The notes under the pieces: model-generated
What the model saw: only the letters and a program-made list of their open reading frames with translations
Databases searched by the model: none
Told to the model about the DNA's origin: nothing
Made by a program: the position numbers and the translations under genes
Shown: one piece after another, positions 1 to 64,000 of the stretch
How positions within the stretch are numbered: position 1 is the stretch's first letter
Layout: the number at the start of each line of letters is the position of its first letter
NCBI GenBank assembly: GCA_964187785.1
Contig: OZ076409.1
Coordinates: 75,890,001-75,954,000, forward strand
Length of the DNA: 64,000 nucleotides
Reading direction: 5' to 3'
Origin: Amphiscolops sp. MND2022
Taxonomy: Eukaryota

Positions 1-2
1 AG

Positions 3-1412
3 CAATTGCGCCCTCCACAAGGATCATTGACATGGTTGTCACCGAAGATGCTGACAAATTTTGATTTCCACTACTTTAAACACTATGTTCGAGCAAAGCC
101 TGGATTGTTGCGACAGATACTGACTAAATTAGATGAACTTGATATCAGCCCAATCGAAGCATCAAATATTGCAAAGGAAATTGTAGCCAATTGTAATATC
201 CATTCAACTTGGGACAATGTTGGTGACAACTTTGACATGCGTGTTTTCAGCACACGAGCCGCTGAAAAACAGGCTGTTACACATCATTTTGAAAAAATTC
301 TGGCTGACCAAAGTTGTGTAAATGTTGTGTTAACTGCTAATGATGAAGTGAGTTCTACTGGTGCATCAATTTGGCGTCCGGCAGGTGACATTGAACAAAA
401 AATCATCGATTCCACATCCATCACTCCCCGACAACTGCTCTTGTATAAGAAAGCGCTTCTCAGATTTACAGCCAACCTCCCCAACATTCAGGCTAGGCAA
501 GGCCAATTGTGCCTAATTTTGGAAATACCAACCGAAACAGCATCTTCTCTGGACGTTTGGATTGCACCACCAGGTTGCCGGACCGTCACAAATTTCGACG
601 AAAATAACCTCATTACATCTGGTTGGCGCAAAGTCTCTATTTCAAAAGTGTTTACACCTATAATGACTAACAACAACAAATTCCTAAGGAGATACTCTTT
701 CCCTCTCAAGAACTATGTGGCATCCACTATTCACAAATGCATTGGTGACACGTTCCCAAAGATTGTTACCAAAGTTTCACTTACGGACAAACATTACAAA
801 ATTTGGGAAAAAGAGCAACTTCTTGTGTTGTTGAGTAGAGTCAGTAAGCTCGACGACATAACGTTCGTAGGTGAAGAACACGAAATAGAATTAACTTTAA
901 CTGCTGCCATTCAGCAAAAGTCCTGCTGGGGAACTTTCATCAATAACCTTCTGGAAAAATTGGCCTGTACTCCCTCTGACCTGACGCCGCCAACACTCAA
1001 CCTCCTTTCTTCAAATATTGTACCTTGGAACATTGTCTTACCCGAAGACAATGTAGGCTTTGTGTATCTTCTGGTAAGCACGAAGATTCCGAATGTTTAT
1101 TTCATTGGAGAGGCTCTGGAAATTCGGCGAGAATTGAAAGTTATCAACTCTGGAAATGGCGCATCCGAAACACGCCCAATCGAACGAAGGCCATGGGCAA
1201 TCTTAGCATTTGCAACAGGTTTCAACACCGAAGATTCTTCCAGCAACAATACGCAAAGAAAATCGCTTGTATCGAAGATGAGAACGCAATTTACTTCCCT
1301 TGGATTAAACTTCACCACCGTGGAATTGTTTGAAACGTTCAAAGAATCAACGAGAACATATGCTGACGAACGTGATCTAAATTTGAGAGTTATCCAGTGT
1401 GGCAGTGTTTAG
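3..1412 (+). CDS. 5'-truncated PIF1-family (SF1B) DNA helicase with C-terminal GIY-YIG-like domain; probable C-terminus of a Helitron-like Rep/helicase protein
   Basis: The frame is open from the window edge. Recognisable PIF1 motifs occur in order: QLRPP (motif III, GDxxQLxP-like), FDFHYFKHYVR (motif IV-like), RYSFPLKNYVASTIHKCIGDT (motif V, cf. RxQFPLxxxxAxTIHKxQGxT) and QLLVLLSRV (motif VI, cf. QxYVALSRV). From 1056: GFVYLLVS..NVYFIGE..RR..NSGNGASET..RRPWAILAFATGF, resembling SLX1-type GIY-YIG domains. Confidence 0.85.
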   Translation, partial: QLRPPQGSLTWLSPKMLTNFDFHYFKHYVRAKPGLLRQILTKLDELDISPIEASNIAKEIVANCNIHSTWDNVGDNFDMRVFSTRAAEKQAVTHHFEKILADQSCVNVVLTANDEVSSTGASIWRPAGDIEQKIIDSTSITPRQLLLYKKALLRFTANLPNIQARQGQLCLILEIPTETASSLDVWIAPPGCRTVTNFDENNLITSGWRKVSISKVFTPIMTNNNKFLRRYSFPLKNYVASTIHKCIGDTFPKIVTKVSLTDKHYKIWEKEQLLVLLSRVSKLDDITFVGEEHEIELTLTAAIQQKSCWGTFINNLLEKLACTPSDLTPPTLNLLSSNIVPWNIVLPEDNVGFVYLLVSTKIPNVYFIGEALEIRRELKVINSGNGASETRPIERRPWAILAFATGFNTEDSSSNNTQRKSLVSKMRTQFTSLGLNFTTVELFETFKESTRTYADERDLNLRVIQCGSV

Positions 1413-1972
1413 TTCATTTGGGTTTACAAATATTACACTGTAGAAGTCTCTGAGAATGGACGATAGATGAAGCATGTGAGGTTGCCCCGGCCACGCAGTG
1501 AGCCGAGGGCAAGCTTTATTCAAACTATAGATGAACATCCTTTTTTGTTGAAAAGTTCTTTGATTATACTTTGCCTTTGCTCATTTTTTCAACGTTCCTT
1601 TGTAAATATATACTGATAAAATTGTCACCCGTTGATAATATTACCAGTTGACACTGAAGTTGACACCAGTCAAGAAAAAAAATAATTATCTGACTGGAAC
1701 AAAAAAAGACAAAAAAAACAAGATGGCAAGATTGTTGAAACAGTTCAATTCTTCAACTTCGATAATCTTTTCCTTAACATATTTTTACCATCACGTGGAG
1801 GGAAATAGAAAAACATTTCTACAGTTAATTAGTTCGAAAGAGAAAAATTAGACAGTATTTAGACGCAGTAGTGATGTTGTACATCGAAAGAAATGAAAAT
1901 GTGTCGAGAAACATAACTTTATTGTGTTTTTAGATAGCTTTGTCTTCAATCGAGACTGAAACAAGATTCAAA

Positions 1973-2894
1973 ATGCCCATCATTAATAAAGATTTGTCGG
2001 CAGATGAGGCAGCCACCAGAACAATCAGTAAATTAACAACGTGTGAACTCGATGAAGTGATGGAATCTAATGCAACGGATCGGAAGTACATGATTTGTAC
2101 ATTGCTTTACGCCAAAAAATGTGTGAAATCAGTATCGTATTTTAAACTAACGAATGGACAAAAGCAAAAACAGGAGGCTACATTTAACCGTTTTGTCCTT
2201 CTGGGAGTGATCGGAAAAGAGAAAGTAATGGCAATATTTACCTACACCCAACTAGAAAGCGCGGAGTTGTTGCGTTACTGTTCTGCATTACAACCAGGAA
2301 ATGCGTGCGCCTTAATACGCCCTAAATTCGATAACAAGTATATGGGATCATCATCCACTACCCCAATCATACTAACTTCTGAGCCACTAGTGCCTCTGAA
2401 CATCAAGAATTACCCTGATGTCAGCTGTCCAAGAATTGTATCATCACCGGACTTTCAACATTTCTACATGAAAACGAAAGATTTGAAGCTCGATAATATA
2501 GATGCCATTGGAAACGTGTGCAATGGGACCTTCTGCGATGGTCAACCGAAGGGCGACTGTCCTTGTTTAGAGGTCGACAACCGGAAAAGCAGCTGGATCA
2601 TTACTGCGGATGTGAAATGCAGTGGGTTGTATCACTCATCAAAAATACGATCAAAACGATTGATAACGGTATTCGCTCCCAAATGTAAGTCGGCGGACCC
2701 TAACAAAAGAGAATTTGATGTCCTTGATTTGGGCGATTGTATTGAAAACTGTGTTGAAGCAGTAAATGCCAAGAATGGATGGGAAATTTTCGGTTGGGTG
2801 AAACCAAACGAATCTGCTCTAGAGTTTACAAACTATGAATGCGACCTACACATTATACATCTTCAACCTATCGAAATTACAGATGTAGAGTCAG
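1973..2894 (+). CDS. ORF2 exon 1: Cys-rich protein of unknown function (predicted spliced product 366 aa)
   Basis: Long open frame 1940-2950 with first ATG at 1973 and a CNGTFCDGQPKGDCPC cluster. After the candidate donor CAG|GTAAAC at 2894/2895 the frame runs into T-rich, intron-like sequence (IFIFPVFTFFFR). Confidence 0.7.
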
Positions 2895-3184
2895 GTAAAC
2901 CTAAACTTCAAATATTTATTTTTCCAGTTTTTACTTTCTTTTTTCGCTAAAGTTCTAAATAATTTTCGACCAAAATATGTCTAGCAGAATCAAAATATAC
3001 ATTTTAACAGAATCTCAAACACAACGTTTAGTGTTATTAACAATTGTTTTCGCAAAAGACATGAACATTAATTTCACCTTGAACTATTATTTTACAACTT
3101 GAGACTAAAACTTACAGTCTTTCTTTTTTTCCCAACGTTATTTTTAAGATGACCGATAATTGACAAATGATAAATATACTTCAG

Positions 3185-3363
3185 ATGCATACAAAGCCTT
3201 GCAGTATAAGTTGCCCGAAACATCTGCCCCAGAAGTCGAAATGCCCGTCATAGCAACTACATCAGGAACAGCTTCGGTTCCAGCAACAGCTCCAGCAACA
3301 GCTCCAGAAACAGCTCCAGCAACAGCTCCACCAGATGAACAAGCAGCTTCGGTTGAAAGATGA
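3185..3363 (+). CDS. ORF2 exon 2 (predicted): Ala/Pro/Thr-rich C-terminal tail
   Basis: The acceptor TTCAG| at 3184 joins in phase 1 (G|AT = Asp) with the 2894 donor, giving ...TDVES-D-AYKALQYKLPET...ASVER*. The intron 2895-3184 is a 290-bp AT-rich GT..AG segment. Confidence 0.6.
3280..3330 (+). repeat. 12-bp coding minisatellite (CCAGCAACAGCT x ~4; PATA/PETA)
   Basis: Directly visible tandem copies. Confidence 0.85.
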
Positions 3364-3594
3364 AAATCGCATTATCAACTACGAAAAATGCAGAAATCAA
3401 GAGAAGTGACAATGAGCAAAAAACATTGATAGATTTAAAAATCTCGAAACATTTTGATTCAATAATGTTATAATGTGATCATAAAAAGATTGCAGAAAAA
3501 ATAATCTTGAAACCGGTAAAAGATTATAAATATCGTATTGTTATGTTCCTTTAGTTCATATTCTTGAAATAATGTTAATTTCTTATTTTCAAGA

Positions 3595-3600
3595 AATAAA
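3595..3600 (+). promoter_or_regulatory. Candidate polyadenylation signal (AATAAA) for ORF2
   Basis: AATAAA about 230 bp after the stop at 3363; AT-rich context makes a chance match possible. Confidence 0.3.
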
Positions 3601-3784
3601 AATTCACTTTTTCGTTCCCACAAGAAACTTGAATAGAGTGTTCATAGAAAAAATACGTATGTTCATAGACTAGTCAATATTTTCAATACAAATATCTGAA
3701 CTAGTCAAAATACTAATCTTTTCTTTGCTTTCACTCTGATATGACATTTGCTAAACGTTTGGTCCTTACAACATACACATGACT

Positions 3785-3896
3785 AACGTCAACGCCACAT
3801 ACTGTTACCAACGCCCACCGTCCGTAGGCATGCCGAGGCATGCCTTTCGACGACGTATGCCAAATACCATAAAACCGACGCGCACTCTCCCGCTAG
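3785..3896 (+). other. Conserved 3' terminus module (CAACGCC x2, hairpin, 45-50 nt spacer, CTAG); 47 copies in window
   Basis: AACGTCAACGCC..CAACGCCCACCGTCCGT-[A/G]GGCATGCC-GA-GGCATGCC[T/C]-TTCGACGAC..CTAG, present before every junction. Confidence 0.9.
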
Positions 3897-5164
3897 GTGG
3901 CCGTGTCTTTTCGACGTGCTTTTGCATCGAGGAGTGGGTAGGGCCCCGCGACGACCTAGAAGAATTGGATGCTCACCGAAACGTGCAGAATTCTACGAGA
4001 TCTCATAGTTTGAGCCATACGATTTTGCTGAAATTTGGCATGTGGCCTGGAATTGGTGAGTAGGTAAAACGTGTAGGAGGTGATTTTTCCCAAATTCCAC
4101 TCTGAGACGAGATATGGGCAAATAACGGTCCCAAAAATGGCAAAATTGCACTTTTTTCAACTTTGTCAGCCCATATCTCGTTCCCAGGTGCCCGGAGCGG
4201 GACGCGTTAAGCTGATTATAAACTCTAGGGTGTTGAGGCGGTACGGTGAACTTTGGCCCGTTCCGATCGGACTTGTAGTCTTGGAGAAATAACGGTATTT
4301 TTGGGAAATTTTTTCTAACGGTCCAGCTTATCTTTGCCATTTTTCGAAAATGTACTCGCCTAAAGGCCTCCCCCTGGCCGAATTTACTCCCAGCAAAACC
4401 ATTTGGCCCTAAATACGGAGTTTCAGCGTTCCAGCATTCCCGGGCGAAAAGTTGTGGGACTTGGAAAAATTTCAAAAATTTTCAAATTTTTTTTTTACGT
4501 TTTCCGGGCCCCCAATGAAGGGAAACGACCCCCCAACCCTTATTTTGAGTGAATGCATGTGGAAAGGCCATGGTTAGAGGAGAAAAATGCCGTTTAGATT
4601 GTCTTTCTATTTTAACTTGACATTGACTTATGACGTTTTGAATGTGATGTTAGGATGTGTGAGGCATGTGAAAAGTTGATGTTTTGAGTCTTTATCTCAT
4701 ATGAAAGCAATTGAGATGCACGCTGTCCTGCTCAAAACGTCTTTCGTTGTAGTTTTCCAGTGCACCAGAACCCTTTGGTGTCATTTGAACATACTTTTCT
4801 TCGGTTTATTAACATTTTTAATGTATTTATTCCAATTTTTATTATCTTATAGCTCAAAACAGTTGAGTACATTTCATCTCCCTTTCGGGGGAGATGAGAA
4901 TGTACTCGCTAAAGACCTAGCGCCATGACCAAAATTTGAAGCGCACGTTTTGTATCTTCTTACAGACTTGTTTTTGTATTTTTTCGGATTTTTCTAAAAA
5001 ATAATAATATACTTGAAATACATTACTTGACTTTACTACTACATTCCACCTCCAACGTCAACGCCCCCCTGCTTGCATCAACGCCCACCGTCCGTGGGCA
5101 TGCCGAGGCATGCCCTTCGACGACGTATGCCAAATGCCCAGTGCCACGCAGTCATTCTCGCTAG
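3897..5164 (+). mobile_element. Non-autonomous unit, subfamily A (starts GTGGCCGTGTCTTTTCG; 23 copies including variants and the final partial copy)
   Basis: 1268 bp, bounded by CTAG|GTG junctions, with the terminal hairpin at 5096-5115. Confidence 0.75.
4865..4907 (+). other. Conserved internal stem-loop (GAGTACATT-TCATCTCCC..GGGAGATGA-G-AATGTACTC), one per ~1.28-kb unit
   Basis: About 18-bp stem with a variable loop, retained in subfamilies A-G. Confidence 0.85.
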
Positions 5165-6452
5165 GTGCCGGGATTTCTATTCGATAAAGTATGTGGCGCG
5201 TGTGGGTAGGGTCCCTGGCGCGCTCTTGGGTATGGTGTTCACCAGCTAGGAAATAGGGGTCGATTTTTCGGGATCTCCTAAACTAGCCACACGATTTGGC
5301 TGAAATTTGGCACACGTACTCCCCTCGGCATGGGGAAGATGATTTCCTACTGACGTTTTTCCCGCAAAATTTTTTTTGTTGTCCAAAATAACGGTTTTTG
5401 GTGGAAAATTTTGAACTTTTTTTAAATTTCATCTCATATCTCGCCACGGGTTTACGCTAGCGCTTCAAAACCCTGCTAAAGAAAGCTTGCAAACTGTCTC
5501 AGGAATGCGGTGTGAAATTTTCAGCACAATCGAACTTAAACTCAAGGAGATATAGCGTTTTTCCGGAGCGGGGGGGTTTCATTTTTCTAACGGTCCAGCT
5601 TATCTTAGCCATTTTTTCGAAAATGTACTCGCCTAAAGACCTCCCCTGGCCGGTTTTATTCCCAGCAAAACCATTTGGCCCTAAATACGGAGTTTCAGCG
5701 TTCCAGCATTCCCGGGCGAAAAGTTGTGGGACTTAGAAAATTTCAAAAATTTTCAAAATTTTTTTTTTCCGTTTTCCGCCCTCCCCCCCTAGGGGAAATG
5801 ACCCCCCAACCAGTAATTTGAGTGAATTCATGTGGAAAGGCCATGTTTAGAGGAGAAAAATACCGTTTAGATCGTCTTTTTATCTTTATTCAACGTTGAC
5901 TTATGACGTTTTGAAGGTGATGTTTGGAGGTGTGAAGCACGTGAAAAGTAAACGTTATGAGTATTTATCTGATCTGAAAGCCATTGAGATGCAACCTGTT
6001 TTGCTCAAAACGTAATTCATATCAGTTTGGTAGTCAATCAACACCCTTTGTTGTCATTTGACATCTTTTTTTGTTGATATAAGAAAAAATTTCATGTATT
6101 TATTCATTTTTTTCTCATCAAATAACTTGAAACAGTTGAGTACATTCCATCCCCCCTTCACGGGGGAGATGAGAATGTACTCGCAAAAAGCCCCGAACTA
6201 CGGCCCTTACCTTCCTGAGCTACGCAGTATAAAGATTGCATATTGGTTCCGACATTTTGATAGAGTTATATCTTGGTAATCTGTCTGGGTATGCAGAAAA
6301 ACCAGCACGTGCTTTTTTATACCAAGTTGCTTACAACGACATTTATTTTATATCAACGCCCCCATATTTATCAACGCCCACCGTCCGTGGGCATGCCGAG
6401 GCATGCCCTTCGACGACGCGCACCAAAATATTCCCCGAGCGCGTTAGCCTAG
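5165..6452 (+). mobile_element. Non-autonomous unit, subfamily B (starts GTGCCGGGATTTCTATTCGATAAAG; 8 copies plus a variant at 20539)
   Basis: 1288 bp; other copies start at 7742, 19252, 38373, 48006, 51877, 54438, 62080. Confidence 0.75.
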
Positions 6453-7741
6453 GTGCCGGGATTTCCATTCGATAAGGAACTCTGCGCGTGTGGGTAGGGC
6501 CCCTGGCGCGCTCCTGTGTTTTGGGTTTTCCTACTCTAAATTCACACATCAGTTATCTCGGATCTCGAAAACTAGCCACACGATTTGGCTGAAATTTGGC
6601 ACACGTACCCCCCTCGGCACGGTGAAGATGATTTCCTTCTGACGTTTTTCCCGCTAAACATTTTTTGTTGACCAAAATAACGGTTTTTGGGGTAAAATTT
6701 TCAACTTTTTTTAAATTTCATCTTATATCTCGACACGGGTGCACGCTAGCGCTTCCAAACCTTGCTGACGAAAGTTTGCAAACTGTCTCAGGAATGCTGT
6801 GTGAAAATTTCAGCTCAATCGGACTTAAACTCGAGGAGATATAGCGTTTTTCCGGAGCGGGGGGGTTTCATTTTTCTAACGGTCCAGCTTATCTTTGCCA
6901 TTTTTTCGAAAATGCACTCGCCTAAAGGCCTCCCCTGGCCGGTTTTATTCCCAGCAAAACCATTTGGCCCTAAATACGGAGTTTCAGCGTTCCAGCATTC
7001 TCGGGCGAAAAGTTGTGGGACTTAGAAAATTTCAAAAAATTTCAAAAAATTTTTTTTTCGTTATTCGGGCCCCCAAAGTGGGGGAAAAGACCCCCCAACC
7101 AGTATATCAAGTGAATGCATGTGGAAAGGCCATGTTTAGAGGAGAAAAATGCCGTTTAGAACGTCTTTTTATCTTGGCTCAACGTTGACTTATGACGTTT
7201 TGAAGGTGATGTTTGGCGGTGTAAAGCAAGTGAATAGTAAACGTTATGAGTATTTATCTGATCTGAAAGCCATTGAGATGCAATATGATTGCTCAAAACG
7301 TAATTCATTGCAGTTTGGCAATCAATCAACACCCTTTGTTGTCGTTTGACATACTTTTTTGTTGTTAAAATAAAAAATTTTGTGTATTTATTCATTTTTT
7401 TCTCATCAAATAACTTGGAACAGTTGAGTACATTCCATCCCCCCCTTCCGGGGGAGATGAGAATGTACTCGCAAAAAGCACCGAACTACGGCCCTTACCT
7501 TCCCGAGCTACGCAGTATAAGGATTACATATTGGTTCCGACATTTTCATAGAGTTATATCTTGGTAATCTGTCTGGATATGCCGAAAAATCAGCACGTGC
7601 CTTTTAATACCAAGTTGCTCACAACGACAATTATTTTATATCAACGCCCCCATATTTATCAACGCCCCCCGTCCGTGGGCATGCCGAGGCATGCCCTTCG
7701 ACGACCCGCACCAAAATATGCGTTAGCGCGGTAGCCGCTAG
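6453..7741 (+). mobile_element. Non-autonomous unit, subfamily C (starts GTGCCGGGATTTCCATTCGATAAGG; 5 copies)
   Basis: 1289 bp; other copies start at 11596, 12883, 39659, 53165. The body is related to subfamily B. Confidence 0.75.
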
Positions 7742-9031
7742 GTGCCGGGATTTCTATTCGATAAAGTATGTGGCGCGCCTTGGGTAGGGTCCCTTGCGCG
7801 CTCTTGGGTATGGTGTTCACCAGCTAGGAAACAGGGGTCGATTTTTCGGGATCTCCTAAACTAGCCACACGATTTGGCTCAAATTTGGCACACGTACTCC
7901 CCTCGGCACGGTGAAGATGATTTCCTACTGACGTTTTTCCCGCAAAATTTTTTTTGTTGTCCAAAATAACGGTTTTTGGGGTAAAATTTTGAATTTTTTT
8001 TAAATTTTATCTTATATCTCGCCACCGGTTTACGCTAGCGCTTCAAAACCCTGCTAAAGAAAGCTTGCAAACTGTCTCAGGAATGCGGTGTGAAATTTTC
8101 AGCACAATCGGACTTGAACTCAAGGAGATATAGCGTTTTTCCGGAGCGGGGGGGTTTCATTTTTCTAACGGTCCAGCTTATCTTAGCCATTTTTTCGAAA
8201 ATGTACTCGCCTAAAGACCTCCCCTGGCCGGTTTTATTCCCAGCAAAACCATTTGGCCCTAAATACGGAGTTTCAGCGTTCCAGCATTCTCGGGCGAAAA
8301 GTTGTGGGACTTAGAAAAATTCAAAAATTTTCAAATTTTTTTTTTCGGTTTTCCGCCCTCCCCCCCGAGGGGAAAAGACCCCCCAACCAGTAATTTGAGT
8401 GAATTCATGTGGAAAGGCCATGTTTAGAGGAGAAAAATGCCGTTTAGAACGTCTTTTTATCTTGGCTCAACGTTGACTTATGACGTTTTGAAGGTGATGT
8501 TTGGAGGTGTAAAGCACGAGAATAGTAAACGTTATGAGTATTTATCTGATCTGAAAGCCATTGAGAAGCAATATGGTTTGCTCAAAACGTAATTCATTGC
8601 AGTTTGGCAGTCAATCATCACCCTTTGTTGTCGTTTGACATACTTTTTTGTTGTTATAATAAAACATTTTGTGTATTTATTCATTTTTTTCCCATCAAAT
8701 AACTTGAAACAGTTGAGTACATTCCATCCCCCCCTTCCGGGGGAGATGAGAATGTACTCGCAAAAAGCCCCGAACTACGGCCCTTACCTTCCCGAGCTAC
8801 GCAGTATAAGGATTACATATTGGTTCCGACATTTTCATAGAGTTATATCTTGGTAATCTGTCTGGATATGCACAAAAATCAGCACGTGCCTTTTAATACC
8901 AAGTTGCTCATAACGACAATTATTTTATACCAACGCCCCCATATTTATTAACGCCCCCCGTCCGTGGGCATGCCGAGGCATGCCCTTCGACGACCCGCAC
9001 CAAAATATACGTCGAGCGCGGTAGCAGCTAG

Positions 9032-10319
9032 GTGGCCGGAAATTTTTTTTTTCATCAAAATCTTTGCCATTGGGGGAGGGGCCCCGGATGGCCAGTAGTA
9101 CGGGATAGCTTCCTACCAAATCCAGATGGAAAAAACGTGATTTCGGAAACTAGCCGTCAGAATTTGCTCAAATTTTGCATACGGCTTCCTATGACAATCC
9201 TAAGAACTAATCCCTACTGGCATTTTGCCCAAAAAACGCAAAAAGTTGGTCAAAATCTTAGTTTTTTGGTCAAAAAATGGCGTTTTTTCGAAAAAAATTT
9301 TTTTCAGAGACAATTACTCGTAACTGGTTCACCCAGCGCAAAAACGCCTAGCTGATTTATTGTTGGGCACTTCATGAGGAGTGCGTATACAAATTTTCGT
9401 CCAGATCGGAAAAAAATTGACTAAGTATTAGCCGGAATTCGGACGCATTTTTTCGCAAATTTTTGAAAACCTAGTCTATCTCTGCCGTTTTTTGCCCAGA
9501 TTTTTTTCCAGGTCCTCTCCTAAAGGCCTCCCCTGGCCGGTTTACTTCCCAGAAAAACCATTTGGCCCTAAATACGGAGTTTCAGCGTTCTAGCATTCCC
9601 GGGCGAAAAGATGTGGGACTTAGAAAAAATTCAAAATTTTTCAAAAAATTTTTTTTTCGTTTTCCGGCCCCCCAATGAAGGGGAACGACCCCCCAACGAG
9701 GATTTTTGATGAATTCACGTGGAAAGGCCTTGTTTTGTGGAGAAAATTGCCGTTTAGAGCGACTTTTTATCTTAACTTGACGTTGACCTCTGTCGTTTTG
9801 AATTTGATTTTAGTATGTGTTGAGCATGTGAAAAGTTGATGATTTCAGTTGTTCTCTCGTGTTCAAGCCATTGAGATACAAGCGGTAGTGATCAAAATGT
9901 GATTTATCGCAATTTGGTGGTGCTTTTGGTTTATTTTGATTCTTTTAAATAAAAAGTTGTTCTTAATATATTTGGTGTATTGATTCAAATGTACAAGAAA
10001 CAGTTGAGTACATTTCATCTCCCCCCTTGTGGGGGAGATGAGGATGTACCCGCTAAATGACACGCACAATGGCCCAATTTTATTTTTATGCGACGTTTTC
10101 TAGGCTTTTGCGCAAGCCCACTAAAATTTAGACTGGTTTCCTTTTCTTTTACTCCAAAATTTTCCGTACTAACCACCTTACGCACCACCAGCTCAACGTA
10201 ACATCTGTAACGTCAACGCCACACACTCTCACTAACGCCCACCGTCCGTGGGCATGCCGAGGCATGCCCTTCGACGACGTATGCCAAATAGCGCCACAGG
10301 GCGCAAACTTGTCCGCTAG
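9032..10319 (+). mobile_element. Non-autonomous unit, subfamily D (starts GTGGCCGGAAATTTT)
   Basis: Divergent body; a second D-start unit lies at 17978-19251. Confidence 0.75.
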
Positions 10320-11595
10320 GTGCCGGTGTTTTTTTACACAATGGGGGAAGTTGCGCGGTTGGGGAGGGTCCCTGACGCGCTTCCGTGGTATCGGGTCTTT
10401 CAACCGATGAAAACGACATAAAAAATTGGGATCTCGTAAACTAGCCATACGATTTGGCTGAAATTTGGCACACGTACCCCCCTCGGCACGGTGAAGATGA
10501 TTCCCTACTGACGTTTTTCCCGCTAAACATTTTTTGTTGACCAAAATAACGGTTTTTGGGGTAAAATTTTCAACTTTTTTTAAATTTCATCTTATATCTC
10601 GCCACGGGTTTACGCTAGCGCTTCCCAACCTTGCTGAAAAAAGTTTGCAAACTGTCTCAGGAATGCGGTGTGAAATTTTCAGCTCAATCGGACTTAAACT
10701 CGAGGAGATATAGCGTTTTTCCGGAGCGGGGGGGTTTCATTTTTCTAACGGTCCAGCTTATCTTTGCCATTTTTTTCGAAAATGCACTCGCCTAAAGGCC
10801 TCCCCTGGCCGGTTTTATTCCCAGCAAAACCATTTGGCCCTAAATACGGAGTTTCAGCGTTCCAGCATTCCCGGGCGAAAAGTTGTGGGACTTAGAATTT
10901 TTCAAAAATTTTCAAAAATTTTTTTTTCCGTTATTTGGGCCCCCAAAGTGGGGGAAAGCACCCCCCAACCAGTAAAGCAAGTGAATGCTTGTGGAAAGCC
11001 CTTGTTTAGACAAGAAAAATGGCGTTTAGAATGTCTTTTTATCTTAACTTGACATTGACTTTTGTCGTTTTGAAGGTGACCGTTAGATACAGAAAATTGA
11101 TATTTTGAGTATTTATCCCATCTGAAAGCCATTGAGATACAACATGTTTTGCTCAAAACGTGTTTCATTGCAGTTCCGCTGTCCATTGACACCCTTTGAT
11201 GTCTTTTGACGTAATTTTCTTTTCTATAATAACAATTTTTTTGTGTATTTATTCATTTTTTTCTCATCAAATAACTTGAAACAGTTGAGTACATTCCATC
11301 TCCCTTCCCGGGGGAGATGAGAATGTACTCGCTAAAGGTCAGGAACTACGGTCTATATCTTCCACAACCCAAAAGCAATTGAAAATTGTTTCAGTTTGTT
11401 GCAGAAAACTTTTCTTTTTGCACTCAGTGACTCGGCAAAGTGAACGATTTTGACCCATATTGAATCTTACTTTACCACAACTCATTTCTAACGTCAACGC
11501 CCCCCACACACATCAACGCCCCCCGTCCGTGGGCATGCCGAGGCATGCCCTTCGACGACGTATAGCAAAATATATTCGAACGCGGTAGCAGCTAG
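10320..11595 (+). mobile_element. Non-autonomous unit, subfamily E (starts GTGCCGGTGT..TACACAATGGGG)
   Basis: Other copies at 14173-15440 and 50587-51876. Confidence 0.75.
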
Positions 11596-14500
11596 GTGCC
11601 GGGATTTCCATTCGATAAGGAATTCTGCGCGTGTGGGTAGGGCCCCTGGCGCGCTCCTGTGTTTTCGGTTTTCCTACTCCTAAATAGACCCCCTGAATTC
11701 CGGGATCTCCTAAACTAGCCATACGATTTGGCTGAAATTTGGCACACGTACCCCCCTCGGCACGGTGAAGATGATTCCCTACTGACGTTTTTCCCGCTAA
11801 ACATTTTTTGTTGACCAAAATAACGGTTTTTAGGGTAAAATTTTCAACTTTTTTTAAATTTCATCTTATATCTCGCCACGGGTGCACGCTAGCGCTTCCA
11901 AACCTTGCTGACGAAAGTTTGCAAACTGTCTCAGGAAGGCTGTGTGAAATTTTCAGCTCAATCGGACTTAAACTCGAGGAGATATAGCGTTTTTCCGGAG
12001 CGGGGGGGTTTCATTTTTCTAACGGTCCAGCTTATCTTTGCCATTTTTTCGAAAATGCACTCGCCTAAAGGCCTCCCCTGGCCGGTTTTATTCCCAGCAA
12101 AACCATTTGGCCCTAAATACGGAGTTTCAGCGTTCCAGCATTCCCGGGCAAAAAGTTGTGGGACTTAGAAAATTTCAAAAATTTTCAAAATTTTTTTTTC
12201 CGTTATTTGGGCCCCCAAAGTGGGGGAAAAGACCCCCCAACCAGTAAAGCAAGTGAATGCATGTGCAAAGCCCTTGTTTAGAGGAGAAAAATGCCGTTTA
12301 GAACGTCTTTTTATCTTGGCTCAACGTTGACTTATGACGTTTTGAAGGTGATGTTTGGAGGTGTAAAGCACGTGAATAGTAAACGTTATGAGTATTTATC
12401 TGATCTGAAAGCCATTGAGATGCAATATGGTTTGCTCAAAACGTAATTCATTGCAGTTTGGCAATCAATCAACACCCTTTGTTGTCGTTTGACATACTTT
12501 TTTGTTGTTATAATAAAAAATTTTGTGTATTTATTCATTTTTTTCTCATCAAATAACTTGAAACAGTTGAGTACATTCCATCCCCCCCTTCCGGGGGAGA
12601 TGAGAATGTACTCGCAAAAAGCACCGAACTACGGCCCTTACCTTCCCGAGCTACGCAGTATAGGGATTACATATTGGTTCCGACATTTTCATAGAGTTAA
12701 ATCTTGGTAATCTGTCTGGATATGCAGAAAAATCAGCACGTGCCTTTTAATACCAAGTTGCTTACAACGACAATTATTTTATATCAACGCCCCCATATTT
12801 ATCAACGCCCCCCGTCCGTGGGCATGCCGAGGCATGCCCTTCGACGACGTATACCAAGATATGCGTTAACGCGTTAGCCTAGGTGCCGGGATTTCCATTC
12901 GATAAGGAATTCTGCGCGTGTGGGTAGGGCCCCTGGCGCGCTCCTGTGTTTTGGGTTTTCCTACTCTAAATTCACACATCAGTTATCTCGGATCTCGAAA
13001 ACTAGCCACACGATTTGGCTGAAATTTGGCACACGTACCCCCCTCGGCACGGTGAAGATGATTTCCTACTGACGTTTTTCCCGCTAAACATTTTTTGTTG
13101 ACCAAAATAACGGTTTTTGGTGGAAAATTTTTGATTTTTTTTAAATTTTATCTTATATCTCGCCACGGGTCCACGCTAGCGCTTCCAAACCTTGCTGACG
13201 AAACCTCGCAAACTGTCTCAGAAATGCTGTGTGAAATTTTCAGCTCAATCGGACTTAAACTCGGGGAGATATAGCGTTTTTCCGGAGCGGGGGGTTTCAT
13301 TTTTCTAACGGTCCAGCTTATCTTTGCCATTTTTTCGAAAATGCACTCGCCTAAAGGCCTCCCCTGGCCGGTTTTACTCCCAAAAAAACCATTTGGCCCT
13401 AAATACGGAGTTTCAGCGTTCTAGCATTCCGGGGCGAAAAGTTGTGGTACTTAGTAAATTTCAAAAATTTTCAAAATTTTTTTTTTCGTTATTTGGGCCC
13501 CCAAAGTGGGGGAAAAGACCCCCCAACCAGTAATTTGAGTGAATTCATGTGGAAAAGCCATGTTTAGCGGCGAAAAATGCTTTTTAGATCGTCTTTTTAT
13601 TTTAACCTGTTGTTGACTTATGTTGTTTTGAAGGTGATGTTTGGATGTGTGAAGCATGTGAAAAGGTAATTTTTTGTGTCTTTATCTCTTCTAAAAGCCA
13701 TTGAGATGCAATCTGTTTTGCTCAAAACGTAATTCAATGCAATTTGGCAGTCAATGAACACAATTTGGTGTCTTTTGTTATATTTTTCTGTTGATATAAT
13801 AAAAAATTTTGTGTCTTTATTAATTTTTTTTAAATAAAATAACTTGAAACAGTTGAGTACATTCCATCCCCCCCTTCCGGGGGAGATGGAAATGTACTCG
13901 CTAAAAGCCGCGAACAAGAGCCCATACCTTCCTGCGCTACGCAGTATAAAGATTGCATGTTGGTTCCGACTTTTTGGTAGTGTTATATCTTGGTAATTTG
14001 ACTGAATATGGAGAAAAATCAGCAAGTGCTCTTTTATAGCAAATTGCTGACAACGACAATTTTTTTATATCAACGCCCCCATATTTATCAACGCCCCCCG
14101 TCCGTGGGCATGCCGAGGCATGCCCTTCGACGACGTATACCAAGATATACTCCCGAGCGCGGTAGCGGCTAGGTGCCGGTGTCTTTTTACACAATGGGGG
14201 AAGTTGCGCGGTTGGGGAGGGTCCCTGACGCGCTTCCGTGAGATCAGGTTTTTCAACTAGTGAAATCGACAAAGAAAATTGAGATCTCGTAAACTAGCCA
14301 TACGATTTGGCTGAAATTTGGCACACGTACCCCCCTCGGCACGGTGAAGATGATTTCCTACTGACGTTTTTCCCGCTAAACATTTTTTGTTGACCAAAAT
14401 AACGGTTTTTGGGGTAAAATTTTCAACTTTTTTTAAATTTCATCTTATATCTCGCCACGGGTGCACGCTAGCGCTTCCGAACCTTGCTAACGAAAGTTTG

Positions 14501-16708
14501 CAAACTGTCTCAGGAATGCTGTGTGAAAATTTCAGCTCAATCGGACTTAAACTCGAGGAGATATAGCGTTTTTCCGGAGCGGGGGGGTTTCATTTTTCTA
14601 ACGGTCCAGCTTATCTTTGCCATTTTTTCGAAAATGCACTCGCCTAAAGGCCTCCCCTGGCCGGTTTTATTCCCAGCAAAACCATTTGGCCCTAAATACG
14701 GAGTTTCAGCGTTCCAGCATTCTCGGGCGAAAAGTTGTGGGACTTAAGTGTTGTGGGCCCCCAAGTTGTGGGACGTAGTGGGGGAAAAGACCCCCCAACC
14801 AGTAAATCAAGTGAATGCATGTGGAAAGGCCATGTTTAGAGGAGAAAAATGCCGTTTAGAACGTCTTTTTATCTTGGCTCAACGTTGACTTATGACGTTT
14901 TGAAGGTGATGTTTGGAGGTGTAAAGCAAGTGAATAGTAAACGTTATGAGTATTTATCTGATCTGAAAGCCATTGAGATGCAATATGATTGCTCAAAACG
15001 TAATTCATTGCAGTTTGGCAATCAATCAACACCCTTTGTTGTCGTTTGACATACTTTTTTGTTGTTAAAATAAAAAATTTTGTGTATTTATTCATTTTTT
15101 TCTCATCAAATAACTTGGAACAGTTGAGTACATTCCATCCCCCCTTCCGGGGGAGATGAGAATGTACTCGCAAAAAGCACCGAACTACGGCCCTTACCTT
15201 CCCGAGCTACGCAGTATAAGGATTACATATTGGTTCCGACATTTTCATAGAGTTATATCCTGGTAATCTGTCTGGATATGCCGAAAAATCAGCACGTGCC
15301 TTTTAATACCAAGTTGCTCACAACGACAATTATTTTATATCAACGCCCCCATATTTATCAACGCCCCCCGTCCGTGGGCATGCCGAGGCATGCCCTTCGA
15401 CGACCCGCACCAAAATATGCGTTAGCGCGGTAGCCGCTAGGTGGCCGTGTCTTTTCGACGTGCTTTTGCATTGAGGAGTGGGTAGGGCCCCGCGACGACC
15501 TAGAAGAATTGGATGCTCACCGAAACGTGCAGAATTCTACGAGATCTCATAGTTTGAGCCATACGATTTTGCTGAAATTTGGCATGTGGCCTGGAATTGG
15601 TGAGTAGGTAAAACGTGTAGGAGGTGATTTTTCCCAAATTCCACTGTGAGACGAGATATGGGCAAATAACGGTCCCAAAAATGGCAAAAATGCACTTTTT
15701 TCAACTTTGTCAGCCCATATCTCGTTCCCAGGTGCCCGGAGCGGGACGCGTTAAGCTGATTATAAACTCTAGGGTGTTGAGGCTGTACGGTGAACTTGGG
15801 CCCGTTCCGATCCGACTTGTAGTCTTGGAGAAATAACGGTATTTTTGGGGAACCTTTTCTAACGGTCCAGCTTATCTTTGCCATTTTTTCGAAAATGTAC
15901 TCGCCTAAAGGCCTCCCCCTGGCCGAATTTACTCCCAGCAAAACCATTTGGCCCTAAATACGGAGTTTCAGCGTTCCAGCATTCCCGGGCGAAAAGTTGT
16001 GGGACTTGGAAAATTTTCAAAAATTTTCAAAAAATTTTTTTTCGTTTTCCGGGCCCCCAATGAAGGGGAAACGACCCCCCAACCAGTATTTTGAGTGAAT
16101 TCATGTGGAAAGCCCTTGTTTTGACGAGAAAAATACCGTTTAGAACATCTTTTTATCTTGACTCAACGTTGACTTATGACGTTTTGAATGTGATGTAAGG
16201 ATGTAGGAGGCATGTGATAAGTTGATGTTTTGAGTCTTTATCTCATATGAAAGCGGTTGAGATGCAAGCTGTCCTGCTCAAAACGTCTTTCGTTGTAATT
16301 TTCCAGTGCACCAATACCCTTTGGTGTCATATAAACATACTTTTTGTCGATATATTAACAATTTTAATGTATTTATTCCAATTTTTATTATCTTATAACT
16401 CAAAACAGTTGAGTACATTTCATCTCCCTTTCGGGGGAGATGAGAATGTACTCGCTAAAGACCTAGCGCCATGACCAAAAGTTTGAAACCCACGTTTTTT
16501 ATCTTCTTATAGACTTGTTTTTGTATTTTTTCGGAATTTTTTAAAAATTAATATACTTGAAATACATTACTTGACTTTACTACTACAACCCACCTCCAAC
16601 GACAACGCCCCCATGCTTGCATCAACGCCCACCGTCCGTGGGCATGCCGAGGCATGCCCTTCGACGACGTATGCCAAATGCCCAGTGCCACGCAGTCATT
16701 ATCGCTAG

Positions 16709-17977
16709 GTGCCGGGATTACTATTGGATAAGGAATTTTGCGCGGTTGGGTAGGGCCCCGTGAGCGCGCCAGGGGATAGTGTTAGAACAACAAGGATTTG
16801 GGCATCAGTTGGGAGCGATTTTCTAAACTATCCGTACGATTTTGCTGAAATTTGGCACGAAGCTTCCTTGGAACATTCTAAGAACAAATCCCTACTGGCG
16901 TTTTGCTGGGAAAAATCAAAAAGTTGGTCAAAAATGCGATTTTCCGACAAAATTTTGGGGTAAAATTTTTTTGAAACGTTATATCTCGCCACAGGGTCAC
17001 GCTAGCGCCTCGCAACCTATGATCGTGTTTTGTTGGGCGTTGTCTGTAGAACACGTATGCCAAATTTGGTGGCGATCGGACTTAAACTCAGGGAGATATA
17101 GCGATTTTTTAGGTGCATTTTTTGACATTTTTTGCATTTGCCGATTTATCTCTGCCGTTTTTGCCCAAAATTTTTTTGAGACACTCTCCTAAAGACCTCC
17201 CCTGGCCGGTTTACCTCCCAGAAAAACCATTTGGCCCTAAATACGAAGTTTCAGCGTTCTAGCATTCCCGGGCAAAAAGTTGTGGGACTTAGAATAGTTT
17301 TTATGGTAACGCAAAATGTGTAAAGTCAACTTCAGGCCTCCCAAAGTCAAAGAACTTCCACACAACTAGGATTGCAAGTGGGTGCATGTGGAAAGTACTC
17401 GGATAGACGAGAAAAATGAGCTATAGAACGACTCTGTAGCTTAACCTGACGTTGACTTATGACAATTTTAGTGTGAGCTTGCTATTTGGTGTAAAAATTC
17501 AAATGATGAAAATCGAAGCTAAGTCTCATCCAAAACTCATCGGAATACGTTCAATGCATCCCAAAGCGGATTAATTCGAGATGTTTAGTGCAGCAACACC
17601 ATTCAAGACCATTTGACCCATTTTTATAAGTTTTGACAACGTATTATTCATACGAGAGCACGAAACAGTTGAGTACATTCCATCTCCCTTTCGGGGGAGA
17701 TGAGAATGTACTCGCTAAAGTCCAGGTACTACAGCCCATATTTGCTTTTATGCGACGCTCTTATGCTAGTGCGCATACTTTTTAATCGTTTAACTGAATT
17801 TTCTTCTGTCTGCACTTTGACTTTGACTTGACATATAGTGAACGTTTTGTCTTACAACTTACAAATGAGTAACGTCAACGCCCCATCCTTGCATCAACGC
17901 CCACCGTCCGTGGGCATGCCGAGGCATGCCCTTCGACGACGTATGCCAAGATATATCCCAAGCGCGGTAGCAGCTAG
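16709..17977 (+). mobile_element. Non-autonomous unit, subfamily F (starts GTGCCGGGATTACTATT)
   Basis: 1269 bp, divergent body; near-identical copy at 37104-38372. Confidence 0.75.
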
Positions 17978-20900
17978 GTGGCCGGAAATTTTTTTTTTCA
18001 GCAAAATCTTTGCCATTGGGGGAGGGGCCCCGGATGGCCAGTAGTACGGGATAGCTTCCTACCAAATCCAGGCGGAAAAAACGTGATTTTGGAAACTAGC
18101 CGTCAGAATTTGCTCAAATTTTGCATACGGCTTCCTATAACAATCCTAAGAACTAATCCCTACTGGCATTTTGCCCAAAAAACGCAAAAAGTTGGTCAAA
18201 ATCTTAGTTTTTTGGTCAAAAAATGGCGTTTTTTCGAAAAAAAAAATTTTTTAGAGACAATTACTCGTAACTGGTTCACCCAGCGCAAAAACGCCTAGCT
18301 GATTTATTGTCGGGCACTTCATGAGGAATGCGTATACAAATTTTCGTCCAAATCGGATAAAAGTTGATTGAGAAATAACTGAAAATTTGAGGCATTTTTT
18401 TGGAAATTTTTGAAATCCCAGTCTATCTCTGCCGTTTTTTGCCCAGATTTTTTTCCAGGACCTCTCCTAAAGGCCTCCCCTGGCCGGTTTACCTCACAGC
18501 AAAACCATTTGGCCCTAAATACGGAGTTTCAGCATTCCAGCATTCCCCGGGTAAAAGATAAATGACTTAGAATTTTTTCGAAAAATTTTCAAAAATTTTT
18601 TTTTTCAAATTCAGGCCTCCTAAAGTCAAGAAACTTCCACACAACTAGGATTGCAAGTGAAAGCATGTGGAAAGTGCTTGAATAGACGAGAAAAATGAGC
18701 TATCATACGACTCTGTAGCTTAACCTGACGTTGACTTATGATAGTTTTAGTGTGAGCTTCGTATGTGCTGAAAAAATCAAAGAAACCTAAAAGTCTTTTA
18801 AAAGTAATCAGAATACGTCCAATCAACCCCAGAGCTGTTAAATTGCCGTTGTGCAGTAGAGCAACACCATTTAGAGTGTTTTGACCCATTTTGACAAGTT
18901 TTGATACGGTCTTGTTCATCTGATAGCACAAAACAGTTGAGTACATTCCATCTCCCCCCTTGTGGGGGAGATGAGAATGTACTCGCTAAAAGTCAGGTAC
19001 TATAGCGCCCATTTTGTTTTGTTCGACGCTAGTGATGCTATTGCACACGAATACAATAGTTTTGTCAAATTATGTTTAACATGATGAATCTTACTTTACC
19101 TTTAGTTTACGTTTACCTACTACTACAACATCGCATCCGTAACGACAACGCCACATACTCGCATCAACGCCCACCGTCCGTGGGCATGCCGAGGCATGCC
19201 CTTCGACGACGTATGCCAAATAGCGCCACAGGGCGCAAACTTGTCCGCTAGGTGCCGGGATTTCTATTCGATAAAGTATGTGGCGCGTGTGGGTAGGGTC
19301 CCTGGCGCGCTCTTGGGTATGGTGTTCACCAGCTAGGAAATAGGGGTCGATTTTTCGGGATCTCCTAAACTAGCCACACGATTTGGCTGAAATTTGGCAC
19401 ACGTACCCCCCTCGGCACGGTGAAGATGATTTCCTACTGACGTTTTTCCCGCAAAATTTTTTTTGTTGTCCAAAATAACGGTTTTTGGGGTAAAATTTTG
19501 AATTTTTTTTAAATTTCATCTTATATCTCGCCACGGGTTTACGCTAGCGCTTCAAAACCCTGCTAAAGAAAGCTTGCAAACTGTCTCAGGAATGCGGTGT
19601 GAAATTTTCAGCTCCATCGGACTCAAACTCAGAGAGATATAGCGTTTTTCCGGAGCGGGGGGGTTTCATTTTTCTAACGGTCCAGCTTATCTTAGCCATT
19701 TTTTCGAAAATGTAATCGCCTAAAGGCCTCCCCTGGCCGGTTTTATTCCCAGCAAAACCATTTGGCCCTAAATACGGAGTTTCAGCGTTCTAGCATTCCC
19801 GGGCGAAAAGTTGTGGGACTTAGAAAATTTCAAAAATTTTCAAAAAAATTTTTTTCCGTTTTCCGCCCTCCCCCCCTAGGGGAAAAGACCCCCCAACCAG
19901 TAATTTGAGTGAATTCATGTGGAAAGGCCATGTTTAGAGGAGAAAAATTTCGTTTAAATCGTCTTTTTATCTTTATTCAACGTTGACTTATGACGTTTTG
20001 AAGGTGATGTTTGGAGGTGTGAAGCACGTGAAAAGTAAACGTTATGAGTATTTATCTGATCTGAAAGCCATTGAGATGCAACCTGTTTTGCTCAAAACGT
20101 AATTCATATCAGTTTGGTAGTCAATCAACACCCTTTGTTGTCATTTGACATCTTTTTTTGTTGATATAAGAAAAAATTTCGTGTATTTATCAATTTTTTT
20201 CTCATCAAATAACTTGAAACAGTTGAGTACATTCCATCCCCCCTTCACGGGGGAGATGAGAATGTACTCGCAAAAAGCTCCGAACTACGGCCCTTACCTT
20301 CCTGAGCTACGCAGTATAAAGATTGCATATTGGTTCCGACATTTTGATAGAGTTATATCTTGGTAATCTGTCTGGGTATGCAGAAAAACCAGCACGTGCT
20401 TTTTTATACCAAGTTGCTCACAACGACATTTATTTTATATCAACGCCCCCATATTTATCAACGCCCCCCGTCCGTGGGCATGCCGAGGCATGCCCTTCGA
20501 CGACGTATACCAAAATATGTTCGAGCGCGTTAGCCTAGGTGCCGGGATTTCTATTCGTTCGAGTATGTGGCGCGTGTGGGTAGGGCCCCTGGCGCGCTCT
20601 TGTGTTTGGGGGTTTCCTACTTCTAAATCACGTTCAGATTTCCGGGATCTCGTAAACTATCCATACGATTTGGCTGAAATTTGGCACACGTACCCCCCTC
20701 GGCACGGTGAAGATGATTTCCTACTGACGTTTTTCCCGCTAAACATTTTTTGTTGACCAAAATAACGGTTTTTGGTGGAAAATTTTTGATTTTTTTTAAA
20801 TTTTATCTTATATCTCGCCACGGGTCCACGCTAGCGCTTCCAAACCCTGCTGACGAAACCTCGCAAACTGTCTCAGGAATGCTGTGTGAAATTTTCAGCT

Positions 20901-21828
20901 CAATCGGACTTAAACTCGGGGAGATATAGCGTTTTTCCGGAGCGGGGGGGTTTCATTTTTCTAACGGTCCAGCTTATCTTTGCCATTTTTTCGAAAATGC
21001 ACTCGCCTAAAGGCCTCCCCTGGCCGGTTTTACTCCCAAAAAAACCATTTGGCCCTAAATACGGAGTTTCAGCGTTCTAGCATTCCGGGGCGAAAAGTTG
21101 TGGTACTTAGTAAATTTCAAAAATTTTCAAAAATTTTTTTTTCGTTATTTGGGCCCCCAAAGTGGGGGAAAAGACCCCCCAACCAGTAATTTGAGTGAAT
21201 TCATGTGGAAAGGCCATGTTTAGCGGCGAAAAATGCTTTTTAGATCGTCTTTTTATTTTAACCTGTTGTTGACTTATGTTGTTTTGAAGGTGATGTTTGG
21301 ATGTGTGAAGCATGTGAAAAGGTAATTTTTTGTGTCTTTATCTCTTCTAAAAGCCATTGAGATGCAATCTGTTTTGCTCAAAACGTAATTCAATGCAATT
21401 TGGCAGTCAATGAACACAATTTGGTGTCTTTTGTTATATTTTTCTGTTGATATAATAAAAAATTTTGTGTCTTTATTAATTTTTTTTAAATAAAATAACT
21501 TGAAACAGTTGAGTACATTCCATCCCCCCCTTCCGGGGGAGATGGAAATGTACTCGCTAAAAGCCGCGAACAAGAGCCCATACCTTCCTGCGCTACGCAG
21601 TATAAAGATTGCATGTTGGTTCCGACTTTTTGGTAGTGTTATATCTTGGTAATTTGACTGAATATGGAGAAAAATCAGCAAGTGCTCTTTTATAGCAAAT
21701 TGCTGACAACGACAATTTTTTTATATCAACGCCCCCATATTTATCAACGCCCCCCGTCCGTGGGCATGCCGAGGTATGCCCTTCGACGACGTATACCAAG
21801 ATATACTCCCGAGCGCGGTAGCCGCTAG

Positions 21829-24800
21829 GTGGCCGTGTCTTTTCGACGTGCTTTTGCATTGAGGAGTGGGTAGGGCCCCGCGACGACCTAGAAGAATTGG
21901 ATGCTCACCGAAACGTGCAGAATTCTACGAGATCTCATAGTTTGAGCCATACGATTTTGCTGAAATTTGGCATGTGGCCTGGAATTGGTGAGTAGGTAAA
22001 ACGTGTAGGAGGTGATTTTTCCCAAATTCCACTGTGAGACGAGATATGGGCAAATAACGGTCCCAAAAATGGCAAAAATGCACTTTTTTCAACTTTGTCA
22101 GCCCATATCTCGTTCCCAGGTGCCCGGAGCGGGACGCGTTAAGCTGATTATAAACTCTAGGGTGTTGAGGCTGTACGGGGAAGTCAGGCCCGTTCCGATC
22201 GGACTTGTAGTCTTGGAGAAATAACGGTATTTTTGGGGAACCTTTTCTAACGGTCCAGCTTATCTTTGCCATTTTTTCGAAAATGTACTCGCCTAAAGGC
22301 CTCCCCCTGGCCGAATTTACTCCCAGCAAAACCATTTGGCCCTAAATACGGAGTTTCAGCGTTCCAGCATTCCCGGGCGAAAAGTTGTGGGACTTGGAAA
22401 AATTCAAAAATTTTCAAAAAAATTTTTTTTTCGTTTTCCGGGTCCCCAATGAAGGGGAAACGACCCCCCAACCAGTATTTTGAGTGAATTCATGTGGAAA
22501 GCCCTTGTTTTGACGAGAAAAATACCGTTTAGAACATCTTTTTATCTTGACTCAACGTTGACTTATGACGTTTTGAATGTGATGTAAGGATGTAGGAGGC
22601 ATGTGATAAGTTGATGTTTTGAGTCTTTATCTCATATGAAAGCGGTTGAGATGCAAGCTGTCCTGCTCAAAACGTCTTTCGTTGTAATTTTCCAGTGCAC
22701 CAATACCCTTTGGTGTCATATAAACATACTTTTTGTCGATATATTAACAATTTTAATGTATTTATTCCAATTTTTATTATCTTATAACTCAAAACAGTTG
22801 AGTACATTTCATCTCCCTTTCGGGGGAGATGAGAATGTACTCGCTAAAGACCTAGCGCCATGACCAAAAGTTTGAAACCCACGTTTTTTATCTTCTTACA
22901 GACTTGTTTTTGTATTTTTTCGGAATTTTTTAAAAATTAATATACTTGAAATACATTACTTGACTTTACTACTACAACCCACCTCCAACGACAACGCCCC
23001 CCTGCTTGCATCAACGCCCACCGTCCGTGGGCATGCCGAGGCATGCCCTTCGACGACGTATGCCAAATGCCCAGTGCCACGCAGTCATTATCGCTAGGTG
23101 GCCGTGTCTTTTCGACGTGCTTTTGCATTGAGGAGTGGGTAGGGCCCCGCGACGACCTAGAAGAATTGGATGCTCACCGAAACGTGCAGAATTCTACGAG
23201 ATCTCATAGTTTGAGCCATACGATTTTGCTGAAATTTGGCATGTGGCCTGGAATTGGTGAGTAGGTAAAACGTGTAGAAGGTAATTTTTCCCAAATTCCA
23301 CTGTGAGAGGAGATATGGGCAAATAACGGTCCCAAAAATGGCAAAAATGCACTTTTTTCAACTTTGTCAGCCCATATCTCGTTCCCAGGTGCCCGGAGCG
23401 GGACGCGTTAAGCTGATTATAAACTCTAGGGTGTTGAGGCTGTACGGGGAAGTCAGGCCCGTTCCGATCGGACTTGTAGTCTTGGAGAAATAACGGTATT
23501 TTTGGGGAACCTTTTCTAACGGTCCAGCTTATCTTTGCCATTTTTTCGAAAATGTACTCGCCTAAAGGCCTCCCCCTGGCCGAATTTACTCCCAGCAAAA
23601 CCATTTGGCCCTAAATACGGAGTTTCAGCGTTCCAGCATTCCCGGGCGAAAAGTTGTGGGACTTGGAAAATTTTCAAAAATTTTCAAAAATTTTTTTTTC
23701 GTTTTCCGGGCCCCCAATGAAGGGGAAACGACCCCCCAACCAGTATTTTGAGTGAATTCATGTGGAAAGCCCTTGTTTTGACGAGAAAAATACCGTTTAG
23801 AACATCTTTTTATCTTGACTCAACGTTGACTTATGACGTTTTGAATGTGATGTAAGGATGTAGGAGGCATGTGATAAGTTGATGTTTTGAGTCTTTATCT
23901 CATATGAAAGCGGTTGAGATGCAAGCTGTCCTGCTCAAAACGTCTTTCGTTGTAATTTTCCAGTGCACCAATACCCTTTGGTGTCATATAAACATACTTT
24001 TTGTCGATATATTAACAATTTTAATGTATTTATTCCAATTTTTATTATCTTATAACTCAAAACAGTTGAGTACATTTCATCTCCCTTTCGGGGGAGATGA
24101 GAATGTACTCGCTAAAGACCTAGCGCCATGACCAAAAGTTTGAAACCCACGTTTTTTATCTTCTTACAGACTTGTTTTTGTATTTTTTCGGAATTTTTTA
24201 AAAATTAATATACTTGAAATACATTACTTGACTTTACTACTACAATCCACCTCCAACGTCAACGCCCCCCTGCTTGCATCAACGCCCGCCGTCCGTAGGC
24301 ATGCCGAGGCATGCCTTTCGACGACGTATGCCAAATACCCAATGCCACGCTGTCATTATCGCTAGGTGGCCGTGTCTTTTCGACGTGCTTTTGCATTGAG
24401 GAGTGGGTAGGGCCCCGCGACGACCTAGAAGAATTGGATGCTCACCGAAACGTGCAGAATTCTACGAGATCTCATAGTTTGAGCCATACGATTTTGCTGA
24501 AATTTGGCATGTGGCCTGGAATTGGTGAGTAGGTAAAACGTGTAGGAGGTGATTTTTCCCAAATTCCACTGTGAGACGAGATATGGGCAAATAACGGTCC
24601 CAAAAATGGCAAAAATGCACTTTTTTCAACTTTGTCAGCCCATATCTCGTTCCCAGGTGCCCGGAGCGGGACGCGTTAAGCTGATTATAAACTCTAGGGT
24701 GTTGAGGCTGTACGGTGAACTTGGGCCCGTTCCGATCCGACTTGTAGTCTTGGAGAAATAACGGTATTTTTGGGGAACCTTTTCTAACGGTCCAGCTTAT

Positions 24801-27800
24801 CTTTGCCATTTTTTCGAAAATGTACTCGCCTAAAGGCCTCCCCCTGGCCGAATTTACTCCCAGCAAAACCATTTGGCCCTAAATACGGAGTTTCAGCGTT
24901 CCAGCATTCCCGGGCGAAAAGTTGTGGGACTTGGAAAATTTTCAAAAATTTTCAAAAAATTTTTTTTCGTTTTCCGGGCCCCCAATGAAGGGGAAACGAC
25001 CCCCCAACCAGTATTTTGAGTGAATTCATGTGGAAAGCCCTTGTTTTGACGAGAAAAATACCGTTTAGAACATCTTTTTATCTTGACTCAACGTTGACTT
25101 ATGACGTTTTGAATGTGATGTAAGGATGTAGGAGGCATGTGATAAGTTGATGTTTTGAGTCTTTATCTCATATGAAAGCGGTTGAGATGCAAGCTGTCCT
25201 GCTCAAAACGTCTTTCGTTGTAATTTTCCAGTGCACCAATACCCTTTGGTGTCATATAAACATACTTTTTGTCGATATATTAACAATTTTAATGTATTTA
25301 TTCCAATTTTTATTATCTTATAACTCAAAACAGTTGAGTACATTTCATCTCCCTTTCGGGGGAGATGAGAATGTACTCGCTAAAGACCTAGCGCCATGAC
25401 CAAAAGTTTGAAACCCACGTTTTTTATCTTCTTATAGACTTGTTTTTGTATTTTTTCGGAATTTTTTAAAAATTAATATACTTGAAATACATTACTTGAC
25501 TTTACTACTACAACCCACCTCCAACGACAACGCCCCCCTGCTTGCATCAACGCCCACCGTCCGTGGGCATGCCGAGGCATGCCCTTCGACGACGTATGCC
25601 AAATGCCCAGTGCCACGCAGTCATTATCGCTAGGTGGCCGTGTCTTTTCGACGTGCTTTTGCATTGAGGAGTGGGTAGGGCCCCGCGACGACCTAGAAGA
25701 ATTGGATGCTCACCGAAACGTGCAGAATTCTACGAGATCTCATAGTTTGAGCCATACGATTTTTCTGAAATTTGGCATGTGGCCTGGAATTGGTGAGTAG
25801 GTAAAACGTGTAGAAGGTAATTTTTCCCAAATTCCACTGTGAGAGGAGATATGGGCAAATAACGGACCCAAAAATGGCAAAAATGCACATTTTTCAACTT
25901 TGTCAGCCAATATCTCTTTTCCAGGTGCCCGTAGCGTTCCGCACGTGGACATCAATATTGCTCAGCGCTGTTGGAGGAGTGCGTGGACAAATTTTGGTTT
26001 AAATCGGACTAAAACTTGACGAGAAATTAACGGTTTTTTGGGCGTTTCCGGGGTAAATTTTTTAACGGTCCAGCTTATCTTTGCCATTTTTTCGAAAATG
26101 TACATGCCTAAAGGCCTCCCCCTGGCCGAATTTACTCCCAGCAAACCCATTTGGCCCTAAATACGGAGTTTCAGCGTTCCAGCATTCCGGGGCGGAAAGT
26201 TGTGGGACTTGGAAAAATTTCAAAATTTTTTCAAAAATTTTTTTCCCGTTTTCCGGGCCCCCAATGAAGGGGAACGACCCCCCAACCAGTATTTTGAGTG
26301 AATTCATGTGGAAAGCCCATGTTTGGAGGAGAAAAATGCCGTTTAGCACATCTTTTTATCTTAACTTGACATTGACTTATGACGTTTTGAATGTGATGTT
26401 AGGATATATGAAGCATGTTAAAAGTTGAAGTTTTGAGTCTTTATCTCATCGGAAAACCATTGAGATACAAGCAGTTTTGCTAAAAACGATTTTCATTGTA
26501 GGTTAGCAGAGTATTAGTACACTTTGATGTCATTTGAGTATATTTTTCTTCTATATAATAACTGTTTTTATGTATTTATTCCAATTTATCTCATCTTTTA
26601 ACATCAAGCAGTTGAGTACATTTCATCTCCCTTTCGGGGGAGATGAGAATGTACTCGCTAAAAACCTAATGCTATGGCGCCAATGTTTGGATGGGAAGTT
26701 TTCTATGCTTTGAAAAAAGTTATTTTTAATTACTTGATTTTTTAAAACAATAATTAACATGAAGTACATTACTTGCTCCTACTACTACCACCATACATCT
26801 CTAACGTCAACGCCCCCTGCTTGCATCAACGCCCCATCGTCCGTGGGCATGCCGAGGCATGCCCTTCGACGACGTATGCCAAATGCCCAGTGCCACGCAG
26901 TCTTTTCCCGCTAGGTGGCCGTGTCTTTTCGACGTGCTTTTGCATTGAGGAGTGGGTAGGGCCCCGCGACGACCTAGAAGAATTGGATGCTCACCGAAAC
27001 GTGCAGAATTCTACGAGATCTCATAGTTTGAGCCATACGATTTTTCTGAAATTTGGCATGTGGCCTGGAATTGGTGAGTAGGTAAAACGTGTAGAAGGTA
27101 ATTTTTCCCAAATTCCACTGTGAGAGGAGATATGGGCAAATAACGGACCCAAAAATGGGGAAAATGCACTTTTTTCAAGTTTGTCAGCCAAAATCTCATT
27201 TCCAGGTGCCCGTAGCGTCCCGCACGTGGACGTCAATATTGCTCAACGCTGTTAGAGGAGTGCGTGGACAAATTTTGGTTGAAATCGGACGAAAACGTGA
27301 GGAGAAATTAACGGTTTTCCGGGTGTTTCCGGGTTAAAATTTTTAACGGTCCAGCTTATCTTTGCCATTTTTTCGAAAATGTACTTGCCTAAAGGCCTCC
27401 CCCTGGCCGAATTTCCTCCCAGCAAACCCATTTGGCCCTAAATACGGAGTTTCAGCGTTCCAGCATTTCCGGGCGAAAAGTTGTGGGACTTAGAAAAATT
27501 TCAAAATTTTTCAAAAATTTTTTTTTCGTTTTCCGGGCCCCCAATGAAGGGGAACGACCCCCCAACCAGTATTTTGAGTGATTGCATATCGAAAGCCCTT
27601 GTTTTGACGAGAAAAATACCGTTTCGAACATCTTTTTATTTTAACTTGGCGTTGACTTATGACGTTTTGAATGTGATGTTAGGATGTGTGAGGCATGTGA
27701 AAAGTTGATGTTTTGAGTCTTTATCTCATGTGAAAGCGATTGAGATACAAGCTGTTTCGCTCAAAACGGGTTTCATCGTAATTTCGCAGTGCATCATTGA

Positions 27801-30800
27801 CCTTTGTTGTCTTTTGAAGAATTTTTTCTTCATATAACAACAATTTTGGTGTGTTTCTTCCAATTTTTCTCATCTTCTAATTTGAAACAGTTGAGTACAT
27901 TTCATCTCCCTTTCGGGGGAGATGAGAATGTACTCGCTAAAAACCTAGTGCTTTTGCGCCGCAATGTTTGCAAAAGTTGTTATTATTGCTGTTCCATCAG
28001 CATTTTCTAACTGACTTTTTTAAAACTATCAATTAACTTGAAGTACATTACTTGAACTTACTACTAATACCATACATCTCTAACGACAACGCACCCTGCT
28101 TGCATCAACGCCCACCGTCCGTGGGCATGCCGAGGCATGCCCTTCGACGACGTATGCCAAATACCAAATGCCACGCTGTCATTATCGCTAGGTGGCCGTG
28201 TCTTTTCGACGTGCTTTTGCATTGAGGAGTGGGTAGGGCCCCGCGACGACCTAGAAGAATTGGATGCTCACCGAAACGTGCAGAATTCTACGAGATCTCA
28301 TAGTTTGAGCCATACGATTTTTCTGAAATTTGGCATGTGGCCTGGAATTGGTGAGTAGGTAAAACGTGTAGAAGGTAATTTTTCCCAAATTCCACTGTGA
28401 GACGAGATATGGGCAAATAACGGTCCCAAAAATGGCAAAAATGCACTTTTTTCAACTTTGTCAGCCCATATCTCGTTCCCAGGTGCCCGGAGCGGGACGC
28501 GTTAAGCTGATTATAAACTCTAGGGTGTTGAGGCTGTACGGGGAAGTCAGGCCCGTTCCGATCGGACTTGTAGTCTTGGAGAAATAACGGTATTTTTGGG
28601 GAACCTTTTCTAACGGTCCAGCTTATCTTTGCCATTTTTTCGAAAATGTACTCGCCTAAAGGCCTCCCCCTGGCCGAATTTACTCCCAGCAAAACCATTT
28701 GGCCCTAAATACGGAGTTTCAGCGTTCCAGCATTCCCGGGCGAAAAGTTGTGGGACTTAGAAAATTTCAAAAATTTTCAAAAAAAATTTTTTTTTGTTAT
28801 TTGGGCCCCCAAAGTGGGGGAAAGGACCCCCCAACCATTAATTTGAGTGAATGCATGTGGAAAGCCCTTGTTTTGACGAGAAAAATACCGTTTAGAACAT
28901 CTTTTTATCTTGACTCAACGTTGACTTATGACGTTTTGAATGTGATGTAAGGATGTAGGAGGCATGTGATAAGTTGATGTTTTGAGTCTTTATCTCATAT
29001 GAAAGCGGTTGAGATGCAAGCTGTCCTGCTCAAAACGTCTTTCGTTGTGATTTTCCAGTGCACCAATACCCTTTGATGTCATATAAACATACTTTTTGTC
29101 GATATATTAACAATTTTAATGTATTTATTCCAATTTTTATTATCTTATAACTCAAAACAGTTGAGTACATTTCACCTCCCTTTCGGGGGAGATGAGAATG
29201 TACTCGCTAAAGACCTAGCGCCATGACCAAAAGTTTGAAACCCACGTTTTTTTATCTTCTTACAGACTTGTTTTTGTATTTTTTCGGAATTTTTTAAAAA
29301 TTAATATACTTGAAATACATTACTTGACTTTACTACTACAACCCACCTCCAACGACAACACCCCCCTGCTTGCATCAACGCCCACCGTCCGTGGGCATGC
29401 CGAGGCATGCCCTTCGACGACGTATGCCAAATGCCCAGTGCCACGCAGTCATTATCGCTAGGTGGCCGTGTCTTTTCGACGTGCTTTTGCATTGAGGAGT
29501 GGGTAGGGCCCCGCGACGACCTAGAAGAATTGGATGCTCACCGAAACGTGCAGAATTCTACGAGATCTCATAGTTTGAGCCATACGATTTTGCTGAAATT
29601 TGGCATGTGGCCTGGAATTGGTGAGTAGGTAAAACGTGTAGGAGGTGATTTTTCCCAAATTCCACTGTGAGACGAGATATGGGCAAATAACGGTCCCAAA
29701 AATGGCAAAAATGCACTTTTTTCAACTTTGTCAGCCCATATCTCGTTCCCAGGTGCCCGGAGCGGGACGCGTTAAGCTGATTATAAACTCTAGGGTGTTG
29801 AGGCTGTACGGTGAACTTGGGCCCGTTCCGATCGGACTTGTAGTCTTGGAGAAATAACGGTATTTTTGGGGAACCTTTTCTAACGGTCCAGCTTATCTTT
29901 GCCATTTTTTCGAAAATGTACTCGCCTAAAGGCCTCCCCCTGGCCGAATTTACTCCCAGCAAAACCATTTGGCCCTAAATACGGAGTTTCAGCGTTCCAG
30001 CATTCCCGGGCGAAAAGTTGTGGGACTTGGAAAATTTTCAAAAATTTTCAAAAAATTTTTTTTCGTTTTCCGGGCCCCCAATGAAGGGGAAACGACCCCC
30101 CAACCAGTATTTTGAGTGAATTCATGTGGAAAGCCCTTGTTTTGACGAGAAAAATACCGTTTAGAACATCTTTTTATCTTGACTCAACGTTGACTTATGA
30201 CGTTTTGAATGTGATGTAAGGATGTAGGAGGCATGTGATAAGTTGATGTTTTGAGTCTTTATCTCATATGAAAGCGGTTGAGATGCAAGCTGTCCTGCTC
30301 AAAACGTCTTTCGTTGTAACTTTCCAGTGCACCAATACCCTTTGGTGTCATATAAACATACTTTTTGTCGATATATTAACAATTTTAATGTATTTATTCC
30401 AATTTTTATTATCTTATAACTCAAAACAGTTGAGTACATTTCATCTCCCTTTCGGGGGAGATGAGAATGTACTCGCTAAAGACCCAGCGCCATGACCAAA
30501 AGTTTGAAACCCGCGTTTTTTATCTTCTTACAGACTTGTTTTTGTATTTTTTCGGAATTTTTTAAAAATTCATATACTTGAAATACATTACTTGACTTTA
30601 CTACTACAATCCACCTCCAACGTCAACGCCCCCCTGCTTGCATCAACGCCCACCGTCCGTGGGCATGCCGAGGCATGCCCTTCGACGACGTATGCCAAAT
30701 GCCCAGTGCCACGCAGTCATTATCGCTAGGTGGCCGTGTCTTTTCGACGTGCTTTTGCATCGAGGAGTGGGTAGGGCCCCGCGACGACCTAGAAGAATTG

Positions 30801-33800
30801 GATGCTCACCGAAACGTGCAGAATTCTACGAGATCTCATAGTTTGAGCCATACGATTTTTCTGAAATTTGGCATGTGGCCTGGAATTGGTGAGTAGGTAA
30901 AACGTGTAGGAGGTGATTTTTCCCAAATTCCACTGTGAGACGAGATATGGGCAAATAACGGTCCCAAAAATGGCAAAAATGCACTTTTTTCAAGTTTGTC
31001 AGCCCATATCTCATTTCCAGGTGCCCGGAGCGGGACGCGTTAAGCTGATTATAAACTCTAGGGTGTTGAGGCTGTACGGGGAAGTCAGGCCCGTTCCGAT
31101 CGGACTTGTAGTCTTGGAGAAATAACGGTATTTTTGGGGAACCTTTTCTAACGGTCCAGCTTATCTTTGCCATTTTTTCGAAAATGTACTCGCCTAAAGG
31201 CCTCCCCCTGGCCGAATTTACTCCCAGCAAAACCATTTGGCCCTAAATACGGAGTTTCAGCGTTCCAGCATTCCCGGGCGAAAAGTTGTGAGACTTGGAA
31301 AATTTTCAAAAATTTTCAAAATTTTTTTTTTCGTTTTCCGAGTCCCCAATGAAGGGGAAACGACCCCCCAACCAGTATTTTGAGCGAATTCATGTGGAAA
31401 GCCCTTGTTTTGACGAGAAAAATACCGTTTAGAACATCTTTTTATCTTGACTCAACGTTGACTTATGACGTTTTGAATGTGATGTAAGGATGTAGGAGGC
31501 ATGTGATAAGTTGATGTTTTGAGTCTTTATCTCATATGAAAGCGGTTGAGATGCAAGCTGTCCTGCTCAAAACGTCTTTCGTTGTAATTTTCCAGTGCAC
31601 CAATACCCTTTGGTGTCATATAAACATACTTTTTGTCGATATATTAACAATTTTAATGTATTTATTCCAATTTTTATTATCTTATAACTCAAAACAGTTG
31701 AGTACATTTCATCTCCCTTTCGGGGGAGATGAGAATGTACTCGCTAAAGACCTAGCGCCATGACCAAAAGTTTGAAACCCACGTTTTTTATCTTCTTACA
31801 GACTTGTTTTTGTATTTTTTCGGAATTTTATAAAAATTAATATACTTGAAATACATTACTTGACTTTACTACTACAACCCACCTCCAACGACAACGCCCC
31901 CCTGCTTGCATCAACGCCCACCGTCCGTGGGCATGCCGAGGCATGCCTTTCGACGACGTATGCCAAATGCCCAGTGCCACGCAGTCATTATCGCTAGGTG
32001 GCCGTGTCTTTTCGACGTGCTTTTGCATTGAGGAGTGGGTAGGGCCCCGCGACGACCTAGAAGAATTGGATGCTCACCGAAACGTGCAGAATTCTACGAG
32101 ATCTCATAGTTTGAGCCATACGATTTTTCTGAAATTTGGCATGTGGCCTGGAATTGGTGAGTAGGTAAAACGTGTAGAAGGTAATTTTTCCCAAATTCCA
32201 CTGTGAGAGGAGATATGGGCAAATAACGGACCCAAAAATGGCAAAAATGCACATTTTTCAAGTTTGTCAGCCAATATCTCATTTCCAGGTGCCCGTAGCG
32301 TTCCGCACGTGGACGTCAATATTGCTCAGCGCTGTTAGAAGAGTGCGTGGACAAATTTTGGTTCAAATCGGACTAAAACTTGGCGAGAAATTAACGGTTT
32401 TTTGGGCGTTTCCGGGGTAAATTTTTTAACGGTCCAGCTTATCTTTGCCATTTTTTCGAAAATGTACATGCCTAAAGGCCTCCCCCTGGCCGAATTTACT
32501 CCCAGCAAACCCATTTGGCCCTAAATACGGAGTTTCAGCGTTCCAGCATTCCGGGGCGGAAAGTTGTGGGACTTGGAAAAATTTCAAAATTTTTTCAAAA
32601 ATTTTTTTTCCCGTTTTCCGGGCCCCCAATGAAGGGGAACGACCCCCCAACCAGTATTTTGAGTGAATTCATGTGGAACGCCCATGTTTGGAGGAGAAAA
32701 ATGCCGTTTAGCACATCTTTTTATCTTAACTTGACATTGACTTATGACGTTTTGAATGTGATGTTAGGATATATGAAGCATGTTAAAAGTTGAAGTTTTG
32801 AGTCTTTATCTCATCGGAAAACCATTGAGATACAAGCAGTTTTGCTAAAAACGATTTTCATTGTAGGTTAGCAGAGTATTAGTACACTTTGATGTCATTT
32901 GAGTATTTTTTTCTTCTATATAATAACTGTTTTTATGTATTTATTCCAATTTATCTCATCTTTTAACATCAAGCAGTTGAGTACATTTCATCTCCCTTTC
33001 GGGGGAGATGAGAATGTACTCGCTAAAAACCTAATGCTATGGCGCCAATGTTTGGATGGGAAGTTTTCTATGCTTTGAAAAAAGTTATTTTTAATTACTT
33101 GATTTTGTAAAACAATAATTAACATGAAGTACATTACTTGCTCCTACTACTACCACCATACATCTCTAACGTCAACGCCCCCTGCTTGCATCAACGCCCC
33201 ATCGTCCGTGGGCATGCCGAGGCATGCCCTTCGACGACGTATGCCAAATGCCCAGTGCCACGCAGTCTTTCCCCGCTAGGTGGCCGTGTCTTTTCGACGT
33301 GCTTTTGCATTGAGGAGTGGGTAGGGCCCCGCGACGACCTAGAAGAATTGGATGCTCACCGAAACGTGCAGAATTCTACGAGATCTCATAGTTTGAGCCA
33401 TACGATTTTTCTGAAATTTGGCATGTGGCCTGGAATTGGTGAGTAGGTAAAACGTGTAGGAGGTGATTTTTCCCAAATTCCACTGTGAGACGAGATATGG
33501 GCAAATAACGGTCCCAAAAATGGCAAAAATGCACTTTTTTCAACTTTGTCAGCCCATATCTCGTTCCCAGGTGCCCGGAGCGGGACGCGTTAAGCTGATT
33601 ATAAACTCTAGGGTGTTGAGGCTGTACGGGGAAGTCAGGCCCGTTCCGATCGGACTTGTAGTCTTGGAGAAATAACGGTATTTTTGGGGAACCTTTTCTA
33701 ACGGTCCAGCTTATCTTTGCCATTTTTTCGAAAATGTACTCGCCTAAAGGCCTCCCCCTGGCCGAATTTACTCCCAGCAAAACCATTTGGCCCTAAATAC

Positions 33801-35815
33801 GGAGTTTCAGCGTTCCAGCATTCCCGGGCGAAAAGTTGTGGGACTTGGAAAATTTTCAAAAATTTTCAAAATTTTTTTTTCGTTTTCCGGGCCCCCAATG
33901 AAGGGGAAACGACCCCCCAACCAGTATTTTGAGTGAATTCATGTGGAAAGCCCTTGTTTTGACGAGAAAAATACCGTTTAGAACATCTTTTTATCTTGAC
34001 TCAACGTTGACTTATGACGTTTTGAATGTGATGTAAGGATGTAGGAGGCATGTGATAAGTTGATGTTTTGAGTCTTTATCTCATATGAAAGCGGTTGAGA
34101 TGCAAGCTGTCCTGCTCAAAACGTCTTTCGTTGTAATTTTCCAGTGCACCAATACCCTTTGGTGTCATATAAACATACTTTTTGTCGATATATTAACAAT
34201 TTTAATGTATTTATTCCAATTTTTATTATCTTATAACTCAAAACAGTTGAGTACATTTCATCTCCCTTTGGGGGGAGATGAGAATGTACTCGCTAAAGAC
34301 CTAGCGCCATGACCAAAAGTTTGAAACCCACGTTTTTTATCTTCTTACAGACTTGTTTTTGTATTTTTTCGGAATTTTTTAAAAATTAATATACTTGAAA
34401 TACATTACTTGACTTTACTACTACAACCCACCTCCAACGACAACGCCCCCCTGCTTGCATCAACGCCCACCGTCCGTGGGCATGCCGAGGCATGCCCTTC
34501 GACGACGTATGCCAAATGCCCAGTGCCACGCAGTCATTATCGCTAGGTGGCCGTGTCTTTTCGACGTGCTTTTGCATCGAGGAGTGGGTAGGGCCCCGCG
34601 ACGACCTAGAAGAATTGGATGCTCACCGAAACGTGCAGAATTCTACGAGATCTCATAGTTTGAGCCATACGATTTTGCTGAAATTTGGCATGTGGCCTGG
34701 AATTGGTGAGTAGGTAAAACGTGTAGAAGGTAATTTTTCCCAAATTTCACTGTGAGACGAGATATGGGCAAATAACGGTCCCAAAAATGGCAAAAATGCA
34801 CTTTTTTCAAGTTTGTCAGCCCATATCTCGTTCCCAGGTGCCCGGAGCGGGACGCGTTAAGCTGATTATAAACTCTAGGGTGTTGAGGCTGTACGGGGAA
34901 GTCAGGCCCGTTCCGATCGGACTTGTAGTCTTGGAGAAATAACGGTATTTTTGGGGAACCTTTTCTAACGGTCCAGCTTATCTTTGCCATTTTTTCGAAA
35001 ATGTACTCGCCTAAAGGCCTTCCCCTGGCCGAATTTACTCCCAGCAAAACCATTTGGCCCTAAATACGGAGTTTCAGCGTTCCAGCATTCCCGGGCGAAA
35101 AGCTGTGGGACTTGGAAAATTTTCAAAAATTTTCAAAAAATTTTTTTTTCGTTTTCCGGGCCCCCAATGAAGGGGAAACGACCCCCCAACCAGTATTTTG
35201 AGTGAATTCATGTGGAAAGCCCTTGTTTTGACGAGAAAAATACCGTTTAGAACATCTTTTTATCTTGAGTCAACGTTGACTTATGACGTTTTGAATGTGA
35301 TGTAAGGATGTAGGAGGCATGTGATAAGTTGATGTTTTGAGTCTTTATCTCATATGAAAGCGGTTGAGATGCAAGCTGTCCTGCTCAAAACGTCTTTCGT
35401 TGTAATTTTCCAGTGCACCAATACCCTTTGGTGTCATATAAACATACTTTTCGTCGATATATTAACAATTTTAATGTATTTATTCCCATTTTTATTATCT
35501 TATAACTCAAAACAGTTGAGTACATTTCATCTCCCTTTCGGGGGAGATGAGAATGTACTCGCTAAAGACCTAGCGCCATGACCAAAAGTTTGAAACCCAC
35601 GTTTTTTATCTTCTTACAGACTTGTTTTTGTATTTTTTCGGAATTTTTTAAAAATTAATATACTTGAAATACATTACTTGACTTTACTACTACAATCCAC
35701 CTCCAACGTCAACGCCCCCCTGCTTGCATCAACGCCCACCGTCCGTGGGCATGCCGAGGCATGCCCTTCGACGACGTATGCCAAATGCCCAGTGCCACGC
35801 AGTCATTATCGCTAG
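21829..35815 (+). repeat. Uninterrupted run of 11 subfamily-A units (including A2 and A3 variants)
   Basis: All start GTGGCCGTGTC; A2 variants at 25634-26914 and 31998-33279; A3 at 26915-28191. Confidence 0.9.
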
Positions 35816-37103
35816 GTGCCCGGATTTCTATTCATTAAAGTATGTTGCGCGTGTGGGTAGGGCCCCGTGGCGCGCTCTTGTGTCCCTGTTCTAAAATCTA
35901 TAATTTCCGGCAGCATTCTGAGCGATTTTCTAAACTATCCATACGATTCGGCTGAAATTTGGCACACGTACCCCCCTCGGCACGGTGAAGATGATTTCCT
36001 ACTGACGTTTTTCCCGCAAAATTTTTTTTGTTGTCCAAAATAACGGTTTTTGGGGTAAAATTTTGAACTTTTTTTAAATTTCATCTTATATCTCGCCACG
36101 GGTTTACGCTAGCGCTTCAAAACCCTGCTAAAGAAAGCTTGCAAACTGTCTCAGGAATGCGGTGTGAAATTTTCAGCTCAATCGGACTCAAACTCAGGGA
36201 GATATAGCGTTTTTCCGGAGCGGGGGGGTTTCATCTTTCTAACGGTCCAGCTTATCTTTGCCATTTTTTCGGAAATGCACTCGCCTAAAGGCCTCCCCTG
36301 GCCGGTTTTATTCCCAGGAAAACCATTTGGCCCTAAATACGGAGTTTCAGCGTTCCAGCATTCCCGGGCGAAAAGTTGTGGGACTTAGAAAAGTTCAAAA
36401 GTTTTCAAAAAAATTTTTTTCCGTTTTCCGCCCTCCCCCCCTAGGGGAAAAGACCCCCCAACCAGTAATTTGAGTGAATTCATGTGGAAAGGCCATGTTT
36501 AGAGGAGAAAAATACCGTTTAGATCGTCTTTTTATCTTTATTCGACGTTGACTTATGACGTTTTGAAGGTGATATTTGGAGGTGTGAAGCACGTGAAAAG
36601 TAAACGTTATGAGTATTTATCTGATCTGAAAGCCATTGAGATGCAACCTGTTTTGCTCAAAACGTAATTCATATCAGTTTGGTAGTCAATCAACACCCTT
36701 TGTTGTCATTTGACATCTTTTTTTGTTGATATAAGAAAAAATTTTGTGTATTTATTCATTTTTTTCTCATCAAATAACTTGAAACAGTTGAGTACATTCC
36801 ATCCCCCTTCACGGGGGAGATGAGAATGTACTCGCAAAAAGCCCCGAACTACGGCCCTTACCTTCCTGAGCTACGCAGTATAAAGATTGCATATTGGTTC
36901 CGACATTTTGATAGAGTTATATCTTGGTAATCTGTCTGGGTATGCAGAAAAACCAGCACGTGCTTTTTTATACCAAGTTGCTCACAACGACATTTATTTT
37001 ATATCAACGCCCCCATATTTATCAACGCCCCCCGTCCGTGGGCATGCCGAGGCATGCCCTTCGACGACGTATACCAAGATATACCCCAAGCGCGTTAGCC
37101 TAG
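35816..37103 (+). mobile_element. Non-autonomous unit, subfamily G (starts GTGCCCGGATTTCTATTCATTAAAG)
   Basis: Second copy at 49298-50586; B-like body. Confidence 0.75.
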
Positions 37104-38372
37104 GTGCCGGGATTACTATTCGATAAGGAATTTTGCGCGGTTGGGTAGGGCCCCGTGAGCGCGCCAGGGGATAGTGTTAGAACAACAAGGATTTGGGCAT
37201 CAGTTGGGAGCGATTTTCTAAACTATCCGTACGATTTTGCTGAAATTTGGCACGAAGCTTCCTTGGAACATTCTAAGAACAAATCCCTACTGGCGTTTTG
37301 CTGGGAAAAATCAAAAAGTTGGTCAAAAATGCGATTTTCCGACAAAATTTTGGGGTAAAATTTTTTTGAAACGTTATATCTCGCCACAGGGTCACGCTAG
37401 CGCCTCGCAACCTATGATCGTGTTTTGTTGGGCGTTGTCTGTAGAACACGTATGCCAAATTTGGTGGCGATCGGACTTAAACTCAGGGAGATATAGCGAT
37501 TTTTTAGGTGCATTTTTTGACATTTTTTGCATTTGCCGATTTATCTCTGCCGTTTTTGCCCAAAATTTTTTTGAGACACTCTCCTAAAGACCTCCCCTGG
37601 CCGGTTTACCTCCCAGAAAAACCATTTGGCCCTAAATACGAAGTTTCAGCGTTCTAGCATTCCCGGGCAAAAAGTTGTGGGACTTAGAATAGTTTTTATG
37701 GTAACGCAAAATGTGTAAAGTCAACTTCAGGCCTCCCAAAGTCAAAGAACTTCCACACAACTAGGATTGCAAGTGGGTGCATGTGGAAAGTACTCGGATA
37801 GACGAGAAAAATGAGCTATAGAACGACTCTGTAGCTTAACCTGACGTTGACTTATGACAATTTTAGTGTGAGCTTGCTATTTGGTGTAAAAATTCAAATG
37901 ATGAAAATCGAAGCTAAGTCTCATCCAAAACTCATCGGAATACGTTCAATGCACCCCAAAGCGGATTAATTCGAGATGTTTAGTGCAGCAACACCATTCA
38001 AGACCATTTGACCCATTTTTATAAGTTTTGACAACGTATTATTCATACGAGAGCACGAAACAGTTGAGTACATTCCATCTCCCTTTCGGGGGAGATGAGA
38101 ATGTACTCGCTAAAGTCCAGGTACTACAGCCCATATTTGCTTTTATGCGACGCTCTTATGCTAGTGCGCATACTTTTTAATCGTTTAACTGAATTTTCTT
38201 CTGTCTGCACTTTGACTTTGACTTGACATATAGTGAACGTTTTGTCTTACAACTTACAAATGAGTAACGTCAACGCCCCATCCTTGCATCAACGCCCACC
38301 GTCCGTGGGCATGCCGAGGCATGCCCTTCGACGACGTATGCCAAGATATATCCCAAGCGCGGTAGCAGCTAG
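37104..38372 (+). mobile_element. Non-autonomous unit, subfamily F, copy 2
   Basis: Same length as 16709-17977 and identical ORF-track translations. Confidence 0.75.
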
Positions 38373-40946
38373 GTGCCGGGATTTCTATTCGATAAAGTAT
38401 GTGGCGCGTGTGGGTAGGGTCCCTGGCGCGCTCTTGGGTATGGTGTTCACCAGCTAGGAAATAGGGGTCGATTTTTCGGGATCTCCTAAACTAGCCACAC
38501 GATTTGGCTGAAATTTGGCACACGTACTCCCCTCGGCACGGTGAAGATGATTTCCTACTGACGTTTTTCCCGCAAAATTTTTTTTGTTGTCCAAAATAAC
38601 GGTTTTTGGGGTAAAATTTTGAATTTTTTTTAAATTTCATCTTATATCTCGCCACGATTTTACGCTAGCGCTTCAAAACCCTGCTAAAGAAAGTTTGCAA
38701 ACTGTCTCAGGAATGCGGTGTGAAATTTTCAGCTCAATCGGACTTAAACTCGGGGAGATATAGCGTTTTTCCGGAGCGGGGGGGTTTCATTTTTCTAACG
38801 GTCCAGCTTATCTTAGCCATTTTTTCGAAAATGTACTCGCCTAAAGACCTCCCCTGGCCGGTTTTATTCCCAGCAAAACCATTTGGCCCTAAATACGGAG
38901 TTTCAGCGTTCCAGCATTCCCGGGCGAAAAGTTGTGGGACTTAGAAAATTTCAAAAATTTTCAAAATTTTTTTTTCCGTTTTCCGCCCTCCCCCCCTAGG
39001 GGAAAAGACCCCCCAACCAGTAATTTGAGTGAATTCATGTGGAAAGGCCATGTTTAGAGGAGAAAAATCCCGTTTAAATCGTCTTTTTATCTTTATTCAA
39101 CGTTGACTTATGACGTTTTGAAGGTGATGTTTGGAGGTGTGAAGCACATGAAAAGTAAAGGTTATGAGTATTTATCTGATCTTAAAGCCATTGAGATGCA
39201 ACCTGTTTTGCTCAAAACGTAATTCATATCAGTTTGGTAGTCAATCAACATCCTTTGTTGTCATTTGACATCTTTTTTTGTTGATATAAGAAAAAATTTC
39301 GTGTATTTATTCATTTTTTTCTCATCAAATAACTTGAAACAGTTGAGTACATTCCATCCCCCCTTCACGGGGGAGATGAGAATGTACTCGCAAAAAGCCC
39401 CGAACTACGGCCCTTACCTTCCTGAGCTACGCAGTATAAAGTTTGCATATTGGTTCCGACATTTTGGTAGAGTTATATCTTGGTAATCTGTCTGGGTATG
39501 CAGAAAAACCAGCACGTGCTTTTTTATACCAAGTTGCTCACAACGACATTTATTTTATATCAACGCCCCCATATTTATCAACGCCCCCCGTCCGTGGGCA
39601 TGCCGAGGCATGCCCTTCGACGACGTATACCAAGATATGTTCGAGCGCGTTAGCCTAGGTGCCGGGATTTCCATTCGATAAGGAATTCTGCGCGTGTGGG
39701 TAGGGCCCCTGGCGCGCTCCTGTGTTTTCGGTTTTCCTACTCCTAAATAGACCCCCTAAATTCCGGGATCTCCTAAACTATCCATACGATTTGGCTGAAA
39801 TTTGGCACACGTACCCCCCTCGGCACGGTGAAGATGATTTCCTACTGACGTTTTTCCCGCTAAACATTTTTTGTTGACCAAAATAACGGTTTTTGGGGTA
39901 AAATTTTCAACTTTTTTTAAATTTCATCTTATATCTCGCCACGGGTGCTCGCTAGCGCTTCCAAACCTTGCTGACGAAAGTTTGCAAACTGTCTCAGGAA
40001 GGCTGTGTGAAAATTTCAGCTCAATCGGACTCAAACTCGAGGAGATATAGCGTTTTTCCGGAGCGGGGGGGTTTCATTTTTCTAACGGTCCAGCTTATCT
40101 TTGCCATTTTTTCGAAAATGCACTCGCCTAAAGGCCTCCCCTGGCCGGTTTTATTCCCAGCAAAACCATTTGGCCCTAAATACGGAGTTTCAGCGTTCCA
40201 GCATTCTCGGGCGAAAAGTTGTGGGACTTAGAAAATTTCAAAAATTTTCAAAAAATTTTTTTTTCGTTATTTGGGCCCCCAAAGTGGGGGAAAAGATCCC
40301 CCAACCAGTAATTCAAGTGAATGCATGTGGAAAGGCCATGTTTAGAGGAGAAAAATGCCGTTTAGAACGTCTTTTTATCTTGGCTCAACGTTGACTTATG
40401 ACGTTTTGAAGGTGATGTTTGGAGGTGTAAAGCAAGTGAATAGTAAACGTTATGAGTATTTATCTGATCTGAAAGCCATTGAGATGCAATATGATTGCTC
40501 AAAACGTAATTCATTGCAGTTTGGCAATCAATCAACACCCTTTGTTGTCGTTTGACATACTTTTTTGTTGTTAAAATAAAAAATTTTGTGTATTTATTCA
40601 TTTTTTCTCATCAAATAACTTGGAACAGTTGAGTACATTCCATCCCCCCCTTCCGGGGGAGATGAGAATGTACTCGCAAAAAGCACCGAACTACGGCCCT
40701 TACCTTCCCGAGCTACGCAGTATAAGGATTACATATTGGTTCCGACATTTTCATAGAGTTATATCTTGGTAATCTGTCTGGATATGCCGAAAAATCAGCA
40801 CGTGCCTTTTAATACCAAGTTGCTCACAACGACAATTATTTTATATCAACGCCCCCATATTTATCAACGCCCCCCGTCCGTGGGCATGCCGAGGCATGCC
40901 CTTCGACGACGTATACCAAGATATACATAAGCGCGGTAGCCGCTAG

Positions 40947-42917
40947 GTGCGGGGGGGTAACCCCAACAAATATATTGGAGGATTCGGGTAGGGTCCTGAA
41001 TCCGATTTTAACTCTAATAGCTATCGATAGGAAATCGTGCAAAAATTTCGGGATCTCGTGATCTAACCATAGGATTTTAAAGTTGGAGCGGCCCCCACCA
41101 GATTTTCCAAAGTTATTCGCCCCCCACCGGGTTCCAGCGTGATTGAAATATTTTGACGGGGTACACGGGCGACCGTTAGGGGTCATTTTGGGGGTAAAAT
41201 TTATATCCGGTCGCATAACTTTTTTCCTGTTGGTTTAAAACTTTGGGACCCTGCTAAAAGTTTCTTGACCGTGTTGCAGTGGCTCCGGAGGTCCAAACCA
41301 AATTTTTCTATCTTGAAGCTATCTCCAAGTACCCCCCCGCCCAAACCGTTATTTTTCCGGAAACGCAGGTTTTTGACCCGGAAGGAGTCGTCTGAGCGCG
41401 GGTTCGTTAGGTGATGTATTGGGGACGGCCTTGAGACGAAGCGGGGGACATGTAGTTTGCCGACCCCAATTTACCCCCCGGACGGGAAATGACCGTTATA
41501 TGAGCGGGAAAATTGCCCCCCTCCACGTTTAACCGCTATTTCCGGTGTGAAGGAGTGGGAGTAGCGCGTCGGGTGTCATATATCAAAAGTAGGTTTAGAC
41601 AAGGACCTATCGGAAACATGTGGTTTGGGACCCCCTGGACCAACCCGTTAGCGAGAAATGGCGCTTCCGCCTCCTTTTTTTACTGCTAAAACCGTAAAAT
41701 GGGCATTGAGGGGTAAATATCTCGTGAACGCGTGGAGCAATCGTGTCCTTCACTACTACAAGGTTTCATGCCCATCATATGGTGCCTTCAGGGGGGCAAA
41801 CAGATTTCCGCTATCTATCACCGTTACCGACTTGGCCCCCCAGCCTAACCGCTATGTTACCGGAAATGTCACTTTTTGAGCCCAAAGGGTCAGTCCGAGC
41901 GCGGCATCGTTAGGTAACTTATTGTAGTACTCAATGAGACGAGTTGGGGGATATAGTTTCAGTCACCCCCCGTTACCCCTTGTGACCGGAAATGACCGTT
42001 ATGTTGGTAAAATTGCGATTTTTGTACTTTTTGAAGGGCAATTAGGTGCGGAAGGAGTGGTAATAGGTGCTTGGACACTATATGAGGTAAGGGAGGACGT
42101 GAGGCGAGCATTCGGAAATAACCGTTATGTTGACCCCAAAGTCCCCCTGGTACCGTAAACGACCGGAAATGGTCAAATTTTGTGTCTATTGAGTACAAAT
42201 GTTTGGTGTTTTATGAATAAAGTACCTATTAGGTGTTTCGACGGTCTGCAGTAGTGAACATAGTCATGAAACCTTACGGGGGGTAACGGTATATAGCACC
42301 GGAAGTCCAAACCGTTGGAGACAGGATAGGTTTTTTTGGTTTTAAAATGTCTTTCGGCGTACTTTTGTTGACTATTATGGACTATTTTTAAAAATTAAAG
42401 TTTTTCCATATAGTTTCAGAGACTCCGAAACCTCAACCAACATAACCGTTACCTTATGATAGCCTTTCAAGTTGGCCTGGTGTCAACTTGGAGGGGCTAT
42501 CCTTCAAAAATCGTTAATCAAGTGTGTTTTTGGGTATGTTTGTATCAATTTAGAATCAATTAGAGCTTCAAGAAAAGTTTGCCAACGACAAAAACTATGT
42601 CGTGATGATTCCGTTATTAGAATGATGGTTAACAAAATGTTGATAAAGTTAATTTTTTACATTTCAAATGTGTCCTAAAAGCCAGAAAACCTCTTTACCA
42701 AAAAAATGGTATTGATTGAATTGTATATAACAGGTAATAAAAGTTCAAATTGATTATTACGTTTCATTATTCAAGCTAAAACTTCATAACAAAGTTTAAT
42801 TAACGTCAACGCCACACACTTTACATCAACGCCCACCGTCTGTGGGCATGCCGAGGCATGCCCTTCGACGACGTTTACCAAATACATACCTAACGACGCC
42901 CGTACATCCCGGGCTAG
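40947..42917 (+). mobile_element. Unique 1971-bp non-autonomous unit (H) with family termini but an unrelated interior
   Basis: Starts GTGCGG after CTAG, has GGGTAGGGTCC at 40986, and ends with CAACGCC x2, the hairpin at 42844-42863 and CTAG at 42914-42917. Confidence 0.8.
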
Positions 42918-45900
42918 GTGGCCGTGTCTTTTCGACGTGCTTTTGCATTGAGGAGTGGGTAGGGCCCCGCGACGACCTAGAAGAATTGGATGCTCACCGA
43001 AACGTGCAGAATTCTACGAGATCTCATAGTTTGAGCCATACGATTTTGCTGAAATTTGGCATGTGGCCTGGAATTGGTGAGTAGGTAAAACGTGTAGGAG
43101 GTGATTTTTCCCAAATTCCACTGTGAGACGAGATATGGGCAAATAACGGTCCCAAAAATGGCAAAAATGCACTTTTTTCAACTTTGTCAGCCCATATCTC
43201 GTTCCCAGGTGCCCGGAGCGGGACGCGTTAAGCTGATTATAAACTCTAGGGTGTTGAGGCTGTACGGGGAAGTCAGGCCCGTTCCGATCGGACTTGTAGT
43301 CTTGGAGAAATAACGGTATTTTTGGGGAACCTTTTCTAACGGTCCAGCTTATCTTTGCCATTTTTTCGAAAATGTACTCGCCTAAAGGCCTCCCCCTGGC
43401 CGAATTTACTCCCAGCAAAACCATTTGGCCCTAAATACGGAGTTTCAGCGTTCCAGCATTCCCGGGCGAAAAGTTGTGGGACTTGGAGAATTTTCAAAAA
43501 TTTTCAAAAATTTTTTTTTTCGTTTTCCGGGCCCCCAATGAAGGGGAAACGACCCCCCAACCAGTATTTTGAGTGAATTCATGTGGAAAGCCCTTGTTTT
43601 GACGAGAAATGTACCGTTTAGAACATCTTTTTATCTTGACTCAACGTTGACTTATGACGTTTTGAATGTGATGTAAGGATGTAGGAGGCATGTGATAAGT
43701 TGATGTTTTGAGTCTTTATCTCATATGAAAGCGGTTGAGATGCAAGCTGTCCTGCTCAAAACGTCTTTCGTTGTAATTTTCCAGTGCACCAATACCCTTT
43801 GGTGTCATATAAACATACTTTTCGTCGATATATTAACAATTTTAATGTATTTATTCCAATTTTTATTATCTTTTAACTCAAAACAGTTGAGTACATTTCA
43901 TCTCCCTTTCGGGGGAGATGAGAATGTACTCGCTAAAGACCTAGCGCCATGACCAAAAGTTTGAAACCCACGTTTTTTATCTTCTTACAGACTTGTTTTT
44001 GTATTTTTTCGGAATTTTTTAAAAATTAATATACTTGAAATACATTACTTGACTTTACTACTACAATCCACCTCCAACGTCAACGCCCCCTTGCTTGCAT
44101 CAACGCCCACCGTCCGTGGGCATGCCGAGGCATGCCCTTCGACGACGTATGCCAAATGCCCAGTGCCACGCAGTCATTATCGCTAGGTGGCCGTGTCTTT
44201 TCGACGTGCTTTTGCATCGAGGAGTGGGTAGGGCCCCGCGACGACCTAGAAGAATTGGATGCTCACCGAAACGTGCAGAATTCTACGAGATCTCATAGTT
44301 TGAGCCATACGATTTTTCTGAAATTTGGCATGTGGCCTGGAATTGGTGAGTAGGTAAAACGTGTAGGAGGTGATTTTTCCCAAATTCCACTGTGAGACGA
44401 GATATGGGCAAATAACGGTCCCAAAAATGGCAAAAATGCACTTTTTTCAACTTTGTCAGCCCATATCTCGTTCCCAGGTGCCCGGAGCGGGACGCGTTAA
44501 GCTGATTATAAACTCTAGGGTGTTGAGGCTGTACGGGGAAGTCAGGCCCGTTCCGATCGGACTTGTAGTCTTGGAGAAATAACGGTATTTTTGGGGAACC
44601 TTTTCTAACGGTCCAGCTTATCTTTGCCATTTTTTCGAAAATGTACTCGCCTAAAGGCCTCCCCCTGGCCGAATTTACTCCCAGCAAAACCATTTGGCCC
44701 TAAATACGGAGTTTCAGCGTTCCAGCATTCCCGGGCGAAAAGTTGTGGGACTTGGAAAATTTTCAAAAATTTTCAAAAAAATTTTTTTTCGTATTCCGGG
44801 CCCCCAATGAAGGGGAAACGACCCCCCAACCAGTATTTTGAGTGAATTCATGTGGAAAGCCCTTGTTTTGACGAGAAAAATACCGTTTAGAACATCTTTT
44901 TATCTTGACTCAACGTTGACTTATGACGTTTTGAATGTGATGTAAGGATGTAGGAGGCATGTGATAAGTTGATGTTTTGAGTCTTTATCTCATATGAAAG
45001 CGGTTGAGATGCAAGCTGTCCTGCTCAAAACGTCTTTCGTTGTAACTTTCCAGTGCACCAATACCCTTTGGTGTCATATAAACATACTTTTTGTCGATAT
45101 ATTAACAATTTTAATGTATTTATTCCAATTTTTATTATCTTATAACTCAAAACAGTTGAGTACATTTCATCTCCCTTTCGGGGGAGATGAGAATGTACTC
45201 GCTAAAGACCTAGCGCCATGACCAAAAATTTGAAACTCACGTTTTTTATCTTCTTACAGACTTGTTTTTGTATTTTTTCGGAATTTTTTAAAAATTAATA
45301 TACTTGAAATACATTACTTGACTTTACTACTACAACCCACCTCCAACGACAACGCCCCCCTGCTTGCATCAACGCCCACCGTCCGTGGGCATGCCGAGGC
45401 ATGCCCTTCGACGACGTATGCCAAATGCCCAGTGCCACGCAGTCATTATCGCTAGGTGGCCGTGTCTTTTCGACGTGCTTTTGCATTGAGGAGTGGGTAG
45501 GGCCCCGCGACGACCTAGAAGAATTGGATGCTCACCGAAACGTGCAGAATTCTACGAGATCTCATAGTTTGAGCCATACGATTTTTCTGAAATTTGGCAT
45601 GTGGCCTGGAATTGGTGAGTAGGTAAAACGTGTAGGAGGTAATTTTTCCCAAATTCCACTGTGAGAGGAGATATGGGCAAATAACGGACCCAAAAATGGC
45701 AAAAATGCACATTTTTCAACTTTGTCAGCCAATATCTCTTTTCCAGGTGCCCGTAGCGTTCCGCACGTGGACATCAATATTGCTCAGCGCTGTTGGAGGA
45801 GTGCGTGGACAAATTTTGGTTTAAATCGGACTTAAACTTGACGAGAAATTAACGGTTTTTTGGGCGTTTCCGGGGTAAATTTTTTAACGGTCCAGCTTAT

Positions 45901-48900
45901 CTTTGCCATTTTTTCGAAAATGTACATGCCTAAAGGCCTCCCCCTGGCCGAATTTACTCCCAGCAAACCCATTTGGCCCTAAATACGGAGTTTCAGCGTT
46001 CCAGCATTCCGGGGCGGAAAGTTGTGGGACTTGGAAAAATTTCAAAATTTTTTCAAAAATTTTTTTTCCCGTTTTCCGGGCCCCCAATGAAGGGGAACGA
46101 CCCCCCAACCAGTATTTTGAGTGAATTCATGTGGAACGCCCATGTTTGGAGGAGAAAAATGCCGTTTAGAACATCTTTTTATCTTAACTTGACATTGACT
46201 TATGACGTTTTGAATGTGATGTTAGGATATATGAAGCATGTTAAAAGTTGAAGTTTTGAGTCTTTATCTCATCGGAAAACCATTGAGATACAAGCAGTTT
46301 TGCTAAAAACGATTTTCATTGTAGGTTAGCAGAGTATTAGTACACTTTGATGTCATTTGAGTATTTTTTTCTTCTATATAATAACTGTTTTTATGTATTT
46401 ATTCCAATTTATCTCATCTTTTAACATCAAGCAGTTGAGTACATTTCATCTCCCTTTCGGGGGAGATGAGAATGTACTCGCTAAAAACCTAATGCTATGG
46501 CGCCAATGTTTGGATGGGAAGTTTTCTATGCTTTGAAAAAAGTTATTTTTAATTACTTGATTTTTTAAAACAATAATTAACATGAAGTACATTACTTGCT
46601 CCTACTACTACCACCATACATCTCTAACGTCAACGCCCCCTGCTTGCATCAACGCCCCATCGTCCGTGGGCATGCCGAGGCATGCCCTTCGACGACGTAT
46701 GCCAAATGCCCAGTGCCACGCAGTCTTTCCCCGCTAGGTGGCCGTGTCTTTTCGACGTGCTTTTGCATTGAGGAGTGGGTAGGGCCCCGCGACGACCTAG
46801 AAGAATTGGATGCTCACCGAAACGTGCAGAATTCTACGAGATCTCATAGTTTGAGCCATACGATTTTTCTGAAATTTGGCATGTGGCCTGGAATTGGTGA
46901 GTAGGTAAAACGTGTAGGAGGTGATTTTTCCCAAATTCCACTGTGAGACGAGATATGGGCAAATAACGGTCCCAAAAATGGCAAAAATGCACTTTTTTCA
47001 ACTTTGTCAGCCCATATCTCGTTCCCAGGTGCCCGGAGCGGGACGCGTTAAGCTGATTATAAACTCTAGGGTGTTGAGGCTGTACGGGGAAGTCAGGCCC
47101 GTTCCGATCGGACTTGTAGTCTTGGAGAAATAACGGTATTTTTGGGGAACCTTTTCTAACGGTCCAGCTTATCTTTGCCATTTTTTCGAAAATGTACTCG
47201 CCTAAAGGCCTCCCCCTGGCCGAATTTACTCCCAGCAAAACCATTTGGCCCTAAATACGGAGTTTCAGCGTTCCAGCATTCCCGGGCGAAAAGTTGTGGG
47301 ACTTGGAAAATTTTCAAAAATTTTCAAAAAAATTTTTTTCGTATTCCGGGCCCCCAATGAAGGGGAAACGACCCCCCAACCAGTATTTTGAGTGAATTCA
47401 TGTGGAAAGCCCTTGTTTTGACGAGAAAAATACCGTTTAGAACATCTTTTTATCTTGACTCAACGTTGACTTATGACGTTTTGAATGTGATGTAAGGATG
47501 TAGGAGGCATGTGATAAGTTGATGTTTTGAGTCTTTATCTCATATGAAAGCGGTTGAGATGCAAGCTGTCCTGCTCAAAACGTCTTTCGTTGTAACTTTC
47601 CAGTGCACCAATACCCTTTGGTGTCATATAAACATACTTTTTGTCGATATATTAACAATTTTAATGTATTTATTCCAATTTTTATTATCTTATAACTCAA
47701 AACAGTTGAGTACATTTCATCTCCCTTTCGGGGGAGATGAGAATGTACTCGCTAAAGACCTAGCGCCATGACCAAAAATTTGAAACTCACGTTTTTTATC
47801 TTCTTACAGACTTGTTTTTGTATTTTTTCGGAATTTTTTAAAAATTCATATACTTGAAATACATTACTTGACTTTACTACTACAACCCACCTCCAACGAC
47901 AACGCCCCCCTGCTTGCATCAACGCCCACCGTCCGTGGGCATGCCGAGGCATGCCCTTCGACGACGTATGCCAAATGCCCAGTGCCACGCAGTCATTATC
48001 GCTAGGTGCCGGGATTTCTATTCGATAAAGTATGTTGCGCGTGTGGGTAGGGTCCCTGGCGCGCTCTTGGGTATGGTGTTCACCAGCTAGGAAATAGGGG
48101 TCGATTTTTCGGGATCTCCTAAACTAGCCACACGATTTGGCTGAAATTTGGCACACGTACTCCCCTCGGCACGGTGAAGATGATTTCCTACTGACGTTTT
48201 TCCCGCAAAATTTTTTTTGTTGTCCAAAATAACGGTTTTCGGGGTAAAATTTTGAATTTTTTTTAAATTTCATCTTATATCTCGCCACGGGTTTACGCTA
48301 GCGCTTCAAAACCCTGCTAAAGAAAGCTTGCAAACTGTCTCAGGAATGCGGTGTGAAATTTTCAGCTCAATCGGACTCAAACTCGGGGAGATATAGCGTT
48401 TTTCCGGAGCGGGGGGGGTTTCATTTTTCTAACGGTCCAGCTTATCTTAGCCATTTTTTCGAAAATGTACTCGCCTAAAGACCTCCCCTGGCCGGTTTTA
48501 TTCCCAGCAAAACCATTTGGCCCTAAATACGGAGTTTCAGCGTTCCAGCATTCCCGGGCGAAAAGTTGTGGGACTTAGAAAAATTCAAAAATTTTCAAAA
48601 AAAAATTTTTTCCGTTATTTGGGCCCCCAAAGTGGGGGAAAAGACCCCCCAACCAGTAAAGCAAGTAAATGCATGTGGAAAGCCCTTGTTTAGAGGAGAA
48701 AAATGCCGTTTAGAACGTCTTTTTATCTTAGCTCAACGTTGACTTATGACGTTTTGAAGGTGATGTTTGGAGGTGTAAAGCACGAGAATAGTAAACGTTA
48801 TGAGTATTTATCTGATCTGAAAGCCATTGAGATGCAATATGGTTTGCTCAAAACGTAATGCATTGCAGTTTGGCAGTCAATCATCACCCTTTGTTGTCGT

Positions 48901-51900
48901 TTGACATACTTTTTTGTTGTTATAATAAAAAATTTTGTGTATTTATTCATTTTTTTCTCATCAAATTACTTGAAACAGTTGAGTACATTCCATCCCCCCC
49001 TTCCGGGGGAGATGAGAATGTACTCGCAAAAAGCCCCGAACTACGGCCCTTACCTTCCCGAGCTACGCAGTATAAGGATTACATATTGGTTCCGACATTT
49101 TCATAGAGTTATATCTTGGTAATCTGTCTGGATATGCACAAAAATCAGCACGTGCCTTTTAATACCAAGTTGCTCATAACGACAATTATTTTATATCAAC
49201 GCCCCCATATTTATTAACGCCCCCCGTCCGTGGGCATGCCGAGGCATGCCCTTCGACGACCCGCACCAAAATATACGTCGAGCGCGGTAGCAGCTAGGTG
49301 CCCGGATTTCTATTCATTAAAGTATGTTGCGCGTGTGGGTAGGGCCCCGTGGCGCGCTCTTGTGTCCCTGTTCTCATAACTGCAATTTCCGGCAGCATTC
49401 TGAGCGATTTTCTAAACTATCCATACGATTCGGCTGAAATTTGGCACACGTACCCCCCTCGGCACGGTGAAGATGATTTCCTACTGACGTTTTTCCCGCA
49501 AAATTTTTTTTGTTGTCCAAAATAACGGTTTTTGGGGTAAAATTTTGAATTTTTTTTAAATTTTATCTTATATCTCGCCACGGGTTTACGCTAGCGCTTC
49601 AAAACCCTGCTAAAGAAAGCTTGCAAACTGTCTCAGGAATGCTGTGTGAAATTTTCAGCTCAATCGGACTCAAACTCGGGGAGATATAGCGTTTTTCCGG
49701 AGCGGGGGGGTTTCATTTTTCTAACGGTCCAGCTTATCTTTGCCATTTTTTCGAAAATGCACTCGCCTAAAGGCCTCCCCTGGCCGGTTTTATTCCCAGC
49801 AAAACCATTTGGCCCTAAATACGGAGTTTCAGCGTTCCAGCATTCCCGGGCGAAAAGTTGTGGGACTTAGAAAAGTTCAAAAATTTTCAAAAAATTTTTT
49901 TTCCGTTTTCCGCCCTCCCCCCCTAGGGGAAAAGACCCCCCAACCAGTAATTTGAGTGAATTCATGTGGAAAGGCCATGTTTAGAGGAGAAAAATGCCGT
50001 TTAGAACGTCTTTTTATCTTGGCTCAACGTTGACTTATGACGTTTTGAAGGTGGTGTTTGGAGGTGTAAAGCACGCGAATAGTAAACGTTATGAGTATTT
50101 ATCTGATCTGAAAGCCATTGAGATGAATATGGTTTGCTCAAAACGTAATTCATGGCAGTTTGGCAATCAATCAACACCCTTTGTTGTCGTTTGACATACT
50201 TTTTTGTTGTTATAATAAAAAATTTTGTGTATTTATTCATTTTTTTCTCATCAAATAACTTGAAACAGTTGAGTACATTCCATCCCCCCCTTCACGGGGG
50301 AGATGAGAATGTACTCGCAAAAAGCACCGAACTACGGCCCTAACCTTCCCGAGCTACGCAGTATAAGGATTACATATTGGTTCCGACATTTTCATAGAGT
50401 TAAATCTTGGTAATCTGTCTGGATATGCAGAAAAACCAGCACGTGCTTTTTTATACCAAGTTGCTTACAACGACAATTATTTTATATCAACGCCCCCATA
50501 TTTATCAACGCCCACCGTCCGTGGGCATGCCGAGGCATGCCCTTCGACGACGCGCACCAAAATATTCCCCGAGCGCGTTAGCCTAGGTGCCGGTGTTTTT
50601 TTACACAATGGGGGAAGTTGCGCGGTTGGGGAGGGTCCCTGACGCGCTTCCGTGGTATCGGGTCTTTCAACCGATGAAAACGACATAAAAAATTGGGATC
50701 TCGTAAACTAGCCATACGATTTGGCTGAAATTTGGCACACGTACCCCCCTCGGCACGGTGAAGATGATTCCCTACTGACGTTTTGCTCGCTAAACATTTT
50801 TTGTTGACCAAAATAACGGTTTTTGGGGTAAAATTTTCAACTTTTTTTAAATTTCATCTTATATCTCGCCACGGGTACACGCTAGCGCTTCCAAACCTTG
50901 CTGACGAAAGTTTGCAAACTGTCTCAGGAATGCTGTGTGAAATTTTCAGCTCAATCGGACTTAAACTCGAGGAGATATAGCGTTTTTCCGGAGCGGGGGG
51001 GTTTCATTTTTCTAACGGTCCAGCATATCTTTGCAATTTTTTCGAAAATGTACTCGCCTAAAGGCCTCCCCTGGCCGGTTTTATTCCCAGCAAAACCATT
51101 TTGCCCTAAATACGGAGTTTCAGCGTTCCAGCATTTCCGGGCGAAAAGTTGTGGGACTTAGAAAATTTCAAAAATTTTCAAAAATTTTTTTTTCGTCATT
51201 TGGGCCCCCAAAGTGGGGGAAAAGACCCCCCAACCAGTAAAGCAAGTAAATGCATGTGCAAAGCCCTTGTTTAGGGGAGAAAAATGCCGTTTAGAACGTC
51301 TTTTTATCTTGGCTCAACGTTGACTTATGACGTTTTGAAGGTGATGTTTGGAGGTGTGAAGCACGTGAATAGTAAACGTTATGAGTATTTATCTGATCCG
51401 AAAGCCATTGAGATGCAATATGGTTTGCTCAAAACGTAATTCATTGCAGTTTGGCAATCAATCAACACCCTTTGTTGTCGTTTGACATATTTTTTTGTTG
51501 TTATAATAAAAAATTTTGTGTATTTATTCATTTTTTTCTCATCAAATAACTTGAAACAGTTGAGTACATTCCATCGCCCCCTTCCGGGGGAGATGAGAAT
51601 GTACTCGCAAAAAGCACCGAACTACGGCCCTTACCTTCCCGAGCTACGCAGTATAAGGATTACATATTGGTTCCGACATTTTCATAGAGTTATATCTTGG
51701 TAATCTGTCTGGATATGCAGAAAAATCAGCACGTGCCTTTTAATACCAAGTTGCTTACAACGACAATTATTTTATATCAACGCCCCCATATTTGTCAACG
51801 CCCCCCGTCCGAGGGCATGCCGAGGCATGCCCTTCGACGACGTGTACCAAGATATACCTTGAGCGCGTTAAACTAGGTGCCGGGATTTCTATTCGATAAA

Positions 51901-54900
51901 GTATGTGGCGCGCCTTGGGTAGGGTCCCTTGCGCGCTTTTGGGTATGGTGTTCACCAGCTAGGAAATAGGGGTCGATTTTTCGGGATCTCCTAAACTAGC
52001 CACACGATTTGGCTGAAATTTGGCACACGTACTCCCCTCGGCACGGTGAAGATGATTTCCTACTGACGTTTTTCCCGCAAAATTTTTTTTGTTGTCCAAA
52101 ATAACGGTTTTTGGGGTAAAATTTTGAATTTTTTTTAAATTTTATCTTATATCTCGCCACGGGTTTACGCTACCGCTTCAAAACCCTGCTAAAGAAAGCT
52201 TGCAAACTGTCTCTGGAATGCGGTGTGAAATTTTCAGCACAATCGGACTCAAACTCGGGGAGATATAGCGTTTTTCCGGAGCGGGGGGGTTTCATTTTTC
52301 TAACGGTCCAGCTTATCTTTGCCATTTTTTCGAAAATGCACTCGCCTAAAGGCCTCCCCTGGCCGGTTTTATTCCCAGCAAAACCATTTGGCCCTAAATA
52401 CGGAGTTTCAGCGTTCCAGCATTCCCGGGCGAAAAGTTGTGGGACTTAGAAAAATTCAAAAATTTTCAAAAAAAATTTTTTCCGTTATTTGGGCCCCCAA
52501 AGTGGGGGAAAAGACCCCCCAACCAGTGAGGCAAGTGAATGCATGTGCAAAGCCCTTGTTTAGAGGAGAAAAATGCCGTATAGAACGTCTTTTTATCTTG
52601 GCTCAACGTTGACTTATGACGTTTTGAAGGTGATGTTTGGAGGTGTAAAGCACGAGAATAGTAAACGTTATGAGTATTTATCTGATCTGAAAGCCATTGA
52701 GATGCAATATGGTTTGCTCAAAACGTAATTCATTGCAGTTTGGCAGTCAATAATCACCCTTTGTTGTCGTTTGACATACTTTTTTGTTGTTATAATAAAA
52801 AATTTTGTGTATTTATTCATTTTTTTCTCATCAAATAACTTGAAACAGTTGAGTACATTCCATCCCCCCCTTCCGGGGGAGATGAGAATGTACTCGCGAA
52901 AAGCCCCGAACTACGGCCCTTACCTTCCCGAGCTACGCAGTATAAGGATTACATATTGGTTCCGACATTTTCATAGAGTTAAATCTTGGTAATCTGTCTG
53001 GATATGCAGAAAAATCAGCACGTGCCTTTTAATACCAAGTTGCTTACAACGACAATTATTTTATATCAACGCCCCCATATTTATCAACGCCCCCCGTCCG
53101 TGGGCATGCCGAGGCATGCCCTTCGACGACGTATACCAAGATATGTTCGAGCGCGTTAGCCTAGGTGCCGGGATTTCCATTCGATAAGGAATTCTGCGCG
53201 TGTGGGTAGGGCCCCTGGCGCGCTCCTGTGTTTTCGGTTTTCCTACTCCTAAATAGACCCCCTGAATTCCGGGATCTCCTAAACTATCCATACGATTTGG
53301 CTGAAATTTGGCACACGTACCCCCCTCGGCACGGTGAAGATGATTTCCTACTGACGTTTTTCCCGCTAAACATTTTTTGTTGACCAAAATAACGGTTTTT
53401 GGGGTAAAATTTTGAACTTTTTTTAAATTTCATCTTATATCTCGCCACGGGTACACGCTAGCGCTTCCAAACCTTGCTGACGAAAGTTTGCAAACTGTCT
53501 CAGGAATGCTGTGTGAAATTTTCAGCTCAATCGGACTTAAACTCGAGGAGATATAGCGTTTTCCCGGAGCGGGGGGGTTTCAATTTTCTAACGGTCCAGC
53601 TTATCTTTGCCATTTTTTCGAAAATGCACTCGCCTAAAGGCCTCCCCTGGCCGGTTTTATTCCCAACAAAACCATTTGGCCCTAAATACGGAGTTTCAGC
53701 GTTCCAGCATTCCCGGGCGAAAAGTTGTGGGACTTAGAAAAGTTCAAAAATTTTCAAAAAAAATTTTTTCCGTTATTTGGGCCCTCAAAGTGGGGGAAAA
53801 GACCCCCCAACCAGTAAAGCAAGTGAATGCATGTGGAAAGCCCTTGTTTAGACGAGAAAAATGCCGTCTAGAACGTCTTTTTATCTTAACTTGACATTGA
53901 CTTTTGTCGTTTTGAAGGTGACCGTTAGATACGGAAAATTGATGTTTTGAGTATTTATCCCATCTGAAAGCCATTGAGATACAACATGTTTTGCTCAAAA
54001 CGTGTTTCATTGCAGTTTCGCTGTCCATTATCACCCTTTGGTGTCTTTTCACGTAATTTTCGTTTCTATAATAACAATTTTTTTGTGTATTTGTTCATTT
54101 TATTCTCATCAAATAACTTGAAACAGTTGAGTACATTCCATCTCCCTTCCCGGGGGAGATGAGAATGTACTCGCTAAAGGTCAGGAACTACGGTCTATAT
54201 CTTCCACAACACAAATGGGATTGCAAATGGTTTCAGTTTGTCGCAGAAAACTTCTTTTTGCCCTCTGTGACTCGACAAAATGAACGTTTCTTACTTACTT
54301 TGAAACTCAGCATACCACAACTCATCTCTAACGTCAGCGCCCCCCTACTTGCATCAACGCCCACCGTCCGTGGGCATGCCGAGGCATGCCCTTCGACGAC
54401 GTATACCAAGATATACCTGGAGCGCGGTAGCCGCTAGGTGCCGGGATTTCTATTCGATAAAGTATGTGGCGCGCCTTGGGTAGGGTCCCTTGCGCGCTTT
54501 TGGGTATGGTGTTCACCAGCTAGGAAATAGGGGTCGATTTTTCGGGATCTCCTAAACTAGCCACACGATTTGGCTGAAATTTGGCACACGTACTCCCCTC
54601 GGCACGGTGAAGATGATTTCCTACTGACGTTTTTCCCGCAAAATTTTTTTTGTTGTCCAAAATAACGGTTTTTGGGGTAAAATTTTGAATTTTTTTTAAA
54701 TTTTATCTTATATCTCGCCACGGGTTTACGCTACCGCTTCAAAACCCTGCTAAAGAAAGCTTGCAAACTGTCTCTGGAATGCGGTGTGAAATTTTCAGCA
54801 CAATCGGACTCAAACTCGGGGAGATATAGCGTTTTTCCGGAGCGGGGGGGTTTCATTTTTCTAACGGTCCAGCTTATCTTTGCCATTTTTTCGAAAATGC

Positions 54901-57900
54901 ACTCGCCTAAAGGCCTCCCCTGGCCGGTTTTATTCCCAGCAAAACCATTTGGCCCTAAATACGGAGTTTCAGCGTTCCAGCATTCCCGGGCGAAAAGTTG
55001 TGGGACTTAGAAAAATTCAAAAATTTTCAAAAAAAATTTTTTCCGTTATTTGGGCCCCCAAAGTGGGGGAAAAGACCCCCCAACCAGTGAGGCAAGTGAA
55101 TGCATGTGCAAAGCCCTTGTTTAGAGGAGAAAAATGCCGTATAGAACGTCTTTTTATCTTGGCTCAACGTTGACTTATGACGTTTTGAAGGTGATGTTTG
55201 GAGGTGTAAAGCACGAGAATAGTAAACGTTATGAGTATTTATCTGATCTGAAAGCCATTGAGATGCAATATGGTTTGCTCAAAACGTAATTCATTGCAGT
55301 TTGGCAGTCAATAATCACCCTTTGTTGTCGTTTGACATACTTTTTTGTTGTTATAATAAAAAATTTTGTGTATTTATTCATTTTTTTCTCATCAAATAAC
55401 TTGAAACAGTTGAGTACATTCCATCCCCCCCTTCCGGGGGAGATGAGAATGTACTCGCGAAAAGCCCCGAACTACGGCCCTTACCTTCCCGAGCTACGCA
55501 GTATAAGGATTACATATTGGTTCCGACATTTTCATAGAGTTAAATCTTGGTAATCTGTCTGGATATGCAGAAAAATCAGCACGTGCCTTTTAATACCAAG
55601 TTGCTTACAACGACAATTATTTTATATCAACGCCCCCATATTTATCAACGCCCCCCGTCCGTGGGCATGCCGAGGCATGCCCTTCGACGACGTATACCAA
55701 GATATGTTCGAGCGCGTTAGCCTAGGTGGCCGTGTCTTTTCGACGTGCTTTTGCATCGAGGAGTGGGTAGGGCCCCGCGACGACCTAGAAGAATTGGATG
55801 CTCACCGAAACGTGCAGAATTCTACGAGATCTCATAGTTTGAGCCATACGATTTTGCTGAAATTTGGCATGTGGCCTGGAATTGGTGAGTAGGTAAAACG
55901 TGTAGGAGGTGATTTTTCCCAAATTCCACTGTGAGACGAGATATGGGCAAATAACGGTCCCAAAAATGGCAAAAATGCACTTTTTTCAAGTTTGTCAGCC
56001 CATATCTCGTTCCCAGGTGCCCGGAGCGGGACGCGTTAAGCTGATTATAAACTCTAGGGTGTTGAGGCTGTACGGGGAAGTCAGGCCCGTTCCGATCGGA
56101 CTTGTAGTCTTGGAGAAATAACGGTATTTTTGGGGAACCTTTTCTAACGGTCCAGCTTATCTTTGCCATTTTTTCGAAAATGTACTCGCCTAAAGGCCTT
56201 CCCCTGGCCAAATTTACTCCCAGCAAAACCATTTGGCCCTAAATACGGAGTTTCAGCGTTCCAGCATTCCCGGGCGAAAAGTTGTGGGACTTGGAAAATT
56301 TTCAAAAATTTTCAAAAAATTTTTTTTTCGTTTTCCGGGCCCCCAATGAAGGGGAAACGACCCCCAACCAGTATTTTGAGTGAATTCATGTGGAAAGCCC
56401 TTGTTTAGACGAGAAAAATACCGTTTAGAACATCTTTTTATCTTGACTCAACGTTGACTTATGACGTTTTGAATGTGATGTAAGGATGTAGGAGGCATGT
56501 GATAAGTTGATGTTTTGAGTCTTTATCTCATATGAAAGCGGTTGAGATGCAAGCTGTCCTGCTCAAAACGTCTTTCGTTGTAATTTTCCAGTGCACCAAT
56601 ACCCTTTGGTGTCATATAAACATACTTTTCGTCGATATATTAACAATTTTAATGTATTTATTCCCATTTTTATTATCTTATAACTCAAAACAGTTGAGTA
56701 CATTTCATCTCCCTTTCGGGGGAGATGAGAATGTACTCGCTAAAGACCTAGCGCCATGACCAAAAGTTTGAAACCCACGTTTTTTATCTTCTTACAGACT
56801 TGTTTTTGTATTTTTTCGGAATTTTTTAAAAATTAATATACTTGAAATACATTACTTGACTTTACTACTACAATCCACCTCCAACGTCAACGCCCCCCTG
56901 CTTGCATCAACGCCCACCGTCCGTGGGCATGCCGAGGCATGCCCTTCGACGACGTATGCCAAATGCCCAGTGCCACGCAGTCATTATCGCTAGGTGGCCG
57001 TGTCTTTTCGACGTGCTTTTGCATCGAGGAGTGGGTAGGGCCCCGCGACGACCTAGAAGAATTGGATGCTCACCGAAACGTGCAGAATTCTACGAGATCT
57101 CATAGTTTGAGCCATACGATTTTTCTGAAATTTGGCATGTGGCCTGGAATTGGTGAGTAGGTAAAACGTGTAGGAGGTGATTTTTCCCAAATTCCACTGT
57201 GAGACGAGATATGGGCAAATAACGGTCCCAAAAATGGCAAAAATGCACTTTTTTCAAATTTGTCAGCCCATATCTCGTTCCCAGGTGCCCGGAGCGGGAC
57301 GCCTTAAGCTGATTATAAACTCTAGGGTGTTGAGGCTGTACGGGGAAGTCAGGCCCGTTCCGATCGGACTTGTAGTCTTGGAGAAATAACGGTATTTTTG
57401 GGGAACCTTTTCTAACGGTCCAGCTTATCTTTGCCATTTTTTCGAAAATGTACTCGCCTAAAGGCCTCCCCCTGGCCGAATTTACTCCCAGCAAAACCAT
57501 TTGGCCCTAAATACGGAGTTTCAGCGTTCCAGCATTCCCGGGCGAAAAGTTGTGGGACTTGGAAAATTTTCAAAAACTTTCAAATTTTTTTTTTTTCGTT
57601 TTCCGGGCCCCCAATGAAGGGGAAACGACCCCCCAACCAGTATTTTGAGTGAATTCATGTGGAAAGCCCTTGTTTTGACGAGAAAAATACCGTTTAGAAC
57701 ATCTTTTTATCTTGACTCAACGTTGACTTATGACGTTTTGAATGTGATGTAAGGATGTAGGAGGCAAGTGATAAGTTGATGTTTTGAGTCTTTATCTCAT
57801 ATGAAAGCGGTTGAGATGCAAGCTGTCCTGCTCAAAACGTCTTTCGTTGTAATTTTCCAGTGCACCAATACCCTTTGGTGTCATATAAACATACTTTTTG

Positions 57901-60900
57901 TCGATATATTAACAATTTTAATGTATTTATTCCAATTTTTATTATCTTATAACTCAAAACAGTTGAGTACATTTCATCTCCCTTTCGGGGGAGATGAGAA
58001 TGTACTCGCTAAAGACCTAGCGCCATGGCCAAAAGTTTGAAACCCACGTTTTTTATCTTCTTACAGACTTGTTTTTGTATTTTTTCGGAATTTTTTAAAA
58101 ATTAATATACTTGAAATACATTACTTGACTTTACTACTACAACCCACCTCCAACGACAACGCCCCCCTGCTTGCATCAACGCCCACCGTCCGTGGGCATG
58201 CCGAGGCATGCCCTTCGACGACGTATGCCAAATGCCCAGTGCCACGCAGTCATTATCGCTAGGTGGCCGTGTCTTTTCGACGTGCTTTTGCATCGAGGAG
58301 TGGGTAGGGCCCCGCGACGACCTAGAAGAATTGGATGCTCACCGAAACGTGCAGAATTCTACGAGATCTCATAGTTTGAGCCATACGATTTTTCTGAAAT
58401 TTGGCATGTGGCCTGGAATTGGTGAGTAGGTAAAACGTGTAGGAGGTAATTTTTCCCAAATTCCATTGTGAGAGGAGATATGGGCAAATAACGGTCCCAA
58501 AAATGGCAAAATTGCACTTTTTTCAACTTTGTCAGCCCATATCTCGTTCCCAGGTGCCCGGAGCGGGACGCGTTAAGCTGATTATAAACTCTAGGGTGTT
58601 GAGGCGGTACGGTGAATTTGAGCCCGTTCCGATCGGACTTGTAGTCTTGGAGAAATAACGGTATTTTTGGGAATTTTTTTCTAACGGTCCAGCTTATCTT
58701 TGCCATTTTTTCGAAAATGTACTCGCCTAAAGGCCTCCCCCTGGCCGAATTTACTCCCAGCAAAACCATTTGGCCCTAAATACGGAGTTTCAGCGTTCCA
58801 GCATTCGCGGGCGAAAAGTTGTGGGACTTGGAAAAATTTCAAAAATTTTCAAATTTTTTTTTTACGTTTTCCGGGCCCCCAATGAAGGGGAAACGACCCC
58901 CCAACCCTTATTTTGAGTGAATGCATGTGGAAAGGCCATGGTTAGAGGAGAAAAATGCCGTTTAGATTGTCTTTCTATTTTAACTTGACATTGACTTATG
59001 ACGTTTTGAATGTGATGTTAGGATGTGTGAGGCATGTGAAAAGTTGATGTTTTGAGTCTTTATCTCATATGAAAGCAATTGAGATGCACGCTGTCCTGCT
59101 CAAAACGTCTTTCGTTGTAGTTTTCCAGTGCACCAGAACCCTTTGGTGTCATTTGAACATACTTTTCTTCGGTTTATTAACATTTTTAATGTATTTATTC
59201 CAATTTTTATTATCTTATAACTCAAAACAGTTGAGTACATTTCATCTCCCTTTCGGGGGAGATGAGAATGTACTCGCTAAAGACCTAGCGCCATGGCCAA
59301 AAGTTTGAAACCCACGTTTTTTATCTTCTTACAGACTTGTTTTTGTATTTTTTCGGAATTTTTTAAAAATTAATATACTTGAAATACATTACTTGACTTT
59401 ACTACTACAACCCACCTCCAACGACAACGCCCCCCTGCTTGCATCAACGCCCACCGTCCGTGGGCATGCCGAGGCATGCCCTTCGACGACGTATGCCAAA
59501 TGCCCAGTGCCACGCAGTCATTATCGCTAGGTGGCCGTGTCTTTTCGACGTGCTTTTGCATTGAGGAGTGGGTAGGGCCCCGCGACGACCTAGAAGAATT
59601 GGATGCTCACCGAAACGTGCAGAATTCTACGAGATCTCATAGTTTGAGCCATACGATTTTTCTGAAATTTGGCATGTGGCCTGGAATTGGTGAGTAGGTA
59701 AAACGTGTAGAAGGTAATTTTTCCCAAATTCCACTGTGAGAGGAGATATGGGCAAATAACGGACCCAAAAATGGCAAAAGTGCACATTTTTCAACTTTGT
59801 CAGCCAATATCTCTTTTCCAGGTGCCCGTAGCGTTCCGCACGTGGACATCAATATTGCTCAGCGCTGTTGGAGGAGTGCGTGGACAAATTTTGGTTTGAA
59901 TCGGACTTAAACTTGACGAGAAATTAACGGTTTTTTGGGCGTTTCCGGGGTAAATTTTTTAACGGTCCAGCTTATCTTTGCCATTTTTTCGAAAATGTAC
60001 ATGCCTAAAGGCCTCCCCCTGGCCGAATTTACTCCCAGCAAACCCATTTGGCCCTAAATACGGAGTTTCAGCGTTCCAGCATTCCGGGGCGGAAAGTTGT
60101 GGGACTTGGAAAAATTTCAAAATTTTTTCAAAAATTTTTTTCCCGTTTTCCGGGCCCCCAATGAAGGGGAACGACCCCCCAACCAGTATTTTGAGTGAAT
60201 TCATGTGGAACGCCCATGTTTGGAGGAGAAAAATGCCGTTTAGCACATCTTTTTATCTTAACTTGACATTGACTTATTTCGTTTTGAATGTGATGTTAGG
60301 ATATATGAAGCATGTTAAAAGTTGAAGTTTTGAGTCTTTATCTCATCGGAAAACCATTGAGATACAAGCAGTTTTGCTAAAAACGATTTTCATTGTAGGT
60401 TAGCAGAGTATTAGTACACTTTGATGTCATTTGAGTATTTTTTTCTTCTATATAATAACTGTTTTTATGTATTTATTCCAATTTATCTCATCTTTTAACA
60501 TCAAGCAGTTGAGTACATTTCATCTCCCTTTCGGGGGAGATGAGAATGTACTCGCTAAAAAACTAATGCTTTGGCGCCAATGTTTGGATGGGAAGTTTTC
60601 TATGCTTTGAAAAAAGTTATTTTTAATTACTTGATTTTTTAAAACAATAATTAACATGAAGTACATTACTTGCTCCTACTACTACCACCATACATCTCTA
60701 ACGTCAACGCCCCCTGCTTGCATCAACGCCCCATCGTCCGTGGGCATGCCGAGGCATGCCCTTCGACGACGTATGCCAAATGCCCAGTGCCACGCAGTCT
60801 TTCCCCGCTAGGTGGCCGTGTCTTTTCGACGTGCTTTTGCATTGAGGAGTGGGTAGGGCCCCGCGACGACCTAGAAGAATTGGATGCTCACCGAAACGTG

Positions 60901-63900
60901 CAGAATTCTACGAGATCTCATAGTTTGAGCCATACGATTTTTCTGAAATTTGGCATGTGGCCTGGAATTGGTGAGTAGGTAAAACGTGTAGGAGGTGATT
61001 TTTCCCAAATTCCACTGTGAGACGAGATATGGGCAAATAACGGTCCCAAAAATGGCAAAAATGCACTTTTTTCAACTTTGTCAGCCCATATCTCGTTCCC
61101 AGGTGCCCGGAGCGGGACGCGTTAAGCTGATTATAAACTCTAGGGTGTTGAGGCTGTACGGGGAAGTCAGGCCCGTTCCGATCGGACTTGTAGTCTTGGA
61201 GAAATAACGGTATTTTTGGGGAACCTTTTCTAACGGTCCAGCTTATCTTTGCCATTTTTTCGAAAATGTACTCGCCTAAAGGCCTCCCCCTGGCCGAATT
61301 TACTCCCAGCAAAACCATTTGGCCCTAAATACGGAGTTTCAGCGTTCCAGCATTCCCGGGCGAAAAGTTGTGGGACTTGGAAAATTTTCAAAAATGTTCA
61401 AAATTTTTTTTTTCGTTTTCCGGGCCCCCAATGAAGGGGAAACGACCCCCCAACCAGTATTTTGAGTGAATTCATGTGGAAAGCCCTTGTTTTGACGAGA
61501 AAAGTACCGTTTAGAACATCTTTTTATCTTGACTCAACGTTGACTTATGACGTTTTGAATGTGATGTAAGGATGTAGGAGGCATGTGATAAGTTGATGTT
61601 TTGAGTCTTTATCTCATATGAAAGCGGTTGAGATGCAAGCTGTCCTGCTCAAAACGTCTTTCGTTGTAATTTTCCAGTGCACCAATACCCTTTGGTGTCA
61701 TATAAACATACTTTTCGTCGATATATTAACAATTTTAATGTATTTATTCCAATTTTTATTATCTTTTAACTCAAAACAGTTGAGTACATTTCATCTCCCT
61801 TTCGGGGGAGATGAGAATGTACTCGCTAAAGACCTAGCGCCATGACCAAAAGTTTGAAACCCGCGTTTTTTATCTTCTTACAGACTTGTTTTTGTATTTT
61901 TTCGGAATTTTTTAAAAATTAATATACTTGAAATACATTACTTGACTTTACTACTACAATCCACCTCCAACGTCAACGCCCCCTTGCTTGCATCAACGCC
62001 CACCGTCCGTGGGCATGCCGAGGCATGCCCTTCGACGACGTATGCCAAATGCCCAGTGCCACGCAGTCATTATCGCTAGGTGCCGGGATTTCTATTCGAT
62101 AAAGTATGTGGCGCGCCTTGGGTAGGGTCCCTTGCGCGCTCTTGGGTATGGTGTTCACCAGCTAGGAAATAGGGGTCGATTTTTCGGGATCTCCTAAACT
62201 AGCCACACGATTTGGCTGAAATTTGGCACACGTACTCCCCTCGGCATGGTGAAGATGATTCCCTACTAGCGTTTTGCTCGAAAAATTTTTTTTGTTGTCC
62301 AAAATAACGGTTTTTGGGGTAAAATTTTGAATTTTTTTTAAATTTTATCTTATATCTCGCCACGGGTTTACGCTAGCGCTTCAAGACCCTGCTAAAGAAA
62401 GCTTGCAAACTGTCTCAGGAATGCGGTGTGAAATTTTCAGCTCAATCGGACTTAAACTCAGGGAGATATAGCGTTTTTCCGGAGCGGGGGGGTTTCATTT
62501 TTCTAACGGTCCAGCTTATCTTTGCCATTTTTTCGAAAATGCACTCGCCTAAAGGCCTCCCCTGGCCGGTTTTATTCCCAGCAAAACCATTTGGCCCTAA
62601 ATACGGAGTTTCAGCGTTCCAGCATTCCCGGGCGAAAAGTTGTGGGACTTAGAAAGTTTCAAAAATTTTCAAAAAAAAATTTTTCCGTTTTCCGCCCTCC
62701 CCCCCTAGGGGAAAAGACCCCCCAACCAGTAATTTGAGTGAATTCATGTGGAAAGGCCATGTTTGGAGGAGAAAAATACCGTTTAGATCGTCTTTTTATC
62801 TTGGCTCAACGTTGACTTATGACGTTTTGAAGGTGATGTTTGGAGAAGTAAAGCACGTGAAATGTAAACGTTATGAGTATTTATATGATCTTAAAGCCAT
62901 TGAGATGCAATCTGTTTTGCTCAAAACGTAATTCATATCCGTTTGGTAGTCAATCAACACCCTTTGTTGTCATTTGACATCTTTTTTTGTTGATATAAGA
63001 AAAAATTTTGTGTATTTATTCATTTTTTTCTCATCAAATAACTTGAAACAGTTGAGTACATTCCATCCCCCCTTCACGGGGGAGATGAGAATGTACTCGC
63101 AAAAAGCCCCAAACTACGGCCCTTACCTTCCTGAGCTACGCAGTATAAAGATTGCATATTGGTTCCGACATTTTGATAGAGTTATATCTTGGTAATCTGT
63201 CTGGGTATGCAGAAAAACCAGCACGTGCTTTTTTATACCAAGTTGCTCACAACGACATTTATTTTATATCAACGCCCCCATATTTATCAACGCCCCCCGT
63301 CCGTGGGCATGCCGAGGCATGCCCTTCGACGACGTATACCAAAATATGTTCGAGCGCGTTAGCCTAGGTGGCCGTGTCTTTTCGACGTGCTTTTGCATCG
63401 AGGAGTGGGTAGGGCCCCGCGACGACCTAGAAGAATTGGATGCTCACCGAAACGTGCAGAATTCTACGAGATCTCATAGTTTGAGCCATACGATTTTGCT
63501 GAAATTTGGCATGTGGCCTGGAATTGGTGAGTAGGTAAAACGTGTAGGAGGTGATTTTTCCCAAATTCCACTGTGAGACGAGATATGGGCAAATAACGGT
63601 CCCAAAAATGGCAAAAATGCACTTTTTTCAACTTTGTCAGCCCATATCTCGTTCCCAGGTGCCCGGAGCGGGACGCGTTAAGCTGATTATAAACTCTAGG
63701 GTGTTGAGGCTGTACGGGGAAGTCAGGCCCGTTCCGATCGGACTTGTAGTCTTGGAGAAATAACGGTATTTTTGGGGAACCTTTTCTAACGGTCCAGCTT
63801 ATCTTTGCCATTTTTTCGAAAATGTACTCGCCTAAAGGCCTCCCCCTGGCCGAATTTACTCCCAGCAAAACCATTTGGCCCTAAATACGGAGTTTCAGCG

Positions 63901-64000
63901 TTCCAGCATTCCCGGGCGAAAAGTTGTGGGACTTGGAAAATTTTCAAAAATTTTCAAAATTTTTTTTTTCGTTTTCCGGGCCCCCAATGAAGGGGAAACG

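Follow-up and report, generated by a model that had tools for sequence, protein, structure and literature searches.

The Helitron-like superfamily is marked by a Y2-HUH Rep domain fused to a PIF1/SF1B helicase and by insertion without target-site duplication, and the mobile system described here shares both features. In HLE1 Helitrons, of which Helraiser is the example used here, the element begins with TC, ends in a hairpin followed by CTRR, and inserts between A and T; an RPA-like gene downstream, non-autonomous partners and tandem copies are all known in this group. HLE2 elements (Helentron/Helitron2, proto-Helentron) extend RepHel with a C-terminal nuclease, insert at T/T, and are associated with DUF6570, an AP endonuclease and terminal inverted repeats; GIY-YIG has been reported once, in a Sphagnum HLE2. 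The prokaryotic IS91 family (IS91, IS801, IS1294) uses a helicase-free Y2 transposase, and its targets, as given in PMC13181058, are CTTG, GTTC, GTCC, GTAC and CTCG. Replitrons (PMC10288648) are eukaryotic HUH transposons that insert in a specific orientation; a terminal hairpin and what look like short direct repeats are among their features.

The window, i.e., the whole 64-kb stretch of Amphiscolops sp. DNA analysed, contains 47 copies of CTAGGTG on the + strand (positions 3893, 5161 … 63364; motif search) and none on the − strand. At every one of these joints a common palindrome-bearing motif comes before, GTG(G/C) follows directly, and there is no spacer. The first joint (3893–3899, + strand) connects the 3' end of an autonomous element to unit 1 and fits the host target consensus CTWG^DT. 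Motif search and alignment delimit 46 complete non-autonomous units, arranged head-to-tail on the + strand (3897–63367), each of 1,267–1,292 bp, save one of 1,971 bp (40947–42917, + strand), which belongs to a 2-kb lineage frequent in other arrays and also found as solo copies. A 47th unit (63368–64000, + strand) is truncated by the window edge, and the array extends to C1:76,005,438. The count of joints thus bears out the earlier note, which had described 46 units and a PIF1-encoding element sharing a hairpin and CTAG terminus and fused without spacer. Its order of 5' types (A B C B D E C C E A F D B B' A A A A2 A3 A A A A2 A A G F B C H A A A2 A B G E B C B A A A A2 A B A) matches a check by eye. 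Alignment gives 8 clusters at 15% divergence and 21 at 3%, and pairwise identity ranges from 41% to 100%. The units have about 750–800 bp of the 5' end and 50–100 bp of the 3' end in common with autonomous elements, and their coding capacity, according to the ORF list, is limited to short incidental frames of less than 170 aa. Unit 11 (16709–17977, + strand) is 99.8% identical to unit 27 (37104–38372), with different neighbours on both sides; within 51877–55725 (+ strand), the identical twins 51877–53164 and 54438–55725 are separated by one different unit.

An autonomous element of 12,052 bp contributes its 3' part to positions 1–3896 (+ strand); its 5' end is found 8,156 bp before the start of the window, at C1:75,881,845, where GTG is preceded by the CTAG of a 1,267-bp unit. 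Three more copies, about 99.8–100% identical, are found at C1:71.02, 75.69 and 75.96 Mb. The element encodes a 2,327-aa Y2-HUH Rep–PIF1 protein (P0001) and an RPA-like OB-fold protein. An HUH-Y2 Rep upstream of the window, and a GTG start after CTAG, were what the earlier note had anticipated, and both are there: P0001 matches Pfam families Helitron_like_N (E 8.6e-8) and PIF1 (E 1.3e-8), both past the cut-off; Rep motifs I–III, with H1107/H1109 and Y1278/Y1282, are kept across 30 homologues; and the top structural match of the Rep fold is Helraiser 7LCC (Z 13.5, rmsd 3.7, 215 residues aligned; runner-up Z 7.3). The N-terminus of about 900 aa is Cys-rich. The C-terminal 469 aa of P0001 (3–1412, + strand) consist of the end of the PIF1 helicase and a nuclease-like tail with an in-frame SLX1-like GIY-YIG domain (1056–1235, + strand). 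This domain is weak and partly degenerate in the window copy (E 0.16, short of the cut-off) and clear in relatives (17 of 18 homologues; family profile against SLX1, E 3e-12); our guess is that it serves as a flap or branch resolver. A second ORF of 325 aa (1973–2950, + strand), in which structure search reveals tandem OB folds and a Cys cluster, is a candidate RPA70/LEF-3-like single-strand-binding protein, with best Foldseek E-values of 4e-6 to 2e-5 but TM-scores of only 0.25–0.29; a gene of this type also adjoins RepHel in distant metagenome relatives. The GIY-YIG-like tail and the second ORF are additions to the initial, sequence-only reading. No member of the tyrosine-recombinase integrase family was found among 7 ORFs scanned. 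A 14.7-kb element in the same array has identical end types, and its Rep is only 33% identical.

The 3' subterminal hairpin of the autonomous element has an 8-bp stem (3826–3845, + strand), located about 50 nt before the terminal CTAG, and the same motif closes every unit in the window; sister families terminate in CTGG or CTTG instead. The 5' subterminal hairpin (for example, 5196–5223, + strand) has the core GGG(T/G)AGGG(T/C)CC in a variable stem and lies about 36–47 nt from the 5' end. Among 53 distinct ends, 48 fold better than flank-shuffled controls. Folding of whole ends yields modest z-scores (-0.25 to -2.7). These sequence features show that the element runs GTG…CTAG, with a hairpin near either end.

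Founder insertions have used CTAG, CTTG, CTCG, CTGG and, once, GTCC as host targets; CTTG is the target in 12 of 16 cases and CTCG in 4 of 16, with GTCC counted separately. This list of left flanks leaves out 11 array-end loci, for which the 5' end was not recovered in the DNA fetched. The insertion point, established from the flanks of 12 solo or small insertions and from junctions, is after the G of CTAG or CTTG and before A, T or G, and T occupies position +2 in 24 of 25 host 3' junctions (two of them paralogous), vs 380 of 1,302 in the background. Empty paralogues at two distinct loci for one insertion (L086) and at three loci for another (L088) confirm insertion without target duplication; at L088 the host supplies CTTG, and the element end is still CTAG. 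A 4-bp target duplication was considered and rejected, because copies at CTTG targets still terminate in CTAG. An apparent empty site for L083/L096/L102 was dropped, as the left end of the insertion was not found and the copies were paralogous. The rule shown by the sequences is insertion in fixed orientation, 3' of host CTAG or CTTG (rarely CTCG, CTGG or GTCC), usually before (A/T/G)T, with no host bases added; the element's own tail-head joint, CTAG^GT, fits this rule. The CTAG/GTG site had been thought invariant, which does not hold, since founders use varied host tetranucleotides and the termini of sister families are CTGG or CTTG.

The 1.07-Gb genome contains 4,923 exact matches to the 27-nt terminal motif and 0 to the reversed control, far more than chance would give. 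In 4,609 of these the motif runs straight into CTAGGTG, and in 35 into CTAG followed by a base other than G; about 94% of the ends lie within mixed arrays, so the copies are mostly arrayed, as the original proposal had it, and not dispersed as solo insertions. The arrays are interstitial or subterminal and reach hundreds of units of many families.

How does this system compare with those already described? With HLE1 it shares the Y2-HUH Rep–PIF1 fusion, the 3' hairpin and CTAG, which fits CTRR, lack of duplication, the downstream RPA-like gene, non-autonomous partners and tandem copies. However, its 5' end is GTG (47 of 47 window joints, with the boundary fixed by empty sites), its target is CTWG^DT, and the clade has in addition the 5' hairpin, the Cys-rich N-terminal region, the SLX1-like tail and mixed arrays. 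Helraiser has no match to P0001 at E<=1 and shares 18% identity with it across the Rep fold; with the clade profile it is detected at 9e-21, below bacterial and fungal Pif1. The element is therefore not a canonical Helitron, the class invoked in the earlier note, because it has neither 5' TC nor an A/T target and its RepHel is distant. HLE2 is similar in RepHel and the extra C-terminal nuclease, and OTU occurs in 2 of 18 relatives scanned, but the T/T target is absent from the flanks of the 12 solo or small insertions, DUF6570 and AP endonuclease are absent from P0001 and all 18 homologues scanned, and terminal inverted repeats are not evident by eye in the printed ends. IS91 elements resemble the clade in the Y2-HUH domain, in inserting at a tetranucleotide in one orientation and without duplication, in having subterminal palindromes at either end, and in a terminal tetranucleotide that resembles the target. 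They differ in that the clade is eukaryotic, with a helicase-fused Rep of Helitron type; GTTC, the second main target of IS91, has 0 among 11 clade matches (4 control matches), and the available portion of PMC13181058 does not describe large mixed arrays. The Replitrons are likewise eukaryotic, HUH-based, orientation-specific and hairpin-ended, with short apparent repeats, but they are Y1, HUQ and helicase-free, whereas the clade is HUH and Y2 with a fused helicase, and the 4-bp "repeat" of the clade combines the host target with the end of the element and is not element-borne. Tandems made by double insertion (P element, R1, hobo), Terminon, and the HeT-A/TART/TAHRE chains also keep or regenerate the target and form head-to-tail chains; they depend on host targets that were duplicated, or on chromosome ends, and most are dimers that exchange amplified afterwards, whereas the arrays here comprise many families and seem to expand by single units.

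We parsed 241 of about 4,600 units from one assembly, a sample that misses block copies with partners outside it. Thirty pairs of these units are at least 99.5% identical, and in 0 of 54 flank comparisons is the neighbour equally identical (shuffled null, 0.4); likewise, 0 of 229 adjacent unit pairs reach 99.5%. No two of the four 12-kb copies have an upstream or a downstream neighbour in common, and in the one fully parsed pair identity stops 3–7 nt beyond the joint. Twins are also found across chromosomes (C1/C2, 99.8%). Recognisable termini finish 240 of the 241 units, 906 internal decoy targets in 404 kb have no insertion at any, and reversed elements are absent from 11 of 12 stretches, reversed units being seen beside a 200-N gap in the C1:23.97 Mb stretch. 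Young copies are flanked by unrelated neighbours with homology stopping at the joint, and bare target pentamers within arrays are not used. These within-genome tests support the proposal that units re-insert at existing joints; block duplication and concatemer read-through fit poorly, because neighbours are not shared, adjacent twins are missing, and decoys are left alone.

Satellite-type turnover, where double insertions seed dimers and unequal exchange, deletion and gene conversion build and shuffle arrays with a minor part for the transposase, would follow a path from TE dimers to arrays that is already known (PMC5932611) and has some signals of its own in these data. Seven of 142 units in the two main lineages are mosaic, there are lineage patches and recurrent 3–4-unit tuples of the two commonest types, and order is non-random at the lineage level (same-lineage adjacency in 100 of 229 pairs vs a null of 61, with no upstream vs downstream asymmetry, 22/44 vs 25/45). 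Neighbour sharing is above null for pairs at lower identity (98%, 174 vs 54.5; 99%, 10 vs 5.3). The adjacency and the excess could reflect older block duplications, local homogenisation or lineage-specific targeting, and twins among same-lineage units could come from gene conversion without transposition. Yet unequal exchange copies blocks, and the youngest pairs share no flanks and include no adjacent twins; arrays remain heterogeneous (57 clusters at 90%), down to an 8-unit array in host DNA with six types among 7 parsed units; and neither the 12-kb elements between unrelated neighbours nor the twins on different chromosomes are as expected, so that we regard turnover as an improbable main cause. 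Rolling-circle read-through, in which terminators are missed, so that several units are copied and integrated together as concatemers or blocks, has been invoked for plants and bats to explain head-to-tail joints and tandem arrays of Helitrons (PMC5876387), and terminator bypass is known in Helitrons and IS91. It predicts identical adjacent copies or a common order, which the twin test did not find; same-type adjacency at 3% divergence is at chance (12 vs 11.5 expected), and the one case of partly matching order in two arrays, over two units (99.2%, 98.3%), involves units that match other positions equally. We find this account highly improbable here. Joint recognition would be unneeded if regional targeting or local hopping were combined with a 5-bp target and selection purging copies elsewhere. 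Autonomous copies are indeed concentrated in a few Mb-scale regions, and in 22 of the 30 twin pairs both members come from a single fetched stretch, several of them 2–5 units apart, though sampling favours such pairs. Against this stand the 906 decoys vs 241 joints, the essential absence of nested or reversed insertions, and Rep matches in C1:70.56–76.46 Mb that are on one strand in 34 of 34 cases; regional targeting, very unlikely by itself, may be a companion of joint insertion and is no substitute for it.

Single-unit insertion at joints fits best among these readings, and we assign a probability of roughly 0.75 to a divergent Helitron-like clade whose arrays grow by such insertion at existing element-element joints. 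On the model of Helraiser and IS91, the Y2-HUH domain would nick the top strand at the 5' joint of a unit, the PIF1 domain would peel the nicked strand, the OB protein would coat it, and cutting at the 3' hairpin and CTAG would close a one-unit circle. A chromosomal joint, with both hairpins around CTAG^GT, would resemble the joint of the circle, and the transposase would therefore prefer it as a target; every insertion there would leave two joints open to further use. New arrays would start from rare insertions into naked host DNA, and recombination between like units would now and then produce chimaeras and, probably, block deletions. We infer the circles, the nicking chemistry, current activity and any "safe harbour" benefit.

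Integron cassette arrays consist of heterogeneous units in the same orientation, with short core joints, single-strand hairpin substrates and circular units. The integron-like array of the earlier note stands as geometry, since mixed units are joined one way at a short core and may likewise pass through circles; the cargo part falls away, the units being non-coding. The comparison is one of geometry and analogy only, because the units carry no cargo genes. In further distinction, there is no tyrosine recombinase and no evidence of one privileged attI-like site, and insertion appears possible at any joint.

With somewhat less confidence, we favour a broader view, that this is a third major Helitron-like branch (RepHel-GIY-YIG with an RPA-like ORF and an IS91-type target), in which the tail-head joint is a reusable recombination site. 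On this view, landing pads that assemble themselves, have a single polarity and extend up to several megabases would serve dozens of autonomous families that have diverged deeply, together with the non-coding elements that depend on them. If so, satellite-scale DNA would arise by serial site-specific insertion, not unequal exchange, through a natural safe-harbour integrase. This would be a route from transposons to megabase tandem DNA without concatemers or unequal crossing-over; the long-standing question of how transposable elements become tandem DNA is now testable, with intact near-identical autonomous copies and a defined joint substrate. It may account for many diverged families staying intact in one genome, and it would add a widespread, largely unannotated group with an IS91-like target rule to eukaryotic rolling-circle transposons. 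A transposase that chooses and regenerates a structured joint of about 130 nt would be of interest for serial, orientation-fixed gene stacking.

Such a branch with self-targeted arrays is apparently undescribed, as no description was found in the literature searched; the clade could be one of the unclassified clusters of HELIANO. A language-model look-up listed DUF6570-bearing clusters among look-alikes. Viral contigs gave 49 pattern matches and 0 confirmed relatives, and a search for shorter homologues returned only 17 fragments. The 3' hairpin and head-to-tail joint were not found at the metagenome-relative loci, which are on short contigs. Profile search collects 55 clade members at 218 bits or more, the next sequence being one Pif1_2B-bearing RepHel at 42 bits, and relatives come from a tunicate, Perkinsus and metagenomes; Styela clava is one species with a relative in a chromosome-level assembly. 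The strict 5' core is present upstream of RepHel in one pair (L188/L189) among the 26 of 33 metagenome-relative loci examined, and a looser 5' pattern, applied to all 33, adds L180.

The window (G000:C1:75,890,001-75,954,000, on contig C1 of the 1.07-Gb assembly) lies inside an array in which the 3' CTAG of one element meets the 5' GTG of the next. There are 47 such CTAGGTG joints, every one of them on the + strand, and they bound 46 whole units with pairwise identities of 41% to 100%; the order of 5' types given in an earlier note proved correct. The array runs past both edges of the window, its downstream limit being C1:76,005,438. Non-coding units match autonomous elements over 750-800 bp at the start and over 50-100 bp at the end.

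The window opens with the last 3,896 bp of an autonomous element of 12,052 bp. As the earlier note had anticipated, a Y2-HUH Rep is encoded upstream, and the 5' GTG stands directly after the CTAG of another unit. The 2,327-aa Rep-PIF1 (RepHel) ORF, P0001, contains a Helitron_like_N domain as well as a PIF1 domain, both above the Pfam cut-off; the HUH and Y-x3-Y motifs are kept across 30 homologues, and the predicted structure of the Rep (pLDDT 79) has Helraiser (7LCC) as its top structural match, with Z 13.5 and 18% identity (runner-up, Z 7.3). Judged by its transposase, the element belongs to the Helitron-like superfamily. A single-sequence search of P0001 against Helraiser gave no match at E<=1, and DUF6570 was absent from P0001 and 18 homologues. 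Searches recovered 53 full-length relatives and, at E<=0.001, representatives of 526 clusters (150 of the 526 listed), with Styela clava and Perkinsus olseni named among the matches listed. Rep profile scores separate 55 members at >=218 bits from the next protein, one Pif1_2B-bearing RepHel at 42 bits. The window RepHel seems to belong to a distinct clade, which may correspond to a cluster that HELIANO leaves unclassified (PMC11417382).

At its C-terminus the protein has a GIY-YIG domain resembling that of SLX1 (E 3e-12 by profile), found in 17 of 18 homologues scanned. The window copy matches weakly (E 0.16), and the GIY-YIG tail of the 12-kb family (window:1056-1412) is without a glutamate retained by most relatives, so its nuclease may be inactive; this suggests nuclease decay within a family whose near-identical copies persist. 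Two homologues, P0019 and P0122, have an OTU protease domain N-terminal in the same ORF. The adjacent ORF2 (window:1973-2950) is modelled as tandem OB folds matching RPA70 and LEF-3 at low TM-scores, and its homologues adjoin RepHel in 9 of 33 metagenome loci, some of the nine being one same element. A 12-bp minisatellite of 4.3 copies (window:3279-3330), 3' of ORF2, possibly lies within a further exon of that gene.

Each element end has one hairpin. The 3' hairpin is a near-invariant 8-bp stem; at the 5' end the core is conserved and the stem sequence varies by lineage, and 48 of 53 distinct 5' ends fold better than flank-shuffled controls. In relatives at 26-27% protein identity a similar hairpin core is seen upstream of RepHel (L189:160-240; L180:9010-9100), in L189 with GTAC-GT at roughly the expected distance. 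The host sequence just before a solo copy or the start of an array is CTAG or CTTG, in rare cases CTCG, CTGG or GTCC; a genome pattern search gave 16 starts, 12 with CTTG and 4 with CTCG. On the 3' side, 30 loci were examined and five dropped as within-array; 24 of the remaining 25 host junctions have T at the second base, against a background of 29%, in a search that left out first-position G, and one G-start junction found separately is without this T. Boundaries are fixed by empty paralogues, of which there are two loci for the L086 insertion and three for the L088 one; at the latter CTTG comes from the host and the element nonetheless ends in CTAG. Insertion therefore proceeds without target duplication into roughly CTWG^DT (^, insertion point), which the joint CTAG^GT fits. 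IS91 follows the same target logic, sharing CTTG, CTCG and GTCC with this element, whereas GTTC, another IS91 target, did not turn up here (PMC13181058, available part). One solo copy (L086:310/2289) interrupts a tRNA-like repeat within its anticodon loop; empty copies of that repeat (L157:1482-1562 and 1740-1820) are called by ARAGORN as tRNAs of undetermined type. A tandem duplication of ~1.6 kb, at L094:3377 and 4993 (C4:37.52 Mb, - strand), comprises the host flank on the left together with the element's 5' part and precedes a complete copy.

The phenomenon claimed earlier, arrays built by a putative self-targeting rolling-circle system, is real and mostly as described: the element ends, the target, the absence of duplication and the placement unit by unit are shown by the sequence. 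In its termini and target the element fits neither HLE1 nor HLE2. Copies are not mostly dispersed. Of 4,923 exact 3' motifs in the genome, 4,609 run into CTAGGTG and 35 into CTAG plus non-G, with 279 left unclassified. In a 106-kb sample consisting mostly of host DNA, CTWG^DT has a density of 2.7 per kb, which extrapolates to millions of sites, so the pentamer by itself cannot account for this concentration. A sister non-coding group (~1.05 and ~4.9 kb), with the same 5' hairpin, a CCACTGG terminus and no 3' palindrome, is interspersed in these arrays and frequently forms runs there (G000:C1:37.94-38.08 Mb and 75.75-75.81 Mb; L103-L126).

Growth was studied in 241 parsed units (57 clusters at 90% identity) from 12 contiguous stretches, ~5% of the total. 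Block copying predicts that nearly all of the 54 flanks of the 30 twin pairs (>=99.5% identical) would be shared; an equally identical neighbour was found in none (shuffled null, 0.4). Adjacent units reach 99.5% identity in 0 of 229 pairs and 99% in two, and the neighbours of the four near-identical 12-kb copies differ from copy to copy on either side. The units contain 906 internal decoy targets, and a recognisable terminus stands at 240 of 241 unit ends; one parsed unit turned out to be two, a start having been missed. Reversed elements are absent from 11 of the 12 stretches. Three results tell against purely random unit-wise insertion: same-lineage units adjoin above chance (100 pairs versus 61 in the null), pairs at 98-99% identity share neighbours above the null, and seven mosaics occur among 142 units. 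Recombination therefore acts as well; a target choice that depends on lineage, or block events of older date, could also lie behind the clustering and neighbour sharing. Internal CTAG-(A/G/T)-T numbers 22 on the transposed strand and 244 on the other, counts that are non-independent across related units and could reflect selection against false ends.

Unit-wise insertion is best read, by analogy, as peel-and-circularise transposition of the kind demonstrated for Helraiser (PMC5876387, available part), with Rep nicking and circular intermediates, and with integration steered to pre-existing joints. Joints would be preferred because both hairpins flank CTAG^GT there, as at a circle joint. The system may be active at present, GIY-YIG may take part, and host or element might benefit. 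Helitron tandems, clusters and double-insertion dimers are already known (PMC5876387, PMC5932611, available parts); we found no description of multi-family heterogeneous arrays at a regenerated joint in the available parts of these or of PMC6431247, PMC13404089, PMC11934779, PMC11417382, PMC10288648 and PMC13181058, nor of the clade, target rule or array type in the open-access literature, a scope outside which Repbase and most subscription papers fall.

The genome has at least 123 Rep matches (31-100% identity), many being open frames of >2,000 aa. C1:70.56-76.46 Mb holds 34 of 33-100% identity, many with long open frames and all on the + strand, and may represent a landing pad of 6 Mb or else a centromeric or heterochromatic block; other clusters, at C2:102-104 Mb and C3:2.4-3.9 Mb, are near contig ends. 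A second autonomous family (14,716 bp; L022:3100-L023:7815, C1:75.977-75.992 Mb) has its RepHel divided among several frames, by introns or breaks, and resembles the commonest non-coding lineage at its 5' end. Its end types are identical to those of the 12-kb family, the two for which both ends were checked, with Reps 33% identical. At G000:C1786:390,000-403,000 and C8:60.097-60.106 Mb the helicase/GIY-YIG segment alone (~1.4 kb, 71-74% identical), and likewise the ORF2 segment alone (~0.9 kb), is tandemly repeated; these are internal element pieces amplified independently.

Follow-up and report, generated by a model that had tools for sequence, protein, structure and literature searches.

The transposase gene, its companion ORF and the flanking array

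The stretch of DNA analyzed here (the window, 64,000 nt) opens inside a transposase gene. The reading frame at 3-1412 on the plus strand is open at the 5' edge of the window and encodes 469 aa, the C-terminal portion of a Helitron-like RepHel transposase. It comprises the C-terminal half of a PIF1-family helicase (3..902), with the start of the ORF upstream of the window, a linker (903..1055), and a catalytically degenerate GIY-YIG domain of SLX1/HIGLE type (1056..1412; 118 aa plus stop, residues 352-469). The 469 aa are 100% identical to residues 1859-2327 of P0180 and P0187 (2,327 aa each), either of which may be the window locus itself. The single ORF and this identity bear out the proposal of a sequence-only reading that the domain is fused in frame behind the helicase. 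Both PF14214 and PF05970 are present in P0180 and P0187, and a family profile (64 aligned sequences, three short ones apparently without the GIY-YIG domain) matches Pif1 structures at E 5e-15 and Helraiser weakly, at E 1e-6. In the part of P0180 that lies 5' of the window, an HUH motif is found at 1103, a Y..KY motif at 1278, Walker A at 1733, and Walker B at 1818; an HUH motif and two tyrosines thus precede the PIF1 helicase within one ORF, the arrangement that defines a RepHel protein. The transposase cluster to which the window belongs has 13 members, 11 of which are ORFs of 2,321-2,338 aa with HUH, two-Tyr, Walker A, and Walker B motifs. Most of 24 longer relatives are annotated as Helitron_like_N and/or PIF1, and 12 of the 24 also as GIY-YIG. 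We note a Cys/His cluster near the N-terminus of the window's family (P0180 residues 67-98) and an N-terminal OTU-like domain in some relatives (P0223, P0030).

A second gene, ORF2, follows on the same strand. Its first exon (1973..2894) was assigned from a structure model and Foldseek to a tandem OB-fold, RPA70-like protein. A GT-AG intron (2895..3184) is predicted from the sequence, and its removal yields an open product of 366 aa; matches to distant homologues stop near the intron start. The second exon (3185..3363), likewise predicted, would supply an Ala/Pro/Thr-rich tail with a 12-nt repeat. The best Foldseek matches of the ORF2 model (pLDDT 74) are to RPA70 (E 8e-6 and 4e-5), followed by CST and LEF-3 (to 2e-4), and OB folds generally are matched at Z 7-9 with an identity of about 10%, so that ORF2 is predicted to be an RPA70-like single-stranded-DNA-binding protein with tandem OB folds. 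At a second locus, L001, an ORF2 homologue (27% identity, E 1e-27) also follows a transposase, in this case a distant relative of the window's with an intact GIY-YIG site. The ORF2 cluster has 10 members, and the inferred locations apparently place 8 of them alongside members of the transposase cluster. A GC-rich hairpin (1479..1516, plus strand; -14.9 kcal/mol as a raw DNA fold) lies ∼67 nt past the transposase stop. In L001 a GC-rich hairpin (∼3350-3383, -15.6 kcal/mol) is also found between the transposase gene and ORF2, at a different distance from the transposase stop.

The 3' terminus of the coding element is inferred at 3784..3896 on the plus strand, where a conserved block with a hairpin core (3827-3844; fold -14.3 kcal/mol) ends in CTAG; the 5' end of the element falls outside the window. 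From 3897 to 64000, on the same strand, the window is a head-to-tail array of 46 complete units and a final one truncated at the window edge. Of the complete units, 45 measure 1,267-1,292 nt and fall into several subtypes (about 60-99% identical); the remaining one, of 1,971 nt (40947..42917), is an odd unit that sits exactly between two CTAG|GTG junctions. CTAG|GTG is present at 47/47 junctions, and the 7-mer is absent from the rest of the window on both strands; the cut is placed putatively between the CTAG and the GTG. The conserved block closes every unit, its hairpin lying 44-55 nt from CTAG. Over 82-86 nt, the end of the coding element, the ordinary units, and the 1,971-nt unit are ∼89% identical. 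The link to a flanking array that had been suspected from the sequence is therefore upheld, in that the element's 3' end is common to the units and the junctions are exact. A cluster of 13 transposases and a 3' block shared with the array correspond to the multiple copies and the non-autonomous partners with common ends that are expected of a RepHel element, and the array units are probably, judging from their sequences, non-autonomous partners of the coding element.

We read the array as such partners inserted head-to-tail at one junction; the alternative is unequal exchange at a short conserved block. Linkage between subtypes reaches its minimum at the CTAG|GTG junction (r 0.32), dips to 0.42-0.43 at two places with one nearly invariant flank, and is 0.59-0.98 elsewhere. 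The 1,971-nt unit has essentially the termini alone in common with the other units, its interior being unrelated, which favors insertion over unequal exchange. The shuffling of diverged subtypes and an unrelated unit at one 7-nt junction suggests, moreover, repeated targeted insertion rather than a single concatemer. On balance we lean slightly toward junction-targeted insertion. The junction motif recurs in L001, ∼910 nt past its ORF2, a single case. With an HMM built from the window's junctions alone, the L001 site is the best match, though only at E 0.34; with a two-block matrix it scores 29.4 bits, whereas 100 shuffles reached 16.1 at most, but the blocks had been picked after L001 was known.

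Several other features of the array were recorded. Units of different subtypes, which are about 60-70% identical to one another, alternate in shuffled order across a single exact junction, and there are runs of near-identical type-A units. The odd unit shares with the others a G-rich motif ∼35 nt from its start and contains internal repeated segments. A strongly conserved internal hairpin (4864-4909, with equivalents in the 1.27-1.29 kb units; -17.1 kcal/mol) has one of its arms repeated in direct orientation near 4354, and a block of ∼100 nt (about 4365-4480 and equivalents) is 90-97% identical across subtypes that are 60-70% identical in its flanks; the block is a possible candidate for a binding site or a second exchange point. 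A minus-strand ORF of 135-136 codons (15537-15947 and ∼15 equivalents) recurs in one unit subtype and is probably a by-product of the repetition. The junction at 3890-3902 resembles the CTCF-binding consensus. An HLE2-style terminus at the internal inverted repeat near 4864-4909 was considered and dropped because no linkage break occurs there and neither the end of the coding element nor the odd unit contains the repeat.

The termini fit neither HLE1 nor HLE2. For HLE1, the 3' hairpin and a CTRR end are present (CTAG, 47/47), and the 5' TC start and the A|T target are lacking in the array units. For HLE2/Helentrons, asymmetric terminal inverted repeats were not found: the longest inverted match between the first 30 and the last 90 nt is 4-6 nt across the 46 units. 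In the Helraiser system (PMC4778049, in part), Rep makes the nick, the helicase unwinds the DNA, termination takes place at a hairpin and CTAG, and the resulting circles contain head-to-tail junctions. The element in the window resembles Helitron1/Helraiser in its HUH motif and two tyrosines, PIF1 helicase, 3' hairpin, CTAG end, and head-to-tail junctions (PMC4778049). The hairpin of Helitron1/Helraiser, however, lies 11 nt from the end, compared with 44-55 nt for the hairpin core here (PMC4778049), and those elements start with TC, whereas the array units start with GTG after CTAG (47/47). The sections of PMC4778049 available to us describe no C-terminal nuclease fold of Helraiser. Helitron-derived tandem arrays in Xenopus (PMC12001565) and Meloidogyne (PMC13404089) are reported to have autonomous elements beside arrays of non-autonomous units. 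The window is alike in that an autonomous element adjoins probable non-autonomous units, and differs from what those reports present in shuffling 60-70%-identical subtypes and an unrelated unit at one exact junction.

Fold and active site of the C-terminal domain

Taken alone, the 118-aa stretch gives weak matches to Pfam GIY-YIG (E 0.016, 15.9 bits against a cut-off of 22.6) and to a UPF0213 protein (E 0.034); catalytically intact relatives exceed the Pfam GIY-YIG cut-off, whereas the window's own domain lies below it. A Pfam ArgoMid match (E 0.04) was treated as minor. With the family profile, SLX1 chains from three fungi are matched along with At-HIGLE, the E values running from 2e-14 to 3e-11. 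An AlphaFold model of the domain (pLDDT 96.4) gives the same picture. Foldseek ranks 1-11 are all SLX1/HIGLE (best E 1e-4), and the top three of 48,161 chains in VIA-align are SLX1/HIGLE as well, with Z 11.0/10.8/10.2, rmsd 2.4-2.5 Å, and 100-107 residues aligned. The next chain follows at Z 7.0, and mitoribosomal chains (Z 6.6-7.0) were treated as minor relative to SLX1/HIGLE (Z 10.2-11.0). By profile and model alike, the domain has an SLX1-type GIY-YIG fold. The SLX1-type pattern first noticed by eye is thus recovered by profile (E 2e-14) and by structure (Z 10.2-11.0 against SLX1/HIGLE), the two kinds of search that had been proposed to check it, and a lack of any fold match, which would have spoken against it, was not the outcome.

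The domain shares with SLX1 and At-HIGLE the fold over 100-107 residues and the spacing of the motifs, and its intact relatives keep the five catalytic residues. It differs from them in being fused to a transposase, in having lost four catalytic residues, and in lacking the C-terminal zinc-finger/SLX4-binding part of SLX1, which is absent from this ORF: the stop codon, at nt 1412, directly closes the Uri-like domain, and the protein ends 46 residues past the Glu position.

In yeast SLX1, Tyr17, Tyr29, Arg39, His43, and Glu82 are each reported as essential (PMC8287910, seen in part). Catalytic positions were mapped by alignment to the yeast SLX1 chain and to relatives. One of the five residues is left in the window: Tyr355 is kept, and the other sites, all on the plus strand, are occupied by Phe367 (YIG-motif Tyr, 1101-1103), Glu377 (Arg, 1131-1133), Ile381 (His, 1143-1145), and Val423 (metal-binding Glu, 1269-1271). 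The sequence-only reading had suspected degeneracy from the loss of the His and the metal-binding Glu, and both losses stand; the damage is wider than it supposed, with four sites lost and not two. Its placement of the YIG tyrosine within YFIG was off register, the Tyr lying one residue before the site, and the two residues of RR, which it had taken to include the catalytic Arg, precede the Arg site by one and two positions. Given these replacements, the window's domain is very probably inactive as a nuclease.

A rewired active site, in which Glu377 would replace the lost metal ligand and preserve an atypical activity, seems to us very improbable. Glu does occur at the Arg site in 10/156 relatives, on several branches and often together with loss of the canonical Glu, as such rewiring might predict; but the canonical Glu is still present in several Glu-bearing relatives, the second Tyr and the His are gone too, and each single loss cripples SLX1. 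More broadly, the catalytic Arg is changed to Glu or Asp in 14/156 relatives on several separate branches, and the His is often changed to Ile or Leu, which gives the appearance of convergence at the sequence level.

The dead site is not peculiar to one copy. All 12 domain-bearing members of the window's family share it, 11 of them in full-length ORFs. A dead site in 12/12 members with otherwise intact transposase motifs marks a family trait of a multi-copy transposase and not a damaged copy, and since the dead site is family-wide in full-length ORFs, cutting looks dispensable and the fold does not.

Breadth of the fusion and repeated loss of the catalytic residues

A search of 50% representatives returned 766 proteins at an E cut-off of 0.001, of which 145 reached 1e-30 or better. 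The best 150 of the 766 and the 24 longer relatives were analyzed, 171 distinct proteins together. This collection is the survey of PIF1+GIY-YIG homologues that the sequence-only reading had called for. In 156 relatives that could be compared over the first half of the domain, the five residues are kept in 145 (Tyr), 125 (Tyr), 119 (Arg), 128 (His), and 127 (Glu). After exclusion of 20 of the 171 as fragments or as lacking the region, all five are kept in 111/151 relatives and two or fewer in 27/151. The nearest Atlas cluster (114 members, 98% with GIY-YIG) is eukaryotic, with diatoms commonest among the 5 recorded, and one relative is labeled Styela clava. A metagenome scan gave 1 confirmed locus from 29 pattern matches. 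The phage records and viral contigs that were searched gave no match, and there is no sign of a viral origin in them. At the sequence level, the fusion of GIY-YIG and PIF1 defines a broad clade of Helitron-like transposases.

That a GIY-YIG domain would be unusual in a Helitron-like element, as first supposed, holds in part: it has been reported once, for HelenSM92, yet the fusion is common in sequence collections. The single prior report and this abundance indicate that the fusion is under-described, not unique. HelenSM92, an HLE2 family of Sphagnum magellanicum, is reported to carry a GIY-YIG domain besides RepHel (PMC11417382, HELIANO), and the supplement mentions GIY in the legend of Fig. 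S8. HelenSM92 is presented there as a capture by a single family, one with short terminal inverted repeats and with TT sites (PMC11417382); the units of the window have a hairpin and CTAG joined to GTG. The passages of PMC11417382 on HelenSM92 do not say whether the domain is fused in frame, of SLX1 type, or catalytically intact, nor how widespread it is. Among the literature on Helitron-like elements and GIY-YIG that could be covered in part (subscription journals and Repbase were outside its scope), HelenSM92 alone was found, and no inactive domain; on Helitron and SLX1, the matches listed had unrelated titles. The available text on a third clade of Helitron-like elements in Paramecium (PMC13085455) mentions no GIY-YIG domain. 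The background sources on termini and arrays (PMC3627910, PMC12910113, PMC5148889, PMC13404089, PMC12001565, and bioRxiv 10.64898/2026.09.17.752431) contain, in the parts available, no link between GIY-YIG and Helitrons.

The closest parallel is provided by the Helentrons, in which RepHel carries a C-terminal AP endonuclease and a separate ORF encodes RPA (PMC4067079, PMC6431247, both in part). Like them, the element described here has an endonuclease-fold domain in frame behind PIF1, an RPA-like second ORF, and non-autonomous partners (PMC4067079). Unlike what is described for Helentrons, GIY-YIG takes the place of the AP endonuclease, the unit ends have no subterminal inverted repeats, and the domain has been inactivated repeatedly. 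Neither an AP endonuclease nor DUF6570 is listed for the 16 long relatives scanned at E 0.05.

Loss of the catalytic residues has occurred repeatedly. On a helicase-only FastTree tree (157/172 rows, 15 having been dropped for coverage <70%), 140 tips could be scored, and the distribution of the dead state over them requires at least nine changes. Two deep clades consist of dead members throughout (support 0.965 and 0.975). In an IQ-TREE analysis of Rep plus helicase (16 rows), the intact family P0006 is nested in the window's clade (100/100). One origin of the dead domains is rejected for seven dead rows (p-AU 6e-8) and is not rejected for five close dead rows (p-AU 0.056); the groups in this test were named after the helicase tree was already known. 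We note that at least seven related families, apparently in one assembly, span fully intact to fully dead GIY-YIG sites. Members of three transposase clusters and one ORF2 cluster are apparently co-located, which suggests mixed arrays of several autonomous families.

Such coexistence would allow complementation in trans, with dead families using the nuclease of an intact sister in the same genome and their own domain on its way out. The intact P0006 cluster (3 members) indeed appears to belong to the assembly of the dead families. The dead families are nevertheless the more numerous there, with 13, 9, and 7 members against 3, and the two deep, entirely dead clades and the conserved scaffold also argue against a domain kept going by its neighbors, so that we regard this explanation as improbable.

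Conservation was compared at the protein level. Identity of the non-catalytic core among four close dead families is 0.61, against 0.63 for the median 74-residue window of the whole protein; in the same families it is 0.70 for the helicase, 0.48 for the linker, and 0.36 for the tail. Within the window's own family, 13/79 sites vary in the core, 56/458 in the helicase, and 262/771 in the N-terminal region. Across 28 dead domains, the retention of single scaffold residues is 100% for Asn382, 96% for Pro397, 93% for Ser359, and 89% for Phe407. These protein comparisons make continued selection on the fold of the dead domain probable. Neutral decay after loss of function could account for four catalytic losses and for the truncation of a few family members (P0202, P0203) just before the GIY-YIG domain. 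We consider it quite unlikely all the same, as the changes cluster at catalytic positions, the core is as conserved as the rest of the protein, and its variable sites (13/79) are to be set against those of the N-terminal region (262/771).

Possible roles of the degenerate domain

A role in binding branched or hairpin DNA is plausible from the sequence comparisons, and Slx1 itself is reported to bind DNA non-catalytically via separate sites (PMC6902002, in part). The window's core has 11 Lys/Arg and a net charge of +5. The window's family and its close dead sisters range from +3 to +7, as basic as intact domains or more, and Arg376 and Lys379 align, in a profile alignment, with the site-I arginines of Candida Slx1. 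Several observations speak against a clamp on DNA. The median net charge is +1 in dead domains and +4 in intact ones (p 5e-5, uncorrected for kinship), so that loss of the site goes with a less basic domain on average, and a Glu in place of the Arg would tend to push phosphate away. In place of the two site-II histidines of Slx1 the window has Ser424 and Thr428; these histidines are not conserved among intact relatives either. Between distant lineages at equal helicase distance, core identity is lower for dead pairs (0.25-0.31) than for intact pairs (0.33-0.41). Weighing these, we put forward DNA binding as the retained job of the window's domain only tentatively, as something a little short of an even call.

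The chief competing explanation is a structural vestige or protein-contact module that packs on the helicase and stabilizes the protein, or contacts ORF2 or a host factor, with no contact to DNA. Residues conserved in the dead lineages are mostly buried scaffold, the pocket has repeatedly become hydrophobic (Ile, Leu, or Ala at the His site), and the fall in net charge fits as well. The basic character retained by the window's family and its close dead sisters (+3 to +7) is not what such a module calls for, and some relatives seem to end at the helicase, which can apparently exist without the domain; we judge this explanation possible but rather unlikely. The proteins in question are P0087, P0089, and P0099, which end directly after the helicase; P0011 and P0012 both end at one common residue within the GIY-YIG domain. 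Introns could be the cause of both patterns, as far as the sequences tell. Unless they are intron artifacts, the three or four relatives that end right after the helicase imply that the domain may be wholly dispensable.

The explanation we prefer, still provisionally and with confidence somewhat below even, is that of a non-cutting, branched-DNA-binding module on an otherwise intact Helitron-like transposase. In the ancestor of the clade, the domain would have been an active, branch-specific endonuclease, which probably trimmed flaps or resolved the branched intermediates that arise when Rep transfers a strand of the circle into the target. In the window's family the chemistry would have been lost and the fold and basic surface kept, the dead domain most likely serving as a non-cutting clamp on branched or hairpin DNA beside the helicase. 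Rep would nick and join, and other nucleases would clean up. The element would travel with its RPA-like protein and insert head-to-tail at CTAG|GTG, making mixed arrays with non-autonomous units. Since L001 shows this junction motif together with an intact site, loss of catalysis is not a precondition for use of the junction. A bolder proposal, which we think doubtful, is that of a distinct and widespread rolling-circle branch, parallel to Helentrons, that acquired an SLX1-type junction endonuclease and inserts site-specifically at its own head-to-tail CTAG|GTG junctions, so producing mixed arrays of tens of kb. Under this proposal the nuclease would have been converted many times into a reader of junctions that no longer cuts and instead directs or safeguards insertion.

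We regard as real a pseudo-nuclease that is conserved within a little-described branch of Helitron-like elements and is associated with an array of unusual order. Besides the AP endonuclease of Helentrons, a second, unrelated endonuclease fold is thereby found fused behind the helicase, which bears on the resolution of Helitron insertion intermediates and on the role of the Helentron endonuclease. The clade contains natural pairs at about 60-65% identity, apparently from a single genome, of which one partner retains the catalytic residues and the other lacks them; these make the role of the extra nuclease directly testable. If junction targeting is true, it would offer a route by which a transposase can build and reshuffle long, complex satellite arrays, and the transposase would be a candidate site-preferring integrase.

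Follow-up and report, generated by a model that had tools for sequence, protein, structure and literature searches.

The window analysed here, 64,000 nucleotides from contig OZ076409.1 of Amphiscolops sp. MND2022, raises a question about the origin of order in a repeat array: how do near-identical units come to lie 20 kb apart, each between different neighbors? The units in question, designated F, belong to a head-to-tail array on the plus strand (3897..64000) in which 47 CTAGGTG junctions delimit 46 complete units, alongside a cut unit. All units lie on one strand and abut at CTAG/GTG (the slash marks the boundary), with no spare bases at any of the 47 junctions. At 80% identity they fall into six groups, and exact ends are common to groups as distant as 47–73%. 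The body of one unit (u30; 40947..42917, plus strand, 1,971 bp) is unrelated to those of the other units, yet it carries the same ends and is inserted at a precise junction in the same way.

The two F units, u11 (16709..17977) and u27 (37104..38372), both on the plus strand, start with GTG and end with CTAG. As the sequence-only reading had noted, they are almost the same: an ungapped comparison gives two differences in 1,269 bases (16726 G against 37121 C, and 17559 T against 37954 C). The closest non-F unit is just 73% identical, which excludes a match by chance. The edges are precise, as had also been claimed; unbroken identity reaches just four bases upstream (CTAG) and three downstream (GTG), and global alignment of the neighbors shows 417 differing positions upstream (u10 versus u26) and 514 downstream (u12 versus u28). 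The four plus-strand junctions join copy 1 to an A-type tail (16705..16711) and a D-type head (17974..17980), and copy 2 to a B-family tail (37100..37106) and a B-family head (38369..38375). The flanks are distant homologues rather than unrelated DNA, and have in common an invariant hairpin block some 45–80 bases upstream of the junction. F-specific letters run from head base 12 until 17–20 bases before the tail end; because they stop short of both ends, the F pair alone fixes the ends to within about 15–25 bases. Nor is this pair the clearest case, as had been supposed: u38 (51877..53164, plus strand) and u40 (54438..55725, plus strand) are identical, and the A-type unit u10 (15441..16708, plus strand) differs from u17 (24366–25633) at one position, in each case with different neighbors. 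In all, four pairs besides F show 0–6 differences, with neighbors differing by at least 188 positions.

Neighbor, dimer and exchange-point tests show that units behave singly, with precise ends, throughout the array. Both neighbors were alike in none of 15 reciprocal-best pairs, and duplicated dimers (up to 12 differences) were not in excess over permutation (0–1 seen, 0.1–1.4 expected), which bears out the rejection of block duplication. Alignment-based scans covered 45 of the 46 units (u30 was left out) and 43 dimers. Two terms used in the sequence-only reading are in need of amendment. Units do behave singly and precisely, but they are copied rather than moved, since both copies exist; and cassettes with precise ends they are, but not fixed ones, for many are internally mosaic, with 38 of 63 donor switches lying away from the junction. 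Either F copy may stem from a third one beyond the window. Age showed no gradient along the array (rho −0.25, p 0.10).

One process that predicts the same precise junctions is the formation of rolling-circle concatemers by a Helitron-like enzyme, afterwards reordered through excision specific to the junction and exchange between origins; the available text of two sources ascribes tandem Helitron arrays to such concatemers (PMC5876387, PMC11934779). Units of one family do occur in runs (36 same-family adjacencies, where 22 are expected), and either X-Y-X trio, u38-u39-u40 or u32-u33-u34, could have arisen through the splitting of a dimer. Concatemers, however, give identical neighbors, and here neighbors were not closest relatives: the minimum among 45 adjacent pairs is 16 differences, which is also the A-unit median, and adjacent A units resemble each other no more than A pairs taken at random (Mantel rho −0.03, p 0.56). 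We consider this account unlikely. Less probable by far is that reads of different arrays or haplotypes were mis-joined. Identical 1.3-kb units may confuse assemblers, but a mis-join through an identical unit, while it may swap flanks, cannot invent four distinct F junctions, nor would mis-joining favor one 7-bp spot; moreover, an independent metagenome contig from another collection (L001) joins two different units head to tail at a related junction, CGAG/GTG. An artefact is the least credible of the explanations.

The location of exchange bears on the remaining alternatives. Reassortment cycles number 6–8 at the junction, against a median of 0 over 922 boundaries; they do not exceed two beyond 50 columns and are absent across the invariant hairpin block. 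Donor switches, which as painted are not mutually independent, cover the junction in 25 of 63 cases, and all 25 intervals share CTAGGTG; the hairpin block is covered by a single interval of the 63. The median perfect match between unlike units is 10 bases at the junction and 41 in the hairpin block; about 2% of long-match opportunity carries 22 of the 63 switches. Reassortment thus peaks at the 7-bp junction rather than at the 41-bp invariant block just upstream. Taken with the near-identical pairs, the dimer counts and the neighbor comparisons, this rules out block duplication and speaks against ordinary crossover, or simple rolling-circle concatemers, having produced the order. A rank-correlation scan dips at the junction (0.38–0.41), with similar dips elsewhere. 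Had unequal crossover and gene conversion shaped the array, as in an ordinary satellite, the F match would be a conversion tract or the relic of a block duplication. Homologous exchange does act, as the mosaic units and clustered families show; it nevertheless shuns the longest invariant block and is concentrated where shared sequence is shortest, there are no duplicated blocks, and six divergent groups share exact ends. As an explanation of unit order the satellite account is largely refuted, and we hold it to be very unlikely overall. The cassette-like pattern, and an AGGTG core kept at the L001 junction, could also suggest that a different site-specific enzyme (for example an integron-like tyrosine recombinase) shuffles the units, with the adjoining transposon a passenger that has the same ends. 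Against this, no such ORF was identified among the 41 listed (three proteins were scanned), the junction is without inverted arms, and a hairpin and CTAG 3' of the transposase gene constitute a Helitron right end; such an enzyme is a highly improbable cause. Pure random insertion does not predict certain neighbor preferences: the tails preceding both D-type heads share their last 17 bases, and of the 22 A tails, 17 lead into an A head, against 6 of 25.

The array lies directly 3' of a Helitron-like autonomous element at 1–3896. The array pattern described in the sequence-only reading stands; no driver was named there, and array growth is probably driven by this element. The window opens inside its RepHel ORF, the 3' end of which (3..1412, plus strand) encodes a Pif1-like helicase tail and a GIY-YIG-like domain and is 100% identical over 469 amino acids to two 2,327-residue proteins (P0034 and P0041). 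Three full-length copies elsewhere are identical at 2,323 of 2,327 residues. P0034 contains HUH and YxxKY motifs, and matches of P0010 to Helitron_like_N (E 4.5e-8) and PIF1 (E 1.3e-7) identify RepHel as an HUH Y2 Rep fused to a Pif1-like helicase. A second ORF (1973..2950, plus strand), with a possible intron at 2895–3184 and a last exon to 3363, is predicted to encode a probable OB-fold single-stranded DNA-binding protein; its structure model was poor (pLDDT 43), with no Foldseek match at E 0.001. The 3' terminus of the element (3785..3896, plus strand) shares its hairpin block and CTAG with the units, and is 87% identical to the tail of u1 over 85 bases. The 5' end lies outside the window, so the units are linked to the element through its 3' end only.

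The subterminal hairpin of F (17905..17941, plus strand) is common to all units and the autonomous element; 99.4% of cells are paired over 11 rows, and one pair has a G-C/A-T change on both sides, a single covarying pair being weak support. An internal hairpin (17671..17709, plus strand; z −6.5) recurs in L001 and in most of the other units, its strict pattern occurring in 43 of 46 units. Neither a collection of genome contigs nor one of viral contigs gave a match to the hairpin pattern, nor did the viral contigs match a central conserved block. We treated the units as non-coding because their repeated 136-residue minus-strand ORF has no Pfam match and tblastn found neither RepHel nor ORF2 in the array. 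A tRNA search found none, and four Rfam matches in 14100–20600 all fell far below gathering scores.

Taken together, one orientation, a shared 3' hairpin and CTAG, exact junctions, 7-bp reassortment, the lack of block duplication and intact transposase copies lead us to consider it probable that a Helitron-like rolling-circle transposon gave rise to the units as non-autonomous derivatives, and that most growth of the array comes from single units being copied and pasted into existing junctions. Most likely, we infer, single units are copied as circles that an HUH transposase inserts at these junctions. RepHel, acting in trans, would nick one junction and the strand would be displaced up to the next; the monomer circle would then close, its joint re-creating CTAG/GTG, and the same enzyme would join it into another junction, which resembles its own joined ends. 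Each insertion would leave two junctions, such that the array would serve as both donor and target. More speculatively, in view of the family runs and internal mosaics, the incoming strand may be guided to its site, and sometimes exchange sequence, through homology to resident units. Helraiser is described, in the available text of PMC5876387, as forming circles with joined ends able to act as donors. Several findings count against the copy-and-paste reading: the interior switches, the neighbor preferences noted above, the link to the element through its 3' end only, and heads that, unlike those of described Helitrons, begin with GTG rather than TC, without an A/T target. Identical junctions would also result from precise excision out of larger arrays.

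Comparison with known systems brings out likenesses to, and differences from, each described group of Helitron-like elements. Like Helitron1 (HLE1), it combines a RepHel of HUH Y2 Rep and Pif1 helicase with a 3' hairpin and CTAG (the CTRR type of end), a downstream gene for a single-stranded DNA-binding-like protein, head-to-tail junctions and no target duplication, as judged from the array junctions. Unlike HLE1, its units begin with GTG: no register of CTAGGTG yields a 5' TC, GTG follows at all 47 junctions, and no A/T target occurs at them. CTAG is a provisional end, as the exact cut may fall elsewhere within CTAGGTG. The hairpin lies about 35–50 bases from the end (about 11 in HLE1), a GIY-YIG domain is fused C-terminally (20 of 22 proteins were aligned), and mixed families in shuffled order replace the HLE1 concatemer. 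Rep motif 2 here reads EFQSTKGNLPHIH, with 6–9 residues between Q and PH in all 74 relatives, out of 147, that matched the search pattern; HLE1 has four, and its motif, given in the available text of PMC4067079 as (V/I)ExQxRG(S/L)(P/L)HxH, was not matched.

The HLE2 group comprises, in the parts of the sources available, Helitron2, Helentron, HINE/DINE-1 and FoHeli (PMC3627910, PMC4067079, PMC5148889). Those accounts offer several likenesses: an Arg that, as in Helentrons, directly precedes Rep motif 2; conserved internal blocks in the non-autonomous partners; FoHeli self-insertions; and a GIY-YIG domain in one Sphagnum family, HelenSM92. The present element differs in having Leu rather than Ser before PH, and in lacking asymmetric terminal inverted repeats (none of at least eight bases between head and tail in five units tested), T-runs and a T/T target (none seen at junctions). 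It also lacks AP endonuclease and DUF6570, an HLE2 marker according to the available text of PMC11417382: neither domain was found in six RepHel proteins, in 19 of 20 proteins scanned against Pfam (one was dropped for size) or in 45 precomputed lists. The Phytophthora Proto-Helentron, as far as described in the available portions of PMC4067079 and PMC11417382, also has a 3' CTAG on a non-HLE1 transposase; its 5' TT, A/T target, DUF6570 and inverted repeats were not seen here. Replitrons have a Y1 Rep without helicase and short direct terminal repeats (PMC10288648), whereas here a helicase is fused and two tyrosines are present.

By analogy the array also resembles those of integrons, in which cassettes are added orientation- and site-specifically through circles. 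The same comparison, again without target duplication, extends to IS91/ISCR, for which site specificity is noted in the available text of PMC5876387. The differences are a eukaryotic RepHel with fused helicase and a putative target consisting of the element's own joined ends; unlike integron cassettes, moreover, the units carry no genes, and no integrase was identified among the listed ORFs.

Tandem Helitron arrays are already known. In the literature searched, in which coverage of subscription journals was thin and Repbase absent, we found no description of this large RepHel clade, set apart by its Rep motif, or of mixed junction-targeted arrays such as this one, whose families are shuffled precisely and whose units lack TC starts and A/T targets. 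As a tentative proposal, which we regard as possible rather than probable, the clade may form a large, unnamed third Helitron-like branch (RepHel with GIY-YIG, distinct Rep motif 2, ends GTG...CTAG), site-specific for its own joined ends, that builds self-growing, integron-like cassette arrays in eukaryotic genomes by adding, one at a time, autonomous and non-autonomous members of different families. Unit-by-unit exchange at a 7-bp junction points to integration, the least understood step of Helitron transposition, and the array supplies in vitro work with a donor and a target that are both defined. Self-targeting, if true, would offer the transposon a safe harbor and also a path toward becoming a satellite.

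A broad RepHel family would be overlooked by scanners that seek TC...CTRR or terminal inverted repeats. At E 0.01, P0010 matched 14 helicase-type sequences in the PDB but no Helitron transposase, and NCBIfam gave nothing useful. None of 62 candidates from viral contigs was confirmed by RepHel alignment, and one of 142 from genome contigs was (L002, a 2.5-kb contig without ends). The nearest Atlas clusters are Helitron_like_N, some carrying DUF6570. The N-terminal half of RepHel matched 1,148 clusters at 50% identity, 226 of them at 1e-30, and the family includes Perkinsus proteins.

From position 3897 to the window end, the DNA is a single array on the + strand: 46 complete units (u1 to u46) lie between 47 CTAGGTG junctions, in which the tail of one unit (CTAG) meets the head of the next (GTG), and no unit was found on the - strand of this interval. 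Most units are 1267–1292 bp long (u30 is 1971 bp), and grouping at 80% identity gives six groups: 22 A-family units, 19 B-family units, two F units and three singletons. Every unit closes with the same layout – a conserved, hairpin-bearing block, then a variable tail and CTAG. Across 11 rows, pairing in this 3' hairpin is kept in 99.4% of cells, and one G-C/A-T change on both sides lends the structure weak support; a second, internal hairpin (folding z -6.5) follows a strict pattern in 43 of the 46 units. Searches of the units for an RNA family, a tRNA or a coding remnant found none. A recurring 136-codon ORF on the - strand of A-family units (e.g., 15537–15947), without Pfam match, is probably incidental. 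Unit u30 (40947–42917) contains a 180-bp internal duplication with copies ~500 bp apart, and is without the internal hairpin.

The two F units, u11 (16709–17977) and u27 (37104–38372), differ at only 2 of 1269 bases, which confirms the near-identity claimed in the sequence-only reading. That identity stops at the junctions is likewise correct: beyond the units, the unbroken match takes in only the CTAG (4 bases) before them and the GTG (3 bases) after them, and alignment of the flanks shows the upstream neighbours to differ at 417 and the downstream neighbours at 514 aligned positions. The closest non-F unit is 73% identical to F. Because letters peculiar to F run only from head base 12 to 17–20 bases short of the tail end, the pair alone gives loose end positions. 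The phenomenon is real, and wider than first stated.

The five closest unit pairs in the array (0, 1, 2, 3 and 6 differences) all have neighbours at least 188 positions apart on both sides. Block duplication, denied in the same reading, finds no place in the data: in all 15 reciprocal-best pairs the neighbours differ on at least one side, and duplicated dimers show no excess (0–1 against 0.1–1.4 expected at up to 12 differences; 9 against 8.9 at 16). When kinship is compared with array position, adjacent A units (16–33 differences) are no more alike than A units paired at random (median 16; Mantel p 0.56), and the nearest relative is the next-door unit in only 1 of 46 cases. Neither block nor recent tandem duplication therefore explains unit order. 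The order nonetheless departs from pure randomness, families being clustered (36 same-family adjacencies versus 22 expected). Two X-Y-X trios are present, u38 and u40 (identical) around u39 (51877–55725) and u32 and u34 (3 differences) around u33 (44187–48005); pairs two units apart make up 2 of the 4 closest pairs versus 4% of all pairs, and the array holds no adjacent near-identical pair. Both D-type heads follow tails that are alike over their last 17 bases (junction regions 9015–9045 and 17960–17990), a tail end found in few units, which may reflect either junction preference or shared history.

To locate exchange, cycles of left and right types were counted over 922 boundaries at three settings, with u30 left out. 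Such reassortment cycles number 6–8 at the junction, against a median of 0, a maximum of 2 beyond 50 columns from it and none anywhere in the invariant hairpin block. Each junction-centred sequence was also painted from all others, again leaving out u30. Of 63 donor switches 25 fall over the junction, all 25 intervals having CTAGGTG in common, and 1 over the hairpin block. The contrast is marked, even though partial reciprocity makes the switches non-independent. When switching is made cheaper, 25 of 86 switches cover the junction. Perfect matches between unlike units have a median of 10 bases at the junction versus 41 at the hairpin block, and the zone with 22 of the 63 switches offers 2% of the long-match opportunity. 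The remaining 38 switches are scattered through the units and mosaics (e.g., u43 and the C and B types) are evident in the alignment; homologous exchange or template switching is therefore also at work.

Helraiser is reported to form circles in which the ends are joined and which may act as donors in turn (PMC5876387). Given these circles and the established HUH chemistry, each CTAG|GTG of the array can be read as a re-created joined end. The simplest interpretation, and one we consider likely, is that RepHel, the Helitron-like transposase (HUH Y2 Rep plus Pif1-like helicase), would free monomer circles cut from junction to junction and put them into other junctions. Its main rival, in which concatemers form first and junction-specific excision or exchange follows, seems to us improbable. 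In a metagenome contig (L001), the tail of a related unit meets a different unit's head at CGAG|GTG; the contig preserves both hairpins and the central block, and the head of its second unit resembles that of u30. The arrangement is therefore not confined to the window. The invariant junction core may be AGGTG, and the cut is placed only to within the junction.

The first unit abuts the autonomous RepHel element (1–3896) with a gap of 0, and the terminus of that element at 3896 has the hairpin block and CTAG of the units (87% over 85 bases). The window starts within the RepHel ORF, and the 469 residues encoded by its 3' part (3–1412) recur unchanged at the ends of P0034 and P0041, two full-length proteins of 2327 aa. 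Agreement of these and a third, P0035, at 2323 of 2327 positions suggests recent activity of the subfamily. The same largest contig size is recorded for several RepHel subfamilies, which hints weakly at clustering of autonomous copies. In the GIY-YIG-like domain (1056–1235) the Tyr, Arg, His and Glu that we take, after I-TevI, to be catalytic are present in distant relatives; since all four are missing from 7 of 7 rows of the subfamily, the domain is probably a dead nuclease and not a targeting one. Language-model features liken ORF2 (1973–2950) to an OB-fold ssDNA-binding protein, with a weak fold comparison (best E 0.002, predicted model pLDDT 43). ORF2 may contain a phase-1 GT-AG intron in phase with a further exon (intron and exon together 2895–3363); this putative exon holds a 12-bp repeat encoding an Ala/Pro/Thr-rich tail. 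These features mark the host as a eukaryote.

The element is a member of the Helitron superfamily and Helitron-like in working. It does not show the 5' TC, the A|T target and the Rep motif 2 that characterize Helitron1 (HLE1), nor the inverted repeats, T|T target, DUF6570 and AP endonuclease of Helitron2/Helentron (HLE2). The Q-to-PH spacing of Rep motif 2 is 6–9 residues in all 74 pattern-matching relatives (of 147), versus 4 in the published motif. Among long RepHel relatives 14 of 19 have GIY-YIG and 0 of 19 DUF6570. As the HELIANO classification includes unclassified clusters and a single Sphagnum HLE2 family that carries GIY-YIG (PMC11417382), the clade may overlap sequences already known. 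Tandem Helitron arrays are known in plants, bats, Xenopus, cnidarians and nematodes; no description of a mixed array shuffled at the junction was found in the literature searched, key subscription papers and Repbase lying outside its scope. A RepHel relative at 34% identity occupies 1–2512 of L002, a short contig recorded under a bacterial MAG; this DNA probably belongs to the host or to another eukaryote and was co-binned. Two hypothetical proteins of Perkinsus olseni (P0276 and P0289) belong to the same RepHel family, with 42–43% identity in the Rep region.

Follow-up and report, generated by a model that had tools for sequence, protein, structure and literature searches.

A 1971-bp unit with a private interior in a Helitron-like array is probably an old, separate non-autonomous element

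Results

Unit H, the one odd-sized member of a head-to-tail array of Helitron-like units, is probably a complete non-autonomous element from a subfamily that is old and distinct. H retains the cis signals (the 5' hairpin region, the 3' CAACGCC boxes, the 3' hairpin and CTAG) that would be read by a RepHel transposase whose gene lies at the array head, and its middle appears to have evolved independently, partly by internal duplication.

Layout of the array

In the 64-kb stretch of Amphiscolops sp. MND2022 DNA that was analyzed (the window), CTAGGTG occurs at 47 junctions and always on the + strand. These delimit 46 complete units, namely H and 45 ordinary units of 1267–1292 bp. A preliminary description of this DNA had placed a 1971-bp unit exactly between two junctions, and this placement holds, with H at 40947–42917 flanked by CTAGGTG on both sides (Table 1). 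The length of the ordinary units (3897–63367) is held within its narrow range despite lineage divergence of 33–42%.

Units abut one another directly at the 47 junctions and TIR tests gave chance-level results, so that the array units show neither a TSD nor full TIRs. No junction has TC inside it (0/47, all CTAGGTG), and the 5' TC start of HLE1 elements is thus absent. The window includes neither a solo copy nor an array start at which A/T insertion, as in HLE1, would be visible. A scan with the 3' hairpin pattern detected one metagenome contig, OBOP01004400.1 (hereafter L001), and nothing in viral contigs or in genome contigs; the head pattern of H and L001 was likewise found in no viral contig. 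L001 contains a CGAGGTG junction (877–890) between a core-bearing unit and an H-like unit of which 289 nt are available. The core common to both sources is therefore C-x-AGGTG, and CTAG is not invariant. This bears on the cut that had been drawn as CTAG/GTG: the array junctions agree with a cut somewhere inside CTAGGTG, but its exact point is an assumption and the L001 junction reads differently.

The central core and the internal stem-loop of the other units had been reported as missing from H, and this was confirmed, the motifs being present in 45/45 ordinary units and absent from H. Fuzzy core and stem-loop scores in H equaled the shuffled null on both strands (0.23–0.47 of shuffles scored at or above them), compared with 379 and 171 in the distant L001 unit. 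A stem-loop look-alike at 42249 in H is weak and scores at null level. An inverted or decayed ordinary body was rejected as the source of the H interior because its scores fell inside shuffled ranges. The stem-loop itself is long (about -18 kcal/mol) and lies 298–318 nt from the unit end in all 45 ordinary units and in L001 (e.g. 43887–43932); H and the 3' end of the autonomous element are without it.

Table 1. Coordinates of features in the window (all on the + strand).
Feature	Position	Strand	Remarks
RepHel transposase, C-terminal 469 aa (helicase end and GIY-YIG)	3..1412	+	469/469 identical to intact 2327-aa P0025 and P0032
Second ORF of autonomous element	1973..2950	+	no Pfam match; atlas neighbours POT1/CTC1/RPA-like at 0.90–0.92, recognition below threshold
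3' terminal signal of autonomous element	3784..3896	+	joined straight to first array unit; ordinary-unit profile E=3.3e-32
Head-to-tail array of non-autonomous units	3897..64000	+	several lineages 33–42% apart in shuffled order; extends beyond window
CTAGGTG junction left of H, following a B/C-type unit	40943..40949	+	nick placed somewhere within the 7 bp
Unit H, non-autonomous Helitron-like element, probable separate subfamily	40947..42917	+	CTAGGTG at 40943 and 42914
H stretch homologous to the L001 H-like unit (OBOP01004400.1, 884–1172)	40947..41230	+	score 370 vs maximum 159 in 200 shuffles; 186/269 aligned bases identical
5' hairpin, 9-bp stem, loop TAGGGT	40980..41003	+	position and loop same in ordinary units and L001; stem changes compensated
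Second shared 5' block, GATCTCG..CTAACCATAGGATTTT	41052..41078	+	
Internal duplication, first copy	41249..41661	+	period about 503 bp; score 605 vs maximum 193 in 200 shuffles; 275/399 identical
Internal duplication, second copy	41751..42172	+	faint sub-period of about 167 bp
H-specific internal hairpin	42458..42501	+	distinct from ordinary stem-loop; -11.9 kcal/mol, z -3.1
AT-rich zone	42507..42796	+	27% GC; precedes 3' signal; ordinary units also low-GC in 3' half
Shared 3' signal	42797..42872	+	two (T)CAACGCC boxes and hairpin GGGCATGCC-GA-GGCATGCCC with TTCGACGAC
H-specific 45-nt tail	42873..42917	+	terminates GCTAG
Right junction CTAGGTG, H to A-type unit	42914..42920	+	

Ends of unit H

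Sharing of about 140 bp at the 5' end and about 115 bp at the 3' end had been claimed, and both regions were matched by profile. The ordinary-unit profile matched H at positions 38–153 (E=2.8e-6) and 1836–1938 (E=1.3e-29), and a heads-only profile matched the weaker 5' region at positions 36–152 (E=3.9e-9). The 5' limit did not stand, since homology to the other contig, outside the window, runs over about 284 nt; the part that had been called foreign therefore begins beyond 140 bp. The 5' elements common to H and the ordinary units are the GTG start, the hairpin with its TAGGGT loop, and a GATCTC..CTA.CCATA.GATTT block. At the other end, a 75-nt block of H matched 62–68 of 75–77 columns in seven ordinary types.

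In the case of the 5' hairpin, seven sequences were compared and two-sided change was seen in 5/11 pairs. The cell count was reached by 9/500 shuffles and the covariation score by 45/500, which is a modest signal. Between H and L001, the TAGGGT loop is kept and three stem pairs are compensated. Hairpins are thus present at both termini, as in HLE2, with the 5' hairpin located about 33 nt inside the unit and not at its extreme end. The 3' hairpin of H is followed by CTAG, in agreement with the hairpin and CTRR of HLE1, at a spacing longer than canonical; L001 ends in CGAG.

The head and the tail of H are both unique among the 46 units. The possibility that H is an ordinary unit with a replaced middle was rejected for this reason. 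Collinearity of H with ordinary heads past position 152 is a hint only: one motif agrees at 14/17 (243–259 in H versus 234–247 in B/G units), but the head profile has no match on H 140–330.

The 289 nt of the H-like unit in L001 matched H best (370), with nine ordinary types scoring 211–310. The unit-2 head of L001 scored 163 (positions 1–75) and 147 (positions 215–289) against H. For the same two segments, nine ordinary types did not exceed 102 and 73, and the maxima of 500 shuffles were 99 and 112. The H-specific parts of the 289 nt are the first 75 and last 74 bases; the middle third is nearer to ordinary B/G units (247–281) than to H (137).

Interior of unit H

From about position 290 onward, H matched neither any ordinary unit nor the 3' part of the autonomous element. 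The two copies of its internal duplication are 69% identical (31% diverged). The z value of the H-specific hairpin is generous because this hairpin was chosen after a window scan. No Pfam match at the curated cut-off was obtained for any of 10 ORFs scanned (13 were listed), tblastn with RepHel proteins detected no RepHel-derived sequence in H or any other unit, TRF reported no perfect tandem repeat in H, and blastn of H against phages and plasmids gave no match. Coding cargo was rejected on the Pfam and tblastn results. An RNA gene or ribozyme unit was also rejected, as the four Rfam matches in 38000–46000 were all far below gathering scores and none lay within H. B- and E-type units (5165–10319) have an internal periodicity of about 345–352 bp, and this period and the one of about 503 bp in H are both near multiples of 167–175 bp.

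H might alternatively be a chimera, formed when family ends acquired host DNA of unrelated origin through read-through or filler repair. The unmatched interior is what such a capture would leave, and Helitrons are known to capture flanking DNA (described in PMC4778049). Read-through, however, predicts a new 3' end, and H has the family 3' block; the H head is specific from base 4 and is common to another contig. The Pfam and tblastn results together with the 31%-diverged duplication point to an old native body. Capture is thus unlikely, and the foreign cargo proposed in the preliminary description finds no backing in the ten scanned ORFs, the decayed self-duplication or the roughly 284 nt that continue into the H-like unit of L001. 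Since the duplication is decayed and the first 284 nt or so continue into L001, an old sister subfamily fits better than a fresh capture.

The case named as refuting the earlier suggestion was an interior that is a separate element with TSDs, nested in a deleted ordinary unit. A candidate is the 8-bp repeat TAAAACTT at 41236 and 42777, which would place such an element in a mini-unit of about 430 bp with an H-type head. This exact 8-mer brackets a 1533-bp stretch and lies near both limits of detectable homology, but an equally good 8-mer occurs in 17–34% of shuffles of these AT-rich regions. The ends of the supposed insert match at 3/15 bases and so form no TIR, a poly(A) tail is present at neither end, and a wider TIR test gave p=0.87. 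The head and tail are moreover unlike those of any ordinary unit. With a chance-level 8-mer and no TIR-bounded insert, nesting is highly improbable.

H is present in one copy within the window.

The autonomous element at the array head

Positions 1–3896 of the window belong to an autonomous Helitron-like element, of which they form the 3' end; it encodes RepHel with a C-terminal GIY-YIG domain. This RepHel is the likely driver of the array. P0025 matched Helitron_like_N (E=4.9e-8) and PIF1 (E=1.3e-8), the RepHel combination of the Helitron-like superfamily. The intact 2327-aa RepHel proteins carry the HUH motif (RYEFQSTKGNLPHIH) and the two-tyrosine motif YIAKY; both kinds of motif occur in the family, and the HUH and Y2 residues are conserved in the alignment. 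The GIY-YIG domain was found in RepHel homologues, where its profile matches Slx1 structures (E=5e-8); the match in the window's own RepHel protein is weak (E=0.16).

A search with the Rep region returned 780 clusters at E up to 0.001. A large RepHel clade (P0001–P0275) comprises proteins of 2.2–3.0 kaa in which the HUH spacer is longer and an Slx1-like GIY-YIG domain lies at the C-terminus, and 36/43 of the listed proteins of at least 2100 aa matched its GIY-YIG profile. In the 90% cluster of the window's own RepHel, 11/13 members are full length. Among 145 listed relatives, none of 105 HUH motifs fitted Rep motif 2 as published (ExQxRG(S/L)(P/L)HxH, PMC4067079), and the spacer within the motif was 6 or 8 residues in 99/105. 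DUF6570 or AP endonuclease was found in 0/18 proteins at E 0.01, a threshold that distant versions could escape. At the level of motifs, the RepHel clade is apparently separate from HLE1 and HLE2. Scans with the RepHel alignment confirmed 0/40 candidate stretches in viral contigs and 0/33 in genome contigs.

The second ORF of the element may encode an OB-fold ssDNA-binding protein, a weak lead that comes from its atlas neighbours (Table 1). A short frame of Ala/Pro/Thr repeats follows it at 3160–3363 and may be a further exon.

The 3' end of the autonomous element has two CAACGCC boxes, a hairpin and CTAG, as in every unit. Its 3' block matched that of H at 67/77, in a comparison of 3' ends only, the 5' end of the element being outside the window. 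The 3.9 kb present in the window is without the core, and the stem-loop is absent at the 3' end; the best stem-loop-like score was 90 (1% of shuffles), from a gapped match inside the second ORF, and the last 600 nt scored 56. As this 3' signal is the same as that of the units and is joined to the first of them, the array is a non-autonomous run behind an autonomous element, and the junction is common to two unrelated bodies. The earlier suggestion that the ends alone suffice for array entry is supported, in that H and the autonomous element, with their unrelated bodies, both adjoin the junction without core or stem-loop.

Movement of units within the array

Heads and tails of the same unit are linked. 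Head a was paired with tail a in 22/22 units, head c with tail d in 2/2, and heads b/d with tails b/c/e in 21/21, H being unique at both ends. Adjusted mutual information was 0.70 between a tail and its own head and 0.17 between a tail and the next head. Base pairing of head with tail was rejected as the source of this linkage, since the most stable duplexes are not those that a head forms with its own tail. Homologous exchange in the common 3' hairpin would break the link; because tails track their own unit, the linkage speaks against such exchange.

None of 45 units is adjacent to its nearest relative. Eleven pairs of units are at most 0.7% divergent, and in six of these the identity extends 4–6 nt beyond the left edge of the unit and 3 nt beyond its right edge, which corresponds to CTAG and GTG. 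One of the six pairs involves the A unit that follows H: this unit, at 42918, has a 99.6% twin at 60812, and identity between the two ends 5 nt left of the junction. In the other 5/11 close pairs, the match continues past the junction on one or both sides, into neighbours that belong to one lineage. The pattern of close pairs fits the copying of single units into junctions together with some multi-unit events.

Neighbours of the same lineage are clustered (29/45 versus 17.6 expected, p=0.0003). B-type units (5165–55725) are mosaics that recombine, inside the B lineage, different types of head, core and pre-terminal segment, and units 3897 and 58263 have a distinct variant tract in common in the central region. 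The clustering, the matches beyond the junction and the B mosaics indicate that local amplification or recombination also acts. Units 51877–53164 and 54438–55725, two places apart with different neighbours, differ by zero substitutions, a sign of very recent copying. In the last 35 nt or so of B-type units (e.g. 40917–40946), variability among otherwise close units is far higher in a short segment some 20 nt from the end than in the body.

These same observations could be read as an array shuffled by host recombination (unequal exchange or gene conversion), or by some other site-specific recombinase that uses the 7-bp CTAGGTG core, with RepHel having only founded the units. Lineage clustering, the B mosaics, the tract common to 3897 and 58263, and matches that in some cases run 172–584 nt past junctions all favor it. 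Homologous exchange, however, would use the long near-identical 3' hairpin block by preference and would bind a tail to the next head, whereas tails follow their own unit and the breakpoints lie on 7 shared bases. As for a different recombinase, none was recognized in the coding part of the window, where RepHel is the sole enzyme recognized. Host recombination or another recombinase as the shuffling agent is therefore very unlikely.

Discussion

Comparison with described Helitrons

Canonical Helitrons (HLE1; Helraiser/Helibat1) resemble the array family in having a RepHel with HUH/Y2 and PIF1, a 3' hairpin followed by CTAG, no TSD, head-to-tail junctions, and termini that suffice to move cargo (as described in PMC4778049 and PMC5876387). 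They differ in several respects. Array units start with GTG (or TG) and HLE1 with TC, and the main hairpin ends 34–45 nt before the unit end in the array compared with about 11 in HLE1. The array family also has a 5' hairpin, a longer spacer in HUH motif 2 and a C-terminal GIY-YIG fusion. Finally, array units abut one another, whereas HLE1 elements sit in A/T sites.

Elements of HLE2 (Helitron2, Helentron/HINE, proto-Helentron, Fusarium FoHeli) share with the array family hairpins at both ends and W/Y-x-R before motif 2. Helentrons, like its RepHel, have an endonuclease fused at the C-terminus, and the proto-Helentron has a 3' CTAG and a 5' stem-loop. In contrast to HLE2, no asymmetric TIR was found in 9/9 array units tested (chance level, p 0.26–1.0), and the array family has no DUF6570/AP endonuclease (18/18 proteins), no G-S-P-H signature and no TT target. 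Unrelated interiors behind common ends, as in H, are described for two members of HLE2. FoHeliNA1 encloses an unrelated interior of 637 bp in 27 and 166 terminal bases that it shares with FoHeli1 (PMC5148889), and the oyster Cg_HINE group 2 also combines common ends with unrelated interiors (PMC7492417). Because such elements are already published, the idea that ends suffice is largely established Helitron behavior.

The HELIANO study describes unclassified elements as well as one Sphagnum HLE2 family that carries a GIY-YIG domain (PMC11417382). A third Helitron clade with targeted, oriented insertion is described from Paramecium (bioRxiv 2025.11.06.686955). Like the array family, it lies outside the HLE1 and HLE2 signatures, inserts in strict orientation and at apparent targets, keeps its ends around variable, repeat-rich interiors, and has ORF-less derivatives. 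Its targets are telomeric repeats, it has a CCAA end and 9–10 kb ORFs, and GIY-YIG is unmentioned in that account, whereas the apparent target here is the family's own junction; this comparison is one of descriptions and not of enzyme kinship.

Long head-to-tail runs of Helitron-derived units are also described, as tandem arrays, from plants, bats and Hydractinia (PMC5876387, PMC4067079, PMC11934779), and distantly related Helitrons that adjoin one another directly are noted in bat and maize (PMC4067079). In the accounts available, those arrays are ascribed to concatemers or local amplification. Here, by contrast, nearest relatives are adjacent in 0/45 cases, and lineages 33–42% apart alternate with intact ends. 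A description of the RepHel–GIY-YIG clade or of junction-targeted mixed Helitron arrays was not found in the literature covered, whose scope excluded Repbase and subscription journals. Judged from its sequence features, the array family fits neither described group, HLE1 nor HLE2.

In bacterial integron cassette arrays, and in recombination at relaxase/Rep origins, single-unit circles enter a polar array at a fixed joint that is read as ssDNA hairpins, with any interior. The array described here differs from integrons in having no tyrosine recombinase, cassette genes or promoter, and in its eukaryote-type transposon enzyme, so the likeness would be one of analogy and not of membership.

Proposed mechanism

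HUH proteins can recombine their own origins, as is known from work on plasmid Rep proteins and relaxases. In the array, RepHel would nick at a junction, one unit would be peeled off up to the next 3' signal, and RepHel would close the peeled unit into a circle and transfer the circle into another junction. If RepHel takes the junction as target, the circle and the array would exchange strands there. Since the chromosomal junction between two units is the same as the junction of a circle, any validly ended unit may enter, in fixed orientation and without target duplication. The core and the stem-loop would be features of ordinary units that are not required for entry. The GIY-YIG domain might cut branched intermediates, which is a guess based on the resemblance to Slx1. 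In Helraiser, the left end is described as essential, the 3' hairpin as the terminator, and precise head-to-tail circles as forming (PMC4778049); canonical Helitron terminal sequences also moved a puromycin cassette (PMC4778049).

A wider proposal is offered tentatively. A widespread, apparently unclassified Helitron clade, with RepHel and Slx1-like GIY-YIG, could possibly integrate single-unit circles specifically at the tail-to-head junctions of its kin. It would thereby build polar, integron-like eukaryotic arrays that accept any interior between a 5' signal of about 150 nt and a 3' signal of about 120 nt. H and the autonomous element would then be natural proof that interior and size are irrelevant.

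Significance

H alone is ordinary Helitron biology, with common ends and a private middle. Together with the autonomous element it amounts to a natural deletion experiment, in which the sequences dispensable for a place in the array can be seen and the cis signals are narrowed to two short ends. Less ordinary are an array in which near-identical units swap neighbours precisely at the junction and a RepHel whose HUH motif lies outside both published signatures. Helitron targeting and tandem arrays are usually attributed to loose A/T insertion and rolling-circle concatemers. The shuffling of single units precisely at junctions suggests instead an HUH transposase that is site-specific and targets its own family. 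If true, a third type would be added to the known Helitron ends, and the enzyme would be a candidate tool for placing arbitrary cargo, in fixed orientation, at a defined landing site.
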